From a virus (Duplodnaviria; Caudoviricetes): a DNA stretch of 64,000 bases. Of this stretch, positions 1 through 64,000 are shown in pieces (within the stretch, counting starts at the first letter, position 1; each line of letters opens with the position of its first letter). A program made the position numbers and the translations under genes. The notes under the pieces were generated by a model that saw only the letters and a program-made list of their open reading frames with translations, ran no database searches and had not been told where the DNA came from. The stretch is taken from the IMG/VR virus record IMGVR_UViG_2887198475_000002. One strand, written 5' to 3'.

Positions 1-88
1 GAGACGCGGCCGCCGAGTCCCGCCCCGGTAGCCGCCACCGCGCCTCCCCCCATGCCCATTCGGAAGGCCGACCACGATCGGCCCTCCC

Positions 89-105
89 CTTATGGCGTCA
101 CGACC
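89..105 (-). promoter_or_regulatory. Late promoter motif copy 1 (gene runs off the left edge)
   Basis: GGTCGTGACG-C-CATAAG; hairpin 62-87 before ATG 59/53. Confidence 0.65.
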
Positions 106-115
106 TTGGGCGCCG

Positions 116-2134
116 CTATCCCTTGCGGGCGGAAAAGAGCGGGCAAGCGGCATCCCGCGGTGCCACGAGGCACCCGCGCGTGCCGCACTCACGCAGCGGG
201 GACTCTCCGTCTGGCGGATAGGAGCGGCAGCGGCCGCAGGTCCCCGGCGGCAGCTCGTCAATCATCGCCAGCACTTCTTTCGGCAACCCCGGCATTGCCT
301 CGGCCACCTTCTTCGCGCGATCGGTTTTCAGCTCGTCGCCTCCCATGTCCGGCAGCAGCATGGTCCCGGTACCGTAGGCGCGCGCCCACGCGACATCGCA
401 CAGCATATTGGCGTATGAGCTGTGCGGGTCGATGCCGACCTTGACCACGCGCCGGCGCAGCTTCTTCTGCTCTGGGTCCGGCCGGTCCGTCACCAGCGCT
501 GTTTTCTGAAAATGGACGAAGGCCACGTCCTTGAGGACGGCCACCGTCCTGCGCTCGCCCTTCTCGATGATCTCCTGAACCCGGCCCTGGGGATCGGGGA
601 ACAGACACACGCGCTTGGCGATGCGCCCCATGGAGACGGACATACATTTGTATTGGTCGAGCGTGACGGTGTAGCGGTCCCGCGCCTCACGCGCGATCTT
701 GCGGTCCGCCTTCGAGTTGTCCGCGTCCCCCCACCGCATCATCTCGTCGGCGATGTCGCTGTAGCCGGCGAGGAACACACGCCCCAGGTGGCGCTTCGCG
801 AATGCCTTGGCGTCGTTGTAGTTCGGCAGGGTTTCCACCACGCAGACCGCCACCCCGTATTGCTCCATCAGTTCAGAGCATCGCTTGAACGGGTCCTCGC
901 TGTAGATCAGCTCGAAGTGGATGACGGCTTGCCTGCCGTCCGGCAGCCGTTCTTTGCAGATGAACACGTTGAAATTGCCCATCTGGTCTATGCCGGCGAA
1001 CGTGTTCCGCGCGCGCTCCTTCCACACCACACCGGCCTTGCGGCCTTCCTCGACGCAGGCGTTGAGCATCCCGAGATTGACTGGAATCTGACTCGGATCC
1101 GCGTAGGGCTTGCCCAGCTTGCGGTTGAAGAAATTCATCATGTCATCGGCGTTGTGATACGCCTCGATGATTTCCCGCGGGCTGATCGTGGGGCTTAGGA
1201 ACTGCGGATAATGGACGCTGATATACCGGGCCTCCGGATGTTCCGCGATCCACTCTCCCTGCTGGGCATCGTCAATCCAGGCCCCGCAGGCGCAGCGGTA
1301 TCGGTAGTCGTCGCGCTCCTCGTCCCAGGCGATGCACTCTGGAAAGCGATCGTCCAGCGGCGCCGCGGTGCCGCAGCTCGGGCAGCGGGTGTGGAAGCGG
1401 TGCTGCGTGCCGCGGACGTAGAACCAATGGATGTCGGCGTCCGGCCACTTCGCCGTCGATCCCATCAGGCGGAACTTGATGCGGCTGGCCGAAAGACGCT
1501 CCTGCGTTTTCTCCATATCCGCAATCTTCATTTCCTGAACTTCATCATAGGTGATGATGTCCATCGGAAAGGATTCCGTCGTCGCGCGCCCGGTTGTGTA
1601 GAGGAAGTGGAACCGGCTCGCCCCCATGGTCCGGATCATCACGTTGCCCTCGGACCGCTTGCGCTTGCCGTCTGCGCCTTCGCTCGTGAGGCGGTTGTAA
1701 GCGGACGGAACGGTTCGGACGATCGGCATAAATCGCTCGCTCGACTTCGCCGCGGCGAGCTTCGCATCCGGTAGATACATGCCGATCTTCGCAGGCTCGA
1801 ATTTCAAAGCCATGTAGATGCACGCGAGCATCTCCATTACCGTGAAGCCGACCTGGGCGCATTTCATCATGACAACGAGACGGCTTTTTGCCTCCTCGAT
1901 CGTCGTGGGGATCAGGTCATAGACGAACCACATGCTCCGGCGATCGGCGAGCGTGAACGGGATGCCGTCCACCTTCAGACCCTTCGCGCCCAGATCCTCG
2001 CACCACTCCCGAAAGGTCATGCCCTCCGGGATGGTGCCAGCGCCGTCATAGCCGACCTCGGCGGCGAAGGCTTCCAGCTCCCGCCGCAGCACCGCGGCGG
2101 AAGCGGCTGCCAGGGAGAGCGCAGCCTTACCCAT
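116..2134 (-). CDS. terL: Terminase large subunit, lambda GpA-type, with C-terminal Cys-rich extension
   Basis: GpA-like Walker A variant VMMKCAQVGFT, Walker B IITYDE, GST coupling motif, CPSC..CAC zinc ribbon, FFNRKLGKPY, nuclease GIDQMG. Start moved to MGKAAL (ATG 2134), which overlaps the upstream stop. Confidence 0.9.
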   Translation of the reverse strand: MGKAALSLAAASAAVLRRELEAFAAEVGYDGAGTIPEGMTFREWCEDLGAKGLKVDGIPFTLADRRSMWFVYDLIPTTIEEAKSRLVVMMKCAQVGFTVMEMLACIYMALKFEPAKIGMYLPDAKLAAAKSSERFMPIVRTVPSAYNRLTSEGADGKRKRSEGNVMIRTMGASRFHFLYTTGRATTESFPMDIITYDEVQEMKIADMEKTQERLSASRIKFRLMGSTAKWPDADIHWFYVRGTQHRFHTRCPSCGTAAPLDDRFPECIAWDEERDDYRYRCACGAWIDDAQQGEWIAEHPEARYISVHYPQFLSPTISPREIIEAYHNADDMMNFFNRKLGKPYADPSQIPVNLGMLNACVEEGRKAGVVWKERARNTFAGIDQMGNFNVFICKERLPDGRQAVIHFELIYSEDPFKRCSELMEQYGVAVCVVETLPNYNDAKAFAKRHLGRVFLAGYSDIADEMMRWGDADNSKADRKIAREARDRYTVTLDQYKCMSVSMGRIAKRVCLFPDPQGRVQEIIEKGERRTVAVLKDVAFVHFQKTALVTDRPDPEQKKLRRRVVKVGIDPHSSYANMLCDVAWARAYGTGTMLLPDMGGDELKTDRAKKVAEAMPGLPKEVLAMIDELPPGTCGRCRSYPPDGESPLRECGTRGCLVAPRDAACPLFSARKG

Positions 2135-2510
2135 GGTGCGAGGCGTCAAACTCCATGATCGCCCGCTTGAGGTAGTTGGCGGCGGCCAGATGCTCCTCGT
2201 AAGCAAATTCGAGCCAGCCTCGCACGTCGAGATCCTTGCGTTCGAGGCCGGCGCTGTAATGCGACATGCCGATCGCGGAGCGCATCAGCAGGTCGGATAC
2301 GATGGCCGAGACGACAGGATCGGCGGAGGCCAGTTGCGGCGCCTCGATCGAGGAGAACTCCTCGCCGGTCGGGGGCGTGCGGGGCGGAGGCGGCGGGGGT
2401 GGCGCAGGAGCGCGGGGAGGCATGGAGGCGGCGACTTTGCGCGCCAGCTCGACCGCGCCCCCCAGCGCGCGAGCAATCCCGATCAGGCCAGCAATACGCA
2501 CTTCAGCCAC
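2127..2510 (-). CDS. Hypothetical protein, possible all-alpha nucleotide pyrophosphohydrolase-like domain
   Basis: RSAIG..HY...LERKDL...WLEFAYEEHLAAANYLKR pattern common in phage proteins; in the operon. Confidence 0.55.
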   Translation of the reverse strand: MAEVRIAGLIGIARALGGAVELARKVAASMPPRAPAPPPPPPPRTPPTGEEFSSIEAPQLASADPVVSAIVSDLLMRSAIGMSHYSAGLERKDLDVRGWLEFAYEEHLAAANYLKRAIMEFDASHHG

Positions 2511-2514
2511 TCCT

Positions 2515-2709
2515 CTAACGCGGTTCTGGGGGCGCCCCCGCGGCGGCCCGCAGATATGCGAGCAGCGCCGCCTCTTTCTCGGGCGGGCAGTCGTCGGGCA
2601 CGGTCAAACACGGCAAGGGGAAGCCGGGCCAAAGCGGCGTTGTCCGCGACGGCCGGCGCGGCGGCGCGGGCGCCGGCGGCGGCGCATCGTTGTCGTTGTC
2701 CTGCATCAT
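2515..2709 (-). CDS. Small hypothetical protein
   Basis: Starts MMQDNDND at the stop of the upstream gene and fills the operon gap. Confidence 0.4.
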   Translation of the reverse strand: MMQDNDNDAPPPAPAPPRRPSRTTPLWPGFPLPCLTVPDDCPPEKEAALLAYLRAAAGAPPEPR

Positions 2710-3332
2710 CAGCCCCCCCATTCCGCGGCAAGCTGGCCCAGGCCGCTGATGATCGCCTGGGCAGCTTCCGGGTGCTCGCGCGCCACCCCGCGCACCATCC
2801 CCAGGATGCGACGGTGGAACCGCTCCATCTCCTCGGCCTGCCGCATCGCCTCTTGCAGCCGCACGGCGGTTTCGAGGTTGCGGCGCATGTGCTCGGAGGC
2901 GGACAGCAGCAGCTTGGCCGACCGAACCTTCCCGTCCTCCGTCCGCGCGTGCGCGATCAGTTGCTCGGCGATGCCGATGCACCCGACGAGCTTTTCGATG
3001 ACGGGAATCACGCCGCCGGAGCTGGCGATGTCATCGACCGTGACCAGGGCCGGCAACTTAGCGGCGGCGGCCTGGGCGGCGGCGGCCGGCGGATCCGGCA
3101 GCTTGGCCCGGGCCTCGACCGCGGCCTTGACCTCGCGGGCAACGTGCTGCCCGGCCTTGCCAGATTTCAACGGCCCGTCGATGTAGCGATAGAGGGTCGC
3201 GCGCGACGCGCCGCGGTCGGCGAACCGGCGGGCGATCTCGGCCTTGCTGAACGCCTCCGGCCCCACCCGCGCCAGCTCGGCCAGGACGGCGGCCTCGACC
3301 TCGTCGCGGAGCGAGGGGTGATGCTCGCTCAT
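2709..3332 (-). CDS. HTH DNA-binding protein, candidate terminase small subunit
   Basis: N-terminal HTH-like KAEIARRF..GASRATLYRYI, helical C-terminus, located shortly upstream of terL. Confidence 0.6.
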   Translation of the reverse strand: MSEHHPSLRDEVEAAVLAELARVGPEAFSKAEIARRFADRGASRATLYRYIDGPLKSGKAGQHVAREVKAAVEARAKLPDPPAAAAQAAAAKLPALVTVDDIASSGGVIPVIEKLVGCIGIAEQLIAHARTEDGKVRSAKLLLSASEHMRRNLETAVRLQEAMRQAEEMERFHRRILGMVRGVAREHPEAAQAIISGLGQLAAEWGG

Positions 3333-3880
3333 GAGAGCCCGCCGCCCTCGCGCAGCGCGTCAACGAACGCCGGGATGTCGGGCGACCACGCGCCGAACCT
3401 GCGCACCGTTGCATTGAACTCGCCGAGATCGTGATCAACCAATGCCCAGACGGGATTGCCGTCGTCATCGAATTTCGGCTCGCCTTCCTTGTCCTTGGCG
3501 TGCCCGATGTGGCCCAACTCGTGGTGGACAAGGGCGCGCCGGCGATGCAGGTCCGCGCCGTGCCACCATTCCCGGTCGATCAGCAGGAGGAAATCCGGCG
3601 CCGTGCCGCCGCATGCCTTCGCCAGCAGCCACGCGCCCACCGGCGCAAGCCCGCCCTGGAAGCGCGGCAGGCACATCTCCCCCAACACCCAGCGCCCGCC
3701 CTTCACCTTCGGCACCGTCCGCATGAGGAACAGGATGGCGGGCTGGCCCAGCTTGAGGTGCGCGAACTCCTCGCATTCCTCGACCAGCCGGGCGGCGATT
3801 TCCTGCGGCCCGTCCGCTCCGTCATCGGCCATCTCGAAGAAGTCGCTTGCTGCGACCTCGTCGCCGTCGCCGTTCTTCAT
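3329..3880 (-). CDS. Putative phage metallopeptidase
   Basis: ALVHHELGH zinc motif plus DHDLGEFNATVRRFGAW tail typical of this phage family; ATGA overlaps at both ends. Confidence 0.8.
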   Translation of the reverse strand: MKNGDGDEVAASDFFEMADDGADGPQEIAARLVEECEEFAHLKLGQPAILFLMRTVPKVKGGRWVLGEMCLPRFQGGLAPVGAWLLAKACGGTAPDFLLLIDREWWHGADLHRRRALVHHELGHIGHAKDKEGEPKFDDDGNPVWALVDHDLGEFNATVRRFGAWSPDIPAFVDALREGGGLS

Positions 3881-4188
3881 GCCGGCTCGCCCCCGTAGAG
3901 GATGACGATGACGCTGGGGTTGGCCGGGGACCGGGCCGGGTTCGGGGCGCAGTGGAAGCGCGGGCGGGTGCTGGGCGCGGCCTTGCGCTGGGCGTCTCGG
4001 TCGCGCTGGCGTCGGGCGTTGGTGCCGAACTCCACGCCGCAGCCGCAGATGCCGTGCGGCTCGCCCAGGCTGCGCACGTCGCAGTTCCCGCACTCATACA
4101 GGGGCTTGCCGCCGGGCGCCGTGCCGACCGCGAGGCGAGAGCCGCAGAAGCGGCAGGCGTGATCGACCCACGGGATACCGCCGCTCAT
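3877..4188 (-). CDS. Cys-rich zinc-finger protein
   Basis: CRFC, CGNC, ICGC motifs; ATGA coupling with both neighbours. Confidence 0.65.
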   Translation of the reverse strand: MSGGIPWVDHACRFCGSRLAVGTAPGGKPLYECGNCDVRSLGEPHGICGCGVEFGTNARRQRDRDAQRKAAPSTRPRFHCAPNPARSPANPSVIVILYGGEPA

Positions 4189-4880
4189 GCGGCAAAAAGC
4201 TCAAGCTGAATCGCCTGGGCGGGGCGAGGGGGCGAGAATGGCCTGGGCATGCCGCGCTCGACCGGACGACGGGAGCACATGACGGGCAGGCCGGCGCCCC
4301 ACAGCCCGACCTCGGGGGCCGGCAGGACGAGGGCAGGGCGCCCGATCGCCACCGGGCCGCCGGCCCTCCGCGCCGCCAGGATCGCGGCCTCGGTGCGGCT
4401 GGTGACGCGCTCGAATGCCTGGACAGTGGCGCGCTGCTGCACGTCCACCCGAATCGCCGTCACCGATTCGGTGTGCAGCAGGGCCATGAGCTTCGGCGGA
4501 TTCCCCTTGGCGTTCCGGCCCCGGGCCGCCTCGCGGTCGCGCATGTCGCAGCTCACGCATAGCCGGTTGTTCACCAGGGGTTGCCGGCGGTCGCCCCGCT
4601 CGGCGATCCGTAGGCACCGGCAGCAGACGGCGCGAAGGCCATCCGCGGCCGCCTTAGCCTGCTGTTCTGCAAGGGATACACCGGCATTCATGGCGCCGAT
4701 CGGGCAGCCGCGGCAGCGCGCCCGGCTCTCCCAACTTTCCGGGGGGCGATCGCCGTTCGCCCCCTTCCACAGTCGCGCGCATCCAGCAACGGACAACGTC
4801 ATCGTCTGCCGGTCGCAGCGAAACGTGGCAAGCGTTTGCATGTGGTTGGGCCTCGCGGATAGGGCGGGATAGGATATCAC
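4185..4880 (-). CDS. Cys-rich multi-zinc-finger protein with C-terminal QLELF motif (start uncertain)
   Basis: CRGC, CCRC, CVSC motifs; ends IQLELFAA. Confidence 0.65.
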   Translation of the reverse strand: MISYPALSARPNHMQTLATFRCDRQTMTLSVAGCARLWKGANGDRPPESWESRARCRGCPIGAMNAGVSLAEQQAKAAADGLRAVCCRCLRIAERGDRRQPLVNNRLCVSCDMRDREAARGRNAKGNPPKLMALLHTESVTAIRVDVQQRATVQAFERVTSRTEAAILAARRAGGPVAIGRPALVLPAPEVGLWGAGLPVMCSRRPVERGMPRPFSPPRPAQAIQLELFAA

Positions 4881-4938
4881 GCTTCCGCGAGTGCGTATAA
4901 TCAGTCGGTTGATTTGTCTGCAATAGCTGTGCGCGATG

Positions 4939-4970
4939 TGCGGATAGGTTTCGTTATTAACCTATCCGCA
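4939..4970. promoter_or_regulatory. Perfect 12-bp inverted repeat: candidate repressor operator and/or terminator of the lysis operon
   Basis: TGCGGATAGGTT-N8-AACCTATCCGCA; same GGATAGG-N12-CCTATCC geometry as 16171-16196. Confidence 0.6.
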
Positions 4971-4977
4971 TCGCCTG

Positions 4978-5808
4978 TTACGCGAGAGCGGACCCGCTCG
5001 AAAGCAGCGCAAGCGCGGTGGCGTGGTGCTCCTGCACTTCGGCCATCCCGATTGTGCCGCCGTTCACCAGCTTGCGGCACAGGGTGATGTTCCCCCGGTC
5101 CGCCGGCTCGTTGCAGCCCGCCCAGCTCCAATAGGCCGCTGCTGATTCGGCCGCCCCCTCCATGGTTTCGAGCCACTTCCGCAGCTCCGGGACCGTCTTG
5201 CCGGTGGCCCGGGACAGCCGCTCATAGTTGCTGCGCCCGGTCAGTTGCATCAGGCCGCGCCCGATCAGGTCGGAGGCGTCGGAGGTGCCCGGGATGTTGC
5301 CCAGGTTCACCTTGCCCCAGGATCCGCCGTAGACCACCGCGGCGATGGCCTCCTGCTGGGCGAGCGTGAGCGCCTTCGCGCCCGGCTTGCGCCCCAGCTT
5401 GTCGGCCTGCTCCTTGGTGATGCGCGGGGGCTTGCCCTGGCCGAACACACTGACCAGCGCCGTGCAGGAGTAGTTCAGGCTCTCCCGTATTATCCGGAAT
5501 CCGCCGCTCTCATGGGCCGCATTGGCAAGGAAAGCGGCGAGCCGGGCAGGGGTGTTGATCCCGTGCCGCTGGCAAGCCGGAGCGAGGACCGCGGCCCAAG
5601 CCTCGGGACGGTCCGTGTTCATCCCGCGCAGCACCGCGGCAAGCTCGCGCGGAGAGGGGAAGGCAGGCTGCGCAGTGGCAGCCTGCCCCGTTCCGACAGA
5701 AGCCGGTGCGGGCGCGGTGGTGGGTGCCTGCGGCGGTGCGATCGGAGCCGGCCCGGCATCCTCCCGCCGCTCGTCGCCCTGGCCGAGAAGGCGTGCAAGC
5801 CAGTTCAT
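4978..5808 (-). CDS. Endolysin, glycoside hydrolase family 19
   Basis: AAFLANAAHESGGF..IRESLNY, GRGLMQLTGRSNY, AAESAAAYW, VNGG; ATG 5808 overlaps the holin stop. Confidence 0.9.
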   Translation of the reverse strand: MNWLARLLGQGDERREDAGPAPIAPPQAPTTAPAPASVGTGQAATAQPAFPSPRELAAVLRGMNTDRPEAWAAVLAPACQRHGINTPARLAAFLANAAHESGGFRIIRESLNYSCTALVSVFGQGKPPRITKEQADKLGRKPGAKALTLAQQEAIAAVVYGGSWGKVNLGNIPGTSDASDLIGRGLMQLTGRSNYERLSRATGKTVPELRKWLETMEGAAESAAAYWSWAGCNEPADRGNITLCRKLVNGGTIGMAEVQEHHATALALLSSGSALA

Positions 5809-6149
5809 AGGCCCAGGCGCTCCACCGCGCTGCTGATTGCGAGGGACGCCTGCCGGGCGCCGGGGCCTGCGGCCTTCTCCGCGGTCTCGGTGGCGATCTT
5901 CAGGGCCGCGGCAACGGCGGCATCCTGGGCGGCGGCCGCATCCACGGCGCGGTTGTTGTCGGGCACGAGGATGCCAGCCAGCGGGCCAAGCACCGTCACG
6001 AGCGCCACGATTTTGTCGGTCCACGCCGTGAGCTGGTCGAGCGTCACAGCGCCCGCCAGGACCAGCAGCAGCATCAGCAGCACGACGAGCTGGATCCGCG
6101 AGCTGCGCTCCGCGAGGCGTGCGCGGAGGAAAGAGAGGATCTTGTCCAT
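5805..6149 (-). CDS. Putative holin
   Basis: Two hydrophobic segments, directly upstream of the endolysin; SD GGGGAG before MDKILS. Confidence 0.65.
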   Translation of the reverse strand: MDKILSFLRARLAERSSRIQLVVLLMLLLVLAGAVTLDQLTAWTDKIVALVTVLGPLAGILVPDNNRAVDAAAAQDAAVAAALKIATETAEKAAGPGARQASLAISSAVERLGL

Positions 6150-6186
6150 CGAGACTCCCCAGGCGGGACAATCCCCGCCATGGGGC

Positions 6187-6203
6187 ACGGTGCCGTCACG
6201 ACA
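6187..6203 (-). promoter_or_regulatory. Late promoter motif copy 2 (holin-endolysin)
   Basis: TGTCGTGACG-G-CACCGT; hairpin 6157-6185. Confidence 0.75.
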
Positions 6204-6363
6204 CGCAGCCGGAGCGATAGGAGATTTCGCTTATCGCGCAGCGCGCACGCCGGTAGGGTGCCGGCGCCCCCGCAGGCTCGGGGCCTTCGGCCAGGGGCGC
6301 CGGCGAGCGGCGAGAGAGGGCCGTCCTGCCACCACATCCAGGCAGCTCTCTCCCGCCGCAGCT

Positions 6364-6576
6364 CTAAACCGGGAAGTCCGGCACAGGCCCCGCCTCGCGG
6401 GCCTGCTGCTCCTCGGCGATCGTCCGCACGAGCGCAAGAAGCGATCCAACAGACTCGGCCACGAGGAACGGCGGCCCCTGGACGCCTGGGCTGGGGCTGC
6501 CGTGAGCAACCTTCCAGCCGTTGCCGCCGCGGACGATGACGATGGCGACGCCGTCAACGAGGATCATCGGTCCCAT
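6364..6576 (-). CDS. Hypothetical protein
   Basis: SD GGAGG upstream; operon context. Confidence 0.5.
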   Translation of the reverse strand: MGPMILVDGVAIVIVRGGNGWKVAHGSPSPGVQGPPFLVAESVGSLLALVRTIAEEQQAREAGPVPDFPV

Positions 6577-6580
6577 GGGG

Positions 6581-6853
6581 TCAGTCCTCCGGTCCGCCGG
6601 TGATGTGGCGGATCGCCCAGAACTCGGCGGTTTGCAGGCTGCGCAGCGCCAGGGTCAGTTCCGCACTGCCCAGGCGCCCGTTCTGCCCCGTCGCCGGATC
6701 AGTGTTCCCGGCGGCGTGCAGCAGCCGCACGCCTTCGCGCCGCCACGCCCGGATGTGCTTGATGATGTCGATTTGCTCGGGCGTGAAGCCCTTGCGCTGC
6801 CCGGGCGTCGTGCCCGCCGGGGTGGCGTAGCCTGGGAAGTTTTCCTCGGCCAT
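6581..6853 (-). CDS. Acb2/Tad1-like helical hairpin protein (putative anti-CBASS/anti-Thoeris sponge)
   Basis: About 90 aa; PGY...FTPEQIDII and SAELTLALRSLQTAEFWAIRHIT resemble the Acb2/Tad1 hairpin pattern. Confidence 0.55.
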   Translation of the reverse strand: MAEENFPGYATPAGTTPGQRKGFTPEQIDIIKHIRAWRREGVRLLHAAGNTDPATGQNGRLGSAELTLALRSLQTAEFWAIRHITGGPED

Positions 6854-6855
6854 GA

Positions 6856-7260
6856 CTACGCCTTCTCCGGCACCGCGACGGCGTCGCACGGGCCTTGCGC
6901 GGCCAGGATCTCGCCCAGCTCCGCATGCGCCTCGGCGGCGGCGGCGGCCTGCTGCGCCTCGGCGGCGACGCGGACGCCCTCGGCCTCGACCTCGTCCTTC
7001 TGCTGACGCGCCATCATGAGGCTAGCCACCGTGTTGGAGACGTAGCCGTTGAGCATAGCCGCCACGGCCAGCGCGGTGCCGGGATCGCCCTGCGTTTCCG
7101 TGTCGATGAACTCGCCCAGGGCGATGCCACAGAGCAAGAGCCGGTCGCCGTTCCGCAGCCCGGCAGTCTCGCGCGCGATCGTCTCGCGGATCGCGTTGAC
7201 CGCGGCCTCCGCAGCTCCGCCGTCATTCTGCTGCGGGGCGGCTGTCGTCATTTCGTCCAT
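6856..7260 (-). CDS. Hypothetical protein
   Basis: SD AGAGGA before MDEMTT; helical composition. Confidence 0.55.
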   Translation of the reverse strand: MDEMTTAAPQQNDGGAAEAAVNAIRETIARETAGLRNGDRLLLCGIALGEFIDTETQGDPGTALAVAAMLNGYVSNTVASLMMARQQKDEVEAEGVRVAAEAQQAAAAAEAHAELGEILAAQGPCDAVAVPEKA

Positions 7261-7855
7261 GGGTGTCCTCTTTCTGATCGAAGCGGGTCGCCTGATTCCC
7301 CCAGGTGTCCCAATTTTCGCGAGAGGCACGCGCGAACAGCTCGCATCGCGGGCCGTCGAACATGCGCTCAAGGTCGGCGTGCAGTCGGTCCGGCTTGCGG
7401 GAGTGCTCGCGCACCGGAGCAAGGATCAGGTTGCGCACATCGCGCACGAGCTGGCGCGGCTCGCCGACCGCGCCCCACAAGATGAACTCCGCGGCGCTGC
7501 GCAGCCGGTAGCCGGGGCCGAACGCCATCTTTGCGCTCGGATCGCCCAACCCCGCGCTGCGCTTCGACAACTTCCCCCAGGCGGCCGCGGTGGTGTAGGC
7601 GAAGCCCCAGGCGGCCAGCGCCTCGAACGCCTGGGGCAGCATTGGCGCGGTTGCCCACATCACGAGGCAACATCCGTCAGGGTGCGCCAGCTCGCGGACC
7701 GGCAGGGCCTTGATGGCGTGCAGGTCCATGCATTCATAGTGGCGCTGCGGAGATTTCCCCAATCCCTTCGGGGACCACGAGCGCCAGGACCATGGCGGAT
7801 CGGCGAGTACAACGCGATAGGCCCGGCGGCGCAGCTCCTCGAAAGGCCACGTCAT
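7223..7855 (-). CDS. MT-A70 family N6-adenine methyltransferase
   Basis: VVLADPPW, HYECM, LVMWAT, EHSRKPD, ELFARAS..NWDTWGNQ. Confidence 0.9.
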   Translation of the reverse strand: MTWPFEELRRRAYRVVLADPPWSWRSWSPKGLGKSPQRHYECMDLHAIKALPVRELAHPDGCCLVMWATAPMLPQAFEALAAWGFAYTTAAAWGKLSKRSAGLGDPSAKMAFGPGYRLRSAAEFILWGAVGEPRQLVRDVRNLILAPVREHSRKPDRLHADLERMFDGPRCELFARASRENWDTWGNQATRFDQKEDTHGRNDDSRPAAE

Positions 7856-8004
7856 GACGGCGGATTTCCCCGCCGCCACGCGCGGCAGCGCCACATCAGC
7901 TCGGCAACGCCAGGGCGGATCAGGCCCAGCGCCGCCGAGAGCGGGAAGGCGCCTGCGATGCCGCAGGGCGCTAACCAGCACAACATGGAGGCTGCGTCAG
8001 CCAT
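7852..8004 (-). CDS. Small hydrophobic hypothetical protein (50 aa; not in the ORF track)
   Basis: MADAASMLCWLAPC...; its TGA overlaps the methylase ATG (ATGA). Confidence 0.4.
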   Translation of the reverse strand: MADAASMLCWLAPCGIAGAFPLSAALGLIRPGVAELMWRCRAWRRGNPPS

Positions 8005-8007
8005 GGT

Positions 8008-8238
8008 TCAGAGAGCGACCATCATGATGAGAGGCGTCAAAAACATCGACAGGAAGACCGCGATGACACCGACGATGAGGATCGCCCGCTGATCTGACAG
8101 ATGCGCAATGCGCTCCATCGCCTCCGCCACCTGTTCCTCGGCAGCCTCGGCCCGTGCTCTCAGCGCGCGTAGTTCGTCGGCCGTCCCGTCCTGGGGCGGG
8201 TCATCCGCCCCCTCAACTGGACGTAGGTTCAGCACCAT
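8008..8238 (-). CDS. Small membrane protein (coiled coil plus C-terminal transmembrane helix)
   Basis: MVLNLRP...AILIVGVIAVFLSMFLTPLIMMVAL. Confidence 0.5.
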   Translation of the reverse strand: MVLNLRPVEGADDPPQDGTADELRALRARAEAAEEQVAEAMERIAHLSDQRAILIVGVIAVFLSMFLTPLIMMVAL

Positions 8239-8621
8239 CCAAGCATTGCCTCCGGCAACGGTTTGAGACGGCTGCCCCAAGGATTGTGCAGCCCGGCCAG
8301 ATCGAGGGTTTCGGGCAGGCTGGTGCCAGCTTCGCGGAGCGTGACGGCCAGGAGGTAGCGGCGCGCCCGGCACAGATGCCGGGACACCTCTTTGCGGATC
8401 TTGGTGGCCTCGGCGATCCGCATCTCGGCGCCGCGGGTGTCGCCGGCCGCCCGGCAAACCTGGGCCAGCCGCAGGGTCATGGAATGGCGCACGGTCAGCC
8501 GGTGGGCGGCCTCGCGCTCGTCCAGGGCGTATTCCTGCCAGCCTTCGATGTTCAGGCGGGCGACGATGTCCAGGCCAGGAGCAACCGGTCGGACCGGAAG
8601 CGGGAAGGTGGCGATGTTCAT
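8229..8621 (-). CDS. Hypothetical protein
   Basis: Overlapping start/stop with neighbours. Confidence 0.55.
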   Translation of the reverse strand: MNIATFPLPVRPVAPGLDIVARLNIEGWQEYALDEREAAHRLTVRHSMTLRLAQVCRAAGDTRGAEMRIAEATKIRKEVSRHLCRARRYLLAVTLREAGTSLPETLDLAGLHNPWGSRLKPLPEAMLGWC

Positions 8622-8860
8622 GGGGTGCCCCAGCTCGTGTTGAAGCGGGCGTCTTTTTCGATGTGCAGGCCCAGCGCCACGGACAGGATGAGGCCGGACT
8701 CAGTGAGTCCGGTCCACCCCGCGAAGCGGACGGCGAGGCCGCAGCGTTCCAGTTCATGGCGCCCCTGCTCGCTCGGGATGTTCCAGTCGAAGAGGGGGCC
8801 GTTCATGAACAGGCAGCGCAGAGTTTCGGCGGCGTGCTGGGTCAGCTCGTGGGAGGGCAT
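8618..8860 (-). CDS. Hypothetical protein
   Basis: SD GGGAG; coupled to neighbours. Confidence 0.5.
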   Translation of the reverse strand: MPSHELTQHAAETLRCLFMNGPLFDWNIPSEQGRHELERCGLAVRFAGWTGLTESGLILSVALGLHIEKDARFNTSWGTP

Positions 8861-9342
8861 GGCTGCGAGCCTCCCGCCTGCTTGGCCCGCATGTCGGTGA
8901 TGAACCGGACCGCCATTGCCGCGACCTGCACGGCTTCCTCGATGGCGCGTTCCGTCCGGTTGGCCTTCACATCATCCCACAGCCCGTCCAGCTCCTCGCG
9001 GATGACGGCAAAGCCTTCATGCGCGCTGTTGAACGCCGGATACTTGGCGACAGCGCGCGCGACCTCTGCCCGAACATCCAGCAGCGCCGCATCCGTGGCA
9101 GCCATGCGGTTCTCAGCGCCCGGGACGGCGATCGGAGCATCGCCGCGCATCCCCTCCTCGCGCCCCTTCGCCCAGGCGACGCGCACCGTCTCCGGCCAGT
9201 CCGCGTCGCAGCCGAACACATCGTCATCCTCGCCACGGCCGTATAACCCGGCGAGGAACCCGCACATCTCCACGTCATCGAGCATGCGTTGCGTGACCTT
9301 CACGGTGCGCGCCTCACATTCCAAGGGCACGGCGGTAGACAT
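8842..9342 (-). CDS. Protein with C-terminal MazG-like NTP pyrophosphatase domain (start uncertain)
   Basis: FNSAHEGFAVIREELDGLWDDV...IEEAVQVAAMAVRFI. Confidence 0.6.
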   Translation of the reverse strand: MSTAVPLECEARTVKVTQRMLDDVEMCGFLAGLYGRGEDDDVFGCDADWPETVRVAWAKGREEGMRGDAPIAVPGAENRMAATDAALLDVRAEVARAVAKYPAFNSAHEGFAVIREELDGLWDDVKANRTERAIEEAVQVAAMAVRFITDMRAKQAGGSQPCPPTS

Positions 9343-9721
9343 CGAGGAGCGTTTCCTGTTCCTCGACCTCGGCCGGCTCCTGCTTGCGGATGCGGATGAG
9401 CTGGCGCAGCACCTTCACGTCGAAGCCGGCGCTTTTGGCCTCCGTGTAGATATCCTTGATGTCTCCGGCGAGCGCCTTGCGCTCCTCCTCCAACCGTTCG
9501 ATGCGCTCGGTAATGCTGCGCAGCCGGTCCGCGGCGATGTTGCCCCACTGCCGGGCCTCCGGCCCGGGATCGCCCGGGCCGGTCACGTCCTCAATCTCGG
9601 CCTGCCCTTCGGTGCGTTGCGGCTTGCGGCCGCTAACCACTGCCAGGGCGGCGCGCACCTTGCTGATGGGCACATCAGGCCCGCCGTTGATCGAGATCGT
9701 CTCTTCGTTGGTGGCAAGCAC
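9314..9721 (-). CDS. gapR: GapR/DUF2312 nucleoid-associated protein with N-terminal extension
   Basis: IAADRLRSITERIERLEEERKALAGDIKDIYTEAKSAGFDVKVLRQLIRIRK..EVEEQETLLDVYRRALGM is the canonical DUF2312 sequence. Confidence 0.92.
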   Translation of the reverse strand: MLATNEETISINGGPDVPISKVRAALAVVSGRKPQRTEGQAEIEDVTGPGDPGPEARQWGNIAADRLRSITERIERLEEERKALAGDIKDIYTEAKSAGFDVKVLRQLIRIRKQEPAEVEEQETLLDVYRRALGM

Positions 9722-9734
9722 GGCTGCGCGCTCC

Positions 9735-10154
9735 TTACTGACGGGTCTTGGGTAGCGGCACGACGCGCGCGCCGGCCAGGAGATGTCGCAGCGTGTCTAG
9801 CCGGGCCGCGGTGTCGGAGACTTCCAGCGCGATGTGCTCCGCCTCCACCGCGGCGGTTGCGAGATGCGCGGCGGCGATGGCATCCGCCGGGCATGGGGTT
9901 GTGCCATTGACGGAGAGGAGAGCGGCGGCGGTGCGGTGCGCGTCGGCGCGTGTGCGCGCCCAGGCGGCGAAGGTAGCGGCGTGCTCGACAAATTCGTCCA
10001 GCCGGGCCACCTCAACAGAGAGGAGGCGGATGCGGATTGCGCGCTCGTCTACAGGCAAAACGACGAACGGCTGGGCTGCGGGTGGCGGTTCGGCTGCCCT
10101 TCGGCTGGAACGACGCGCGCCCAATTTCAGGCTGCGCAGGGCTTGGAAAAACAT
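9735..10154 (-). CDS. Hypothetical protein, first gene of a promoter-driven unit
   Basis: SD GAGAGGGG; upstream sigma70-like promoter. Confidence 0.6.
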   Translation of the reverse strand: MFFQALRSLKLGARRSSRRAAEPPPAAQPFVVLPVDERAIRIRLLSVEVARLDEFVEHAATFAAWARTRADAHRTAAALLSVNGTTPCPADAIAAAHLATAAVEAEHIALEVSDTAARLDTLRHLLAGARVVPLPKTRQ

Positions 10155-10187
10155 AGCCAGTCCCCTCTCCGGTTGGAGTAGGTTCCT

Positions 10188-10227
10188 ATTTCATCCTATC
10201 CAACCTCTCAGGTCAATGGATAGGATG
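10188..10227 (-). promoter_or_regulatory. Sigma70-like promoter overlapped by CCTATCC/GGATAGG operator half-sites
   Basis: Minus strand TTGACC-N17-TGAAAT, overlapping the inverted repeat CATCCTATCCA..TGGATAGGATG (10192-10227). Confidence 0.55.
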
Positions 10228-10384
10228 CGCAGTTTTTCGGAGGGGACTTGTGCAAAAAAATGGCCGGCCCGCGCTTAGGAATCCGCGAAACCGGCCAAGT
10301 TGTAGAGGGGGAGGAAACGCCATGCCCCACCATGGGGCATGGCCATCTCCTATCCTATCCACGGCTGCGCCGTCTATCACGCAT

Positions 10385-10810
10385 TCACGATTCCGCAGTC
10401 GGTCCGGCTGCTTCGACTGCCTCGGCCGCTTGGGCGAGGACCAGGGGCATGGCCCGGCCGATCATCCGCCCGCCCTCCTCGGCGTCAAACTCCGCGTAAA
10501 ATGCAATGATGCCCCAATCTTCACGAGGTTCGGGAAAAGGGACGATCGCGGAGCCGGCTGGCTTGGGGACGCGGTAATAGCCGGCCGCGCTGACCTCGCG
10601 CCCGTCAGGGTGCAGCAGCGCGAGCCATGATCCGGCGCCCGGCTCTTGCCCGCGGGCTCGCTGGGCGGCGATACGCAATGCGTCTGCCCAGGCGTCCGCA
10701 TCTTCCGGCGTGAGGCCGAACCACTCATGTTTTTTCAGGTCGCCCCGAATAGCCAACATGACCAATCCAGGCTCGGTCCCAATGCGTAGGCGGGGTATTG
10801 GACTAGGCAT
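10385..10810 (-). CDS. Hypothetical protein; C-terminal half resembles the virion protein at 52737-53174
   Basis: GREVSAAGYYRV...PFPEPREDWGIIAFYAEFDAEEGG versus GTEVTGAGYARV...NFAVPTANWGNITHWGVWDAATGG. Confidence 0.55.
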   Translation of the reverse strand: MPSPIPRLRIGTEPGLVMLAIRGDLKKHEWFGLTPEDADAWADALRIAAQRARGQEPGAGSWLALLHPDGREVSAAGYYRVPKPAGSAIVPFPEPREDWGIIAFYAEFDAEEGGRMIGRAMPLVLAQAAEAVEAAGPTAES

Positions 10811-11301
10811 GCTCACCCCCGCAGCATTGTTCGCTCGGGGCCGGCGGTTTATGCTTGTGCTCCAACGTGTTACGTCCTCGCAGTTTTCGGCGGTTTGCTG
10901 CCGTGTTGCGGCCGTTGCGACGTAAGGTGCGCATCCAATGATCGCGTTTCGATGCCGGGACAATGCACGACCGACGCATGAGTTTCCCAAGCTCCTGCGC
11001 AGGGGTTTGCGATGGGCCAAGCCAGCGCAACACTGCATGAACAGTTCTCTTATCCAAGCAAAGCGCCATTGACGAGATGCCCCCGCGGACCGAGATCGGT
11101 CGAAGTGCGCCGAGGTCCAAATGAACCGCTGGCATCTACCTATCTGGCACAACCGCATCCTATTCGCAGAGGGGTTTAAATTTCACAGAGCCGTTATGTT
11201 GCGTACAGTTACGAATATAGTGCCGAATACCTAATCTCCATTTATCGTGGAAAAATTTCCCACAATAACTATGCACATTCCACCGCATGCACACGAAGCA
11301 A

Positions 11302-11631
11302 CTATGCTTGCGCGTCAAATATGCCCGGCTGCACGAGCTTGGGCGTCGATTTAACGGCAACAGTGGAGCGGACTATTTTTTCAATCCGTTCTCTCCATGT
11401 CTCGGGATATACAGCAAGTGCGTGCGACCCCTCCCCGTTCGTCTTTGGCCGACGCTCTAGTCGCGGGCGGGTACCGGTCATATGCTGCCACAATTCTGCA
11501 ACAGCGGCGCCGGCGGACCATGTGTGCGATGGTATGGGTTCGTATCCCAAGTCACGGAAAACATCTCGAACTGCTATCATTGGCAGGCCGTCCACAGCTC
11601 GGCCGCGGCGGTTGGGCGAGGCCGCGCTCAT
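11302..11631 (-). CDS. Hypothetical protein
   Basis: SD GGGAG, ATGA overlap with the glutaredoxin; ends LVQPGIFDAQA. Confidence 0.55.
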   Translation of the reverse strand: MSAASPNRRGRAVDGLPMIAVRDVFRDLGYEPIPSHTWSAGAAVAELWQHMTGTRPRLERRPKTNGEGSHALAVYPETWRERIEKIVRSTVAVKSTPKLVQPGIFDAQA

Positions 11632-11945
11632 GGCACCAGCTCCCGAAGAATCTCGGCAGGAAAGCAACTCACGGAATACAAGCCGCCAAGCGCAATATTA
11701 CCGAACACGAGTTGCGGCATAGTGCGTCGCCCTTGCGGCAGCCCCCACAGCTCGTAAAGCGCCATGCGCTCCGCGTGGCTGGGAACGGATACGTAGAGGA
11801 ATGGTATGCCGTTTTCAATCAAGTATGCGCCCAGGGCGGTGCATTCGTCGCATCCGTCCTGGCCGTAGAGCAGGAAGCCGGCGTGCGAGCTGCGGAGGGC
11901 GATCCCCTCGGCGCCCGCGGGAGGGGCGGAGATCATCGGCTTCAT
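11628..11945 (-). CDS. Glutaredoxin/NrdH-like redoxin
   Basis: YGQDGCDEC active site, RTMPQLVFG cis-Pro motif, ALGG. Confidence 0.75.
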   Translation of the reverse strand: MKPMISAPPAGAEGIALRSSHAGFLLYGQDGCDECTALGAYLIENGIPFLYVSVPSHAERMALYELWGLPQGRRTMPQLVFGNIALGGLYSVSCFPAEILRELVP

Positions 11946-12289
11946 CTCCCTGCGTAGCGGGGCGCGTTGTTCGTCAGCTCGGCCGTCTGCGCCGGCGTCA
12001 GCGTCGCGCTGATCGGCTCCGGGCGCGGCCGGCCCCAATGCCGCTGTCCCCAATGCGACCGGAAGCCCCTCGCGTTGAGGGACGGGTGCCCGCATTCGGG
12101 GCACACCAGCCGCTCGACGCGCTCGGCCGCGCGCACCTGGGCAAGCGCGGCCTCTGCCGCCTCCGCCCGCTTGTGCGCGTCCAGCACCAGGGCAGCGAGG
12201 CTTTCAGCCCGGGCCTCGGCCTGGGCGAGACGCACCACCAGCGAATTGCGGTCGGCCGCAGGGAACCCGCTCTCGGGATGAGGCTGCAT
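11942..12289 (-). CDS. Coiled-coil protein with C2H2-type zinc finger
   Basis: CPECGHPSLNARGFRSHWGQRH; SD GGGAGGG. Confidence 0.6.
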   Translation of the reverse strand: MQPHPESGFPAADRNSLVVRLAQAEARAESLAALVLDAHKRAEAAEAALAQVRAAERVERLVCPECGHPSLNARGFRSHWGQRHWGRPRPEPISATLTPAQTAELTNNAPRYAGR

Positions 12290-12291
12290 GA

Positions 12292-12741
12292 TCAGCCCTC
12301 CCTCGGCAGATCGGTCGCGATTCCTGCCTGCCGGCAACGATCCGCCAACTGCCAGAACGCGCGCACAGCCGTTTCCAGCTCCATCCGGGCTACGGCCAGG
12401 AGGCGTTCCACCCGGTCGGCGCGGCGCCCCTCCACCGCGAGCAGCGTGGACAGGCGCCCCATCTGCTCCGCCAGCTCCGCCTCGGCTGCTTCCGCGCGCT
12501 GGGTGGCGATGGCGAGCTGTTCGGCCAGCATGTCGGCCTGGGCCTCGGCGCAGGCGAGGCGCAGCTCCGCGTCGCTCGGATCCGGCTCGGCGATCAGGAC
12601 GGGGGCCGGCCTCGGCCCGGTCCAGGCGGCGTGGAACGCGGCGAGGATTGCGTCCCGATCCTCGGCGGGGACGTGGAAGACCTCGGCGGGGACTTGGAAG
12701 AGGCACGGTAGGCGGTCTGTTGCGGCTTGATAGCTCTGCAT
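12292..12741 (-). CDS. Hypothetical coiled-coil protein
   Basis: Helical, Ala/Glu-rich; operon context. Confidence 0.5.
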   Translation of the reverse strand: MQSYQAATDRLPCLFQVPAEVFHVPAEDRDAILAAFHAAWTGPRPAPVLIAEPDPSDAELRLACAEAQADMLAEQLAIATQRAEAAEAELAEQMGRLSTLLAVEGRRADRVERLLAVARMELETAVRAFWQLADRCRQAGIATDLPREG

Positions 12742-12784
12742 TTTCTCAAAACCGTCTCATGCGCGGTGGCGTCTCAGGGGCGTC

Positions 12785-13879
12785 TCAGGAGGCTGAGACG
12801 GGGCGGGGCGAGGGCTTGGCCTGCTCGTCGGACAGGTCCACCAGGGCGGCGCGCTCGGCCACGAGGCGGCGCAGTTCGTCATCGGAGATGGAGGAGGCTG
12901 GCGCCTTGGGGGCAGCGGCGGCGCCGGCGTGGAGCTTGGCGTTCTCCTCGGCCAGCAGCCGCGCCATGGTGCCGTTCGGGTTAAGCGTCCGCCGGGCCTG
13001 GGCGCGGGCCTGATCGGTGCTGGCGTCAGGCGGAGAGCAGAGGCGCGCGAGCCGATCGGCGAAGCGTTCGGCCAGCTCGGGCGCGAGGGACCGGCGGAAC
13101 GTGCGCGCCAGGGCGGCCGTGTGGGGCCTGCCAGCGGCGGCATCGGCTTCCAGGCGGGCGAGGTAGGCGGCCGGGTCCTCCTCCGGCTCCTGCGGCGCCG
13201 GCAGGGCCGCCTGGGCTGGCTTGGTCAACCGCCTCACCAGCTCGGCAAGCCGCCGCTCCTCGGCGCGCATGTCCACGGCGTATTCGGCCAGCGCCGGCTC
13301 GACCTTCGCAAAACTCGACCACCAGTGGAGCTTGCGGGCAACCTCGCGAACGCGCTCGATCGTGCAGCGGAACACCCAATCTTTTGCCTCCTCGCCGTCT
13401 TGGCGCGGGAGCACGGCGCGGAAGCAGATAGCCGGCAGGTCCAGCAGCCCGGCGAGGAGCTTGACGCCGTTGTCCAAGTCCTCCCCCTCGGGGGACCGCT
13501 CGACAGCAGCCGCGAACATGGAGGCCCATTTCAGGCGCAGCTCAAGCGAGGCAGGGGCCAGGACGATGCGCAGCGCGACCAGCCGCGCCTGGGCTTCCGG
13601 CAGGGCGTCCTCGGCGTCGGCGGGCATCCTGGGCGCGGCGTAGCTCACGAGGGGGGGCGCACCGGGCGTCGGGGCCGGGCGCTCGATCCGCACGAGCGGT
13701 CCGTCGATCGCCTGCATGGCGGCCGCCAGGAGGGCGCTGGGCGGCTGCTCGATGACGGCCTGGGCCTCGGCGGGCCGGAGAGGCACAAGGGCGCCAGAGG
13801 CTGTCCTGGCGGCCGCGAGCGGGTGAACGACAGGGGCACCCTGGGAGACGGTCGGGACGAGGCTTGCGATCGAGCGCAT
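12785..13879 (-). CDS. Hypothetical protein downstream of the replication initiator (possible helicase-loader role)
   Basis: Position after the initiator; no P-loop seen. Confidence 0.55.
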   Translation of the reverse strand: MRSIASLVPTVSQGAPVVHPLAAARTASGALVPLRPAEAQAVIEQPPSALLAAAMQAIDGPLVRIERPAPTPGAPPLVSYAAPRMPADAEDALPEAQARLVALRIVLAPASLELRLKWASMFAAAVERSPEGEDLDNGVKLLAGLLDLPAICFRAVLPRQDGEEAKDWVFRCTIERVREVARKLHWWSSFAKVEPALAEYAVDMRAEERRLAELVRRLTKPAQAALPAPQEPEEDPAAYLARLEADAAAGRPHTAALARTFRRSLAPELAERFADRLARLCSPPDASTDQARAQARRTLNPNGTMARLLAEENAKLHAGAAAAPKAPASSISDDELRRLVAERAALVDLSDEQAKPSPRPVSAS

Positions 13880-13881
13880 GT

Positions 13882-15036
13882 TCAGAACTCCGGCACGGAC
13901 GTAATGCGCGCGGCGAGCGATGCGGCGGTCCTGGGGGCGCCGCGCCGGCCTGCGGATCGAGCGGCGGCGCGGAGCGGCTGGGCATCGTCAACAACATCGT
14001 CAACAACGACGGTGCGGGGGCCGCGAGCGCGCTTGGCGATGAGGCGCAGAACCGCGTCATCGAAGAACTTCAGGCTGCGGGGGATGTCCTCCCTCGCCTC
14101 CGCCCGATTGGAAAACGTCTCGCGGAACACGTCGCCGGCCATTCCGCGGACGGTGGCGGCATCGAACCCGCTCCGCTCGCCCGCGGTCAGCCAGCCCTCG
14201 GCGATCGTGCCGTCCATGGCTGTGGGGCAGAAGCGCCGGTTGTTCTCGCCGTAGGCGCGGGCGCGCTCGTTGTCGAAGTCCTCGATCATCCACACGGCCT
14301 CGGCGCGGTAGTGGCCGATGCGGGCCGGTGGGGACGTTGGGGGCTGCTCGGAGACGAGGGTGGGGCGCGGGAAAGCCACAATCTGCCCCGATTGGTGGGG
14401 GGCGTCCGGCGCCGGGGGCGCAGGAGGCGCGGGAGGCGGATTGTCCGCAGCGGCTGCGGCGGCCTCCTGCTCGTCCTCCTGCTCGGGCTGGTCGAGCGAG
14501 CTAGGCTGGTCTTCTTCGCCCAGATCCTCGTCGCCATCGGGGTCGCGCGCGCGTCCCCCCTCCTCTCCCTTCTTCCCTTTCTTAGATTCTTTCTCTTCTT
14601 TTGTGTTGGTCCCGCTTCGGTCCTTCTTCGGTCCTTCTTCGGTCCTGGCTTCGTCGTCGCTTTGGTCCTGGCCGGTTTCTTGTGGTGCCGCAAGGCCCTG
14701 ATAAATTGAGTAATTTACGATGCGGATTATGGTCCCGGCGCGGTGGGGGCAGCGGTCCGAAAATACCTTGATCATACCGTCAGCGACCATGCGATGCAGA
14801 AGGCTGCGGATGGTGTTGCGGTGGAGGTCCCAATCGCTCGCCAGGGACCGCTCGGAGATCAGCAGTTCCCCAACCTCCAATTGGATCGGACCGAACAGCG
14901 TGCTGATGCGCCCGCGCCGCCACTGCGCCTCGTCCTTCATCCAGGCGAAAATCGCGGCCTCTGTTTTCGACCGGAACACGGGATTTCTCCACATGCGCCG
15001 GTACTGCCGGGTGTAACCGCCCTCCGGGTTCATCAC
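13882..15036 (-). CDS. Phage replication initiator (wHTH N-terminus, low-complexity linker)
   Basis: GYTRQYRRMWRNPVF...GELLISERSLASDW..HRNTIRSLL..GTIIRIVNYSIYQ followed by a K/E-rich linker. Confidence 0.75.
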   Translation of the reverse strand: MMNPEGGYTRQYRRMWRNPVFRSKTEAAIFAWMKDEAQWRRGRISTLFGPIQLEVGELLISERSLASDWDLHRNTIRSLLHRMVADGMIKVFSDRCPHRAGTIIRIVNYSIYQGLAAPQETGQDQSDDEARTEEGPKKDRSGTNTKEEKESKKGKKGEEGGRARDPDGDEDLGEEDQPSSLDQPEQEDEQEAAAAAADNPPPAPPAPPAPDAPHQSGQIVAFPRPTLVSEQPPTSPPARIGHYRAEAVWMIEDFDNERARAYGENNRRFCPTAMDGTIAEGWLTAGERSGFDAATVRGMAGDVFRETFSNRAEAREDIPRSLKFFDDAVLRLIAKRARGPRTVVVDDVVDDAQPLRAAARSAGRRGAPRTAASLAARITSVPEF

Positions 15037-15308
15037 GCCCCCCGCCCGCCTGGGGTGATCTCGGCGGCCCTGATGGTAAGGAAGCGCTCCACGTCATTCG
15101 CCCGGTAGACAACCCGGCCCCTGTCGTAGAACCATGGCAGCTCGTCACGGGTTGGGGCCGACGTGTTGCCGGGCCGGCGCCAGGAAACCAGCGTCCAATA
15201 GGACAGGCCCAGGACGGCTGCGGCCTCGTGCGTGTCCAGGGTTTCAACTGATGGTGCAAGGTGGTGCAAGGCTGCAACCGCGGGATTCCCGCCTCGGGTT
15301 TTCATCAC
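15033..15308 (-). CDS. HTH_17/excisionase-like DNA-binding protein
   Basis: LDTHEAAAVLGLSYWTLVSWR...GRVVYRANDVERFL. Confidence 0.75.
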   Translation of the reverse strand: MMKTRGGNPAVAALHHLAPSVETLDTHEAAAVLGLSYWTLVSWRRPGNTSAPTRDELPWFYDRGRVVYRANDVERFLTIRAAEITPGGRGA

Positions 15309-15793
15309 GCCAGCTCCTCGATCAGAAGGACTGTTTTTTGATCTCCGCCGCGCCTCACGCGGACGGGGACGAGCTTCCTCTGCAAAACCTGGGGCGCATC
15401 GTCTGCGATGATGCCCAGGCCGTTGGGGTGTCGGACGATCGGTTTTCCGTTGGCGAAATATGGAACGCCGGGCTCAAGAAGGCAGTCAACGAGGTCTTTG
15501 GTGCCGCCCCACAGGTTTTCCTCGTCGGGAGAGCCGGTGGAGTACCGTTCGATGGTCAGGCGAGCGCGGGCGAAAGGTTTGGCCGGTCGCTTTCCTATCA
15601 GTTGCAGAGCGATGCGCCCGGCGAGCGAACACTTCTTCTCCCCCCGTGTGGCCCAATGCCTGCGCATCGCCACATTGAGGCTGGGCGTGACGTAGCCGGC
15701 CAGCTCGATCCGGATCATGGTCCGACCGTCCGCCGTGGTGGTGACGGTGGCCGTGTCCTGTTCGATGCCGGGCTTGCGGGGAGGGATTTTCAT
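15305..15793 (-). CDS. rusA: RusA-like Holliday junction resolvase
   Basis: PSLN..HW, PDEENL.GG.KDLVDCL, GIIADD acidic motifs. Confidence 0.7.
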   Translation of the reverse strand: MKIPPRKPGIEQDTATVTTTADGRTMIRIELAGYVTPSLNVAMRRHWATRGEKKCSLAGRIALQLIGKRPAKPFARARLTIERYSTGSPDEENLWGGTKDLVDCLLEPGVPYFANGKPIVRHPNGLGIIADDAPQVLQRKLVPVRVRRGGDQKTVLLIEELA

Positions 15794-16170
15794 AGCGCGC
15801 GGAGTCCTTGCGCGCGCTGGGCCGCAGCTTCCGCCGCGCGTCGAGCGGCATCGGCCGCACGAAACGCAGCTTCGGCGGCGGTCGCCGCACGTTGCGCGGC
15901 CATGGCCGCAACTCTGGCCTCGGACTCCAAGGCGCAGAGCTGTTCGACATTCTCGCCCTGGGCCTTTTTCAGTTCCCAGGACTCCATGAAGGCGCGCACA
16001 AGAGCCGCCGTCTCTGGCTTGACAATGCGCGGGCGCCGCCTGTTTCGTCCCTGGCCGCGCAGCGCGAACACAAACGACGGGTCGCGCACAGCCTCTCGGC
16101 CGAGCCGGGTGGGCGTCATCTCCGGGTTTCGGGCCAGGAAGCCCTCGACTGTTTCGATCAAAGCGTCCAT
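15790..16170 (-). CDS. Cro-like HTH regulator (probably leaderless)
   Basis: LIETVEGFL...MTPTRLGREAVRDPSFVFALR; divergent from the repressor. Minus-strand TTGCGT-N18-TATGAT ends 7 nt before ATG 16170. Confidence 0.75.
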   Translation of the reverse strand: MDALIETVEGFLARNPEMTPTRLGREAVRDPSFVFALRGQGRNRRRPRIVKPETAALVRAFMESWELKKAQGENVEQLCALESEARVAAMAAQRAATAAEAAFRAADAARRAAEAAAQRAQGLRAL

Positions 16171-16196
16171 GGATAGGATCATACGTTATCCTATCC
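16171..16196. promoter_or_regulatory. Immunity operator overlapping the cro promoter
   Basis: Perfect inverted repeat GGATAGGAT-N8-ATCCTATCC. Confidence 0.7.
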
Positions 16197-16390
16197 GCTC
16201 AACGCAATCCCATCCATGCGTCCGATAGCGGGCCGCCATCACCTATCGGCGTGTCGCGATAGCGACAGCGTGAGCGAAAACCGAAACGAGCCCCCGAATG
16301 TTGACACGGGCCAACCCGAACAGCCTTGCTTTTCCGTTCGCCTTCCTATGCTTATAAACGCCCTATGCCCATGGAGAGGACCCTATTCCG

Positions 16391-17371
16391 ATGGTAAGTA
16401 AACCGCGCAAAAAGGGGACGCCACCCTGCCCGGTTCGAACCTTTATTTTGCGGAGAGTAAAAGAAATCGGCAGCAACTTGGGAGAACTTTCAAGAGCACT
16501 GCGCCGTAACGATAGCTATGCGCAGCAGCTCGTTTGGAAAGGAAGCCCGAGATTCCTTGATAGGGCAAATAGGGAAGCAATGGCTCGGCTACTCGGCGTG
16601 GAACCTGAGAACCTAATTATTCCAGAAGACGGAGTAACTTGGGAGCATCCTGTTCCAAATACACCTTTGTCTAGAGAAGAGGCCGAGCGTCTAGGGACTC
16701 TGATGCGCGAAGAGGCCCTAAAAGCAGAGGCTGAAAAAGCAGCGGCCATTCTAAGAAGTGCGAACGCTGGCAAGGAAAACGGTAATGTCGTCTCTGCAAG
16801 CTATGGAAGCGGCAAGTCGCACATGGCCTCCACCATCACGAACACATTGATGGAAAATGGGAAAGCCTCTCAAGCCGCTCAAGAGCCGTCTAAAGTCTCT
16901 CAAGACGCTCAGGGAGGCCCTCAAGACGCTCAAGCGCCGCAGTCCTCTTTGCCGCCCATGCACGCACTCCCCTCTGAAGTGACCTACGAAATGGCACCTA
17001 TGGGCGGGTCGCTCCTTGGTGACGTTCCACAGTTTACCGATGCAGACGAGATCGTTCCTCCGCCGGGAGGTTGGCCCGTGCGTCCAGCAGGGATCGCTTT
17101 GGGAGGCGCGAGCTTCGCCTTGTGGATCACTCAACCCCGAGGGCGCCTAAGAGCCGACGTTGTCCTTGTGAGGGCCGGGCAGCCTCCTCGCGTTGGCGAC
17201 CTAGTCGTCGTCCTCGAAGGAAAGCGTGTCGCCGCGGTTGGAGAGATGGTGGACCTAAATAATAAAGAAGCGACAGTCACTCAGGGAGATAGAGCTACAG
17301 GAGACGACAAGAGGGTCTTCGAGCGTGGGTCAGTTCAGCTTCTAAAGATCGCAGCCGCTGAGTTCGCATAA
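16391..17371 (+). CDS. CI-like repressor (N-terminal HTH, long linker, degenerate S24-like C-terminal domain)
   Basis: SNLGELSRALRRNDSYAQQLVWKGSPRFL...MARLLGV; C-terminal PPRVGDLVVV; lower GC. Confidence 0.8.
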   Translation: MVSKPRKKGTPPCPVRTFILRRVKEIGSNLGELSRALRRNDSYAQQLVWKGSPRFLDRANREAMARLLGVEPENLIIPEDGVTWEHPVPNTPLSREEAERLGTLMREEALKAEAEKAAAILRSANAGKENGNVVSASYGSGKSHMASTITNTLMENGKASQAAQEPSKVSQDAQGGPQDAQAPQSSLPPMHALPSEVTYEMAPMGGSLLGDVPQFTDADEIVPPPGGWPVRPAGIALGGASFALWITQPRGRLRADVVLVRAGQPPRVGDLVVVLEGKRVAAVGEMVDLNNKEATVTQGDRATGDDKRVFERGSVQLLKIAAAEFA

Positions 17372-17565
17372 TTTTGATATCGGAATATTATTATATACAG
17401 AGGATAGGTTTTTAACGCTACGCTGGGGAAGGAGATCGCCATCCCAGCCTGTAGGATATAGGCGCTCTCTCCCCAGTGATTGACCGATGGTAAAATACCC
17501 TATCCAGCCATCCTATTCCGTCCTATTGTTCTCCCGCAGCAGACGGGCAGGAGGACAGCTAGGCC

Positions 17566-18423
17566 ATGGCTATGCAGCCGGGGTGCTACAGCGGATATCC
17601 AGAAGCAGAGTACCACGCCTCTGAGGGGCTTTCGGTCAGCCGCCTGAAGAGACACAGAAAAGCGGCGCTCCTCTCGACGGTCGAGCAGGACGAGGAGACG
17701 CGGGACCAGAAGCTGGGAACGCTGATCCATTGCGTGGCCCTTGAGCCGGACAGCTTCGCCAAGCGGTTCGTCATCAATGACGACAACCGCAATTCCAACG
17801 CCTTCAAGGCGGTGAAGGCGAAGGCGGACGCGGATGGGAAGGAAGTCGTCAAGCAGCAGGATTACGACAACGCGCGCCGCATCCGCGACGCGATCATGGC
17901 GCACCCCGAGGCCGGACGAATCCTTGCCCCAGGCCCCAGCCTCCTCGTTGAACAATCCTTCTATTGGGTTGACCCGGCCACAGGAATCCTTTGCCGGGGC
18001 CGGGCCGACGCGATCCGGCTGGACTGGCGGGCGATCGGCGACCTGAAATCGACCGAGGACGCCAGCGCGGAAGGATTTGCGAGAAGTTGCACTAAATACC
18101 TATATGATTGGCAACAAGCCTACTATCAGGAAGGCATCGAAGCCTCGTGCGGCTGGATGCCTGAAGCCTTCTTCTTCATCGCCGTGGAGAAGAAGCCGCC
18201 GTTCCTCGTCAAGCCGTGGGTGATCCACCCTGACGACGTGGATCGCGCCTATGACGAGGTTTGCGAGGCCCGCGCGCATTACCGGCGCTGCCTCGACGCA
18301 GGCCACTTCCCGGGCCTGGGCAACGACGTGGGCACGCTGCGGATCGGGTTCCGCACCCCTGCCAACTACATCGAGCCCTCCCCCGAGGCCGCGCCGGAGA
18401 CGGTGCGCCTGATCGCCGCCTGA
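17566..18423 (+). CDS. RecE/exonuclease VIII-like PD-(D/E)xK nuclease (DUF3799-like)
   Basis: EYHA..GLSVS, LGTLIHCVALEP, VEQSFYW, CRGRAD, DLKST, YDWQQAYY, FFFIAVEKKPP. Confidence 0.85.
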   Translation: MAMQPGCYSGYPEAEYHASEGLSVSRLKRHRKAALLSTVEQDEETRDQKLGTLIHCVALEPDSFAKRFVINDDNRNSNAFKAVKAKADADGKEVVKQQDYDNARRIRDAIMAHPEAGRILAPGPSLLVEQSFYWVDPATGILCRGRADAIRLDWRAIGDLKSTEDASAEGFARSCTKYLYDWQQAYYQEGIEASCGWMPEAFFFIAVEKKPPFLVKPWVIHPDDVDRAYDEVCEARAHYRRCLDAGHFPGLGNDVGTLRIGFRTPANYIEPSPEAAPETVRLIAA

Positions 18424-18448
18424 TCTCATTTCCCCCGAGGAGAAAACC

Positions 18449-19768
18449 ATGTCTCAGACCATCACCAACGGCACCCGCCCGACCATGGCCCCGCCGCGCA
18501 ACCCCGCGATGGGGATGCCGCAGGTTTCCCCGGCCCAGGCGGTTGTCAGGCGGCCGGCCGCGGCCTCCGCCCCTGCCCCGGAAGCATCCATGCCCAACAT
18601 CACCATCGGGTTCGGCAACCTCGCAGCCTTCGAGTTGACGCAGCGCATCGCCAAGATGTTCGCCAATTCCGGCCTTGTGCCGGAGCAATACCGCGCCGTG
18701 ATCCGCAAAAAGACCGGGCGGGATGAGGAGTATGTAGAGAATCCGGCGGCCATCCCGAACTGCGTGATTGCGTTGAACATGGCCCAGCGGCTCAATGCCG
18801 ATCCGCTGATGGTGATGCAGAATTTGCACATCGTGGAAGGCCGGCCGTCATGGTCCGCGCAGTTCATGGTCGCGGCGGCGAATAGCTGCGGCCGCTTCAC
18901 CCCGATCAAGTATCGAGTGACACGCGGAGAGGAGCGCGAGGTCGAATACGTCGTCACGGGCTGGCGCGACGGGGCCAACGGCCGGCGTGAACGCTACGAG
19001 GAAAAGCGCAAGGCGCGCGTGCCCGACCTGCGGTGCGTCGCCTACGCCCACGACAAAGCCACCGGCGAGCTGCTGGAATCCCCGGAAGTCTCGATCGAGA
19101 TGGCGCTGGCCGAGGGCTGGTATCAGCGCGCCGGCAGCAAATGGCAGACCCCGATGCGCGAGCAGATGATCCGCTATCGCGCGGCGACCTTCTTCTGCCG
19201 CCTCTACTCGCCAGAGCTGCTGATGGGCCTGCCCAGCACCGACGAGGCGGTCGAGATCCTCGACGCGGAGCGCGACGCGCAGGGCGAGTGGGCGATCCCC
19301 GACACGGAGCCGCCGGCGGCGCCCGTCGAGGAGCCGCAGCCGCAGGCGGAGAGCGCCGCCGCGCCAGAGCAGCCCACCGGCGCGCCCACGCCGCAGGGTG
19401 GGCAGGAGGCGCCGGGCAACGGCCAGGGCCACGCCCAGGCCACCGCCAAGGCCCAGACCCAGCCCCCGGCCAATGCCAAGAGAGAGCCGCCGCACGACCC
19501 CGTCACGGGCGAGGTGCTGGGCGCCGAGGCCGAGGGAGGAGGCGGAGAGGAGTGGCCCGTTGTGATCGACCAGCAGACCGGTCAGGAGCGCCCGGCCACG
19601 CCGGAGGAAGCCGCAGAGCTGCGCGCCATGATGGCCGATCCGGCGGCACAGGAGGTCGAGCGCGCCGCCAGGGAGCATGAGGCGCGCCACCCGTCGCCCC
19701 GCAGCTCCGGGCGGAGCCGAAACAGCAACCGCCCGACCACCGGAACCCTGCCGCTCAACGACGACTGA
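18449..19768 (+). CDS. RecT-like single-strand annealing recombinase with disordered C-terminal tail
   Basis: NCVIALNMA.RL.ADPLMVMQNL..VEGRPSWSAQF; SKWQT..EQMIRYRAATFFCRLY.PE.L.G; adjacent to the exonuclease. Confidence 0.75.
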   Translation: MSQTITNGTRPTMAPPRNPAMGMPQVSPAQAVVRRPAAASAPAPEASMPNITIGFGNLAAFELTQRIAKMFANSGLVPEQYRAVIRKKTGRDEEYVENPAAIPNCVIALNMAQRLNADPLMVMQNLHIVEGRPSWSAQFMVAAANSCGRFTPIKYRVTRGEEREVEYVVTGWRDGANGRRERYEEKRKARVPDLRCVAYAHDKATGELLESPEVSIEMALAEGWYQRAGSKWQTPMREQMIRYRAATFFCRLYSPELLMGLPSTDEAVEILDAERDAQGEWAIPDTEPPAAPVEEPQPQAESAAAPEQPTGAPTPQGGQEAPGNGQGHAQATAKAQTQPPANAKREPPHDPVTGEVLGAEAEGGGGEEWPVVIDQQTGQERPATPEEAAELRAMMADPAAQEVERAAREHEARHPSPRSSGRSRNSNRPTTGTLPLNDD

Positions 19769-19812
19769 AGCGCGAAAAGGGGGAGGACCGCCGCCCTCCC
19801 CCTTCCCTGGGA

Positions 19813-19850
19813 GCCCGCCGCCCCCCCCGGTGACGGCGGGTTTTCTGTTC
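19813..19850 (+). terminator. Rho-independent terminator (a second hairpin at about 19776-19805 precedes it)
   Basis: GCCCGCCG..CGGCGGG stem followed by TTTTCTGTT. Confidence 0.65.
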
Positions 19851-19852
19851 TG

Positions 19853-20230
19853 TCAGCCCAGCACCGCGGCCAGCGCGCTTTCGTCCAAGAGGATCCCCCC
19901 GTGGACGGGCGAAGAGATCATGGAGAGCAGGTCAGCGCGGGCGCTCTCGACAAGCCGCCATTCATGATCCAGCCCGGCAGGAGAGGCATTCTGCTGGGCG
20001 TAGCTCAGAGCCAAAGACACCTTCGCCGCGACCGAGGAAATCATGGTCGCCCGGGTGTCGATGATTTTCTCCTCGATGTTGTCAAGGACAGAAAAGGCGG
20101 CGGCATTTGCCTCCTCGTCGGTCGGGGTCCGGTCAGCCAATTCCTTCGCGCAGAGAGATTCGGTTCGGGCAAGAGCGTCTTTGTGCAGTTCAAGGAGAAT
20201 GGCGACCAGCATCTCAGAACAGGCTCCCAC
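19853..20230 (-). CDS. Hypothetical protein (lower GC; start uncertain)
   Basis: ORF with AT-rich upstream region; helical. Confidence 0.45.
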   Translation of the reverse strand: MGACSEMLVAILLELHKDALARTESLCAKELADRTPTDEEANAAAFSVLDNIEEKIIDTRATMISSVAAKVSLALSYAQQNASPAGLDHEWRLVESARADLLSMISSPVHGGILLDESALAAVLG

Positions 20231-20381
20231 TTCCGTCCGGATGAGAAGGCCACTCCTTCCTATTCCGGACCAGATTTCCTAATATCTATCTGCGCATAAC
20301 TTAACGCGACATCACAAAAACGTGATGCAAGCAACTGATACAATTCAGTCACAGTGTATTTACAACTGCAAAGACTAACAA

Positions 20382-20753
20382 TCAGGAAATCAAACCGGGT
20401 ATGGAAGGAACTGGACCGAGCCCGCGGAGATGAATTTGATTCCGCAATGCATGCAGCTCGTCTCGCAGCGTCCGCACTTGTTCTTCCGCAGACCGCCTGG
20501 AGTCCCGCTCCCGGTCCACCTCCTCGCGCATTTCTTCCAGCTCGCCGCGGATGGTTTTCACCACTTCCAGCAGCTCGCGGAACCCGGCGTCGCGATCGAC
20601 TTGCCGCGCCGCCACTGCGGCCTGGGCTTCCGCCGCGCGCTGGGCGCGGCGTTGCAGCAGCCAGTTGGCGAGCTGCGTCAGCCCCACGCCCAGCCCTCCC
20701 GCTATGGCCTCTGTCGTGAAGCCGCCCAGGCCGAAGAAACTGCTATCGGCCAT
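20382..20753 (-). CDS. Membrane-anchored coiled-coil protein at the end of the tail operon
   Basis: N-terminal hydrophobic helix plus coiled coil; possibly holin-like. Confidence 0.55.
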   Translation of the reverse strand: MADSSFFGLGGFTTEAIAGGLGVGLTQLANWLLQRRAQRAAEAQAAVAARQVDRDAGFRELLEVVKTIRGELEEMREEVDRERDSRRSAEEQVRTLRDELHALRNQIHLRGLGPVPSIPGLIS

Positions 20754-20810
20754 CCCGGCGCGCCCCCGCAGTGAGCCACCGACGCGCGGGCGTTGCCGAG
20801 AGGACGGGCA

Positions 20811-22031
20811 TCAGGTCGCGACCACCGCCTTGAGCTTTCGAACCTCCGGCCTCTGCCGCGCGTCGCCGTTGACGGTCAGGCGCACCACCGCGGTCGCCGG
20901 ATTATAGCCGGTGATGCGGTGGGTGCGGTCCATCCAGCCGTCCCCTATCGGCGTGGCGGAGATGAACGGCACTGTCGTCCACGGGCCATCGCCATCTTCG
21001 CCGATCTCGATCGTCAGATTGGAGGTGCCCGGTAGTAGGGCTTCAAAGGTGACGACGATGCGCGATCCGGAGCCCGCCACCATGGCGCGGGAGACGTAGT
21101 CGCCGGTGTTGGACCTGCGCGCGCTGACGAGCTGGATGTCCTTGTGCAGCCTGGGCGTCGCGTCCGGCTCGCCGGACAAGACCGCCGCCCACTTCACCGT
21201 GCCGGTCATCTGCGACGGCAGGAGGACGATTTCGCCCTCGCCCACCGTGACCACCGAAGCGTCAGGCAGCGTCAGCTCGAACACGCAATCGCACAGCGCC
21301 GTGGGACGCTCGATCGCAGCCAGCACCATCAGCTCGTCGGCCTGCGTGATGGTGACATCCGGCAGGTTGATGCGGGTGTTGTTCGACGCGGTCGGGGTGC
21401 GCAGCAGCCGGAAGGCCAGATCGGAGTCTTGGTGCGCCGTCCATGTCGAGCCGTTGGACGAGGAGAGGCGAACGCCGATCTGATATGGCTGGCTTGTCAC
21501 CCACTGCTGCGCCGCCACGTCGAATTTGCCAAGCTCGGCCACGGAGATGGCCGTGGTGGCATCGTCGCAGCCGATCACCAGGGCGTATTCGCGTCCGGCT
21601 TCCAGCCGCACCGGAGGCCAGGAGAAGCGATACCACTGATCCGTCAGCAGCGTGCTCGTCTGCACCACGGCATTTGCCACGACTTCGGACGTGGGCCAGC
21701 CGTTCTCACAGGTCCGGATCTCGGCGAAGGTGCGGCCTGTCGTGCCCTTGGCGCAGAACCAGACATCGCAGCCGGAGATCAAGGCCGGCGAGTTGAGCGT
21801 GAATGTCTCCGCCTGGGGATCATACCGCTCGAAAAATTCCGTCGTGGTGGTGCGGATGTTCTGCACCGCCCGCAGCTCCGTGACGGAGATTTTCCCGCGG
21901 CCGACGAATGTCGCGCTCGCTTTGGAGCCCCCGCGCCCCTGGAACTTCACCAGCTTCGATCCGACCGGGACATCGACCGGGATGGTGAACTGGCCGACCA
22001 CCCGGCCCTGTGCATTCGCTTGGATTGCCAT
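20811..22031 (-). CDS. Tail/baseplate fibre-associated protein, DUF4815-like C-terminal part
   Basis: GQFTIP..VPVGSKLV, DPQAETF, SSSNGSTWTAHQDSDLAF. Confidence 0.7.
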   Translation of the reverse strand: MAIQANAQGRVVGQFTIPVDVPVGSKLVKFQGRGGSKASATFVGRGKISVTELRAVQNIRTTTTEFFERYDPQAETFTLNSPALISGCDVWFCAKGTTGRTFAEIRTCENGWPTSEVVANAVVQTSTLLTDQWYRFSWPPVRLEAGREYALVIGCDDATTAISVAELGKFDVAAQQWVTSQPYQIGVRLSSSNGSTWTAHQDSDLAFRLLRTPTASNNTRINLPDVTITQADELMVLAAIERPTALCDCVFELTLPDASVVTVGEGEIVLLPSQMTGTVKWAAVLSGEPDATPRLHKDIQLVSARRSNTGDYVSRAMVAGSGSRIVVTFEALLPGTSNLTIEIGEDGDGPWTTVPFISATPIGDGWMDRTHRITGYNPATAVVRLTVNGDARQRPEVRKLKAVVAT

Positions 22032-22045
22032 CGGTCAGGCTCCGG

Positions 22046-24073
22046 TTAGGCGGCGGTGAAGGTCATGGGGCGGCCGTCGAACTGCACCACATCCAAGAAC
22101 TCACCCGGGCCGAACCCCGAGAGCGTGAACTTGATGTTGATGGGCCGCAGGAATTGCGCGTCCTCTTGCCACTGGCGCGTGACTTCGGTCTGCCAGTCCA
22201 CAACAACCTGCGTGGTGGTGCCCGTGAACCGGGTCAGCAGCCCCCACGATGGCCCCCATTCCTGCCGGCGCGTCTGCTGGAAGATGCGCGTCACCATGCT
22301 CGTCCAGACGGTGCGCGATTCCGTCCAGAAGTCGGTCGCCGGTTCGAGCACGGCCGAGGCGGGGATCGGCTCGAAGGCGTCGTAGGGGTTCACCTTCATG
22401 CAGCTTGTGCGAAGCGTCTGCGCGATCACCGGCGCAGTCGCGGCATTGTTCATCGGCAGGGTTGCCGTGCCCGCCAGGGAGACGGTCGCGACATGCACAT
22501 CCACGAGCGGCAGCGTCAGGATGCCGTCGAATACCGCGCCCGTCTGCGCGATGCCCTGATCCCGCTTGGTGTCATCGAGGAGGGGATCAACGAACAGGCC
22601 CCGCTTGTTCGTCGGCTCGCTGATGGCGATTTCCGTCTTGAGGGCCTGTTCCCCGACCAGCACCCCGAGCTGGTCAATCTGCCGCTGCATCGCTTCGAGC
22701 TGCGACATGGGGAGCATGTGGGTGCCGTCGTTGGACACCGATCGGTCGGTTGTCCACGTCTGCGTCACGGTGGCGACCGAGAGCAGCCCAGGCGGCACCA
22801 TGGGCGCCACCGGCGAGCTATCGTTCGGGATGCCCTGCACCCACTGCACCATGCCGACGCCATCGAGGCAGAGGCGGTCGATGCGGGGGCGCTTCCAGCG
22901 ATAAGTGATCTGCGTGACGCTGCCGGGGACAGCACCAGCCACAGTGAAGCCAGCAGCGTCCACACCGGTTGGCGTGACCGGAGCCACGTAGCGGTAAACC
23001 ACCGTGTAGGAGCTGCCCGGGGCGGGCTCGGTGCCGGACAGGGACCAATCGACCTTGTCCGATGTCAATTTATAGTCTGTTCCGGCCACGAATGTCGTGC
23101 CGCCGCTGAACGTGCTGCTGCCAGCCTGCCACGTTCCGCCCTGGTTGACCGCGACAATGCTCAGAACCGGGCTGTCCGGCAGCGTGTCCTGCGCGCCGGT
23201 GAATGCGCCGTGCTGGAAATTTGTCAGCACCCGCTGCGCGACGATGAGCACCTGATCCACCGCGGCGACGGGACCATGGTTCAGCGTCACCCGTTCGCTG
23301 CCGCCGGTGGCGACGTGGGGTTCGGAGATGACGGTTTTCAGGTCCGGCACCGCCGCATAGACCACGCGCCGCGCGTGCGGGATCGTGACCTCGCGGCCGT
23401 CCACGCGGGCCACGCCCTCCGCCATGGAATAGACCTGCTCCCCCGTGTCCGCATCGGCGAGCTGCGTCACCCGGAGGCCGGAGGAGACATACATGCCGCC
23501 GGCGGACTGCCGATCGTACGAGGCGATGGCGAGCGCGACCGCGTCGATTTGCGGCGGCGGCTGTTGCGATTGCGGAATGCCATCTACAATCGTATACACC
23601 GGGTAGAACTCGCCCGGCGTGCCGTCGCCGGCCCGCGCCCAGCTCGTGTCCACCCGGAGGCGGGCCGCGCCCGGCTCGTTGTTGTTGCGCACGCCAACGG
23701 CAGGGTCGCGGAGCGTCGGGTCTTCAAGCTCGGTCACGACCACGTCGTTGAGGGCGATGCCGACTTGCACGGTCCCGATGACGGGGATGGTCAGGGTGCG
23801 AGGCGCCACGCCGCGCACCGCGCCCCGCACGTAGACCGCGCCGCCTTCAAGCTGGCAGGCCCCGGTGTTCACATCCACCAGAATCCCGCAGTCGCGAATA
23901 ATCGCTCCGTCCTTGAAAAGAACGTCGGCGATGCGCTTCAGGCGGTCCTGAATGCTTTGCTGAATCTCGTTGAACTCGGCGCTCTGCAAGACCTTCCCGG
24001 CCCTGCCCAGGTGTCGCTCGTAGTTCTTCGAGGCATCGAAGCGGGAATAGTATCCCGCGGGCATGGTTGCCAT
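22046..24073 (-). CDS. DUF4815-like adsorption-associated tail protein, N-terminal part
   Basis: YYSRFD..KNY...LQSAEFNEIQ...LFKDG, NEPGAARL, GLFVDPLLDD. Confidence 0.8.
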   Translation of the reverse strand: MATMPAGYYSRFDASKNYERHLGRAGKVLQSAEFNEIQQSIQDRLKRIADVLFKDGAIIRDCGILVDVNTGACQLEGGAVYVRGAVRGVAPRTLTIPVIGTVQVGIALNDVVVTELEDPTLRDPAVGVRNNNEPGAARLRVDTSWARAGDGTPGEFYPVYTIVDGIPQSQQPPPQIDAVALAIASYDRQSAGGMYVSSGLRVTQLADADTGEQVYSMAEGVARVDGREVTIPHARRVVYAAVPDLKTVISEPHVATGGSERVTLNHGPVAAVDQVLIVAQRVLTNFQHGAFTGAQDTLPDSPVLSIVAVNQGGTWQAGSSTFSGGTTFVAGTDYKLTSDKVDWSLSGTEPAPGSSYTVVYRYVAPVTPTGVDAAGFTVAGAVPGSVTQITYRWKRPRIDRLCLDGVGMVQWVQGIPNDSSPVAPMVPPGLLSVATVTQTWTTDRSVSNDGTHMLPMSQLEAMQRQIDQLGVLVGEQALKTEIAISEPTNKRGLFVDPLLDDTKRDQGIAQTGAVFDGILTLPLVDVHVATVSLAGTATLPMNNAATAPVIAQTLRTSCMKVNPYDAFEPIPASAVLEPATDFWTESRTVWTSMVTRIFQQTRRQEWGPSWGLLTRFTGTTTQVVVDWQTEVTRQWQEDAQFLRPINIKFTLSGFGPGEFLDVVQFDGRPMTFTAA

Positions 24074-24086
24074 GGGGGATATTCCC

Positions 24087-24674
24087 TTACAACTCTAGCA
24101 CAAACTCGTATGACTGCCGCACATTGCCCTGCCGGACGATCTTCGGGTTGTGCTGCAAGGCGAGGAGCTTGCCAGGATCCTGCAAATCCGCCGGCGGGAA
24201 ATACATCTTCCCTGGCGTTGCCGTGATGACCGAGGGCTTGATGACGGTGCCGACGAACACGCCGATCTCGCGGATGGTCGCGGGCGGGCTGGCACCGTCC
24301 TCGTAGTCGAACTGGAACCGGACGTAGACCTCGTTCGAGGGCGTCGGGTTGACATCGACATACCGGCCCGTGGGGACCACCAGCAGCTTGCCGGCTGGCA
24401 CCAGATCCGCATGCTGTAGCCCCCAATCGTCCTTCGTGGTGCCGTTGGGCGGCGGGCCGATCTGATCGACCACCCAATCGCCCAGGTTCATCACGAACCT
24501 GCTTTCGGTCAGGGCGCGGCGCCCGACCTCGGCCACCAGGGCGGTTGCTGTCGCCGATTCTGCGGCCGGGGTGTCGTCCCACGCGGCCAGCCCGGTTCCC
24601 CAGGCCAGATGAATGGGCTGTTCGAGCAGGGCGATGGCAAGAGCCGTCCGCCCGCTCCGGGTCAATATCGCCAT
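24087..24674 (-). CDS. Baseplate/tail-fibre attachment protein
   Basis: MAILTRSGR.ALA...IHLAWGTG...IREIGVF; typical position before DUF4815. Confidence 0.7.
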   Translation of the reverse strand: MAILTRSGRTALAIALLEQPIHLAWGTGLAAWDDTPAAESATATALVAEVGRRALTESRFVMNLGDWVVDQIGPPPNGTTKDDWGLQHADLVPAGKLLVVPTGRYVDVNPTPSNEVYVRFQFDYEDGASPPATIREIGVFVGTVIKPSVITATPGKMYFPPADLQDPGKLLALQHNPKIVRQGNVRQSYEFVLEL

Positions 24675-24708
24675 ATCGGGCGCGCTCCGGCGGGTTATAT
24701 CGCCGGAG

Positions 24709-24725
24709 AGCTTTCCGTCACGACC
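24709..24725 (-). promoter_or_regulatory. Late promoter motif copy 3
   Basis: GGTCGTGACG-G-AAAGCT; hairpin 24685-24708. Confidence 0.8.
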
Positions 24726-24726
24726 G

Positions 24727-27700
24727 TTAACCGGGGTATCGTGAGGCGAAGGCGGTTTGCAGCTCCCCGGTAATCCAGGCGTCCTCTTTGGCTACGTTGT
24801 AGAACAGCAGGTCGCCGATATGGCCGTAGAAGAAGTTGTCCAGCACGGAGCTGGCATCGGTTCTGGTATAGCCGACGCTGAACCTGCGCGCCGTGGGGTG
24901 GTTCGTGCTCTCAGCCGGCATGGTGCCCTGCCGGTTCACGGTCAGCTTGACGCCGTTCACGAACAGGTCGCCCGTGCCGTCCCCGTTCCAGCGCGCGACG
25001 ATGAAATAGACCGTGCCCGGCTGCAACTCCTGCCCCGTGCCGTTGCCGATTACAGACCTGCCGTTGCCGCCGCTGTCCGTCGTCTTGAGCATCGGCCGCC
25101 ACAGGCCGCTGATGTTCTGGATGGTGATGCCCACGCAGTAGCCGTTGCTGCCGACCCAATATTCGTTGGCAACCGGCAGGATGGTGGAGTAGCCGGTCCC
25201 CTGGGTTGGCCACGCATCCGGGGTCCGGACCACCGCGGCGACAGTGCGCGGGCCGCGGACCGCCGCGAACAGTCCGGCCAGATCGTTCGAGCTGGTCGCA
25301 GAGGCAGAATCGAGCCGCTGGGCGCCGGAGAAGGCCATCATGCGGCGGCCGTGAACGAGCGCCAGCGTCGGGTTGTTCGTCAGATCCGAGGCAACCTCGT
25401 TGCGCACAAGGTAGTAGCTCGTGCCGAGCACATCCCGCACTTCGTTGACGTAATCCGGGGATCCCCCGGTGCTGGTGACGAAGGAGGTTGCGTCAGGCGA
25501 GAGCTGGGCGGCCATGTCGGCGGTCGGCCAATCCAGCGGGAGCGTGGCGGTTGCTGTCGAGCTGGCGGAGATGGAGGAGGCCATGCGGGCGCGGATCGTC
25601 GCCGCCGTGGCATAGGCTTCATTGCCGCCGTCGGGCTTGCGGAAGCAGAGATAGTCGCCGTTCGCAGTGATGACGATCGAGAGGGCCTTACCTGCCCGAG
25701 TGCCGGTTTCCAGCGCCCACGACCCGCGTGCCGCGTTGGCGCTGTTGAATACCACCCATTCGACGCGATCGCCTTCGGTGCCCTCGCCCTTCGTCGTGAC
25801 GGTGACGTTGAAGCGTGCGCGCCCGCTGTCGGCCGGATCGCGCTCGATGGTGCCGATCGCATACGACGAGAGCGAGAGGCTATAGCGATCCGTGAGGGTT
25901 CCGGCGCCGGAGGACTGCGCTGCGGCCGCGCCTGCCAGCAAGATGCCGGTGGTCAGGTCGGCCGAGGCCATGCTGCTGGCCTGGGCGGTGCCGGCAAGGT
26001 TCGACTGAGCGGCCAGCCCCACCGCCGTCGCCGTCGAGCTGGCGGAGATGGCGCCTGACAGGAGAGCGCGGATCGTCGCCGCCGTGGCATAGGCTTCATT
26101 GCCGCCGCCGGGCTTGCGGAAGCAGAGATAGTCGCCGTTCGCAGTGATGACGATGGAGAGCGCCTTGCCGGCCCGGGTGCCGGTTTCCAGCGCCCACGAC
26201 CCGCGCATCGCGTCGGTGCTGCTGAACACCGCCCACTCGACGCGATCGCCTTCTGTGCCCTCGCCCTGAGTGGTGACAGTGACGGCGAAGCGGGCCTTCC
26301 CGCCGTCTGCCGGATCGCGCTCGATCGTGCCGATCGCATAGGAGTTCAGGAGGACGCGGTAGCGGTCGGTCAGGGTGCCAGTGCCAGAGGACTGCGCCCC
26401 GCCCGCGCCGGCTAGCAGGATGCCGGTGGTCAGGTCGCCAGCCCCCGAAGACTGCGCCGCAGCCGCGCCAGCCAGCAGAACGCCAGTGGTCAAGGAGGCA
26501 GATGCCGCGCTGCCAGCCTGGGCGGTGCCCGTGAGATCAGAGCTTCCCTGCGAGCCCAGCCCAGCCGCCGTTGCTGTCGCCCTGGCGGAGATGGAAGAAG
26601 CCATGAGGGCACGGATTGTCGCTGCGGTGGCATAGGCTTCGCTCCCGCCCCCAGGCTTGCGGAAGCCGACGTAATCTCCATTCGCGGTGATGACGATGGA
26701 GAGGGCCTTGCCGGTCCGCGTGCCTGTTTCCAGCGTCCACGACCCGCGCGTCGCGTTGCCGCTGGTGAACACAACCCATTCGACGCTGTCGTTTTCGCCG
26801 GGCTCGCCTCTCGTCGTGACCGTGACGTTGAAGCGGGCTTTCCCGCCGTCAACCGCATCGCGCTCGATGGTGCCGATCGCATAGGACGAGAGGCTGAACC
26901 CATAGCGATCCGTGAGAGTGCCGGCGCCGGCGGACTGCGCCGCCGCCGCGCCTACCAGCAGAATGCCGGTGGTCAGATCGGCAGTTGCCGCGCTGCTCGC
27001 CTGGGCGGAAGCACCGAACAGCCCCGCGCCGGTGGAGAGGGTGCCCCAGCCAGCCGCCTGCGCCGCGATGCTGCCGGCGAGGCGGATTGCGGTGGTCAGG
27101 CCGGCCGAGGCCACGGCACGCGCCTGAACGCTGCCAGCCAGGAGCTTGCCGGTTTTCAGGCCGGCAGACGCGACGGCCTGGGCCGCGGCGGTACCGGCAA
27201 TAGGCTGACGCTTGATCTCGTCCGTTCGAGCCAAGCCGATGAGCCCCGGCCCCCATCCGCCGATCGCGCCAAAGGAGGCCATGATGGCGCCGGCCCAGAC
27301 GCTGCCTTCCTCCTCGTTTACAGCGAGGCTGGAACTCGACACGCCCGGATGGATGCCGGCCATGCCAGGATATTCCGGAGGATCCCAGCCGCCGCCGTTG
27401 GCGTCCTCGAACCACTCGTCAATCGGCACCCAGACGAGGCGGTGGGCATAGTCGGACAGCCCCGTGCCGCCCGACATTTCCATCCCGCCGTCCCCCTCTT
27501 CGACCAGCATGGTGCCGGGGAAATGCGCGTTCAGGTCGCCGAGGGCCGGGCCTTCCGAGAGGATGATCTCGCCCTTGCAGAACACCTGGGGATGGAAACT
27601 CGCGGCCGGCGGGTGCGGCAGCGGCCCGGCATGCAGGCTTGTCCATTCTGCCCGGGAGAGCGCCGGCGCCATCCGCACGAAGCTGTCCGACAGGCCGGCG

Positions 27701-28632
27701 TTCACCGACAGGATCATGCCGTCCATGTCCTGCACCAGCCATGAGGCGCAGAGCGAGGCGAAAGCGAAGACCTTGATGTCGTCGGGCCGGCGGATGATGG
27801 CGGGCGGGGGGATGGTGACAGGCGCGAGGTAGAGCGTGCCGGCGGGGCGGTCAGCCTCCGCCTCGATCATCACCTCGTCCCAATCCAAATAGTCGGCCGA
27901 TATGAGCTGCGCGGTGTGGTAGCAGAACTCGACCGCATCCGGCATGTGGTCGGCGCCGGACAAGGCCGATTCCGAGAGCGTGAACATCTCCCGCCACGGT
28001 TCGCGGACTGTGATGTTCTGCCCGAGCAGGGCCTTGATGTTGGCCTGGATGGCGAAAGGGTTCGAGCGCGCGCGCCTCCACTCGTAGACCGTGCGGAAAT
28101 TCAGCCGCTCGTCCGTCTCATTCCGCTTGCGGGCAAGGCCGAAATACGACGCCCAGAGTTCGGACCACTCGCCCTCAGACTGCGGGATGACGAGCTGCCG
28201 GAGAGCCTGGGGAATGTCCGCCCGGGCCATGTCCAGCCAGCGCCCCACCGCATCCGCCCAGCCGTATAGGATCGAGGTATAGGCCCAGAGCCAATCGCCG
28301 TTGCTCGTGTCCTGATCGCCCTCACCCTCGACCAACGAGAGAGCGCCTTGCACGAGCACGGCCGGATCGTCGGCGTAGTAGGCAATGGACACATCCGCGG
28401 CCGCCAGATCATCGCGGAGCTGGGCGATGGTGCGCCCTTCCAGCAGGAGCGTCAGGGCCGGCATGTCGGGCCGGTAGACGGTCAGGACGCGCCCCTTCAC
28501 GCGCCAGCGCAGCCCGCCATAGGAGCGGATACGCAGCGCCAGGACCGCCACCGGCCTCTTGTCGAAAACGCGGTTCAGGCGGCCGAGGAGGCGCGCCCGC
28601 ATCGGCACGCCGGGGCGGAACAGCGCCGTCAT
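24727..28632 (-). CDS. Baseplate wedge (gpI-like) protein fused to tandem repeats and a C-terminal LamG/ConA-like domain
   Basis: Follows baseplate J; GEWSELWASYFGLARK.NETD wedge motif; three internal repeats; C-terminal FYGHIGDLLFYN. Confidence 0.7.
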   Translation of the reverse strand: MTALFRPGVPMRARLLGRLNRVFDKRPVAVLALRIRSYGGLRWRVKGRVLTVYRPDMPALTLLLEGRTIAQLRDDLAAADVSIAYYADDPAVLVQGALSLVEGEGDQDTSNGDWLWAYTSILYGWADAVGRWLDMARADIPQALRQLVIPQSEGEWSELWASYFGLARKRNETDERLNFRTVYEWRRARSNPFAIQANIKALLGQNITVREPWREMFTLSESALSGADHMPDAVEFCYHTAQLISADYLDWDEVMIEAEADRPAGTLYLAPVTIPPPAIIRRPDDIKVFAFASLCASWLVQDMDGMILSVNAGLSDSFVRMAPALSRAEWTSLHAGPLPHPPAASFHPQVFCKGEIILSEGPALGDLNAHFPGTMLVEEGDGGMEMSGGTGLSDYAHRLVWVPIDEWFEDANGGGWDPPEYPGMAGIHPGVSSSSLAVNEEEGSVWAGAIMASFGAIGGWGPGLIGLARTDEIKRQPIAGTAAAQAVASAGLKTGKLLAGSVQARAVASAGLTTAIRLAGSIAAQAAGWGTLSTGAGLFGASAQASSAATADLTTGILLVGAAAAQSAGAGTLTDRYGFSLSSYAIGTIERDAVDGGKARFNVTVTTRGEPGENDSVEWVVFTSGNATRGSWTLETGTRTGKALSIVITANGDYVGFRKPGGGSEAYATAATIRALMASSISARATATAAGLGSQGSSDLTGTAQAGSAASASLTTGVLLAGAAAAQSSGAGDLTTGILLAGAGGAQSSGTGTLTDRYRVLLNSYAIGTIERDPADGGKARFAVTVTTQGEGTEGDRVEWAVFSSTDAMRGSWALETGTRAGKALSIVITANGDYLCFRKPGGGNEAYATAATIRALLSGAISASSTATAVGLAAQSNLAGTAQASSMASADLTTGILLAGAAAAQSSGAGTLTDRYSLSLSSYAIGTIERDPADSGRARFNVTVTTKGEGTEGDRVEWVVFNSANAARGSWALETGTRAGKALSIVITANGDYLCFRKPDGGNEAYATAATIRARMASSISASSTATATLPLDWPTADMAAQLSPDATSFVTSTGGSPDYVNEVRDVLGTSYYLVRNEVASDLTNNPTLALVHGRRMMAFSGAQRLDSASATSSNDLAGLFAAVRGPRTVAAVVRTPDAWPTQGTGYSTILPVANEYWVGSNGYCVGITIQNISGLWRPMLKTTDSGGNGRSVIGNGTGQELQPGTVYFIVARWNGDGTGDLFVNGVKLTVNRQGTMPAESTNHPTARRFSVGYTRTDASSVLDNFFYGHIGDLLFYNVAKEDAWITGELQTAFASRYPG
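25560..27010 (-). repeat. Three tandem coding repeats of about 430-540 bp
   Basis: GCGGAGATGG recurs near 25565, 26042 and 26585; unit SSYAIGTIERD..GSWALETGTRAGKALSIVITANGDY..FRKPG..EAYATAATIRA. Confidence 0.9.
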
Positions 28633-29729
28633 CGCCAGTCAACCGTCATGGTGCCGGGCACCAGCACCGCGTTGAGGGGGCATAGGATGGTCAGGGTAGG
28701 CGCCACAACGACCGCGCCGCGCACGCCCGGCACCGTCATGGCGGCGTTCTGCAAGGACAGCGGCATCAGGTATTGATCGTTCGGCACGGCCGAGATGGTG
28801 GAGGCCATGGCCGCCGCGATGCGCGCCCGTAGCGCCTCGCTTCTCGCCTCCATCGCGACCTCCGCCTGCACCCGGGCGTCAACCGGGATTTCCCCCATGC
28901 GATGCACGTCAACCCGCATGCCCGTGGGACGATAGCCGGTCACGATTTCCCCCGTGTAGGGGTCAATGTAGCCCTGGACGAGCGCATCGACGCGGGCGAG
29001 CAGCGCGTCCGAGACATTGCCGGTGCCGTTGTGGACGTACATATCGACGTGGCCGGGCGTCTCGTCCACCTGAACGCGGGCCACGCGCTCGGAGACGATG
29101 CCCGAGGGCCGGTCGATGATGACGGCCTGCTTGGCGGCGAAAACCACGGCGCCGATGGTCCCGCGCGCCAGGGACCGGACGAAGTCCACGAAGCGCAACT
29201 TCCGCTCCGCTTCCGTCTCCACCCCCCGGCCGTTGGCGAAGGCGGCGGGGTTCGTGACCCGAACCACGTTGTAGCCGGCCGTGACGAGGTAGCGGATCTC
29301 GTCGGGGCCGGCATTGCCGGCGGCGCCGGGCGTGCGGCACACGGCCAGCACGTCAACGTATTCCTGCCCGACCGGGATCGAGGCCGCTTCCGCGGTTTGG
29401 TACTGCGCCGTGGAGGAGGCTACGAGGAACCCCACCGGGATGGCGACCGGCGCGTTGTGCCCCGCCTGGGCGTAGAGGCGGACCACGCCGGAAGCCGACT
29501 TGGCGGGTTGCAAGGAGAAATCGAACGAGCGGTAAATGGCCGTTGGGATCGCTTCGACCAAGCCTGCGGCAAATGCCTGATACAGCTCGTCTATTTCAGC
29601 CGCTGGTGCCTCGATCATCGTGCGCGCGACGCTGCCGACCGCATAGTCAGTGAGCGTCTTATTCACGGCCCGCATGTGGCCGATCATGCTCGCCGTGATT
29701 TCGAGGAAGGGCTTGATCCGGAATGCCAC
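28629..29729 (-). CDS. Baseplate J-like protein
   Basis: TDYAVGSVARTMIEA, GAAGNAG, NGRGVETEAERKLRF..SLARGT. Confidence 0.9.
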   Translation of the reverse strand: MAFRIKPFLEITASMIGHMRAVNKTLTDYAVGSVARTMIEAPAAEIDELYQAFAAGLVEAIPTAIYRSFDFSLQPAKSASGVVRLYAQAGHNAPVAIPVGFLVASSTAQYQTAEAASIPVGQEYVDVLAVCRTPGAAGNAGPDEIRYLVTAGYNVVRVTNPAAFANGRGVETEAERKLRFVDFVRSLARGTIGAVVFAAKQAVIIDRPSGIVSERVARVQVDETPGHVDMYVHNGTGNVSDALLARVDALVQGYIDPYTGEIVTGYRPTGMRVDVHRMGEIPVDARVQAEVAMEARSEALRARIAAAMASTISAVPNDQYLMPLSLQNAAMTVPGVRGAVVVAPTLTILCPLNAVLVPGTMTVDWR

Positions 29730-29731
29730 GG

Positions 29732-30367
29732 CTACTCGCCTCCCACGGGCAGGGGCTTGCCGTCGATTGTCACGGCGGTTGCGGATACGGCGATGCCATC
29801 CCCGCGCAGCTCCGCCTTCGTGTCCCGCACGTTGGCGATGCGCGGATCCGAGCGGACGCAGCTCGCCACATAGCTTGCACCCAGGAGATTCGTGATCGGG
29901 TTCGCGGGGCCGCCGATCAGCTCATGGAACCGCTGTCCGTAATCGGGGTGGAAGATCAGCTCCCCGGTGTGCGTTTCGAGGCGATGATGGAGGGCTTGCC
30001 GGAGGTTCGGCACCCCCGAGACGAGCTGAAGGTCGCCCGCCTCGCTCACGGACAGCAGGCCGCCCGACAGGTCGAGATCAGTACCGAACAGGTCGGACAC
30101 GTCCAGCACGCCGGAGGGCGCCGGGCCTGGGGCCGGGATCTTGATGGGCATGCCGACCAGCAGCACGCGCCCCGGCGGCGGATCGCCGGCGTCGTCCTCC
30201 AACTCCGCCAGGGTGTCCACCACATAGGGCGGCAGCAGGTTGTTCAGCGCGGCCAGATCGGACCACTTCGAGGCGTCGCCCAGCTCGCGCAGCGCAATCG
30301 CTTGCAGGGTGTCCCCTTGCCGCGTGTCGGCGAGCCGATATCCGGAGATCGGCTTGCGGATGCTCAT
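29732..30367 (-). CDS. LysM-like plus gp25-like baseplate wedge/sheath initiator
   Basis: QGDTLQAIA.RELGD..W..LA.LN; FGTDL, GDL.LVSG..NLRQAL..RL.T..GEL.FHPDYG, SDPRI. Confidence 0.8.
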   Translation of the reverse strand: MSIRKPISGYRLADTRQGDTLQAIALRELGDASKWSDLAALNNLLPPYVVDTLAELEDDAGDPPPGRVLLVGMPIKIPAPGPAPSGVLDVSDLFGTDLDLSGGLLSVSEAGDLQLVSGVPNLRQALHHRLETHTGELIFHPDYGQRFHELIGGPANPITNLLGASYVASCVRSDPRIANVRDTKAELRGDGIAVSATAVTIDGKPLPVGGE

Positions 30368-30855
30368 TGTGCGATTACCACCCCTTCCGAGGCCGCCGCC
30401 ATGAGCTGCACCACGGCCGCGGCTCCGGCGGAAGCCAGCGTCAGGGGATCGCGCCGGAGGGAGTCCAGGGCCGCCAGGGCGCCGGGCGTGACCGTCACCG
30501 GGCCTGGATCGGTGGCGAACATGTCGGCCAGGGCGGCGCGCAGCGGCGGCGGAGCGTCCTCCCGCAGCGGTTCGAGCGTCGGCATGGTGGCCGACTGCCC
30601 GAACCGGGTCGCGATGGTTCCGAGGGCCTTGGAAAAGCTCACCGCCATCTCGCCGGCGATCAGTCGCTGCATCTCGCTCATGCCGGGGTCCGCGGCGAGG
30701 ACTTGGAACCCGTTCCGCGCCGCCTCACTGTAGGCGATGACGGTGCCGAGGGCCGGCGCCGCGCCGTCCGCGAACGTGCCGCGGGTGTCCCGCGCGAGCT
30801 GGGCGGCGAGGCGCAGCAGGTTGGCCCCGACCTCCGCGAAGCGTTCCACGATCAT
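30364..30855 (-). CDS. Hypothetical baseplate-region protein
   Basis: ATGA-coupled within the baseplate operon. Confidence 0.6.
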   Translation of the reverse strand: MIVERFAEVGANLLRLAAQLARDTRGTFADGAAPALGTVIAYSEAARNGFQVLAADPGMSEMQRLIAGEMAVSFSKALGTIATRFGQSATMPTLEPLREDAPPPLRAALADMFATDPGPVTVTPGALAALDSLRRDPLTLASAGAAAVVQLMAAASEGVVIAQ

Positions 30856-31478
30856 GGGAACAAGCCCCCAAGGTTGTTGAGGCCGGCGTCGATCGCGCCG
30901 GCGACGCCATCCAGCGCCATCGCCCCGCCGACAAAGGCGGTGGCCGCGTTGATGGCCGCATTGATCGGATCCGCGACGCCGGTTGGCAGCGCAAGGTCTT
31001 GTAGAACCAGCAGTTCTATGTTGTAGCGTTGCAGGAGCGGGCTCGTCTTGCTGCGCTTGAGCGTGAACACGCGCGGCGCGACCAGCGCGGCCCGCATGTC
31101 GAGCGCGTCCACGAACTCAAGCCGGACCACGTTCGGGTCGCCGCCGCCCCGGGCAATGGCCGTGCGCGTGTCATTCCAGACCTGAAAGCTCGTGTCGCGG
31201 AGAGAGATGAAGGCGGCTTCGCCCCCGCCGCCCCCGCCCAGGCCGCCGGTTGGCCGCCAACCGGTGTGACCGCTGATTCGGATCGTCTGCACCGCCCGGT
31301 CCCAATGGTCCGCCCAGGCGCCGCCCAGCGTGTTCTGCACCGTTAACCGCGTGGGCTCGATCCACGTCAGCTCCTCCGGCCGGAGCGCCATCATGTGCAA
31401 TGCCCCGGCCCCGCCTCCGGAGAGGCGGAACCCGATGGGGCGGAGGCTCTGATCCGGAGGGGTAATCCCGTAAGGCAT
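30852..31478 (-). CDS. Tube-initiator-like baseplate protein
   Basis: RPEEL...P.R.TVQNTLGGAW.D.W......IRISGHTG, FTLKRS..PLL.RYNI. Confidence 0.65.
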   Translation of the reverse strand: MPYGITPPDQSLRPIGFRLSGGGAGALHMMALRPEELTWIEPTRLTVQNTLGGAWADHWDRAVQTIRISGHTGWRPTGGLGGGGGGEAAFISLRDTSFQVWNDTRTAIARGGGDPNVVRLEFVDALDMRAALVAPRVFTLKRSKTSPLLQRYNIELLVLQDLALPTGVADPINAAINAATAFVGGAMALDGVAGAIDAGLNNLGGLFP

Positions 31479-31511
31479 GGTGGTGAGCGAGCACTCGAAA
31501 GCTGCCCGCCC

Positions 31512-31528
31512 ACCTTCTCGTCACGACC
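31512..31528 (-). promoter_or_regulatory. Late promoter motif copy 4
   Basis: GGTCGTGACG-A-GAAGGT; hairpin 31482-31514. Confidence 0.8.
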
Positions 31529-31553
31529 TCGCCGGCGGCATAGCCGCCGCGGG

Positions 31554-34500
31554 TCAAGTCATGCGGCGGCGGGTCACGCCGCTGTTGTCGAAGTAGTAGC
31601 CGCCGATCAGCACCTTGGAAGCCGCCGCCGCATCGTTGGCGAAGGGGCCGGGCAAGGCCGTGATGCGGGATTCCGCGAGATCATTGCGCAGGCTCGCCAG
31701 CTCCGCAGCCTGGGCGTCGTTCTCCGTCTCCAAGGCCGAGACGCGGGCCTCCAACGCCGAGATGCGCTCGCGGGTGTAGGTGTGGAGGGCGATCAGCTCC
31801 GCCAGCAGGTCTTTCAGAACCTCCGTCAGCGCCGCGAAATAGGCGCCGATCGTGTTGAAATTGTCCTGCGCCTTCCGGATCGTATTCCGGATCGTGATCT
31901 GGTTGAGCTGATTGAACGGGTCGGTGCCGTCGAACAGCCCCTCCAACTGCGGCGGCAGGGGGATGACCACATTGCCGCCGGGGTCGCTGCCAGGATCGCC
32001 GCCGTTGCCCGTGTCGCCCAGGTCCGCCCGGATGGCCGCGGCCAGATCCTTGAACCGCGTCAGCAGGTCAGGCCCGCCGTCGCTCCCGTCCTTGATGGCG
32101 GCGTCCGAGGCCGACTTGTTGAGGCGATAGGCATTGCCGTAGGTCACGGCCCAGAAGCCCGGCCGCTGGCTGTGCATGGCCGGGAACATGGCGTCGATGT
32201 TGCGCATCCAGGCGACAGGGTCTTGCTCCTGCCCCTGGTGGTAGACGCCACCGCTGTCAGTCCAGCCGCCGTAGCCGAGGCCGGCTTCCGTCCAGATGGT
32301 GACGAGCCCACCATTCGCGGCGGACCACGCCTGAATCTGCCCCTCGATCGTCCCCCACTCCGCGGCAGATTTCGCGTCGTAGCTGTGGTGGTCCCAGAGC
32401 ACCCGCCCGTCTGCGACGAACGGGCGCTTGGAGATCATCGCGCTGTAGTGCTTCCAGTTGTTCGCGCCGCACACCAGCACATAGCCGGGGAGAGCTTCGC
32501 GCAGGATGCGGTGCAGCGCGACTTGGTGCAGCGTGTAGTCGGAATTGCCGCCCCATTCGTTCGCCGGGCCACACGCGAACTTCGTCCGGTCAAACTGGCG
32601 CTCCGCAATCCAAGTCGTGCAGTTGCGGATGTGCTGGTAAATCACCGCCTCGTTTGCGGTGAAATCCTCCCAGGTGGTGAGCACGTCGGCGCAGTCGAGA
32701 ATGACCTTGAGGCCGGCATCCATGTATGCCTTCGCGGCGTCGAGGATGCGCGTGAACTGCGCCTTGGTCGGCGGGCTTTTGCCTTCGCCCATCATGTCAT
32801 ATGCAGGGCGCCAGCCATAAAACAGGCGGACGTAATCGAAGCCCTGCGCCTTGAGATACTTCCCATAGGTCAGGGCTCCGCCTGGGACGGCCCAGGCCCA
32901 CCCGCGCTCGATGTCGGCCCCCATGTAGATGTCTTTGACCCAGGCTTTGGCGAAGGCGATATCCGCAGGATCGAGCGGCGCGCCGCCGGTCGGGTCGAGC
33001 GCGACTTTGCAGAGGCCGGAGTCAACATAGTAGGCGAGATCGTTGGCGTCGTAGACCTTCACGAAGTCGCCGGTGGCGACCATCCGCGCCGTAACCTGAA
33101 TCTGCCCCGTGGTCGGCACGACATTCAGCGCGGTGCGCCATGAGAAGTCCGACGACTTGACGACAACCCAACCGATCTTGCTGATGCCGGTGGACTTGAC
33201 GGTGAAGGTGTAGGGCGCGCCGGCGCCGGCCGTCATCTCGTAGACGGTGCCCGGCTGCTGCGGCGTGATGGAGAGCGAGCGCGTGCCGCCGCCCGGCGTG
33301 GAGGTGGCGATGGTGCAGACGCCGGAATCCGTCGTCACATTGAAGTCGTCGGCGTCCCACACCTTAACGAAATCTCCAGTCGCCATCAGCCGCGGCGCGA
33401 TCATGACGGCTTTGGATGGCGGGACTGACACGACCGTCGCGGAGCTGCGCCAGGAGAAGTCAGACGACTTCACGACGACATAAGCAACCCTGGAAACGCC
33501 GTTGGTATCAACCTGAACGTTCCAGACGGCCCCCTGCCCCTGGATGCTTTCGACCAGGGTTCCAGGGCTCCATGGGTTGAGGCGCACATAATGCCCGGCC
33601 TGCTTGCTCGCCAGCGTGGCCGCGCTCGTTGCCTGCGCCTTGGCGACAATGCCCCAGGACGACACCGAGATGAGTGTGACCTTCTGGGAATAGAACTTCT
33701 TGCTGTCGTCGCCGGGTTTCCTCACCACGAGGTAGTCGCCGGAGGCGCGGAACGGCACTTTGATCTGCTTGCCGGTCGAGGAGCCCGTGACGAGCGCCCA
33801 GGCGTTGCGGCCCCAATTCTGGGCGGTGAACACCGCCCACTCGAAGCTGTCGCCGCCCTTCGTCGTGACCGTGATTGTCCACTCGGCGCTGCCGTCCGGC
33901 GCCGCGGGCAGGCTGTCGGGAGACGACGGCGAGAGGGTGGCCTGGAACTCCACCACGGGCGGGACATAAGGGTTGACCGTGACCGGATCGGAGTAGGTCC
34001 GAACGGAATCGGTCCCAGGCTTCCGGACCGTGAGGTAATCGCCCGTCGCCAGGAACGGTACAGCCAGCGTAGCGCCGGCCAGGGTGCCGGTCAGGGTGGC
34101 CCACCCGGAGCGCGCGGCGTTCTGCGCCGTGAACACGGCCCATTCGGCGCTATTGCCGGCCGTCGTCGTGACCGTGGTTGTCCAGATCGCGGTTCCGCTT
34201 ACCCCGGCCATGATGCTCCCGGGACTCTGCGGGGAAAGCACGATGGCGAACGGATCGACATAGGGCGTGACCGTTACCCGGTCCGAATAGGCTTTTTTGC
34301 TGTCGTCCCCGGGCTTGCGGACAATCAGGTAATCGCCTGTCGCCCGGAACGGGACAGAGAGCTGGGCGCCCGCCGCGGTGCCGGTCAGGGTGGCCCAATC
34401 GGCGCGCGCGCCCTCGCTCAAGTCATGGATGCACCACTCGACGCTGTCGCCGCCGGTGGTGGTGGTGGTGATGGTGGTGGTCCAGGCCGCGGTGCCGTCC

Positions 34501-35771
34501 GCCGCCGCGGCCAGGGTGCCCGGGCTCTGCGGGCTCAAGCTGATCGTGTAGGGCACCGTGCCCTCTGCCGTCTCGGAGGCAACGAGCGGCAGGAACGTCC
34601 CGGCAATCGGCAGGTCGAGGGCGAAGCTGGCACTCATGCCGGCCGGCGGCGTGAGAGTGCTGGCGTTGTCGTAGATGCAGCCGTTGCGGCCCGTGCGTTC
34701 GCCGAAAAGGCAGTAACCGATTTCACGCTGGGCCGCGGTGCCGGCGCAGGCCGCATGCGTGATCCGGACCTTGTTCGCGCCGATGATCGCGGCCGCCGAG
34801 ACGGCGCGGATGGCGCCGTTGTCGCGCACCGACCAGCCGCGCCCGTCCAGCGCCTTGGCGTCCAGGGTCTTGAGCTGGGTGCCGCGGTCGTGCGTCACCG
34901 TTATGACGGTGGTGGTGGCGGTTTCCGCCCAGGCGTGCGTGATCCGCGGCCCGAGGCCGCCATAGTCCGCGGCCGGGCCGATGCCATACAGCGCCCGCAT
35001 CCACCGGCTGACAGACAGGGCAAGGCGCAGGCCCCAGGTCTTGAGATCGGGGCCGTCGATGTGGCTGGTGTCAGTCCCGCCCCGCGGTTCGGCGTCGCTC
35101 GTGTTCCGCAAGGCGATGTGGAAGTTCATCGCCGGATCGGTGGCCAGCTCGTGGAACACCTCGCGGATCATCCGCTGCGCCGCGGTGTTGCTGGGTGCGT
35201 AGGGGATCGGGAGCGGGGCGAATACAGGGAGCCGATCGGCGCTCTTACCCACCCAGGACCGCAGCAGGGTCAGCCAGCGAATGACCGCGGCCTTGTAAGT
35301 CGCCTTGTCCGCAGTGGTCCGCAGTTGGCTGTCAGTCTCCGTGTTGAGCCACCAAATGAGCGGGATGCGGTTGCGGTCCGTTGCAGTCAGCAGGCTCGTG
35401 ACGAAGTTCCGGACGCCGATGCCGGCATATCCCGGCCCCCAGGTGGACGGATCGCCACCGGCGGACGCATCGAGAAACCCGCTGTTGCTGCCAGAGACGT
35501 AAACCGGCGTCCCACCGTATGTTGACCACGTATTGTCAACGGCCCCCTGTTGCAGAGCCCAGCCGTCCGGCCCGGTCCACCCGCCAAGGGTATAGACCGC
35601 CCGCGGCACCCCCCACGCCGTCGAAAGCCCGCCCAGCAACTGCCCAAACGGCCATGGGTCGCCGCCGATGAAGTAGCCTTGATTCGACTGTCCAACCGCC
35701 AGCGCACCCGCATGGGTGACGGTCATTGTGCCGATCGGGGACGACGGAGGATCGAGGAGGAGCGCGGACAT
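31554..35771 (-). CDS. Multidomain virion carbohydrate-active protein: SGNH esterase, five beta-sandwich repeats, GH5-like hydrolase, coiled coil
   Basis: VGQSN, W.NTETD, DTSH (SGNH); FDYVRL, GPANEW, DHHSY, WTEAG (GH5-like); heptad C-terminus. Start reassigned to MSALLL (35771). Confidence 0.75.
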   Translation of the reverse strand: MSALLLDPPSSPIGTMTVTHAGALAVGQSNQGYFIGGDPWPFGQLLGGLSTAWGVPRAVYTLGGWTGPDGWALQQGAVDNTWSTYGGTPVYVSGSNSGFLDASAGGDPSTWGPGYAGIGVRNFVTSLLTATDRNRIPLIWWLNTETDSQLRTTADKATYKAAVIRWLTLLRSWVGKSADRLPVFAPLPIPYAPSNTAAQRMIREVFHELATDPAMNFHIALRNTSDAEPRGGTDTSHIDGPDLKTWGLRLALSVSRWMRALYGIGPAADYGGLGPRITHAWAETATTTVITVTHDRGTQLKTLDAKALDGRGWSVRDNGAIRAVSAAAIIGANKVRITHAACAGTAAQREIGYCLFGERTGRNGCIYDNASTLTPPAGMSASFALDLPIAGTFLPLVASETAEGTVPYTISLSPQSPGTLAAAADGTAAWTTTITTTTTGGDSVEWCIHDLSEGARADWATLTGTAAGAQLSVPFRATGDYLIVRKPGDDSKKAYSDRVTVTPYVDPFAIVLSPQSPGSIMAGVSGTAIWTTTVTTTAGNSAEWAVFTAQNAARSGWATLTGTLAGATLAVPFLATGDYLTVRKPGTDSVRTYSDPVTVNPYVPPVVEFQATLSPSSPDSLPAAPDGSAEWTITVTTKGGDSFEWAVFTAQNWGRNAWALVTGSSTGKQIKVPFRASGDYLVVRKPGDDSKKFYSQKVTLISVSSWGIVAKAQATSAATLASKQAGHYVRLNPWSPGTLVESIQGQGAVWNVQVDTNGVSRVAYVVVKSSDFSWRSSATVVSVPPSKAVMIAPRLMATGDFVKVWDADDFNVTTDSGVCTIATSTPGGGTRSLSITPQQPGTVYEMTAGAGAPYTFTVKSTGISKIGWVVVKSSDFSWRTALNVVPTTGQIQVTARMVATGDFVKVYDANDLAYYVDSGLCKVALDPTGGAPLDPADIAFAKAWVKDIYMGADIERGWAWAVPGGALTYGKYLKAQGFDYVRLFYGWRPAYDMMGEGKSPPTKAQFTRILDAAKAYMDAGLKVILDCADVLTTWEDFTANEAVIYQHIRNCTTWIAERQFDRTKFACGPANEWGGNSDYTLHQVALHRILREALPGYVLVCGANNWKHYSAMISKRPFVADGRVLWDHHSYDAKSAAEWGTIEGQIQAWSAANGGLVTIWTEAGLGYGGWTDSGGVYHQGQEQDPVAWMRNIDAMFPAMHSQRPGFWAVTYGNAYRLNKSASDAAIKDGSDGGPDLLTRFKDLAAAIRADLGDTGNGGDPGSDPGGNVVIPLPPQLEGLFDGTDPFNQLNQITIRNTIRKAQDNFNTIGAYFAALTEVLKDLLAELIALHTYTRERISALEARVSALETENDAQAAELASLRNDLAESRITALPGPFANDAAAASKVLIGGYYFDNSGVTRRRMT

Positions 35772-35778
35772 ACGCTCC

Positions 35779-35795
35779 GTTGTTCCGTCACGACC
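35779..35795 (-). promoter_or_regulatory. Late promoter motif copy 5 (leaderless)
   Basis: GGTCGTGACG-G-AACAAC, immediately after a terminator; ATG 35771. Confidence 0.75.
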
Positions 35796-35829
35796 AAAAA
35801 AGACGGGGGCTCGCTTCCGCGGCCCCCGC
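35796..35829 (-). terminator. Rho-independent terminator after the spike gene
   Basis: GCGGGGGC..GCCCCCGTC stem followed by TTTTTT on the minus strand. Confidence 0.75.
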
Positions 35830-35882
35830 AAGTTTCTGATCTTAGGAACTAGCTAACAAAGCTAAGGGGAGAATCATAACGG

Positions 35883-37232
35883 CTAACTGTAGCCAGGGCC
35901 AGTCCTCTGGCCAGTGCCCACGGCTTTGTCAGAGGATTCCTTCGCCAGACGTGCATGCTCCTGCGTATCGGCTGTCGCCGCCTCCGCGTCTGCCTGGGCC
36001 TTGGCCGCCTGTTCCTGGGCCGCATCCGCGGCCGTCGTGGCAGCCTCCTCCGCCTGTGTGGCGGACAGCTCGGCGGCGATCCTCATGCGGGTGGCCATCT
36101 CGCCCGGGTCGCCCAGGTCGAGCCCTGTCATGGCCTCCAAGGCGGCCTCGGTCACGACATCGCCCACCGGACCGAGTATGGCCTCCATCATGTCATCAAG
36201 GGACGATGTCTCGATGATGTCCCCAGTGACCACCATGGCCTCGCAGTTCACCAAGACGGCCTTGGCGTCCAGCACCAGTAGCTCTGATGAGGCCACCGCC
36301 ACCGGGCCGCCGCCGCCCACCTTGGTTGTGCCGGCCGCCCGCACGACAGCGTCCCCGCCGGTGCTGATCAGAGAATCGCCGACGATCTGAGCTGTCAGGT
36401 CCCCGCCTGCATTGACCTTGACCGCGCCCGCCGCTTGCACGCTCGCGTCGCCACCGGCAGCGATGCGCGCGTTGCCGACTGCCTGCGCCGTGACATCGCC
36501 GCCCGCCGTGACCGTGGCGTTGTCGGGCGTCTGCACCGTGATAGGCCCTCCTGCCGACACGTCCGCGGAACCGGCCACATGCACGGTGGCGTTGCCGCCC
36601 AGCTTCACCGTGCCGTTGCCGGTATAGTAGATTTCGAGGTTCCCGCCGCTCTCGATCAGCGTGTCCCCGCCTGGGCGGATGCGGGCCTTGAACGTCTCCG
36701 TGACGATGGTGATCGTGGGAGGATCGTTCTTCGGCAACTCCCAATTCTCGTTCGCCCCGTAGGGCGTCAGATCCTCGTGCTCGTCTGCCGGCCCTGATTC
36801 TGAATCGAAGCCGATCCGCACATAGGCGCCGCCCGTGTGATGAAATTCATAGCTACCATCAGGAGCGATCTGTTGCAGCGTGCCAGAGGGGTGCCTCCAC
36901 AGCAGGTCACGGTCCTGCTGATCCTCCGTGAACATGATCTGCGAGAGCGGGTGCGGGATGAAGCCGATCACGACCGACCGCCCCTCGACCTTCGCCACCA
37001 TGGCGAGCGTTGTTCGCTCCTCGTCGTTGGGATGCAGCCCGCCAGCTTCCAGCTCGGAAGGCGGGCGAGGGAGGTTATGCATTGACCATGCGCCCGTATC
37101 GGAACTGACGAACCAGTTCAACACGGGGACATTGTTCTCGCGCCAGCCGTCGTCGCAGTAGACGATTTCGACGCACCGGCGCTGCGGCCACACGGCAACG
37201 ACCTGGGCAAAGCGGAGGTTCATATTGGTCAT
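35883..37232 (-). CDS. Baseplate central spike (gpV/gp5-like)
   Basis: OB-fold-like N-terminus, RHPSGT..QI.PDG, periodic xxGGxxxV beta-helix repeats. Confidence 0.8.
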   Translation of the reverse strand: MTNMNLRFAQVVAVWPQRRCVEIVYCDDGWRENNVPVLNWFVSSDTGAWSMHNLPRPPSELEAGGLHPNDEERTTLAMVAKVEGRSVVIGFIPHPLSQIMFTEDQQDRDLLWRHPSGTLQQIAPDGSYEFHHTGGAYVRIGFDSESGPADEHEDLTPYGANENWELPKNDPPTITIVTETFKARIRPGGDTLIESGGNLEIYYTGNGTVKLGGNATVHVAGSADVSAGGPITVQTPDNATVTAGGDVTAQAVGNARIAAGGDASVQAAGAVKVNAGGDLTAQIVGDSLISTGGDAVVRAAGTTKVGGGGPVAVASSELLVLDAKAVLVNCEAMVVTGDIIETSSLDDMMEAILGPVGDVVTEAALEAMTGLDLGDPGEMATRMRIAAELSATQAEEAATTAADAAQEQAAKAQADAEAATADTQEHARLAKESSDKAVGTGQRTGPGYS

Positions 37233-37239
37233 GGTGCCC

Positions 37240-37256
37240 AGGTTCCTGTCACGACT
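37240..37256 (-). promoter_or_regulatory. Late promoter motif copy 6 (leaderless)
   Basis: AGTCGTGACA-G-GAACCT; ATG 37232. Confidence 0.7.
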
Positions 37257-37335
37257 TTCCCGTGTTTTCGCCTACGAGAATGCCGGGCGGCAGCGGCGAA
37301 GCTCGACGCCTCCCGCCCCCAGCCAGATATAAACT

Positions 37336-38775
37336 TTAGCGCGAATATGGACCTTCCCTTCCCTCCTGCCAGTACGGACGCGCGGCCTGATCCCTCATAA
37401 GGAATCCGGTGCCGCGCTCAAGCGTCAGCGCAGTTTCGAACAGCTTGAGAGGACGGAAGATGTGGGACACACGGGTAATATAGGCTTCCGACACGATTGT
37501 CCCGCGCGTGAGCTGGAAGTATCGTCCGATCTTGTATTCCTCATGGCCTTTCATGACAGCCGTGACTTCTTCAAGCGCCGAGTTGTCACGATTCATTTCC
37601 TTGAGTTCGATCGCCCGATGGCGATGCCACTCGATCACCTTGTTGCCTTCCTCGATGCGCCGCTGGCCGTTGAAGCGGATTGGCGTGTCCGTCACGTCAT
37701 TCGGCAGCAGCCGCGTCTCGACAGTCATCTTGCGCTGTCCGAAAAGGGCCTGTGCAGAGTTGGGATAATCGAAATCTTGCAGGTCGCCGTTCTGTAGCGA
37801 GGCAACATTTGCCTGCACGCTGGTATCGAGCATCGAACTTCCAGGTGGCACCCAATAAAAATTGGACACCCGATAGTCAGACCGCTTCGCATCCCAGGAG
37901 ACGACATCTTCCTCAGTGCGAGCGATCAGCCCCGGGTCCTCGGCGCCCTCCATGATGAAGCCGCCGCCGTAGACGTGCTTGAGCGGCGCGGGGCGGAAAA
38001 CCAAGTCCGGCCCTTCCTCCGTGTCCTCGACAAACAGCTCGTTCCACGGCCTGTCCGCGACCAACTCGGCAAGGCGCCAAAACGGCCCCGTGAAAGGCGC
38101 GACGAGCGAGCACGAGACGATGCCCTCCGGCACGCGCGGACCGACGAGGCGGAAGGGAGGGACATAGGCGCTCGCGAAGGCGGAGAGCTGCTCCACCTTC
38201 TCGTTCATGACGATTTCCACAAGCTGCTGCATGAAGTCGAACACAGGAAGATATGCGACCTCGATCCCGGTGGCCGCTTGCAGCCGGTATGTGTCGAGGT
38301 ATGGCGACGTTTCCGATGCATAGATCGTTTCAGGCAGGAGCTGATGAATCTGCCAGAGCTTGCCCATGTCCTGGCCCGTGATGATGACTGCCCGCTGGGG
38401 CTTGCCCTCCTCGCCGGCCAGGGTTTCGGAGCGGCGCAGCTCGGAGACGAAGCCGCGCATGACCAGCGGCAGCGTGCCGCCGGCATAGCGCCACGGCTCG
38501 CGCGCCATCCGGATCTCGATCATGTCCATCGGCTCGATCAGCCCGTACAGCGTATCGAGGCCCGCCGGATCCTCTCGGTCGGCAAAGCTGATTGAGAAAC
38601 CGCCGCACGGATCAAGCAGGCTTTTCGTCGTCCGCACCACGCCGGCGTCGCCCAGCATGGAGGTTATGTTGAACTCGGCATTGGCCGTCTGCCAGCGATA
38701 GGCGACGCCATTCGCGACGCCCACCAGCTTGATGAGCCGGATCTCTATGCCGGGACTGTCGCAGCGCACTACCAT
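37336..38775 (-). CDS. Baseplate hub protein
   Basis: Between tape measure and spike; TTKSL..PCGGFSI, ITGQDMGK, PWNELFVED. Confidence 0.7.
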   Translation of the reverse strand: MVVRCDSPGIEIRLIKLVGVANGVAYRWQTANAEFNITSMLGDAGVVRTTKSLLDPCGGFSISFADREDPAGLDTLYGLIEPMDMIEIRMAREPWRYAGGTLPLVMRGFVSELRRSETLAGEEGKPQRAVIITGQDMGKLWQIHQLLPETIYASETSPYLDTYRLQAATGIEVAYLPVFDFMQQLVEIVMNEKVEQLSAFASAYVPPFRLVGPRVPEGIVSCSLVAPFTGPFWRLAELVADRPWNELFVEDTEEGPDLVFRPAPLKHVYGGGFIMEGAEDPGLIARTEEDVVSWDAKRSDYRVSNFYWVPPGSSMLDTSVQANVASLQNGDLQDFDYPNSAQALFGQRKMTVETRLLPNDVTDTPIRFNGQRRIEEGNKVIEWHRHRAIELKEMNRDNSALEEVTAVMKGHEEYKIGRYFQLTRGTIVSEAYITRVSHIFRPLKLFETALTLERGTGFLMRDQAARPYWQEGREGPYSR

Positions 38776-41700
38776 TTATGCTGAAGCTCCCCACGCCTTC
38801 GGCGCTTCGTATGCAGTGACGGGCAAGAACTCCTCGCCCCGGTCTTCGCCCTTGTCGGTTTCGTGGACCACGCGCAGCGGGGCGATGTTCGCGCTCGTGG
38901 AGACGCTGATCTGCTGCGCACCAGCGCCGGCGCCGGCCATGCCGGGCGAGCCCTGCTCGGCCAGCCGTGCGCGCTCCTCCGGCGGGAGCGCGGTCCCGTA
39001 ACCCGGCGATGGGACGGCCCCAGATGCCGCGGTTGCCGGTTCTGGCGACGGCATCCCGGTCGGGGCCTGGGGCAGATCGGCAGCAGGCTGCGGCGCATGA
39101 GCGGCCGCCGGCAGGACGATTGCCGATTCCGGCGGGCGGGGGGCGCCCGGCGGGACGATTGCCGGCCCTGGGGGACGAGGAGCGCCAGGGGGGACAGCCA
39201 TGGCGGCGCCCGGCGGCATAGCCTGGGCGCCCCCTTGCGCAGCTCCGGCCGCCGCCTCCGGCCGCGGGACCTGCGGCGCGGCAGCGATGGCCGCCCGCTC
39301 CTCCCCGATCCGGCGGAGCGCCAACGCCCCCTCTTGGTCGAACCGCCGCATGACGCTCGCCCGCTCGTTCGGGGTGGAGTTGCTGAAGCGGGTCCTGCGC
39401 TGCGCGTAGATGGCCTGCGAGATTTGCTCGTCGGTCAGACGCGCGACCTGTTCCGGGGTGCGCGCGCCCAGGCTCCGGACTGCGTCTTGCAGCACGCTCG
39501 CGCCGCCGGTTGGCCCCCGACTGCTATTCAGGCTCCGTCCAGGCCCGTGCTGCACGGCCGTAGACCAGACCACGTCACGCAAGGCGGCGCTGCGCCCCTG
39601 TAGGTCGATGCCCAGCTCGCCAGCGGTGCGCGCCAGCGGGTTATAGTGCGTGGCCTGGATGTGGGCGTGTTCGATGCCGGCGAAGCGCGGGTCGGTCGCG
39701 GCCTGCTGCCACGCCTGCCGGAACTGAGCCGTCCCTGCCAACGCCGCCCGGCTGCCGCCGGCGGCATCGAGCCGCGCAGCAATGTCGGGGGCCTCGCGCC
39801 GCAGGGTTGCCAGGAACGGCTCGACAGAGCCTCGCGCGCTGGCAAATTGATAGGTGCCATAGCTCCACCCGCCGGTGCTGTCCCGGCCGATCGCCGTGGC
39901 GCCGGCGCGCGCGCTCTCGAATCTGGCCGACAGGCTCCCTATCGGCGCGCCGTTGCCGGCTCCCCCGCCGGCGCCGGGGGGCGAGAGCTGCGGCGCCTGA
40001 GACACCCCGCCATTGGCGCCAGGAGAGAAGGCGACGCGCCCAATCCCCGGCTGCGAACCCGGCGCGCCCTCCTGCGCGCCCATTACGCCCGGCGGCACGC
40101 GCCCGCCCGCGCCACGCCCCGGGCGCGTCAGCTCCGGAGAAACAGCGCCGCCCTCCATCGGCGTGCCCGCCGCCGGCCCGTGTTCCTGACGCCGGATGGA
40201 CGGCCCGATCCAGCCGCCTCCCTGCGGCCTGTTCTCAGGCAGGCGCCAATCGCCGCGAGGCTGCTGCGGCACCTGGGCGCTCGGCCCCGGCTGCCCCTCC
40301 GGCTGCGCCGCGCCGGGCGCGGCTGGTGCGCCAGCTCGACCAGCGGAGCGCGGCTGCGCAGCCAGCCCGGGCGGCCGCGCCGGCGTGCCGGGTTGCGCCG
40401 GGCCGGGCGCTGCGCCGGGGCCTCGATCACCACCGGCAGGCCCAGCATTTGCGCCAGTTTCGGGCGCTGCGCCGGCGCCTCCCGTCACCGCCCCAGGCGG
40501 TTGCTGGGGCGCGCTGGGGCGGCCCAGGTTCGGGGCCGGGGCGCCCGCCGGCGCGGCCTGATTTCCGCCCGCCGGCGCCGAACCTCCCACCGGCGCGCCC
40601 GGCAGCGGGGCCGGGTTGGTCAGGGCATAGCGTTCGCCTGGGTCGCGGACGATCGCGGCCTCGCTGGGCGGCGGGACGGCCTGCTCGCCAGCAGTGCGCG
40701 CGGCCTCGACCTCGCCGGCCTGGGCGATCGGTGCGCCGGCGGCGGCTTCCTCCGCGGTGCGAGGCGCGCGCGCGAGCGGCGGCGGCTGGGTCGGCCGGCG
40801 CACGGCCGCGCCCGGCGGGCGGGTCGGGGTGGCGGGGAGAGGTGGAGCCGCCGCGGCTGGCGCCTGGGGCTGGCCGGCTGCCGGGACGGCAGGAGGCGCG
40901 CCGGGCGGTGCGGACTCTGCCGGGGGCGCCACCTCATGGCCGCCATCGAGAGGAGGCGCCGTGACGGTCCCCGGCATAACTTCGCGGCCAGCCTCCGGGA
41001 CCGGCACGGCCTTGCCGTCGCGCTCCGCCCAGCCTGGGGCGCTCCATCCGGCGGGGACCGGGTCGCCCTCGATCGGTCGCCAGGACGGATCAACATGCGT
41101 CGGCGTGACGCCGAACAGGCGGCGGAAGCGATCGCCGAGCGTGCGCTGCTGCGCCGGCGGCGGGGCAGTCAGAGGTTGCGGGTCAGGCGGGATCGGCTGA
41201 CCGGTCGGCGCCGGTGTCGGAGCAGGCGCGGGGGCGATCGCTCCGGCGCCGGCGACGCCAGCCACCGCACGAGCGGAGGGAGGCGCCGCCGCAGTCTGCC
41301 CACGCCCCTGGGCAGGAGGCAACGCAGGGAGCTGCGAGCCCGCACCCGGCGCGACAGAGGACGGCAGAGCGGCAGGAAGCGAAGCATCGCGCCCGTCGCG
41401 GCCGCCATCACCGGGCGCGCCTTCACCACCAGCTCCACCCGCACCGGCGGCGCTTGGAGTCTGCGGCTCCTCGCCCTGGCGCGGCACGCGCGAAGGCCGA
41501 CGCGGGAGCGGCGCGACAGCGCCGCCGGCAGGGGGAGGCAGAATAGGCGCCGGAGAAGCCGGCAGGGGCGCATTCTGCCCCCCATCGGCCCCGGGCGCCC
41601 CCGGCTGACGTGCGTATCCCTGATCGGCGCGGCGGATAATGTCGGACGACGGCCGGACAGATGCCGGCGGATAGCCGGACACCGCGCCGGGGCCGCGCTC

Positions 41701-44700
41701 GCCAGCGGGGCCGACAGCGCCGGATCCGCCCTCGCCGCCCTGGGCGCCGGCGCCACCGGCACCGCCAGCACCAGCACCAGCGGCTGGGCCAGCACCGCCG
41801 CGGCCGACTTCCGGCGCCACGGGCGGCGCAGAAAGAGGTTGCGGCCCGATCACCTGGGGGCCGGCGCCGCCGGCGCCCGGCCTGAGAACGGGCGCGGCCC
41901 CCGGCGCCGCCGGCGGGGCAGTCATGGGTTGCTGGGGTTGCGAACCGGGCGGGACCGGCTGCGCGCCAGGGCGGCCAACCTCCGCCGGCGCGGTCGGCGT
42001 CGCCCCACCAACACCCGATGCCGCCGGCGGGACAGTCAGCGGGGATGGCCCAGGCGGAATTGCCTGCGCGCCGGGGGCGCCGGCCAGCGCCGAGGCGGCG
42101 TCGCGCCCGCTCTGGCCCGCCACGCCCTCCCCGCCGGCACCACCGGCACCCGGTTCGAGAACAGGAGCTGCGCCAGCCCCCACCGGCGCGGTCGGCACTA
42201 TTCCTGGGTGTCGCGTGGGCGCCCCAGGCGCGGCCGGCGTCGTCCCACCAACACCCGGCGCCGCCGGTGGGGCCGCCAGAGGAACCGGCCCGGGCGGGAT
42301 TGCCCGCGCGCCAGCACCAGCGCCCCCCGGCGCCGCATTGCGCCCGTCCCGCCCTGCCGTGCCTTCGCCACCGGCACCGCCGGCGCCACCAGCGCCAGGG
42401 GCGCCCGGCGCCGCCGGCGGGGCAGTCAGAGGCGGCGGCCCTGGCGGAATCGCCTGCCCGCCGGCGCCGCCAGCACCAGGGGCACCCGGCATCGCCGGCG
42501 GGACAGTCAGCGGGAGCGGCGCGGGCGGAATCGCCTGCACGCCAGGGCGGCCGGCCGGCGCCTGGGCAGCGTCGCGCCCATCGCGGCCGCTCTCACCCGG
42601 CGCGCCAGCACCACCGGCGCCGCCAACACCACCCGCGCCACCGGCGCCAGCGCCAGCACCGGGGCGAAAAACAGGGCCGACGCCCGTTCCAGCCTGCGCG
42701 CCCGGCACCACCGCGGGCGGCTGCTGCGGCAGGGCACCGGCGGTCGATTGCCCGGGAGAAGGCGCGACCTGCCCCGCGGCCGGAGCCGGCCCGCCGACCG
42801 GACGGCCCAGCGCGTCAACCTGCCGCCCCCGCCCGTCAACCGAACCGGGCGCCTCGACAGCCGGAGACGCCGCCGGCGCCGCGCCAGCGTTGCTGGGATC
42901 CGGCGAGACGCGAGGCTCGTTGCCTCTCATTTCCCCCGGGTTCTGAGAGACAACGGGCGGCACCGGCACCGCTTCGCGGCGCGCCTCCGGCTGCGACGAC
43001 ACGGCCCCGACCAGAGATGCAGGGGCCTGCGTGCCCGGCGCGGGAGGGGGCACGGTCACGTTGACGCTGACGTTTGGCGGCGGGGCCGGCCGGCGCGGCT
43101 CGATCGCCGTTGGCTCGCCGCGGGGCGGCCCCTCGACCAGCCCCATCGGCGGCACGGTGGCCAACGGCTCCGGCCCGGGCGGCGGCGGAGGCGGCAATGG
43201 CGGGACTGCCGCGCGCTCTGGCGGAGGAATCGGCACGTACCAATCCGGCCGCTCCGGCGGCGGGAGCGTCGGAAGCGGCTGCGGCAGGTCGGCCGGCTCG
43301 CGCGGAGGAATCGCCTGCGGCTCCGCCGGCTCGGGCGGCTCGGGCGCGGACTGCGGCGGGACAGTCGGCAGCGCCGCCGGCCCCTCCGGCAACGGCTCGC
43401 CCTCCGGCGGCGCAGGCGGACGCTCGACCAAGGGCGGGTGCGGCGGGCGCTCGTTCGGCTCCGGCAGGGGGCTGGCCGGCGGCACCGGCACAACATCCGG
43501 CTTGCCCGGCAGCTCAGAAGCCGGGGCGGGCCGCTCCTCCTCCGCCGGCGCCTCCGCCTGGGCGCGCGGCCGCTGCGGCGCCATAGGCTCCGGAGGAGCG
43601 ACGGTGGCGGGACGAGCCGACGCACGCGGGGAAAGCGCAGCCTGGAAGGCGCGGCTGATGTCCTCTCGCGTTGCACGCGCCTGCGGAGTCTCCGGCTCCT
43701 CCTTCTCCTCCTCCCGGGGACGCTGCGGGACGAGCGGGATCGGCTCCTCCCCGCGCTCGCTCTCCGGCAGCGCGCCCTCCGTAACCTCGATCCCCTGGGC
43801 GCGCAGCTCGTCAGCCGAGAGAGGCGGGAGCTGGCGCGGCCGCGTGACGGGCGGGACCTGCTGCGCCTGCCCGCCCTGGCCTGCCGGGCGCTGCCAGGAT
43901 GGGATGGCGGAAGGCTGCGCTGCCCCCGGCTGGCCGGCGATCGCGGCCGGAGCTGTGACGCCGGGCGGCGACGCCGGCTTGTCCTCGCCCTTGCCGTTCC
44001 ACCACTCCCGCAGCCACGATCCCAGCTTCTGACCGGCCCCCTGGACCGCTTCGATCGGGGGGCGGTTGTAGCCCTCGCCCAGCGCCTCGCTGATGCGCGT
44101 GAGCGGGCGGGCAATGGCGCTGATTACGGTCTTCAGATCGTTGATGGGGGCGACGAGCCCCGTCATGGCCCCCGTCAGCGTGTTGCTGAACGAGGCCATC
44201 GCTTCGACGGTGCGCGTGCCATCGTTGGCTTCGAGCCCGCGGGCGTTGATGGCCTGGGCGAGAGCGGTGCGCAGCTCGTCATCTGTGCCCGCGCGCTGCA
44301 ATGCTTCGCGCCGCTCGGGTGGAAGCGCGATGGTGGAATCTTCGAGGAGACCCCGCCGGCGGGCCTCCATCTGCTCCCGGTTCTCCCCGGCCAGCGTGAT
44401 GAGCGGCTGTAGAGCGCCAGGGTTCACGTCCGACATGGAAATGCCGGCACGCTCGATGGTCGGGAACAGTCGGCCGATGTCACCGCCGGGCGCGGCCTGC
44501 TCGAAAGCCTCGACCTGCCGGATGGTCAGGCCCATGTCGCGCGCGATGCCCGCGCGCCGCCGGTTCGCCTGCTGCTGCGTCTCCGTCCTGGGCGCCGGCG
44601 TCTCCGGCCGCCCTGTGTACATGCGGTTCGCTTCTTCCCACTTCGCCTCGAACAGCGTCGGCGCGGTGGGATCGTCCTCAAGCTCGCCCCGCTCATTCCG

Positions 44701-46047
44701 GCGCCGGCGGATGCGGGCGAACATGCCGCCCTCCTCGATCCGCTGCCACTCCCAGGGGTCCGTGACACCGGCGCGGGTCAGCGCCCGATAGGTCAGATGC
44801 CGCGACGCCTCGCCGGCGCCGCCACCCTGCGTCAGCACCGCGTTGATGCGGTTCAGAACGTCCTCTGCTCCCTGCCCCTGCAAGCCGGGCCGGCCCAGGG
44901 AGGAGAGCGAGGAATACATGCCCGCGAACAGATCGACGTTGCTGCGGTCGGCGAGCTGGCGGTTGCTCTGCTCGGTCCAGCGCACGAGGGCGTCCATGAC
45001 CTCGCCGAAGCGGCCTGTCATGCCGCTCTCGCGCACCGCCTCGCCCACCAGGGCGGCGAAGCGCCGCGGATCCTCCCCCTGCTTGGCGGCGCGGCCCAGG
45101 CCCTGCACCACCTCGCCCGGGTCCTGGCCGTAGGAGCGCGCGACACCGGCTGCCCAGCTCACGCCAGCCTGCGTCGCCCTGCCGCTCGTCTCGTTGGTGA
45201 GCCGCGCCCATTCCAGGCTGTATCTCTGGGCCTCTTGGAAGGTCAGCCCGAAAGCGTCGGCCGTATCGCGGACCTGCCGGCGAAGCGTCTCGAAATCAGT
45301 CCCAGCATCGCGCAGGGTCTTGGACAGGCGATCGTTGGAAACCGCCTCGTCCTGGGCGTTGCCAAGCCCCTTCACGGCCATACCGCCCAGCGCCGAGATG
45401 CCAGCCAGCGCCAACCCGAACTTCGTCGCCTTCAGCAGTCCGCCGGCGCCGCCCATGTCGAGGATGCCGGACAGGAGCCCCTTGTCGGTGCCTCCCTCCT
45501 CGCCCCCTCCGCTCCCGCCACCGCCACCGCCGCCACCACCACTGCCGCGGCCGGTCATGCCCAGGCGGCGGGAGAGCCACGTATCGAGGCCGTAGAGCCA
45601 GCCAGTGCGCGTCTGATGCTGCGGATCGGGCTGGCCCGGCGCTGGGCTTGGGCCTGGGGATGGAGGAGGCGCCCATTGCGTGCCGCGAATCAGGAACGCG
45701 CCGGCATTCGCCTCGTAACGCCGCAGGTCCCGCTGGTCAGCGAAGATTTGGGCCGCGCGATCACGCAGATTGAGGACATCGACGTGCTCCGGACCGCCCG
45801 CCTCGTGCGTGATCTGCCGGGTAGCAGCGCCGGTATCGCCGCGGGCGCGCCGGAGCTGTTCGAGCTGCGCCTGCATCCGCTGCAAGTCGTCGCGCACCGG
45901 CGCGAGGGCCGGGTGCGCGGACGCCAGCACTTCCGCGAGCCGCTTGCCTTCGAGGCCGGCCGCTTTGATGGCCGCCTGGATTTGCGAAAACGCCTGGGTC
46001 GCACCGCTTGGATCGGCGCTGATCCCGATAGATACCCGACCTGCCAC
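38776..46047 (-). CDS. Tape measure protein with a very long Pro/Ala/Gly-rich insert and a C-terminal VgrG3-like muramidase domain
   Basis: Follows the chaperones; helical N-terminal part of about 680 aa; GSLSARFES...GGWSYGTYQFAS...VWSTAVQHG near 39300-39942. Confidence 0.8.
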   Translation of the reverse strand: MAGRVSIGISADPSGATQAFSQIQAAIKAAGLEGKRLAEVLASAHPALAPVRDDLQRMQAQLEQLRRARGDTGAATRQITHEAGGPEHVDVLNLRDRAAQIFADQRDLRRYEANAGAFLIRGTQWAPPPSPGPSPAPGQPDPQHQTRTGWLYGLDTWLSRRLGMTGRGSGGGGGGGGGSGGGEEGGTDKGLLSGILDMGGAGGLLKATKFGLALAGISALGGMAVKGLGNAQDEAVSNDRLSKTLRDAGTDFETLRRQVRDTADAFGLTFQEAQRYSLEWARLTNETSGRATQAGVSWAAGVARSYGQDPGEVVQGLGRAAKQGEDPRRFAALVGEAVRESGMTGRFGEVMDALVRWTEQSNRQLADRSNVDLFAGMYSSLSSLGRPGLQGQGAEDVLNRINAVLTQGGGAGEASRHLTYRALTRAGVTDPWEWQRIEEGGMFARIRRRRNERGELEDDPTAPTLFEAKWEEANRMYTGRPETPAPRTETQQQANRRRAGIARDMGLTIRQVEAFEQAAPGGDIGRLFPTIERAGISMSDVNPGALQPLITLAGENREQMEARRRGLLEDSTIALPPERREALQRAGTDDELRTALAQAINARGLEANDGTRTVEAMASFSNTLTGAMTGLVAPINDLKTVISAIARPLTRISEALGEGYNRPPIEAVQGAGQKLGSWLREWWNGKGEDKPASPPGVTAPAAIAGQPGAAQPSAIPSWQRPAGQGGQAQQVPPVTRPRQLPPLSADELRAQGIEVTEGALPESERGEEPIPLVPQRPREEEKEEPETPQARATREDISRAFQAALSPRASARPATVAPPEPMAPQRPRAQAEAPAEEERPAPASELPGKPDVVPVPPASPLPEPNERPPHPPLVERPPAPPEGEPLPEGPAALPTVPPQSAPEPPEPAEPQAIPPREPADLPQPLPTLPPPERPDWYVPIPPPERAAVPPLPPPPPPGPEPLATVPPMGLVEGPPRGEPTAIEPRRPAPPPNVSVNVTVPPPAPGTQAPASLVGAVSSQPEARREAVPVPPVVSQNPGEMRGNEPRVSPDPSNAGAAPAASPAVEAPGSVDGRGRQVDALGRPVGGPAPAAGQVAPSPGQSTAGALPQQPPAVVPGAQAGTGVGPVFRPGAGAGAGGAGGVGGAGGAGAPGESGRDGRDAAQAPAGRPGVQAIPPAPLPLTVPPAMPGAPGAGGAGGQAIPPGPPPLTAPPAAPGAPGAGGAGGAGGEGTAGRDGRNAAPGGAGAGARAIPPGPVPLAAPPAAPGVGGTTPAAPGAPTRHPGIVPTAPVGAGAAPVLEPGAGGAGGEGVAGQSGRDAASALAGAPGAQAIPPGPSPLTVPPAASGVGGATPTAPAEVGRPGAQPVPPGSQPQQPMTAPPAAPGAAPVLRPGAGGAGPQVIGPQPLSAPPVAPEVGRGGAGPAAGAGAGGAGGAGAQGGEGGSGAVGPAGERGPGAVSGYPPASVRPSSDIIRRADQGYARQPGAPGADGGQNAPLPASPAPILPPPAGGAVAPLPRRPSRVPRQGEEPQTPSAAGAGGAGGEGAPGDGGRDGRDASLPAALPSSVAPGAGSQLPALPPAQGRGQTAAAPPSARAVAGVAGAGAIAPAPAPTPAPTGQPIPPDPQPLTAPPPAQQRTLGDRFRRLFGVTPTHVDPSWRPIEGDPVPAGWSAPGWAERDGKAVPVPEAGREVMPGTVTAPPLDGGHEVAPPAESAPPGAPPAVPAAGQPQAPAAAAPPLPATPTRPPGAAVRRPTQPPPLARAPRTAEEAAAGAPIAQAGEVEAARTAGEQAVPPPSEAAIVRDPGERYALTNPAPLPGAPVGGSAPAGGNQAAPAGAPAPNLGRPSAPQQPPGAVTGGAGAAPETGANAGPAGGDRGPGAAPGPAQPGTPARPPGLAAQPRSAGRAGAPAAPGAAQPEGQPGPSAQVPQQPRGDWRLPENRPQGGGWIGPSIRRQEHGPAAGTPMEGGAVSPELTRPGRGAGGRVPPGVMGAQEGAPGSQPGIGRVAFSPGANGGVSQAPQLSPPGAGGGAGNGAPIGSLSARFESARAGATAIGRDSTGGWSYGTYQFASARGSVEPFLATLRREAPDIAARLDAAGGSRAALAGTAQFRQAWQQAATDPRFAGIEHAHIQATHYNPLARTAGELGIDLQGRSAALRDVVWSTAVQHGPGRSLNSSRGPTGGASVLQDAVRSLGARTPEQVARLTDEQISQAIYAQRRTRFSNSTPNERASVMRRFDQEGALALRRIGEERAAIAAAPQVPRPEAAAGAAQGGAQAMPPGAAMAVPPGAPRPPGPAIVPPGAPRPPESAIVLPAAAHAPQPAADLPQAPTGMPSPEPATAASGAVPSPGYGTALPPEERARLAEQGSPGMAGAGAGAQQISVSTSANIAPLRVVHETDKGEDRGEEFLPVTAYEAPKAWGASA

Positions 46048-46074
46048 GCCGCAACCCTTTCTGCGCTCGCAGAG

Positions 46075-46091
46075 AGGGTTGCGTCACGACC
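46075..46091 (-). promoter_or_regulatory. Late promoter motif copy 7 (tape measure)
   Basis: GGTCGTGACG-C-AACCCT; hairpin 46051-46082. Confidence 0.8.
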
Positions 46092-46096
46092 GGCGG

Positions 46097-46477
46097 CTAT
46101 CTGCCGGCGTCTCCCCAGCGGCTATCCGCGACGGTTTCCCAGGCGTCCCCGTCCGCCTCGTTCGCGGCGTGGACGGCGGCGACCTGGGCTTCGTGCTGTT
46201 CCGCCTTGGCGATCTGGTCTGCGGTTGGCTCCGGAGCCTTGGCGCCGGAGGCAGCGATTTGCTCCTCCAACATCGCTTCCAGCTCCGCCATTTCCTGCTC
46301 GAAATCAGGGTTGATGTGCTCGTCGCGGAGCTTGGGATTGTCCGTGACGGCGTGAGCCCAATAGTCGAGGACGATGTCCTCAACGGTCATGTCGAGGAAG
46401 CGCGGATCGGTCGGAGGAAGGCCGTAGCGGCGCCGGACATGGAAGTCCATCCGGTCAGCCAGCTCGAAGCCCCACAT
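46097..46477 (-). CDS. Tail assembly chaperone, downstream (T-like) segment, probably reached by frameshift
   Basis: FHVRRRYGLPPTDPRFLDMT; frame stays open upstream across the stop of 46491-46802. Confidence 0.65.
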   Translation of the reverse strand: MWGFELADRMDFHVRRRYGLPPTDPRFLDMTVEDIVLDYWAHAVTDNPKLRDEHINPDFEQEMAELEAMLEEQIAASGAKAPEPTADQIAKAEQHEAQVAAVHAANEADGDAWETVADSRWGDAGR

Positions 46478-46490
46478 GCGCCCGTTGCGC

Positions 46491-46802
46491 TCAAGCTCCG
46501 CCGCGAAATCGGTCCTCCGCTACGCGGAGCGCGCCAAATACCTTCCAGAGTTCCGCAGACACGTCCCTGTCCAGAGGATCAAGGTATTCCACGTTCCAGC
46601 CGGCGGGAGCCTCTTTAATCAGGACGATCAGCGTCGCCATCGCAAGGCTGATGTCTTTCAGGTCCGGATCGTCGGTCGGCCCGCCTGTGATCCGCACGGC
46701 CTCGGCCTGGATGCGGATCTGATCGCGGATCAGACGCTTGCGGAATACGAAATGGCCGACGCCTGGGACATCGACCGGATAGGTGCGCTCTGCGGCTTGC
46801 AT
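46491..46802 (-). CDS. Tail assembly chaperone (G-like)
   Basis: Between tube and tape measure; ends DRFRGGA. Confidence 0.7.
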   Translation of the reverse strand: MQAAERTYPVDVPGVGHFVFRKRLIRDQIRIQAEAVRITGGPTDDPDLKDISLAMATLIVLIKEAPAGWNVEYLDPLDRDVSAELWKVFGALRVAEDRFRGGA

Positions 46803-46831
46803 GGGAAAGCCCGTCCCTTGTGAGAGGGACG

Positions 46832-46849
46832 AGCTTTTTCGTCACGACC
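46832..46849 (-). promoter_or_regulatory. Late promoter motif copy 8 (chaperone)
   Basis: GGTCGTGACG-AA-AAAGCT; hairpin 46806-46837. Confidence 0.8.
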
Positions 46850-46908
46850 TGACGCGCGCTATGCTGGGAGCGGCGCCAGCTTACCCAGGCGTCGCAACCG
46901 CAGGGGGA

Positions 46909-47361
46909 TTAAAGGCCCTGACCGCGCACATCCAGGGCGCGGAACTGACCGGATTGCATCGTGATCCGGTGCGCCGTGATGTCCACGTCGCCGCTGTCGA
47001 ACGAGCAGCCGATGATCTCGCGCAGGATTTCGCCGGCGCCGATCGCCCGGGGGCCGGGACCGCCCTTGGACAGAATGACGATGTCAAAGATCAGCGCCCG
47101 CATCACGGCTTCGCCGTTCTCGTTCATCTGCGCGAGTTCGGAGCGAAGATTTTGCCTGACAAGCGCCATATTAGAGATACTGACGGAATGCACGGCCTTG
47201 GAAGGGACATGCTCCACGACATGGATGTCGCCGATTCCAGAAGCATCTTCAAGGCCATAGTTGTCCGACAGGCGAACGGACTGGATCAGGCCGATAACCC
47301 TGTCGTCCACGCGGACCTCAATGCGGTTGCCGCTGAACGTTTGATGATTCTCGCGAGGCAT
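46909..47361 (-). CDS. Tail tube protein (Twort/K-like)
   Basis: QTFSGNRIEV..IGLIQS...NYG..GIGDIHVVEHV; follows the sheath. Confidence 0.85.
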   Translation of the reverse strand: MPRENHQTFSGNRIEVRVDDRVIGLIQSVRLSDNYGLEDASGIGDIHVVEHVPSKAVHSVSISNMALVRQNLRSELAQMNENGEAVMRALIFDIVILSKGGPGPRAIGAGEILREIIGCSFDSGDVDITAHRITMQSGQFRALDVRGQGL

Positions 47362-47423
47362 ACTCTATGCTCCTCTGCGGAGCGCGGCTGCCCACCGCGC
47401 CCGCCTGTGCGGTTGCGGTGCTG

Positions 47424-49163
47424 TTAAGTCAGGGTCGCCGTGCCGCTGTAGGGCGTCACGGAGATACCAACGGTGGTGAAGTTATTCGGAATAACGGGCG
47501 AGCATTGGAAGGTGATGCCCGTCACGTCACCGTTGATGCTTGCAGCAAGGTTTTTGTAAGCTGGGCTTTTCGTGTCGCCAACAAGGATGCCAGGGCCGGC
47601 CGGCTCCTCTTTGGCGAGATAGTCCAGCACCGTCCGCGTGATGGACAGCCCGCGCGACATGAGAGACGGGCTGGCCTTCTGACCGCGCAGCACATCGAGG
47701 GCTTTGCGCACGCTGCGGGCAACATAATCGACCGCAGAGCCGCAGGAGTTCTCGACGCGGTTGTAATTGTCGTCGGACAGCCACGTCGAGATGTCGCGCA
47801 CGACCTTGAACCCGTCCTCCCCCGCGTTCTCCACGACGCAGATGCCGAACCGGATCAGCTCGTCAGTATCGACGGGGTTGCGCGCCTCGAACTCAAGCCC
47901 GCCGACACGGACCGGCTTGTTGGTCAGGCTCGTGCCCGGGTTTACGCCGGCCGCCATCGCCGCCAAAAGAACAGCGGTCATGTAGCCCGGCAGCACCACC
48001 CGGTTGCCGCGGTTGTCGAAGTCATAGTGCGCCGGCCAGCAGAAAGAGGTCCGGTCGGAGCCGATCGCGGCCGCGAGCGACTTGGCCTCTTCCATATCGG
48101 TCCCGGCCGGGCCGCCAACACGCGCGCGCCGCTCGCGCTGCCCCGCATCGCTCATGAAGATGCAATGCGCATCCACCATCGCGTGAACCGCCGAGTCGGC
48201 GGAGAGCGGGACGATGTGCTGGATGTCCAGCCGCTCGCAGGCGTCGATGGCGGTTGACCAGTCCTCGTTCGTCACGGCCGGATCAGCCGCGCCGGTGAGG
48301 AAGGTCCAGGCGACGTTTGCCGGCGGCGAACCGGCGCCGGTGGCGCGCTCGCCAATCGCAAGGCCGGAGGCCGGGCTGTTCAGCCAGTCCACCACGGCCT
48401 GCAAGTCCCCCTTGACGGTGAACGAGGCGGTTTTCACGTCCTGGGCGGTCACGAAGTCCAGGGCGGACGCCGCGCGAAGCAGCTCGGAGCCGGAAGCAGG
48501 CGTTGCGGAGAAGCCGGCGACGGCGTTGATGCGGTCGCAGACCTCCTGAATGGTCGGGAAGTCCTCGAAGGCGATCGTCGCGCGGACCGCGGCCGTGCCG
48601 GCGTCGGCGCCCGACTTGAGGACAACGTTCGCGCCCGCCACAGTGATGTTCGCCACCGCATCAGCGCCGGTGTAGTGGACGCTGAAGGCGTTCCGCGCGA
48701 GGTTGTCGCCAACGCTGTATTCGTTGCCGGCCTGCACGGTGATCTTCTTGCCGCGCAGGGTGCCGGCCTCGACCTTCGCGCGAATGGTGTTGGCCGGGAT
48801 GCCATAGAGCTTCGAGCGCAGCACGATGGAATCGGCCGCCGAGCCATCCTTGAGGGTCAGGCTGGAACGGGTCGCCTGACCGACGCGGATCAGCGTCAGG
48901 GTGCGCGGCCCGCCCGTGGCAGAGCTGGGGCCGAACGCCTTGCGGGCGGCAACCAGCAATTCGCCACCGCGCACCTTGCGCTTGGCGTCCTCGGGGGACT
49001 GGACCCGGATGGGCACGTTCGGCTGGCCGCCATCGGCGCGGCCGACAATGACCATGTCATTGCCAACCGCGGGGTTCCGCGGCGACATGTCCTCGTCATT
49101 GACCTGGGAGAACGTGCCCGGCGTATAGTGCAGAATGCCGTTGAAAAAGACACTGGAAGCCAC
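47424..49163 (-). CDS. Contractile tail sheath protein
   Basis: IVGRADGGQPN...GGELL.A, SKLYG..AN.I, SLTNKPV; 579 aa. Confidence 0.9.
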   Translation of the reverse strand: MASSVFFNGILHYTPGTFSQVNDEDMSPRNPAVGNDMVIVGRADGGQPNVPIRVQSPEDAKRKVRGGELLVAARKAFGPSSATGGPRTLTLIRVGQATRSSLTLKDGSAADSIVLRSKLYGIPANTIRAKVEAGTLRGKKITVQAGNEYSVGDNLARNAFSVHYTGADAVANITVAGANVVLKSGADAGTAAVRATIAFEDFPTIQEVCDRINAVAGFSATPASGSELLRAASALDFVTAQDVKTASFTVKGDLQAVVDWLNSPASGLAIGERATGAGSPPANVAWTFLTGAADPAVTNEDWSTAIDACERLDIQHIVPLSADSAVHAMVDAHCIFMSDAGQRERRARVGGPAGTDMEEAKSLAAAIGSDRTSFCWPAHYDFDNRGNRVVLPGYMTAVLLAAMAAGVNPGTSLTNKPVRVGGLEFEARNPVDTDELIRFGICVVENAGEDGFKVVRDISTWLSDDNYNRVENSCGSAVDYVARSVRKALDVLRGQKASPSLMSRGLSITRTVLDYLAKEEPAGPGILVGDTKSPAYKNLAASINGDVTGITFQCSPVIPNNFTTVGISVTPYSGTATLT

Positions 49164-49201
49164 GGAGTTGCGCTCCTGCGTTCAGAGTTGCGATCAGGCG
49201 A

Positions 49202-49495
49202 TCAGGCGGTCGGGCGACGCCGGAAGCCGACGAACCGGGCGCGATAGGCGGCTTCCGTGTCGCGGAGGCGTCCCGCGGCCTTCTCTTCGGCGTGGAAGGC
49301 AGAGACGAGCGTTGCAGAGCGGATGCCCTGCGAGATCGCTGCTGCGGCTTCCTCAAGGGAGACAAGCGGCGCTTCATCGGCTACGGGAGCCGGCGCCGGA
49401 CCGGCCGTGGTCGGCTTCGCCTTGGGCGCCGGGGCATCGGACGCTGCGGCGGTTTCTTCCGCCGCAGCCGCGGCAGGAGTTGGGTTCTTAGCCAT
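49202..49495 (-). CDS. Small hypothetical protein before the sheath
   Basis: MAKNPTP..., SD GAAGG. Confidence 0.55.
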   Translation of the reverse strand: MAKNPTPAAAAAEETAAASDAPAPKAKPTTAGPAPAPVADEAPLVSLEEAAAAISQGIRSATLVSAFHAEEKAAGRLRDTEAAYRARFVGFRRRPTA

Positions 49496-50363
49496 TGCCT
49501 TCGTTGCTCTCCTGAGAAGGGAAGAAAGCGGACGCGGACACTTCCACGTCCCTGATCGGCCCCACGCGATGCGACGCATAGGACGGCGCGATGCACGAGA
49601 ACTGCCCCACCGACATGAACAGAATCGCGTTGCTGTTCTTCGGCCCTTCGTCCTCGTGGTCGGACAGCGAGAACTCGACTTGATCCAGGCCCGCGGCCTT
49701 GAAAACAGGCAGGTTCGCGATGACGATGCGCTTGATGGCGCGGCGCAACGCGATGCGCTCGTCCCCGTTCAAGGAGACGGCGACGACGCGCAGCACCACG
49801 CGCGAGAGCCAGCCTTCGCCATCGTCCCAGCCCACGCCCTCGATCACCTCGCCGTCGCCGAACGACTCCCCGATGCCGCGGTAGGCGGGCAGGTCGCTTT
49901 CGAGGTGGACGGACACGCAGGGAAAGGTGACGTGCTCGACCATCGCGAAGGGCGCGGTCACGACCTGAATCTTGCCGGACTGCGGCAGCAGCGCCCCGCG
50001 CTGCACTTCGGTCTTGAGCCCCGCTTCGAGCCGGTCGCGAAGGACCGTCTGCGGGTCCGCATCGTCGCCGGCATAGGACGCCTGGGGCACCCCCTGGCCT
50101 TCGTCATGGCCGATCCAGGCGCCGGTGCGGCCCCGGTAATAGACGCGGTAGTGGTAGGTCGCCCCGTTGGACAGCCCCTTGGCGTCCATCACCACGTTCG
50201 CGTCGGTCCGGTCCACGACCATGGCCGCCCCGGGATCGTCCGGCCCGGTGAAGGCCGCCGGGTTCGTGCGACGAAGCACGCGCCAGCTCGTCGCCTCGTT
50301 CGGAGGCGTGAGATAGAGGCGCAGCGCGCCGCCGGCCATGAGTGTTTCGATGTACGAAATCAT
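49488..50363 (-). CDS. Neck/tail terminator-like protein
   Basis: FPCVSVHLESD..YRGIGE; position upstream of the sheath. Confidence 0.6.
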   Translation of the reverse strand: MISYIETLMAGGALRLYLTPPNEATSWRVLRRTNPAAFTGPDDPGAAMVVDRTDANVVMDAKGLSNGATYHYRVYYRGRTGAWIGHDEGQGVPQASYAGDDADPQTVLRDRLEAGLKTEVQRGALLPQSGKIQVVTAPFAMVEHVTFPCVSVHLESDLPAYRGIGESFGDGEVIEGVGWDDGEGWLSRVVLRVVAVSLNGDERIALRRAIKRIVIANLPVFKAAGLDQVEFSLSDHEDEGPKNSNAILFMSVGQFSCIAPSYASHRVGPIRDVEVSASAFFPSQESNEGNG

Positions 50364-50370
50364 CGTCCGC

Positions 50371-50387
50371 AGCTTTCCGTCACGACC
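50371..50387 (-). promoter_or_regulatory. Late promoter motif copy 9 (leaderless; tail operon)
   Basis: GGTCGTGACG-G-AAAGCT; ATG 50363. Confidence 0.8.
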
Positions 50388-50402
50388 TGCCCCGCGGAGG
50401 CC

Positions 50403-51299
50403 CTATTCGGAGCCAGATCCCAGGTGGCGCCGCATGTCGCGCGCGACGGCGGCCGCGAATGCCTTCTCGGCGTCGGGCTGGATCTCCTGGGCCGTGGTCC
50501 GCGCCGGGTGCAGCCCCGGCCGGGCGGGCGCCTGCCAGCCAGAACTCCACTCGCCCATGACCCTGAACGTCAGGCTCTTGCTGTGCGAGCTGCCGCCGCG
50601 GCCGCCGGGCTTCCTGAACTGGACCATCCCCTCCATGCGGCGGGCCGCCTGCCCGGTCACGCCCAGGGACGCCAGCGTGTCCTTGTCCAGCCGCGTGCCC
50701 CATTGGTAATCGCGCTGGCGGACCTGCACGACCTGCCCGCGCTCCGTGCGCCAGCTCTGCCCGCCGCCGCTGCGCCAGCCGATCGCCCCGGTGCCTGAAT
50801 CGCGCCAGCCCAGCCCCGTGACCTGGGACGGCTTCTGGCTATGCCACCAGTTCTGTACCGCCTCCGGCATCTCGTGCCGGCCGGCTGCCGCGACCGTCCC
50901 CTCTCCGAACCACCGGAACGGGATGATCAGATACCGCTGCCCCTTGTGCGCCCCGTTCTGCACCACCCGGGTCTTGAGCGAGCTGCCCAGGATGCGCTTC
51001 ATGTCCCGGGCCGGGGCGCCCTCCTCGATCGCCCAGGCGTAGGCTAAATCGCTGTAGACCTCGGCGCCGAAAGGCCCCGTCTGCTGCAACTGGATGCTGC
51101 GCAGGTAGGTGCCAGAGCGCGGCTCGATCGTGCCGCCGCCGGGCAGCGGCGCCCCGGAGGCATAGTCCTGCCACTTCGCATGCGCCGCTTCCGAGACGGC
51201 CCGCACCGCCTGGGCCAGCGACGGGAACAGCTCCGCGGTCAGGGGCGACCTGTCCGAGATCAGGTGCCCCATGTCCACGCTGATCCGAAAGCCGGTCAT
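50403..51299 (-). CDS. Tail completion/neck protein
   Basis: TYLRSI, YAWAIEEG..ARDMK, YLIIPFR, TFRVM. Confidence 0.6.
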   Translation of the reverse strand: MTGFRISVDMGHLISDRSPLTAELFPSLAQAVRAVSEAAHAKWQDYASGAPLPGGGTIEPRSGTYLRSIQLQQTGPFGAEVYSDLAYAWAIEEGAPARDMKRILGSSLKTRVVQNGAHKGQRYLIIPFRWFGEGTVAAAGRHEMPEAVQNWWHSQKPSQVTGLGWRDSGTGAIGWRSGGGQSWRTERGQVVQVRQRDYQWGTRLDKDTLASLGVTGQAARRMEGMVQFRKPGGRGGSSHSKSLTFRVMGEWSSGWQAPARPGLHPARTTAQEIQPDAEKAFAAAVARDMRRHLGSGSE

Positions 51300-51958
51300 G
51301 TGCGCGGACCGATGTTGCCGAACAACTGGAAGCGCCGGGCCGCCACGCGCCGGGGCAGCGGCAGGCCGCCATGGTGCGCTCTGTCCTGCGGCAGCTCGAT
51401 CAGCAGAAAATACTCAGGGCGGCGCCGGCCGACGATGCTGAACTGCTGTCCCGGCTCCGGCGCGTTGGCGCCGGCGGCCCAGGAGAGCGTGCCATCCGGA
51501 GCTGCGACGGGGGCGTCCCCCTCCACGATCGCATCCCCGGCCCCGAGCCAGAAGCAGCGGTCAATCTGCACTACCAGCCCGTCGCGCACGCATGCCGGCG
51601 CGTCCGTGCCATCGTGCGTCAGCACGAGCTGGAACGGCTCAGACGAGTCCATCATCAGGATTCGATCATGCTCGCCGGCGGCGAACAGAGGCGAGGCCCC
51701 GGGGATCGTCAGCACCACATCGCCAGATTCCCAGCGCCCGAACGCCGCATACTCCCGGGCCAGCTTCATGCCGGAGAGGCCGGTCCATGCGGGGATGGGA
51801 TCGCCCCATATCGTGCCAAGGCCGCGGCAGCGCAGGCAGCCGTAGCGCCCCTGCCCCGTGTTCGGGTCGCGGCAGGGGCACGGCGCGGCGCGGCGCCAGG
51901 ACACACGCTGCCCCAGATCGCGGAGCATCCGGTCGAATCTGGCCGGAGACAGCCGCAT
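51296..51958 (-). CDS. Head closure/neck protein
   Basis: GQRVSWRRAAPCPC...CLRCRGLG, similar to Twort-type neck proteins. Confidence 0.65.
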   Translation of the reverse strand: MRLSPARFDRMLRDLGQRVSWRRAAPCPCRDPNTGQGRYGCLRCRGLGTIWGDPIPAWTGLSGMKLAREYAAFGRWESGDVVLTIPGASPLFAAGEHDRILMMDSSEPFQLVLTHDGTDAPACVRDGLVVQIDRCFWLGAGDAIVEGDAPVAAPDGTLSWAAGANAPEPGQQFSIVGRRRPEYFLLIELPQDRAHHGGLPLPRRVAARRFQLFGNIGPRT

Positions 51959-51959
51959 G

Positions 51960-52736
51960 CTACAGCCTGCCCATCACAACGCCGCCGATCAACTGCCGGA
52001 GGCGGGCCAGCTTCTTCTCGATGATGTCCTCGTATTTCGAGGTGTCCATCGACAGGGACTGTGAAAGGCCGTCCGCGGAGACGGAACCGGAAGCCGGGAA
52101 GAACTGATCCTCGACCACGCCCAACACCGCCATCTTCTTGACCACGTCCAGCAGGTCGGGATGCTCCTCCGCCGCATTCTTCAAGCCGGCTCGGTAGCGG
52201 ACCTGAATGGAGAGGGGCATGGCGGAGGCAAAGCCGATCGCGGACAACACGAACCCGCCGAGCTGACCCTGCATGTAGGTCCCGACCGGCACGAACTGCG
52301 CCACACCGTATTTTCGATCGAGCCGTAGCCATTGCACCGGCACGTCGAAAATCGGGTTTTCGGTGCCCGGGTAGACGAACTTGAGGCCATGGACCTTGAT
52401 GACTGGCCGATGGCGGAGCCGCAGAGCACCCCAGGTCCCGGCGGAAAACAGGGCCGGGTCGAAGTCATAGCCGGGCTCCGGGACAACCGCTTCCCCGGCG
52501 TCGCGGAGCGCCTGGATCTCGGCCTCCGGCGTGTCCTGCGGCACCACTTCCCGCGGTGTCAGAAAGGTGCGCAGCGCCTTAGACGCCTGGGCTTCGGCCG
52601 ACAGGAGCTTGCCCCACAGGTAGTCATCGCTGGTTTCCACGTCGGGGAACAGGTTCTGCGAGACAGCCAGCAGACGGTCCCGCCGCATCTCGGCGAGGAC
52701 CACAGCCCGGTCCGCAAAGAGCGTTAGGACCGGCAT
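51960..52736 (-). CDS. Head-tail adaptor protein
   Basis: LRHRPV..V, VRYRAG, SVSADGLSQSLS. Confidence 0.7.
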   Translation of the reverse strand: MPVLTLFADRAVVLAEMRRDRLLAVSQNLFPDVETSDDYLWGKLLSAEAQASKALRTFLTPREVVPQDTPEAEIQALRDAGEAVVPEPGYDFDPALFSAGTWGALRLRHRPVIKVHGLKFVYPGTENPIFDVPVQWLRLDRKYGVAQFVPVGTYMQGQLGGFVLSAIGFASAMPLSIQVRYRAGLKNAAEEHPDLLDVVKKMAVLGVVEDQFFPASGSVSADGLSQSLSMDTSKYEDIIEKKLARLRQLIGGVVMGRL

Positions 52737-53174
52737 TTAGTTGTCGATCTGGATGCTGATCTGTCCGGCCAGGAACTGCGGCGCGGCATCGCCGGAGTTG
52801 ACCGTTTTCGAGGTGGTGAGCGCGCCATACCAATGCAGATTGCCGCCGGTCGCCGCGTCCCAGACGCCCCAATGCGTGATGTTGCCCCAATTGGCCGTGG
52901 GGACGGCGAAGTTCACAGCGATGGCGTTGGTGGTGGTGCCGTTGGTGCCGGAGCTGTTGCCGGAGGTCGAGCCGTGGGTGCCGTTCCAGCTCGCCGTGGC
53001 GCGGGAGACGGACACGCGGGCATATCCGGCGCCCGTGACCTCGGTGCCGGGGCCAGTATCGGAGGGAGCCGCCGTCATGAGGCCGATGTAGAGATTCGTC
53101 GGCAACGTCGGCGCGACGCCGCGGAAATAGTAGTCGATGAGGATGTTTTCGAGGGTATCGGTCATGGCCGTCAT
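52737..53174 (-). CDS. Small virion structural (decoration/fibre-base) protein
   Basis: LEN.LID, LYIGL.TA.P.D..GTEVTG.GYARV, WG.ITHWGVWDAATGGNL. Confidence 0.75.
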   Translation of the reverse strand: MTAMTDTLENILIDYYFRGVAPTLPTNLYIGLMTAAPSDTGPGTEVTGAGYARVSVSRATASWNGTHGSTSGNSSGTNGTTTNAIAVNFAVPTANWGNITHWGVWDAATGGNLHWYGALTTSKTVNSGDAAPQFLAGQISIQIDN

Positions 53175-53224
53175 AGGCGGAATCCCCTGATTGCGCCGGG
53201 ACTTCCCCGCCGCGCTGCCGGTTC

Positions 53225-53241
53225 AGGATTCCGTCACGACC
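53225..53241 (-). promoter_or_regulatory. Late promoter motif copy 10 (neck operon)
   Basis: GGTCGTGACG-G-AATCCT; pairing 53178-53233. Confidence 0.8.
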
Positions 53242-53525
53242 AACAGAAAGGTCGCGCCATAGCCACGGAAGCTGGGCTCACGTTAAGTGAAACAAAATAG
53301 GAATAAATGCTGGTTTGCTGTTGGTCATCGTGAACCACGCATACTTTATAACGTTAATTATCGATGTATGTGGATGTCCTACTCGCAATGTTTCAATCCA
53401 AAATTTTGACTTCGATATAGAAAATAATTTTGTTGGCGACACAAGCGCTGCGCATGGCTATAATTTTAATCTGCAATGTTGCAAAAATACTAGTAATACA
53501 GCATACAAATCTACAAGGCATAACA

Positions 53526-53963
53526 ATGCGAGATAAATATATATTAATAAGTGATACAGAATTTGGTTTAAACCCTGCACGTAAATGCAAAACAACTTTT
53601 GTTGCTTTTAGCATTTACATTATTTCGTGTTTTTTAAGTTTAAATGGCATGGCTCAAACGGCGGATGAACGCTGGTTTGCTATAGGAATTTTGAGAGGTG
53701 CATCAAAAGTTCTAGGACCATTCAAGGCTTTGGACGATTGTGAGACGTCACGAAAAGCTGAGGCGGCAAAATTTTACAATCTTTATAAATCTTCTGCTCA
53801 GAAGATCCCCGCGATGGAAAAGCGGACTGTGAAAGCTGCGGGCGATGGACGAGCAGCGCTTCTAACTGCACGCGCTGAACTAGAAGATCTCATGGCCACT
53901 ACGTCTGCCTATCAGGCCATTGCAACTCTTTGGGATACAGGTGCAATCTGTGAGCGGCGCTGA
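53526..53963 (+). CDS. Moron gene 1, putative exported protein (start uncertain)
   Basis: AT-rich, opposite strand; hydrophobic segment ending SLNGMA|QT. Confidence 0.5.
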   Translation: MRDKYILISDTEFGLNPARKCKTTFVAFSIYIISCFLSLNGMAQTADERWFAIGILRGASKVLGPFKALDDCETSRKAEAAKFYNLYKSSAQKIPAMEKRTVKAAGDGRAALLTARAELEDLMATTSAYQAIATLWDTGAICERR

Positions 53964-53996
53964 TCCTAGCATGAGGAAGCGCCAGGGTTCGGCTTC

Positions 53997-54362
53997 ATGA
54001 AACCGTTGCATTGGATCATCATCGTTGGGGTGAGCGCTTTCTTGCCGACTAACGTTCAGGCGGCGAAAGAAGTAAATAATCACAAAATTATAGGCATGGG
54101 CAGCGTCAGTTGCATAAATTGGTTAATGTCAAGAACAAAGAAAACCGAAATTATAGCTCAATGGTCCGATCTTTCTGAGCAATGGGTGTTAGGCTATATT
54201 TCTGGAATAGGATGGACAGAAAAATTTGGTGATCCTTTAGCTAAAGTAAATGCTAACGATGTTTGGAATTGGATCGACCATTACTGCACAAATCATTTTG
54301 ATAGCAAATTAAGTGATGCAGCAAACGAGTTCATTTTTAAGCACGCAACACAGAATCGATAA
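53997..54362 (+). CDS. Moron gene 2, secreted two-cysteine helical protein (Rap1a/HdeA-like pattern)
   Basis: Signal peptide ending VQA; GMGSVSC..W, WVLGYISG, WIDHYC....KLSDAA. Confidence 0.65.
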   Translation: MKPLHWIIIVGVSAFLPTNVQAAKEVNNHKIIGMGSVSCINWLMSRTKKTEIIAQWSDLSEQWVLGYISGIGWTEKFGDPLAKVNANDVWNWIDHYCTNHFDSKLSDAANEFIFKHATQNR

Positions 54363-54480
54363 CATTTCCTTCTCCGTGATGGATGCTGTCAGTTCGTCGG
54401 CTTATGGTGGGACCAGCATCCGTTTTATGGCGAGATCCCAAAGGGGCCTGGGGAAGGGCGCCCCAGGCCAAGCAACCAAA

Positions 54481-54768
54481 TCAGGCTGTTGGGACCTCTT
54501 TGGCGTGGGCCTTGCCTCCGCGCCGAGCCTTGCCATCCGCCACGGCCTCGCTGTCGCTGGCCGGGGCCGGGGCCGGTGGCGGGGCAGGCTCCGGCTCGGG
54601 TTCGTCCAGGGAGACGATCTGAAAGCCAGGGATGCCACCGAACAACAGCTCCGCGCGCTCCTGCGGAAGCTCCTCGGAAATCATCGCGCCCCGATCGCGG
54701 ACGAACTTTACGTCGCTGATCGTCTCGGCCGCGTGCGGCAGAGTGCAGATCACTCGCGCCGCGGTCAT
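54481..54768 (-). CDS. Hypothetical head-region protein
   Basis: ATGA-coupled to 54765-55001. Confidence 0.55.
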   Translation of the reverse strand: MTAARVICTLPHAAETISDVKFVRDRGAMISEELPQERAELLFGGIPGFQIVSLDEPEPEPAPPPAPAPASDSEAVADGKARRGGKAHAKEVPTA

Positions 54769-55001
54769 GCGTTCTTCCGATCCTCCGGCAGCTTCACGGC
54801 GGCCGGCAGCGCCAGGGTCGAGACATAGTCGGTTGCCCCAACACCGGAATCTCCGTCCAGCTTCGCCAGCAGGGCCGCGATCACGGCGCGCTGGGCGTTG
54901 ACGGTGGTGATCAGGTCATAGACCACATCGCCCAGGGAGGCGGCATGAGCCGCCGGGTGGGAGTTGTTCAGCTCCGCGCGCAAGCTGCGTCGGCGTGGCA
55001 T
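54765..55001 (-). CDS. Small head decoration/fibre-like protein
   Basis: Directly after the capsid; SD AAAGGA; ALLAKLD.D.GV..TDY motif. Confidence 0.6.
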   Translation of the reverse strand: MPRRRSLRAELNNSHPAAHAASLGDVVYDLITTVNAQRAVIAALLAKLDGDSGVGATDYVSTLALPAAVKLPEDRKNA

Positions 55002-55063
55002 CGTTCGTTCATCCTTTCAGCGTGAGGGGGAGGCCGGCGACCTCCCCCTTACCGATCCGCAGC

Positions 55064-56524
55064 TCACTCGTCCGCGAACGGACGCCACACCTGATTGCGG
55101 GTCACGATGTTCCGCACCATCACATGCTGCTTGCGCTTCGACATCCGGAGGAAGCCGAAATACATCTGCGCCCAGGGGATGATCGGGCTGTCGGTGGGGT
55201 AGAGCTGCCACTTCAGCATCGGCATGAGCTGACGGAACGTGATCGCCGTGTCGCCGGGCGACAGGTTCAGCACGTAGGCTTCCTGGCTCCCCGGGACGAT
55301 CCGGTTCACGTCCTCGAACGTGGTGGTCGCACCCACGCGCGGGATGCGGCAGACCTCGCGCAGATCGGCGACGGCAGCCGGGCCATTCTGGCGGCCGCGG
55401 TAGATCACGTAGCCGGTTTCCTGGCCGGCCGCAGATGCGGCGATGGTCAGGACCACCTTCTTGCCGGCGGCGACAGCAATCTGCCCCGTCAGGCTGACGG
55501 TCGAAGCCCCCTTCTCGCTCACGCCGGCCACCCCGTAGACGTAGGTGCCGGCGCGGGCGGTGGTGAACTTAGAGTCCGCGGCGTTGCCCGTGGCGTCCGT
55601 GGTCACGCTGGTCGGGGTCATGCCGGCATTGGCGGCAGCGATGGCCGGCTTGATGAGCTGGAAGGCCCGCTTCATGCCCTCGTGGCGGATGAACACGTCC
55701 TGATTGGTCGCGATGTTGCCGTTGGACGTGCGGATGCCCACCACCGGCGCGCCGATCTTCGCGCCCGTATCACCAACGTTCGAGAGCGGCACGCGATAGG
55801 CCGGATCCAACCTGTTGTCGAAATCCTGCTGTGTCGCCTGATTCATGAACAGATCGGTCGCGGTGCCGAACTGGCCGTAGCCGGCGATGTGCGCGGCGGC
55901 GGCATTCAGCTCGTGCTGGCTTTCCAGCGGCTTGCCGTCCATGTCGATGATGTTCTCGGGCGGCACGCGGCCGCTCGCGACCCCAGCGAGGAGCTGGGCC
56001 TTGATGCCAGAAAACTCAGTTGGGACAACCCCATCGTCCCCCTCGAACAGCAGGTATTCGAGATCGGAGAGGAGCTGCTTCGCGCCGTTGCTGTATTCGG
56101 TCGCCTCCGCGTCCGCGATGGCCTTCTGCAAGGTCACGACCAGCGAAACCTGCCGGCGGGCCATGAGAAACTTGACCATCCCGACCATGCGCTGATAGGC
56201 GCCGGTCGCGTCACGGATCACGCCCGTTTCCGTGTTGGTCGAGCCGCCCAGGAAGCCGCCGATGTCGTCCTGCTCGGTCCATTCGTCCACGGTGCCCAAG
56301 GGCTTGGTCTTGGGCAGGCGGTTGAACAGCACGAAATGCTTGTTGGTTTGCAGGGCGACCTGCATGACGGGGTCCAGCGACTGCACTCGGAGCGCAGCGC
56401 CGCCGGTCAACTCCGGCGCATTGGTTCCGTAGCCAGCGGTCAGGGCTTTCTGTAGCGCCTCAACATCAGCCTGCGCCATTGCGCCGGTGATGGCGCCCGA
56501 CGCGAAGATTGCGGGATCGAGCAT
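55064..56524 (-). CDS. Major capsid protein (Twort/K/SPO1-like)
   Basis: LQKALTAGYG...GAALRVQSLD, LEYLLFEGD, EFSGI, NIIDMDG.PL, GTATDLFM. Confidence 0.88.
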   Translation of the reverse strand: MLDPAIFASGAITGAMAQADVEALQKALTAGYGTNAPELTGGAALRVQSLDPVMQVALQTNKHFVLFNRLPKTKPLGTVDEWTEQDDIGGFLGGSTNTETGVIRDATGAYQRMVGMVKFLMARRQVSLVVTLQKAIADAEATEYSNGAKQLLSDLEYLLFEGDDGVVPTEFSGIKAQLLAGVASGRVPPENIIDMDGKPLESQHELNAAAAHIAGYGQFGTATDLFMNQATQQDFDNRLDPAYRVPLSNVGDTGAKIGAPVVGIRTSNGNIATNQDVFIRHEGMKRAFQLIKPAIAAANAGMTPTSVTTDATGNAADSKFTTARAGTYVYGVAGVSEKGASTVSLTGQIAVAAGKKVVLTIAASAAGQETGYVIYRGRQNGPAAVADLREVCRIPRVGATTTFEDVNRIVPGSQEAYVLNLSPGDTAITFRQLMPMLKWQLYPTDSPIIPWAQMYFGFLRMSKRKQHVMVRNIVTRNQVWRPFADE

Positions 56525-56571
56525 CTGTCAGCCTGCTTTTGTGAGAGGTTGCGTTGCGCGGCGCCGGGCGG

Positions 56572-57246
56572 CTACGCGAACAGGTGCCGCAGCTCGTCGG
56601 GGATGCCGAGGCCGCGGGATTGATAGGTGAACACGCGATTGGCCGCGGTTGCGTCGATCTTGCCTTCGCTCAGGAGCGAGTGCGCCTTCGCCAGAATCGC
56701 CTCGCCGGAGGGGGCTTCCGTGCCAGTTGGCGTCGCCGGGCCGCGCTTCTCGTGGACCGTCAGCACCGCCTTGCGGCCGGAACCAGAGCCGGACAGCTTT
56801 GCGATGTCCGCTCGCATGGCCTTGATGAGCTTGCCCTGCTCCTGAATCGTGGTGAGCATCGGCTTCATCAGCCCGCCCAGGGTTTCGAGCGACTTCGCGA
56901 GCTGGGCGCCCTCACCTTCGCGGGCATCCATGCGGGTCATCAGCGCCTTGAGCATGGCGGTGCCGTCGAAGGCTTCCGCCTTCTCGCCATTGGCAAGCGT
57001 GACCTCGAAGGACTTGCCGAACGCTTCCCCGCCTTCGCCTTCGCCCTCGCCTTCACCCTCGCCCTCGCCGCCACCATCGGCAGCTCCGGCGCCGTCCCGG
57101 GCGGCGGCCTCGATCTTTTCGTCGGTCGCGGCATCGTCGCTGCCCGAATCCGGCAGGGCCTTGGCCAAGGTTTCGAGATCGGCCAGTAGCGCGGCAAAGC
57201 CGCCCTCGGCCTCCGCCGGAGCGCCGGCGGCGGTCTTTTCAGTCAT
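56572..57246 (-). CDS. Scaffolding protein
   Basis: Acidic, (GE)n run, coiled coil, multiple K[AS]-hydrophobic motifs; between protease and capsid. Confidence 0.7.
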   Translation of the reverse strand: MTEKTAAGAPAEAEGGFAALLADLETLAKALPDSGSDDAATDEKIEAAARDGAGAADGGGEGEGEGEGEGEGGEAFGKSFEVTLANGEKAEAFDGTAMLKALMTRMDAREGEGAQLAKSLETLGGLMKPMLTTIQEQGKLIKAMRADIAKLSGSGSGRKAVLTVHEKRGPATPTGTEAPSGEAILAKAHSLLSEGKIDATAANRVFTYQSRGLGIPDELRHLFA

Positions 57247-58160
57247 CGAGCTTTCCTCTTGCTGAGAGCGGTCCGCAGATCGCCCAAGAACCGCTCCGTC
57301 CAATCCGCGGCCTCGTCATAGGCGAGGCCGTACGCGGAGATGGCGTGGTCGGTCAGGGCTTCGACGGAAGGGGGGACGCGCTTGGCGCGCACGTCCGATG
57401 CGATGCGGTCCCGGAAATCCCAATAGGATTGCACACGCGGTTCCAGGCTTTGGTGCCGCAGCGCGGCTCCGCCTGTCAGGCTGGCGGAATCGGTCCCGTA
57501 GCCGGCCACGAGGCCCGCCGGCGCGCCGCCGTCTGATTTGGTGAAAATGAAGCCGCCGAGCGACTTGGCGAACGTGCCGACCGGCGCGACGCTGACCTCT
57601 GGCACCGATTTGTTGACGGGACAGCGATCCAGCGCCGTGTTGTTCCAGCGCACGCGCTCGACCACCGCCACGCGGTTCTGCGACTTCGGGTCGAATCGCA
57701 CGGACTTCGCCAGCACCGCGCCGCCCACGCTGGCGAACCACTTCGCGGGAGGCTGCTGCTTGGTCAGGCTGTCCCAGACCATGTTCGCGTTGCGCGCCAT
57801 GGGAGACGAGCCGGTATAGAGCTGGGCCTTAACGAACGTCCGGTTGCCGTCTATGCGGACCGCAACCGGGCGCCCAACCTCATAATCGTAATGGTTGGGG
57901 ATGCCAGCCTTTGGGCCAAGTATAGTGTAGTGCGATAAATCTACATTGCCGTGGCGTATGTAATAATCTGAGCTATCCGCCAGGGCCTTTTGTAATACAA
58001 TTTCGCCCTGGTGGTCGGGATCCTCGTTCGACGCCTCGAAATAGAGGAAACGATTGCCGCCGTCCTCAGACGGGGACGCCTTGAGGACGACGCCAAGCGC
58101 CACCCATTCGGGCACCCCAGACAACAGCTCCTCGTCCCTGCGCGCCGCGCGCTCGTCCAC
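57243..58160 (-). CDS. Prohead protease
   Basis: EASNE.PDHQGE.V, HGNVDLSH, ASVGG, PVN. Confidence 0.8.
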   Translation of the reverse strand: MDERAARRDEELLSGVPEWVALGVVLKASPSEDGGNRFLYFEASNEDPDHQGEIVLQKALADSSDYYIRHGNVDLSHYTILGPKAGIPNHYDYEVGRPVAVRIDGNRTFVKAQLYTGSSPMARNANMVWDSLTKQQPPAKWFASVGGAVLAKSVRFDPKSQNRVAVVERVRWNNTALDRCPVNKSVPEVSVAPVGTFAKSLGGFIFTKSDGGAPAGLVAGYGTDSASLTGGAALRHQSLEPRVQSYWDFRDRIASDVRAKRVPPSVEALTDHAISAYGLAYDEAADWTERFLGDLRTALSKRKAR

Positions 58161-58187
58161 AGTGGCAACCCCTTGCTCGTGGGGTCC

Positions 58188-58204
58188 ACGATTGCGTCAC
58201 GACC
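58188..58204 (-). promoter_or_regulatory. Late promoter motif copy 11 (protease-scaffold-capsid)
   Basis: GGTCGTGACG-C-AATCGT; hairpin 58162-58189. Confidence 0.8.
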
Positions 58205-58222
58205 TGCGCAGGGAGGAGGAAA

Positions 58223-58516
58223 TCAGCCGCCGATGATAGGCGGCTGTGGGTCAAGGATGGACTTTGCCCGGGCGATGACGACGGCGAGCTGGCCCTTTTC
58301 GAGCGTCAGATCCCGGTAGCGGTCGCCGGCGACGGGGTCGAGGAGCGCCCGGGGGGCGAGCCGGACAAGATCGGATTGGACCTCGCCCAGCCGCGCCTCC
58401 GCCGCGGCGAGGATTTGCCTCTCGGCCGCGGCGGTCTGCTGGGCGAGCCAAGCTAGGTGAACGAGCCGACGACGCGCGCCGGCCATGTGCTGGTCAGGGG
58501 ATGGAGCTGCGGCCAT
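58223..58516 (-). CDS. Hypothetical protein under a late promoter (leaderless)
   Basis: ATG at the predicted +1 of the motif at 58530-58539. Confidence 0.6.
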   Translation of the reverse strand: MAAAPSPDQHMAGARRRLVHLAWLAQQTAAAERQILAAAEARLGEVQSDLVRLAPRALLDPVAGDRYRDLTLEKGQLAVVIARAKSILDPQPPIIGG

Positions 58517-58522
58517 GGTGGC

Positions 58523-58539
58523 AGGCTGCCGTCACGACC
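58523..58539 (-). promoter_or_regulatory. Late promoter motif copy 12 (leaderless)
   Basis: GGTCGTGACG-G-CAGCCT; ATG 58516 at the predicted +1. Confidence 0.8.
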
Positions 58540-58834
58540 CGGGCTCGCCGGGCTCACCACCGCCTTTCGGCTTCGGCGGCGCCACCAGATCCAGCTCCGC
58601 CATCAGCTCCGCCTGCTTCTTGCGGGACAGCTTCCGGAACGCCAGCACTACCGCCCATGCGTCGCGGGGGACATCCCGGTGGTCCTTTTCCCGTTGGCGG
58701 CACCAGCGGTTCACGGTTGGGATGGCCCAGCCGCCCAACTGCGCCACCCCCTTCTGCCCCAAGCCGGTCTCATCCACAGCGGCGTCGAAGTCACGGGGCA
58801 GATCCATGGCCTCCCCGTCCGCAGTCTCGTTCAT
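58532..58834 (-). CDS. Xre-type HTH protein
   Basis: TGLGQKGVAQLGGWAIPTVNRW...VP. Confidence 0.65.
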   Translation of the reverse strand: MNETADGEAMDLPRDFDAAVDETGLGQKGVAQLGGWAIPTVNRWCRQREKDHRDVPRDAWAVVLAFRKLSRKKQAELMAELDLVAPPKPKGGGEPGEPGS

Positions 58835-59319
58835 GCCTCGCCCTCGTGCTTGAGCACGAATTGCCCGCGCTCCGTGACCTCCAGCCGCGCCTCCGGGTCG
58901 AATGCGCCGCCCGCCCAGGCCCCCAGTTCGCGCGCGGCGAGGTTCCGGATCGTGGCGAGGCGGATTGGCGGCGAGGCCGCCGGCCCCGCGCTGCCGGATC
59001 GGTAGGCTTTCCCGTCCCGCACCAGGGCGCCGGCGCGCACCAGCTCCGCCAGGGCCGCCCGCTGCGGCGCAGAGAGCGCCGCCCAGGTCGCCCTGGCCGC
59101 GGTCAGGCCCAGGCGGTTGTCCCGCATGGCCGCGTCGAAGTCGGCGAGCACGTCAGCCCGCCCAACGTCGCGCAGGAGGGCGCGCACGCCCTCCCTCTCC
59201 CGCTCCGCCCTGGCGTCGAGCAGGGACGCCACATCATCGTTTCCCTCGAACCAGCACGGCGGCGTGCCGCCCGGCTTGCATCGGACGGCGCATCCGATCG
59301 GGCAGCGCCGATTACTCAT
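58831..59319 (-). CDS. Hypothetical protein (start may be GTG 59232)
   Basis: Coupled stop/start with neighbours; wHTH-like C-terminus. Confidence 0.5.
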   Translation of the reverse strand: MSNRRCPIGCAVRCKPGGTPPCWFEGNDDVASLLDARAEREREGVRALLRDVGRADVLADFDAAMRDNRLGLTAARATWAALSAPQRAALAELVRAGALVRDGKAYRSGSAGPAASPPIRLATIRNLAARELGAWAGGAFDPEARLEVTERGQFVLKHEGEA

Positions 59320-59491
59320 AGTGGGGCTTTTCCGCGGGACGCGCCGGCGAGTTCTCCATCTCATCGGCCTCCTCCTGCATCGCCTGGATGCAAGATTCGC
59401 AGTAGGCGGGCGCATCGGCGCTCGTTCCGGTATCGGCGTCGCAGCGCAGGCAGCGAGTGGCGATGATGCGGATGGTGCTAATTTCGGACAC
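59312..59491 (-). CDS. Small Cys-rich protein
   Basis: CLRC...YCESC; SD AGAGG before GTG. Confidence 0.45.
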   Translation of the reverse strand: MSEISTIRIIATRCLRCDADTGTSADAPAYCESCIQAMQEEADEMENSPARPAEKPHYE

Positions 59492-59594
59492 GGCAGCCTC
59501 TAGGAACGAGGGCTTGAAAGTGTCTTGGGCACGCATAAGCAGCGTCGTTTAAGCAGCCCGGCGTTGAAAGGAATACCCCAAGGCTCTAGGGACC

Positions 59595-59819
59595 TTAATC
59601 TTCTTCGGGATCAGCCTCACCGATCAGCCCATTGTACCCAAACTCCGCTTCAAGATATTCAAGCGCGGACCAGTCCTGGTCAGTCGGCTTATAACCTGGG
59701 CTGGGTTCTTCCCAGTAATCATCATCGTTCAGCTTGTACCCGGCACCTTCCAAATGCTGGCGCGCCTGCTTCTCGCCACCGGGCCACTCCGCGCGAAGTT
59801 TGTCAGATTCTTTAGACAT
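59595..59819 (-). CDS. Small acidic hypothetical protein
   Basis: SD AAAGGA; lower GC. Confidence 0.55.
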   Translation of the reverse strand: MSKESDKLRAEWPGGEKQARQHLEGAGYKLNDDDYWEEPSPGYKPTDQDWSALEYLEAEFGYNGLIGEADPEED

Positions 59820-59837
59820 GTTTGTTCCTTTCATGGA

Positions 59838-60104
59838 TTAGCTGGAAGGGTTGGCCTTGAACGCGACGGCGTATGATCCATCCCGCTTCCGCAGCAGGAC
59901 GAGAGAGCCATCTGCTGTCTCCGTGAAGGCGCGAGCCGACCACAGCTCGCCGAGTGGCGACGTGGCCCAATCATCGAGCGGCGGATCGACACGAACCACA
60001 CCCAGCATCGGCGCCGCGCGGAATGCTAGCGTTTTGGCATAGCGCAGGGATCGCGCCTGAAGCGGTGTCCACGTCAGACCGGCGCCAGGGTAGCCCAACG
60101 TCAT
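59838..60104 (-). CDS. Hypothetical protein
   Basis: SD GGAGG before MTLGYPG; upstream promoter near 60206-60235. Confidence 0.55.
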   Translation of the reverse strand: MTLGYPGAGLTWTPLQARSLRYAKTLAFRAAPMLGVVRVDPPLDDWATSPLGELWSARAFTETADGSLVLLRKRDGSYAVAFKANPSS

Positions 60105-60204
60105 GTTCGACCTCCGGCTTAGCGGGAAGCGTCGGATTTGCGCAGCACGGAGATCAGGGCCTGGGCTTCTGCAATGTGGCGCTGCCTTGTTCTTGGTGTC
60201 GGAG

Positions 60205-60580
60205 ACACTACACCATAGGCGCATTGATGGCGCAAGCCATGCCACAAAGAAAAATGCACCAGAGGCGCGTTTTTCTTTTGCCAGACCGCGGCGACGAAGG
60301 CCCGCGCCTTGGCCCCCTCGATCGCCTCGACGCTGAACTCTGACGAATTGGTCCGTGCGCCCTCGTGGGCAGCACGAACTGTCCCGCGGCGATTCTTTCA
60401 CCGCTGATCGAACGCGAATGAAAGCTGCTGGAACGGCCCGGCCTCTGTGCGGAACATCGCTGACTCCTCTTTGCAGGCAAACAACACCACAGGCGCATTG
60501 CGCGTTCAATCCACAACCACAAAAAATGCACCAGAGGCGCATTTTTATTTTGCAACATTGATGCGCCTGTGGTGTTGTTG
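60205..60580. promoter_or_regulatory. Divergent sigma70-like promoter cluster with five ACCANAGGCGCR operator-like copies
   Basis: Copies at 60212, 60258, 60486, 60530 and (reverse) 60562. Promoters TTGCGC-N17-TGTAGT (-), TTGAAC-N17-TGTTGT (-) and TTGCAA-N17-TGTTGT (+). Confidence 0.65.
60285..60457 (-). pseudogene. Truncated remnant, possibly of a Mom-like DNA modification gene; or a functional 19-aa peptide (60398-60457)
   Basis: Strong SD AGAGGAG; MFRTEAGPFQQLSFAFDQR*KNRRGTVRAAHEGARTNSSEFSVEAIEGAKARAFVAA, then runs into the duplicated promoter. Confidence 0.4.
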
Positions 60581-60599
60581 GTGCCGAAGGAGAACGGCG

Positions 60600-61232
60600 A
60601 TGTCGAACCGCAAACTTGAAGCTGCGATCAGCCAAGGTAGCTTGTTTGACCTGCTGGCTGCCCAGGCCCCCCAAGCCTCGCGTCGCCTTCTGATCCTGCA
60701 ATGCGGGAAGTCGAAGAACCCGGCCGAAGGCAAGATACCGGCCCGGGACCGCTACACCGGCCCGCTGTGGACGACGCTCCGCAACGCCGATCCCAACGGA
60801 GAGCGCACCCAGGTTGCGGCGCTCTCGGCCAAATACGGCCTGATCCGCGGCAGCCGCGAAATCGATAACTACGATCTAGAAATGACAGACCGGATTGCCG
60901 AGCAGATGTTGTTTGGCGGCGGAAGCGCCCTCTATCCCGTCGCCGAGCCCTGCAAGGCCAAGACCGAGGCCGGTCGGGACCGCTACCGGGCGAAGCTGGC
61001 CGCCATGGGCCGGACCTCCCCGTTCCGCGAGATCGTCCTGACCGAGCGCGCCGCCGGCGCGCCTCTCACCGAAATCTGCATCGTCGGCGGGCACCGCTAT
61101 TGCCGCGTCGCCGAAGCCCTGCTGGCCGAGTTTCGGCTGATGGGCATCCTTTCCCCGTCATGCAAGATCACCATCATCAACGACGAGATCGGCATGATGC
61201 GGAAGCGGATGAAGGAGTGGATTGCGGCTTAA
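60600..61232 (+). CDS. DUF6884-like protein
   Basis: LILQCGKSK...PARDRYTGPLW, ALSAKYGLI.....IDNYD..M, GG..Y, IG..RKRMKEW; SD AAGGAG. Confidence 0.7.
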   Translation: MSNRKLEAAISQGSLFDLLAAQAPQASRRLLILQCGKSKNPAEGKIPARDRYTGPLWTTLRNADPNGERTQVAALSAKYGLIRGSREIDNYDLEMTDRIAEQMLFGGGSALYPVAEPCKAKTEAGRDRYRAKLAAMGRTSPFREIVLTERAAGAPLTEICIVGGHRYCRVAEALLAEFRLMGILSPSCKITIINDEIGMMRKRMKEWIAA

Positions 61233-61257
61233 TCAGAAAAAACGAAAGGAACTGGCT

Positions 61258-61527
61258 ATGGCCACGAACGCACCGTTCCCCCTGGCGGCTTCCGACAAAG
61301 CCCTGATCCTGGCAGCCCTCCGGGCCTACACCCCGCCGGCGCTCCTCGATCTTGAGGACTTGGGCGGGCTGATCGACAGCATCGAACAGGCCGGCAACGT
61401 CTACCTCGACTACGCGGACGCCCCGCCCGCCTGCGAGATCGACATTGAAAAATTCGATGACATGGACTGCCGGCCGCTGCGGGACCGCGGCGAGGAGCAG
61501 TTCATGCACAACGCCTGCGACTGGTGA
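61258..61527 (+). CDS. Small acidic hypothetical protein
   Basis: SD AAAGGA. Confidence 0.6.
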   Translation: MATNAPFPLAASDKALILAALRAYTPPALLDLEDLGGLIDSIEQAGNVYLDYADAPPACEIDIEKFDDMDCRPLRDRGEEQFMHNACDW

Positions 61528-61541
61528 GAAGGGAAGCAGAC

Positions 61542-61991
61542 ATGACAATCGCACGCGAATCCTATCGCGCCACCTACCGCATCACCCGCGTCATGTGGAA
61601 AGGCCAACGCCAGCAGAATGACATGAGAGGTGCCCTTCGCGAGCGCCTGGGACTGTCCTTGGAGGAGGCCATCGCCTCCGCCGCCGGCGCGCACCCGCGG
61701 GCCTGGGATGCGGCCTGGAATGCCACGTTCCGCCCCCTGCCGTCCCAGCAGTGGAACCGGGTTGAGGCCGCCTGGGGCAACGTTCACGGGGATTGGGACA
61801 TCTCGTTCCGCATGGCGGTTCGCCGCCAGCTCAAGATAGCGCGCCAGATCCGCCATGAGCGCCAGATGTTCGTGCGTGGGCTGCCGGAGCGTGAGCAGCG
61901 GTTCTGGGAGTTCGACCGGCACGCCAAGGCTATCGCCCAGGGGAAGCCGGCGCGTAGCGGCATCGCCTCCGGCACAGAGCTGGCGGCATGA
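61542..61991 (+). CDS. Hypothetical protein
   Basis: SD AAGGGA; coupled downstream. Confidence 0.6.
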   Translation: MTIARESYRATYRITRVMWKGQRQQNDMRGALRERLGLSLEEAIASAAGAHPRAWDAAWNATFRPLPSQQWNRVEAAWGNVHGDWDISFRMAVRRQLKIARQIRHERQMFVRGLPEREQRFWEFDRHAKAIAQGKPARSGIASGTELAA

Positions 61992-62392
61992 CCACCAGCA
62001 CCGTGCAGCTCACGCTCGCGGAGGCCGAGCTGCTGGAACACCGCCTGTCGATCCCTGACTGCATCGCCGACGCGATCGGCGATTACCGCGAGGACGAGGA
62101 CGGGAACGAAGTCCCCTGCCCGTGGACGCGGGATCAGATCGAGGCAAGTACCCGCGGCTTGCTCGCCCAGGTCGAGAGCCGGCGCTGCATCGACCTGACG
62201 GACGATCTGGCGGTTGAGATCGCCGAGGATTGCATGAGCGGTTCGACGTTCTTTGCTGACATTGACGATGCGGTGGCGACGGGAGAGCTGACGAAGGAGC
62301 AGGCCGCCGCCTACCGGAGTGCCGCGAAAAGCCTCTGCCGCAAACTCAGCAAAGCCGCCGGCCGCAAGCTGGATGGCTTCCCGCCGGCCTGA
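61988..62392 (+). CDS. Hypothetical protein
   Basis: ATGA overlap; acidic, helical. Confidence 0.6.
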   Translation: MTTSTVQLTLAEAELLEHRLSIPDCIADAIGDYREDEDGNEVPCPWTRDQIEASTRGLLAQVESRRCIDLTDDLAVEIAEDCMSGSTFFADIDDAVATGELTKEQAAAYRSAAKSLCRKLSKAAGRKLDGFPPA

Positions 62393-62393
62393 A

Positions 62394-62924
62394 ATGCCCC
62401 GCATCCCGGGCATGAACGACCTGTTTGCTGGGACCGCATACAGCGGCCCCGGCGCAGTCTGCGGCATCTGCGGCCGCGCCCTGAAAAATCCCGCCAGCAT
62501 CGAGCGGAGCATCGGCCCCGTCTGCGCTGGCAGCGCCCATCCAAAGACCACCAGCAAGGAGGCTGAGGAAATGCGCGCTCGATACACGACGGAGGTGGAA
62601 ACGGTGCTCGGCATAGCCGCCATCACCATCCGCGATACCGGGCACGACAGCACCAAGAGCGTGACCAATGATGCCGAACGTGTGGTCCTCGATCTGCGGG
62701 AGCGTGGCTTCAAGCTGAACATGCCCGTCATCTACTGCGACAGTATGGGCCGCTGGGACGGTCTGACGATCCGCAACGGCGTGTTCGCCGGCTTCTACCC
62801 GCTCAATTCCCCCGGCAGCACCGACTACAAGGAAGCCAGGGTGATGCTCGCCACCATGATGGCGTTGCGCGATCAGCGCCTGGGCGACGCCACGCCCCGC
62901 GGTCCGGTGTCGGTGGAGGATTGA
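62394..62924 (+). CDS. DUF6011-like zinc finger fused to an SVTNDAE..IYxD.G.WD domain
   Basis: CGICGRALKNPASIERSIGPVC; C-terminal domain paralogous to 63555-63839. Confidence 0.65.
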   Translation: MPRIPGMNDLFAGTAYSGPGAVCGICGRALKNPASIERSIGPVCAGSAHPKTTSKEAEEMRARYTTEVETVLGIAAITIRDTGHDSTKSVTNDAERVVLDLRERGFKLNMPVIYCDSMGRWDGLTIRNGVFAGFYPLNSPGSTDYKEARVMLATMMALRDQRLGDATPRGPVSVED

Positions 62925-63109
62925 CCGTGAGCGACCCTCTTTTTCTCATGTTTCTGGCGTGCGCTGCCAGCCTCGCCGGGGGGCCGTTCATGATCCACGG
63001 CACACGCTCCCTCAAGGTGGGCGCGCCGGATTGGGGCGCCATGAGCATCGGCATAGCCTTCCAGGCCGTGGCTTTCCTCCTCGTCATCGTATCCATTCGG
63101 AACACTTGA
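62921..63109 (+). CDS. Small two-transmembrane protein
   Basis: Two hydrophobic stretches; SD GGAGGA. Confidence 0.5.
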   Translation: MTVSDPLFLMFLACAASLAGGPFMIHGTRSLKVGAPDWGAMSIGIAFQAVAFLLVIVSIRNT

Positions 63110-63111
63110 CC

Positions 63112-63552
63112 GTGCAACGCGAAGAAAGCCCCAGCTCTGATCCGGCGCCCAATGCGCCGGAGGAGCCTGTCCTGATCTTCAAACACAACCGCGGCTACTA
63201 CCGGCCGAACGAGTGCGGCTACACCAACTGCACCCGCTACGCCGGGCACTACCCGCGGCCCCAGGCGGAGGAAATCGCGGCGATCGAGCCGGAGAATTTC
63301 ACCCTCTACCCGGTGCCACAGGACCCGCCGGAGCTGGAAGCCCTGGCGGAGTCCATGTTCCTCGCCGACTGCGAGGAGCCTGATGCGCACAAGCGGAAGA
63401 TCGGAGGCGTTCCGGCCGAGTATGCCCGCTGGGGCGAGGGGTGCGGGACGCAGATCGGCATGACAGCGTGCGAGAGCTACCGCCGCCGCGCGCGCATGGT
63501 CCTGTCGCTGCTGGCCCAGCAGCGCATCAGCATAATCCGGGGAGACGGCTAA
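63112..63552 (+). CDS. Hypothetical protein (start uncertain)
   Basis: GYYRPNECGYT....AGHY....A motif seen in phage proteins. Confidence 0.5.
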   Translation: MQREESPSSDPAPNAPEEPVLIFKHNRGYYRPNECGYTNCTRYAGHYPRPQAEEIAAIEPENFTLYPVPQDPPELEALAESMFLADCEEPDAHKRKIGGVPAEYARWGEGCGTQIGMTACESYRRRARMVLSLLAQQRISIIRGDG

Positions 63553-63554
63553 CC

Positions 63555-63839
63555 ATGCGATCCCGCTACACGACCGAGATCGTCAACAACGTGATCTGCA
63601 TTGAGGACACGGGCGACGAACATTGGGACGAGACGCGCAGTGTCACCGATGACTTGGACAACGTCATCGCCGACCTGAAAGAGCGCGGCTTCGATCTGAC
63701 CCTTCCCATCATCTACAAAGATACAGAGACGGGACTCTGGGATGCCGTGATGGTCCGCGACGATCGCTTCGATGGCTTCCAGCGACTCTGCGTGGAATCG
63801 CGGTCTGCCGCCATCTTTGAAGTCACGCGCGAGGACTGA
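63555..63839 (+). CDS. Hypothetical protein, paralogue of the C-terminal domain of 62394-62924
   Basis: SD GGGAG; MRSRYTTE...RSVTDDLDNV..DLKERGF...PIIYKD..G.WD. Confidence 0.65.
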   Translation: MRSRYTTEIVNNVICIEDTGDEHWDETRSVTDDLDNVIADLKERGFDLTLPIIYKDTETGLWDAVMVRDDRFDGFQRLCVESRSAAIFEVTRED

Positions 63840-64000
63840 GATGTCAGGCGCCCCACGAGAGCAGTACCGCGGCGCCGCCCTCGTGGGGCGGGTGTCTGGG
63901 GGAGCACCCCTGCCCGTCTGGATGGATCTCGTGACGATCGAGTGGCCCGAAGTGCCGGAGCTGCACCGGAAGGAACTGCCGAGGCAAAAGGCGAAGCTCC

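Follow-up and report, generated by a model that had tools for sequence, protein, structure and literature searches.

A putative late promoter family in a circular myovirus genome, with leaderless starts and hairpins predicted to cover ribosome sites

Why should a single short box recur ahead of the late genes of a phage, and why do the genes behind it either begin at the predicted first nucleotide of their RNA or lie behind a hairpin whose far arm is promoter sequence? We addressed this question in the first 64 kb (hereafter the window) of a circular 112-kb myovirus genome (record of 112,335 bp, GC content 67%). The initial annotation had proposed that each late promoter yields a leaderless mRNA or removes one arm of a hairpin that occludes the ribosome-binding site (RBS). 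Our analysis leads us to suggest, with moderate confidence, that the late promoter and its two designs, the leaderless start and the anti-RBS arm, tie translation of the first gene to its own promoter.

A box and a -10-like element ahead of late genes

The GTCGTGAC box is present in 20 copies in the window, against 2.00 ± 1.43 expected from 100 shuffles, and a 10-mer with at most one mismatch is found 22 times where 7.4 are expected. The whole record holds 28 box copies, 18 intergenic and 10 within genes, and all 18 intergenic copies are co-oriented with the downstream gene. The 12 window copies named in the initial annotation were all recovered, every one on the minus strand. Alignment of the 18 intergenic copies extends the box to GTCGTGACG-nn-A-nnn-T. 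Numbered from the first G of the box (idx 0), G8 is kept in 17/18 copies, A11 in 18/18, and T15 and G16 in 14/18 each. No column 5′ of the box is conserved among these copies, the maximum being 0.53 bit at the base adjoining the box; columns farther upstream than idx -1 reach at most 0.31 bit, with no -35 element.

A11 and T15 match A(-11) and T(-7) of a -10 hexamer, and the predicted +1 therefore falls at idx 22, a placement that we infer solely from the -10 rule and the positions of ATG codons. Under this +1 the box would span about -22 to -14. The predicted +1 or +2 coincides with an ATG in four window copies, and the geometry first described for them, a box just 5′ of a -10-like nAnnnT with +1 on or beside the ATG, is well backed by conservation across the family.

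In 111 related loci, among them the cultured Pseudomonas phage Dolphis, the box is found again with the same geometry. Across 80 related viral loci, A11 is found in 137/143 copies and T15 in 135/143, and the majority bases at idx 21-24 read C-A-T-G. An ATG lies at idx 21-23 in 87/134 promoter-like copies of the viral loci and in 41/66 of those from 31 prophage loci of bacterial genomes. The box spacing in Dolphis agrees with where the portal, gp6, protease, gp117 and terminase genes are annotated to start, and the gene preceding the sheath gene has its N-terminus conserved at box spacing across many loci.

We regard it as very improbable that the box is an RNA-level signal and not a promoter, whether an endoribonuclease of phage or host cuts at a fixed distance downstream and releases 5′-AUG RNAs from long transcripts, or the box binds a translational activator that replaces the Shine-Dalgarno (SD) sequence. 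An RNA enzyme or factor acting as a ruler would also fit the constant 14-15 nt between box and AUG. No transcription factor for the box emerged from Pfam and PHROGs scans covering 89 predicted proteins, and RNA-library contigs bridge some of the copies (P46841, P58196 and P58531), although these contigs give neither strand, transcript class nor starts. The contig that spans P58196 and P58531 has a strand-blind depth of 551 in X4 and 358 in X5, versus 3-36 elsewhere. Several features speak against an RNA signal. The invariant A and T (3 nt apart, with 7 nt to the AUG) are the two bases that matter most in a sigma-70 -10 hexamer, and since about one copy in three has a leader of 20-60 nt, box and AUG are not bound to each other. 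Copies 97519 (minus strand) and 97713 (plus strand) stand back to back and divergent, and the sole gene upstream of P91673 is on the opposite strand; the divergent pair and this lack of a co-directional upstream gene favour a promoter over an RNA site. The hairpin resembling a terminator that abuts the box at 35787 was likewise counted for a promoter. Small-RNA sequencing of phage Lalka27a, in the available part of its account, places 5′ ends, taken as starts, 6 nt after an analogous -10 (10.64898/2026.04.20.719267).

Predicted leaderless starts

All four window copies designated leaderless in the initial annotation have the ATG at the predicted +1 or +2, at idx 23 in three and idx 22 in the fourth:

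35769..35794, minus strand: P35787, leaderless; box 35787-35794, ATG 35769-35771 (idx 23) of a gene for a 1405-aa protein
Directly 5′ of that box, minus strand: P35787 upstream flank; terminator-like hairpin with a T6 run
37230..37255, minus strand: P37248, leaderless; box 37248-37255, ATG 37230-37232 (idx 23) of the baseplate hub gene
50361..50386, minus strand: P50379, leaderless; box 50379-50386, ATG 50361-50363 (idx 23)
58514..58538, minus strand: P58531, leaderless; box 58531-58538, ATG 58514-58516 (idx 22) of a gene for a 97-aa protein

The base following the P37248 box is A, not G, and the product of the P50379 gene has an N-terminus (MIS...) kept at identical spacing in many relatives. 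The P58531 box overlaps the stop codon of the upstream gene, and no SD is present there (-2.0 kcal/mol). Three of the four also lack a usable SD, as had been claimed; the exception is P35787, where GGAG lies 3 nt 5′ of the ATG (-5.8 kcal/mol against the anti-SD).

Genome-wide, 8/18 intergenic copies have an ATG at idx 21-23, seven of which open the downstream gene and one a 35-codon ORF. Mean SD strength is -1.25 kcal/mol for the leaderless copies of the family versus -5.55 for 116 other genes of this phage. Our start codons come from our own gene caller, which had misplaced three leaderless starts.

Hairpins between promoter and ribosome site

At the remaining eight window copies, stem-loops had been described whose 5′ arm overlaps the promoter and whose 3′ arm covers the SD or start region. 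For each site we computed ddG, the amount by which the native upstream sequence raises the unpairing cost of the ribosome site (-13..+3) relative to an RNA cut at idx 22, and set it against 17 swapped promoter regions; the folds are predicted thermodynamically, on RNA that is GC-rich. Each of the eight stems is present as described, and six of them are supported by ddG against the swaps:

6147..6202, minus strand: P6195, lysis unit; box 6195-6202, ATG 6147-6149 of a holin-like membrane-protein gene
6157-6185, minus strand: P6195 stem; CCCCA (6181-6185) pairs with TGGGG (6157-6161) of the GGGGAG SD
24672..24724, minus strand: P24717; box 24717-24724, predicted +1 about 24702, ATG 24672-24674 of a virion protein gene
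24685-24708, minus strand: P24717 stem CTCCGGCG/CGCCGGAG; 5′ arm at idx 16-23, ddG 4.7, 0/17 swaps as strong
31476..31527, minus strand: P31520; box 31520-31527, predicted +1 about 31505, ATG 31476-31478, no SD
31482-31514, minus strand: P31520 stem of 12-13 bp, ending 3 nt before the ATG; ddG 9.1, 0/17 swaps as strong
46045..46090, minus strand: P46083; box 46083-46090, predicted +1 about 46068, GTG 46045-46047 of a gene for a 2423-aa tape-measure-like protein
46051-46082, minus strand: P46083 stem; GCAACCCT (idx 8-15) pairs with AGGGTTGC over an AAGGG SD, ddG 18.3, 0/17 swaps as strong
46800..46848, minus strand: P46841; box 46841-46848, predicted +1 about 46826, ATG 46800-46802
46806-46837, minus strand: P46841 stem of 13 bp, ending 3 nt before the ATG; ddG 4.1, 0/17 swaps as strong
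53172..53240, minus strand: P53233; box 53233-53240, predicted +1 about 53218, ATG 53172-53174 of a head protein gene
53178-53233, minus strand: P53233 stem; (C)GGAATCC just 3′ of the box pairs with GGGATTCC(G) over an AGGGGA SD

Read on the plus strand, the hairpin at 46806-46837 is terminator-like.

Including the sequence 5′ of +1 is predicted to add 3.0-18.3 kcal/mol to the unpairing cost at these six sites, where the ribosome site pairs with bases 5′ of +1 at a mean probability of 0.52-0.84. The 5′ arms lie at idx 8-23, with the predicted +1 at idx 22. At five sites (the 24685, 31482, 46051, 46806 and 53178 stems) ddG exceeds 17/17 swaps, including P53233 with a ddG of 3.3 and 0/17 swaps as strong. 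P6195 is borderline (ddG 3.0, 1/17 swaps as strong); the 35-codon ORF that begins with an ATG at its idx 21 (6179-6181) is in a different frame from the next gene. RNAs cut at the predicted +1 are still fairly structured, with a mean ribosome-site pairing probability of 0.31-0.67.

The other two window copies were rejected as locks:

58158..58203, minus strand: P58196; box 58196-58203, GTG 58158-58160 of the prohead protease gene, AAGGGG SD
56..104, minus strand: P97; box 97-104, -10-like CATAAG 89-94, predicted +1 about 82, stem 62-87

The 5-bp ACCCC/GGGGT stem of P58196 (58162-58189) does no better than controls (ddG -0.1, 65% of swaps as strong). P97 has strong structure (ddG 9.4) but no credible gene behind the stem at 62-87: its sole ORF (ATG 57-59) has 41 codons, is Gly/Ala/Pro-rich and reaches the next promoter copy 145 nt on. 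To say that each late promoter follows one of the two designs was thus too strong, as P58196 has no lock, P97 has no credible gene, and most leader-bearing promoters of relatives have ordinary open leaders; some of these serve capsid and tube genes and contain a strong SD.

It is improbable, and given the controls already disfavoured, that the stems are chance products of GC-rich DNA picked out by the reader, with only the promoter and the leaderless starts being real. The 67% GC of the genome and the failure of two of the eight claimed stems would fit such an origin, as would three ddG values of just 3.0-3.3 kcal/mol, since 15% of control genes reach 3. A cruder first duplex test on 47 family copies without an ATG at idx 21-23 was also negative, with no enrichment (mean percentile 0.51). 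However, the native upstream sequence beats all 17 swaps at 7/9 sites versus 3.3% of 60 control genes, the unpairing-cost result holds under four other parameter sets, and two sets of relatives, compared with matched controls, gave the same outcome. Control genes without the motif (60 sampled from 116) have a ddG of 0.35 ± 2.6, with values of at least 3 in 15%, at least 4 in 8% and at least 9 in none; comparable stems, whose presence before other genes the initial annotation had raised as a possible weakness, are therefore seldom seen before genes without a box. The complementarity is specific to each site: promoter DNA at idx 8-21 paired with its own leader ranks 1, 1, 2, 2, 3, 4, 4, 7 and 8 of 18, with a mean percentile of 0.086 against 151 swaps, and the segment upstream of the box has no pairing excess with the leader in the same swap test.

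Among relatives, ddG is at least 4 kcal/mol in 10/28 viral-locus promoters with leaders (18/28 fall below 4) and in 8/13 genome-locus promoters with leaders (5/13 fall below), versus 2% of matched control starts (n=60). In relatives, then, between about one third and one half of the promoters with leaders are predicted to carry the lock. Its arm sequences vary between phages, as in GACTCC/GGAGTC, GTCCT/AGGAC and CATGGGAG/CTTCCCATG.

The complementarity could have been selected for something other than blocking translation, which we consider possible but unlikely. The promoter-leader helix might insulate the unit against read-through RNA by pausing, termination, decay or processing, with the promoter placed in the 5′ arm so that new RNAs escape; or the true start might lie at idx 8-16, making the helices 5′-terminal stabilising stem-loops. 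In some relatives a hairpin has its 5′ arm within the promoter and is followed by 4-6 U and an AUG: L039 and L077 carry CCCCGC..GCGGGG and then AUUUUUU AUG, Dolphis is similar at 28081, and the arrangement in L039 and Dolphis is terminator-like rather than lock-like. The hairpin at 46806-46837 has AAAA/TTT flanks and a plus-strand terminator score, other terminators between late units are few, with counts not above shuffles, and in L078 at +1772 a hairpin straddles +1 without covering the SD. Yet in this phage a coding-strand U-run follows none of the six supported stems, save three T at 46806, and the 3′ arms lie on the SD or at most 3-4 nt from the start codon, positions that a terminator or stabiliser would not require. 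At 8-13 bp the stems are short for RNase III cleavage, and a start at idx 8-16 fits poorly with the fact that two thirds of family copies have their ATG at idx 22-23.

A proposed coupling and its precedents

In the translational coupling that we favour, GTCGTGACG, spanning about -22 to -14, would form the 5′ half of a late promoter specific to this family; an nAnnnT -10 adjoins it, there is no -35, and the promoter is probably read by host sigma-70 RNA polymerase together with a phage factor. Transcription would start 7 nt after the T of the hexamer. At about half of the copies here, and about two thirds in relatives, the start nucleotide would be the A of the start codon, and such copies would give the first gene of the unit a leaderless RNA with little or no SD. 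At most other copies here, some 14 bases just 5′ of +1 (the -10 and discriminator) complement the SD/start region 20-45 nt downstream. Read-through RNA from upstream would carry both arms and fold over the ribosome site, and promoter-born RNA, lacking the 5′ arm, would leave that site free of it. Late first genes would be poorly translated from any read-through RNA, whether it stems from an upstream late unit, an early operon or transcription in the prophage state. If this is true, late-gene translation is coupled to the use of each gene's own promoter.

Most upstream RNAs would belong to the same late promoter class, so most units would have no earlier transcript class to lock out; the lysis unit P6195 would be the clearest case for the lock mattering, because it is preceded on its strand by genes that lack the motif. 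The genes scanned in this phage record include no recognised integrase. A temperate lifestyle is likely, since relatives are integrated in chromosomes and Dolphis has an integrase.

Parts of the device have precedents, in T4 genes and in the leaderless late RNAs of Thermus phages. As far as the available text of the T4 account goes, the SD and/or AUG of e, soc, 49 and I-TevI is sequestered by a helix in longer transcripts, and a late promoter within the DNA encoding the 5′ strand gives late RNAs without that strand (PMC3014915). The same hairpin and promoter geometry is predicted here at six window sites. In T4, a lytic phage, the late promoters have a TATAAATA box and depend on the phage's own sigma factor gp55, and the RNAs locked out are early and middle ones. 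The present phage has a different box plus a -10 and is predicted to carry the device at 6/12 window promoters; the lock occurs here together with leaderless starts, and the RNAs arriving from upstream would mostly be late themselves.

Lambda cI is leaderless when transcribed from PRM and has a leader from PRE, so that its translation mode depends on the promoter; this is a single regulatory gene, however, with no hairpin lock and no late genes involved.

P1 is described, in the part of the source available, as a myovirus of about 100 kb with a plasmid-like prophage, a DarB-like giant virion protein, and scattered late operons whose special promoters need the phage RNA-polymerase-binding factor Lpa (PMC8198154). 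The box studied here, at about -22 to -14 beside a -10 under the inferred +1, resembles P1 in geometry only, and its sequence differs. P1 late promoters combine a -10 with a conserved box near -22 that replaces the -35. To our knowledge, leaderless starts and promoter-embedded anti-RBS arms are not known features of P1.

The Thermus phages Lalka27a and YS40, in the available part of their account, have leaderless middle/late RNAs and dense late promoters that lack a -35 and combine a class-specific -10 with one conserved base farther upstream; transcription begins on the A/G of the initiator codon, 6 nt downstream of the -10, terminators between units are few, and the phage is temperate (10.64898/2026.04.20.719267). 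The same available text makes no mention of RBS-occluding promoter arms (10.64898/2026.04.20.719267). A -10 with a class-specific upstream element and no -35 is common to both systems, but the Thermus-phage motif as given there is TAGGGT with C at -25, versus GTCGTGACG with nAnnnT here, and leaderless RNAs are the norm in the Thermus-phage host. The capsid protein of this phage is a distant relative of that of Lalka phages, with 34% identity.

The box and its probable promoter geometry

The virus record, whose first 64 kb form the window, comprises 112,335 bp at 67% GC, is rated complete and carries a 77-bp terminal overlap, which indicates a circular assembly. The window encodes a contractile-tailed phage, with the following structural and lysis genes.

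116-2134, minus strand: large terminase
near 5-6 kb, minus strand: lysis genes
24.7-37 kb, minus strand: baseplate and fibre genes
in the window, minus strand: tape-measure-like protein of 2423 aa
in the window, minus strand: tube gene
47424-49163, minus strand: sheath
55064-56524, minus strand: major capsid protein
57243-58160, minus strand: protease
outside the window: portal

The capsid and sheath proteins share 45-50% identity with those of Pseudomonas phages Dolphis and Jeremy, Bordetella phage PHB04 and Aeromonas phage ST4, and about 34% with those of the Thermus Lalka phages. A GapR homologue in the phage suggests an alphaproteobacterial host. The scanned genes of this phage include no integrase; the family appears to be temperate, since relatives are integrated in bacterial chromosomes and Dolphis carries an integrase. 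Cargo genes of the phage specify a chemoreceptor, an EAL protein and TnpB: in the whole record (G000:C1), the cargo-like stretches 83221-86447 and 90466-91539, outside the window, encode a methyl-accepting chemotaxis protein, an EAL-domain protein and a TnpB/Cas12f-like IS605 OrfB.

The 8-mer GTCGTGAC, here called the box and numbered from its first G as index 0, has 20 copies in the window, where 2.0 would be expected, and 28 in the whole genome. Eighteen of the 28 copies are intergenic and all 18 are oriented toward the downstream gene. The other ten, all intragenic, have the sequence GTCGTGACC; four of them lie within repeated fibre domains. Reverse copies of the 8-mer on the plus strand at 25793, 26813, 33862 and 34165 have near-identical contexts in tail proteins of 1301 and 1405 aa; these four are part of repeated protein domains, not promoters.

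Alignment of the 18 intergenic copies revealed a G at index 8 (17/18), an A at index 11 (18/18), and a T at index 15 and a G at index 16 (14/18 each), with no conservation upstream of the box except a weak G directly before it. The invariant A and the T three bases on would be the decisive -11 and -7 bases of a sigma-70 -10 hexamer, which would place the box at about -22 to -14 and the transcription start (+1) at index 22. One-mismatch variants of the box with both A11 and T15 are absent from this genome, so the 18 copies form the full set. Two of these, at 97519 (minus) and 97713 (plus), stand back to back and diverge, and the copy at 91673 has its sole upstream neighbour on the other strand, an arrangement that fits promoters better than RNA processing sites. 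Other identities for the element were rejected: a dyad-symmetric operator because the arms differ at each site, an ECF or sigma-54 promoter for want of a -35 or -24 element, and a T7-like single-subunit polymerase promoter because the large ORFs include no such polymerase.

In the search for a factor reading the box, the small ORFs within 58.2-62.4 kb and within 2.1-8.6 kb drew no match in Pfam or PHROGs. Apart from structural and lysis genes, this phage shares with Dolphis only an exonuclease and a 103-aa protein (3877-4188, minus) of no known family, with 32% identity to Dolphis gp83 (E 1e-10); this protein may be a candidate regulator. Boxes also precede a gene for a 3097-aa DarB-like protein combining N6-methylase and SNF2 helicase with an intein-like insert (G000:C1 67666-76959, plus), one for a helicase of about 1500 aa (G000:C1 91695-96290, plus) and, in Dolphis, a 3.7-kb ADP-ribosyltransferase gene; genes for giant virion-cargo-like proteins seem each to form a separate late unit. 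The minus-strand stretches 6581-6853, 7223-7894 and 9314-9721 encode a small protein with a sub-threshold Acb2/Tad1 hairpin-domain match (26.5 bits, cut-off 27), possibly an anti-defence sponge, together with an MT-A70 methylase and a GapR-like DNA-binding protein; the latter two belong to a block without boxes that precedes the lysis unit on its strand.

Relatives were gathered by sheath alignment, which recovered 80 loci from viruses and 31 from bacterial genomes, at a GC content of 49-71%; the two sets overlap in some loci, and all sheaths are at most 51% identical to that of this phage. Closer sheath homologues (56-67%) exist on contigs outside this set, and searching with a single protein gave no related viral loci. 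Members include Pseudomonas phage Dolphis and prophages in Azospirillum, Microvirga, Geminicoccus and Nitrosomonas. Copies of the box show a strong strand bias, with 175 forward versus 9 reverse copies in the viral loci and 76 versus 5 in the bacterial-genome loci. Of 143 distinct copies in the viral loci, 137 retain A11 and 135 retain T15.

Predicted leaderless starts

It had been proposed from the sequence that four copies in the window place an ATG at the predicted +1 or +2 with no usable Shine-Dalgarno sequence (SD). The placement is borne out: the ATG lies at index 23 at P35787, P37248 and P50379 (promoters are named by box coordinate) and at index 22 at P58531, and each opens a long ORF. 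The absence of a usable SD holds for three of them, while P35787 has GGAG with a 3-nt spacer. Three further leaderless copies lie outside the window, at 91673, 110605 (portal) and 112210 (lytic transglycosylase-like). Anti-SD complementarity averages -1.25 kcal/mol at leaderless-type copies versus -5.55 for other genes of this phage. Tandem boxes 145 nt apart (97-104 and G000:C1 112210-112217) span the record junction and precede the leaderless gene for a lytic transglycosylase with a signal peptide and a DPBB (RlpA-like) domain.

The spacing recurs across the family. The majority bases at index 21-24 are C-A-T-G. Of 134 promoter-like copies in viral loci, 87 have an ATG at index 21-23 (63 of them at index 22), as do 41 of 66 in the genome set. 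Many loci have, about 1.1 kb ahead of the sheath gene, a gene whose N-terminus (mostly MI...) is conserved at box spacing. In Dolphis, the spacing rule agrees with the annotation on where portal, gp6, protease, gp117 and terminase start, and gp15 (14298-14482) is annotated 162 nt downstream of a conserved ATG at index 22. Our own SD-aware gene caller placed starts too late for three of the seven leaderless genes (window 58486; G000:C1 110563 and 91797). Gene callers and deposited annotations thus misplace starts at leaderless promoters.

At the lysis promoter P6195, an ATG at index 21 opens a 35-codon ORF (6074-6181, minus) that would be leaderless; its frame, which differs from that of the holin-like gene, crosses the inner GGCGGG/CCCGCC hairpin and extends over the start of that gene. 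Translation of this ORF might make the lysis-gene SD accessible.

Promoter DNA as a probable anti-RBS strand

The initial annotation also described eight stems whose 5' arm lies in promoter DNA and whose 3' arm occludes the ribosome-binding site (RBS), so that RNA starting at +1 would escape the lock. All eight stems exist; six stand as predicted locks, the one at P58196 fails, and the one at P97 has no gene to lock. We compared the pairing of the 14 nt before +1 with their own leader against the same segment of the other 17 promoters. Native segments ranked 1, 1, 2, 2, 3, 4, 4, 7 and 8 of 18 (mean percentile 0.086 against 151 swaps), and neither the segment upstream of the box nor genes without the motif showed an effect. 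The cost of unpairing the ribosome site (-13 to +3) was then compared between long RNA and RNA cut at index 22.

Extra unpairing cost (ddG, kcal/mol) of the long RNA at each promoter
46083: 18.3
31520: 9.1
24717: 4.7
46841: 4.1
53233: 3.3
6195: 3.0
58196: -0.1
97: 9.4 (strong structure, not counted as a lock)
97519 (outside the window): 13.7

At seven of the nine sites the native upstream sequence was better than all 17 swaps; this was so in 3.3% of control genes (60 sampled from 116), whose ddG was 0.35 +/- 2.6, reaching at least 4 in 8% and at least 9 in none. The pattern was robust to context length, another RBS window and a 3-nt shift of +1 either way, with the exception of P58196. P97 was left uncounted because the sole ORF behind its stem is a 41-codon low-complexity frame, which runs into promoter 112210, 145 nt on. 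Leaders cut at +1 are still structured in these predicted folds. Terminator-like sites are not in excess over shuffles (15 versus 12.5 and 3 versus 7.2), in a scan that missed the hairpin before P35787, whose loop was too long for it.

In the family, ddG is at least 4 at 10 of 28 intergenic promoters with leaders in viral loci and 8 of 13 in genome loci, against 2% of matched SD-bearing control starts (n=60). An earlier duplex-energy test (index 8-21 against a fixed 45 nt) showed no enrichment over 47 copies, which took in intragenic and short-leader ones, and was later replaced by the unpairing-cost test; restricted to 30 intergenic copies, it placed six at or below the 5th percentile. Arm pairs vary between phages, with GACTCC/GGAGTC and GCCATGAT/ATCATGGC ahead of tube genes, and with GTCCT/AGGAC and CATGGGAG/CTTCCCATG as further examples. 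Because the arms differ from phage to phage, the comparison argues for repeated selection of the pairing. A lock at each promoter does not hold family-wide: many leaders have none, including several with a strong SD before capsid and tube genes. In two related loci (L039 and L077) and in Dolphis at 28081, a hairpin is followed by a U-run and then AUG; these look like terminators bypassed by an embedded promoter.

Probable mechanism, known systems and transcripts

Most likely, the late promoter would consist of the box at about -22 plus a -10 element, read by host polymerase with a putative phage factor, and the first nucleotide of the RNA would lie on the AUG or shortly beyond the 5' arm of an RBS-occluding helix. 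P1 Lpa promoters have a box near -22, a layout that the box at -22 here resembles. Lpa itself is described in PMC8198154. The helix is the same device as that of T4 e, soc, 49 and I-TevI (PMC3014915), and the Thermus phages YS40 and Lalka27a have dense late promoters with leaderless RNAs (preprint 10.64898/2026.04.20.719267). A literature search with the motif string, which did not extend to supplementary promoter tables, returned only primers and unrelated work; papers on leaderless phage late promoters and cultured relatives gave no description of this box, and the words promoter, motif and leaderless are absent from the Mecenats66 paper. In the literature searched, no description seems to exist of the box, of the family-wide leaderless rule in Proteobacteria phages or of promoter DNA serving repeatedly as the anti-RBS strand. 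The combination is a variant of known devices, directly testable in a cultured relative, for which Dolphis in Pseudomonas putida offers a system.

Generalized, the proposal is a tentative one, which we hold to be possible rather than probable: in a widespread family of 90-110-kb temperate Proteobacteria myoviruses, nearly all late units would have their first gene translated only from RNA of their own GTCGTGAC promoter, through a 5'-terminal AUG without SD (about two-thirds of units) or a promoter piece serving as the anti-RBS strand (one-third to one-half of the rest). If so, late genes could lie behind early, cargo or prophage-state transcription with no terminator in between and remain silent, which would explain dense late promoters with few terminators. 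The promoter would be a translational as well as a transcriptional element, the protein output of each unit being set by its own promoter and not by read-through, and the family would control late protein synthesis by RNA start position, not only RNA production. Leaderless late expression would extend from Thermus phages to Proteobacteria phages, and the box with its spacing rule would be a simple predictor of late units and true starts in more than 100 uncultured phage genomes. Since most read-through would originate in other late units, the device may serve not timing but the uncoupling of units or the silencing of prophage-state and early read-through; the lysis unit at P6195 would be the most plausible case of such silencing, with a ddG of only 3.0. 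With start sites inferred and folding predicted, we regard the original observation as largely confirmed and its interpretation as partly supported.

Five runs of one coded organism, two RNA-seq and three DNA, contain the stretch as contigs that carry no starts, ends or strand. Late-gene depth in the RNA-library contigs is 3-36, and such contigs bridge P46841. A contig at about 57346-60460 reaches a depth of 551 in run X4 and 358 in run X5 and crosses P58531 and P58196; it covers five small ORFs of unknown function (58532-60104, minus), the 97-aa gene and the protease gene over its initial 500-800 nt. There may thus be an abundant RNA spanning two boxes; it could reflect prophage-state transcription into the head genes, or antisense RNA. 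Around P53233, the X5 contigs end at 53208 and restart at 53253, which is a gap in one study's contigs and no evidence. In the DNA run X1, the phage contig over 45900-59000 has a depth of 90.8, versus 37-40 for other contigs that touch the stretch through short repeats. This depth would be consistent with an element that replicates actively or is extrachromosomal.
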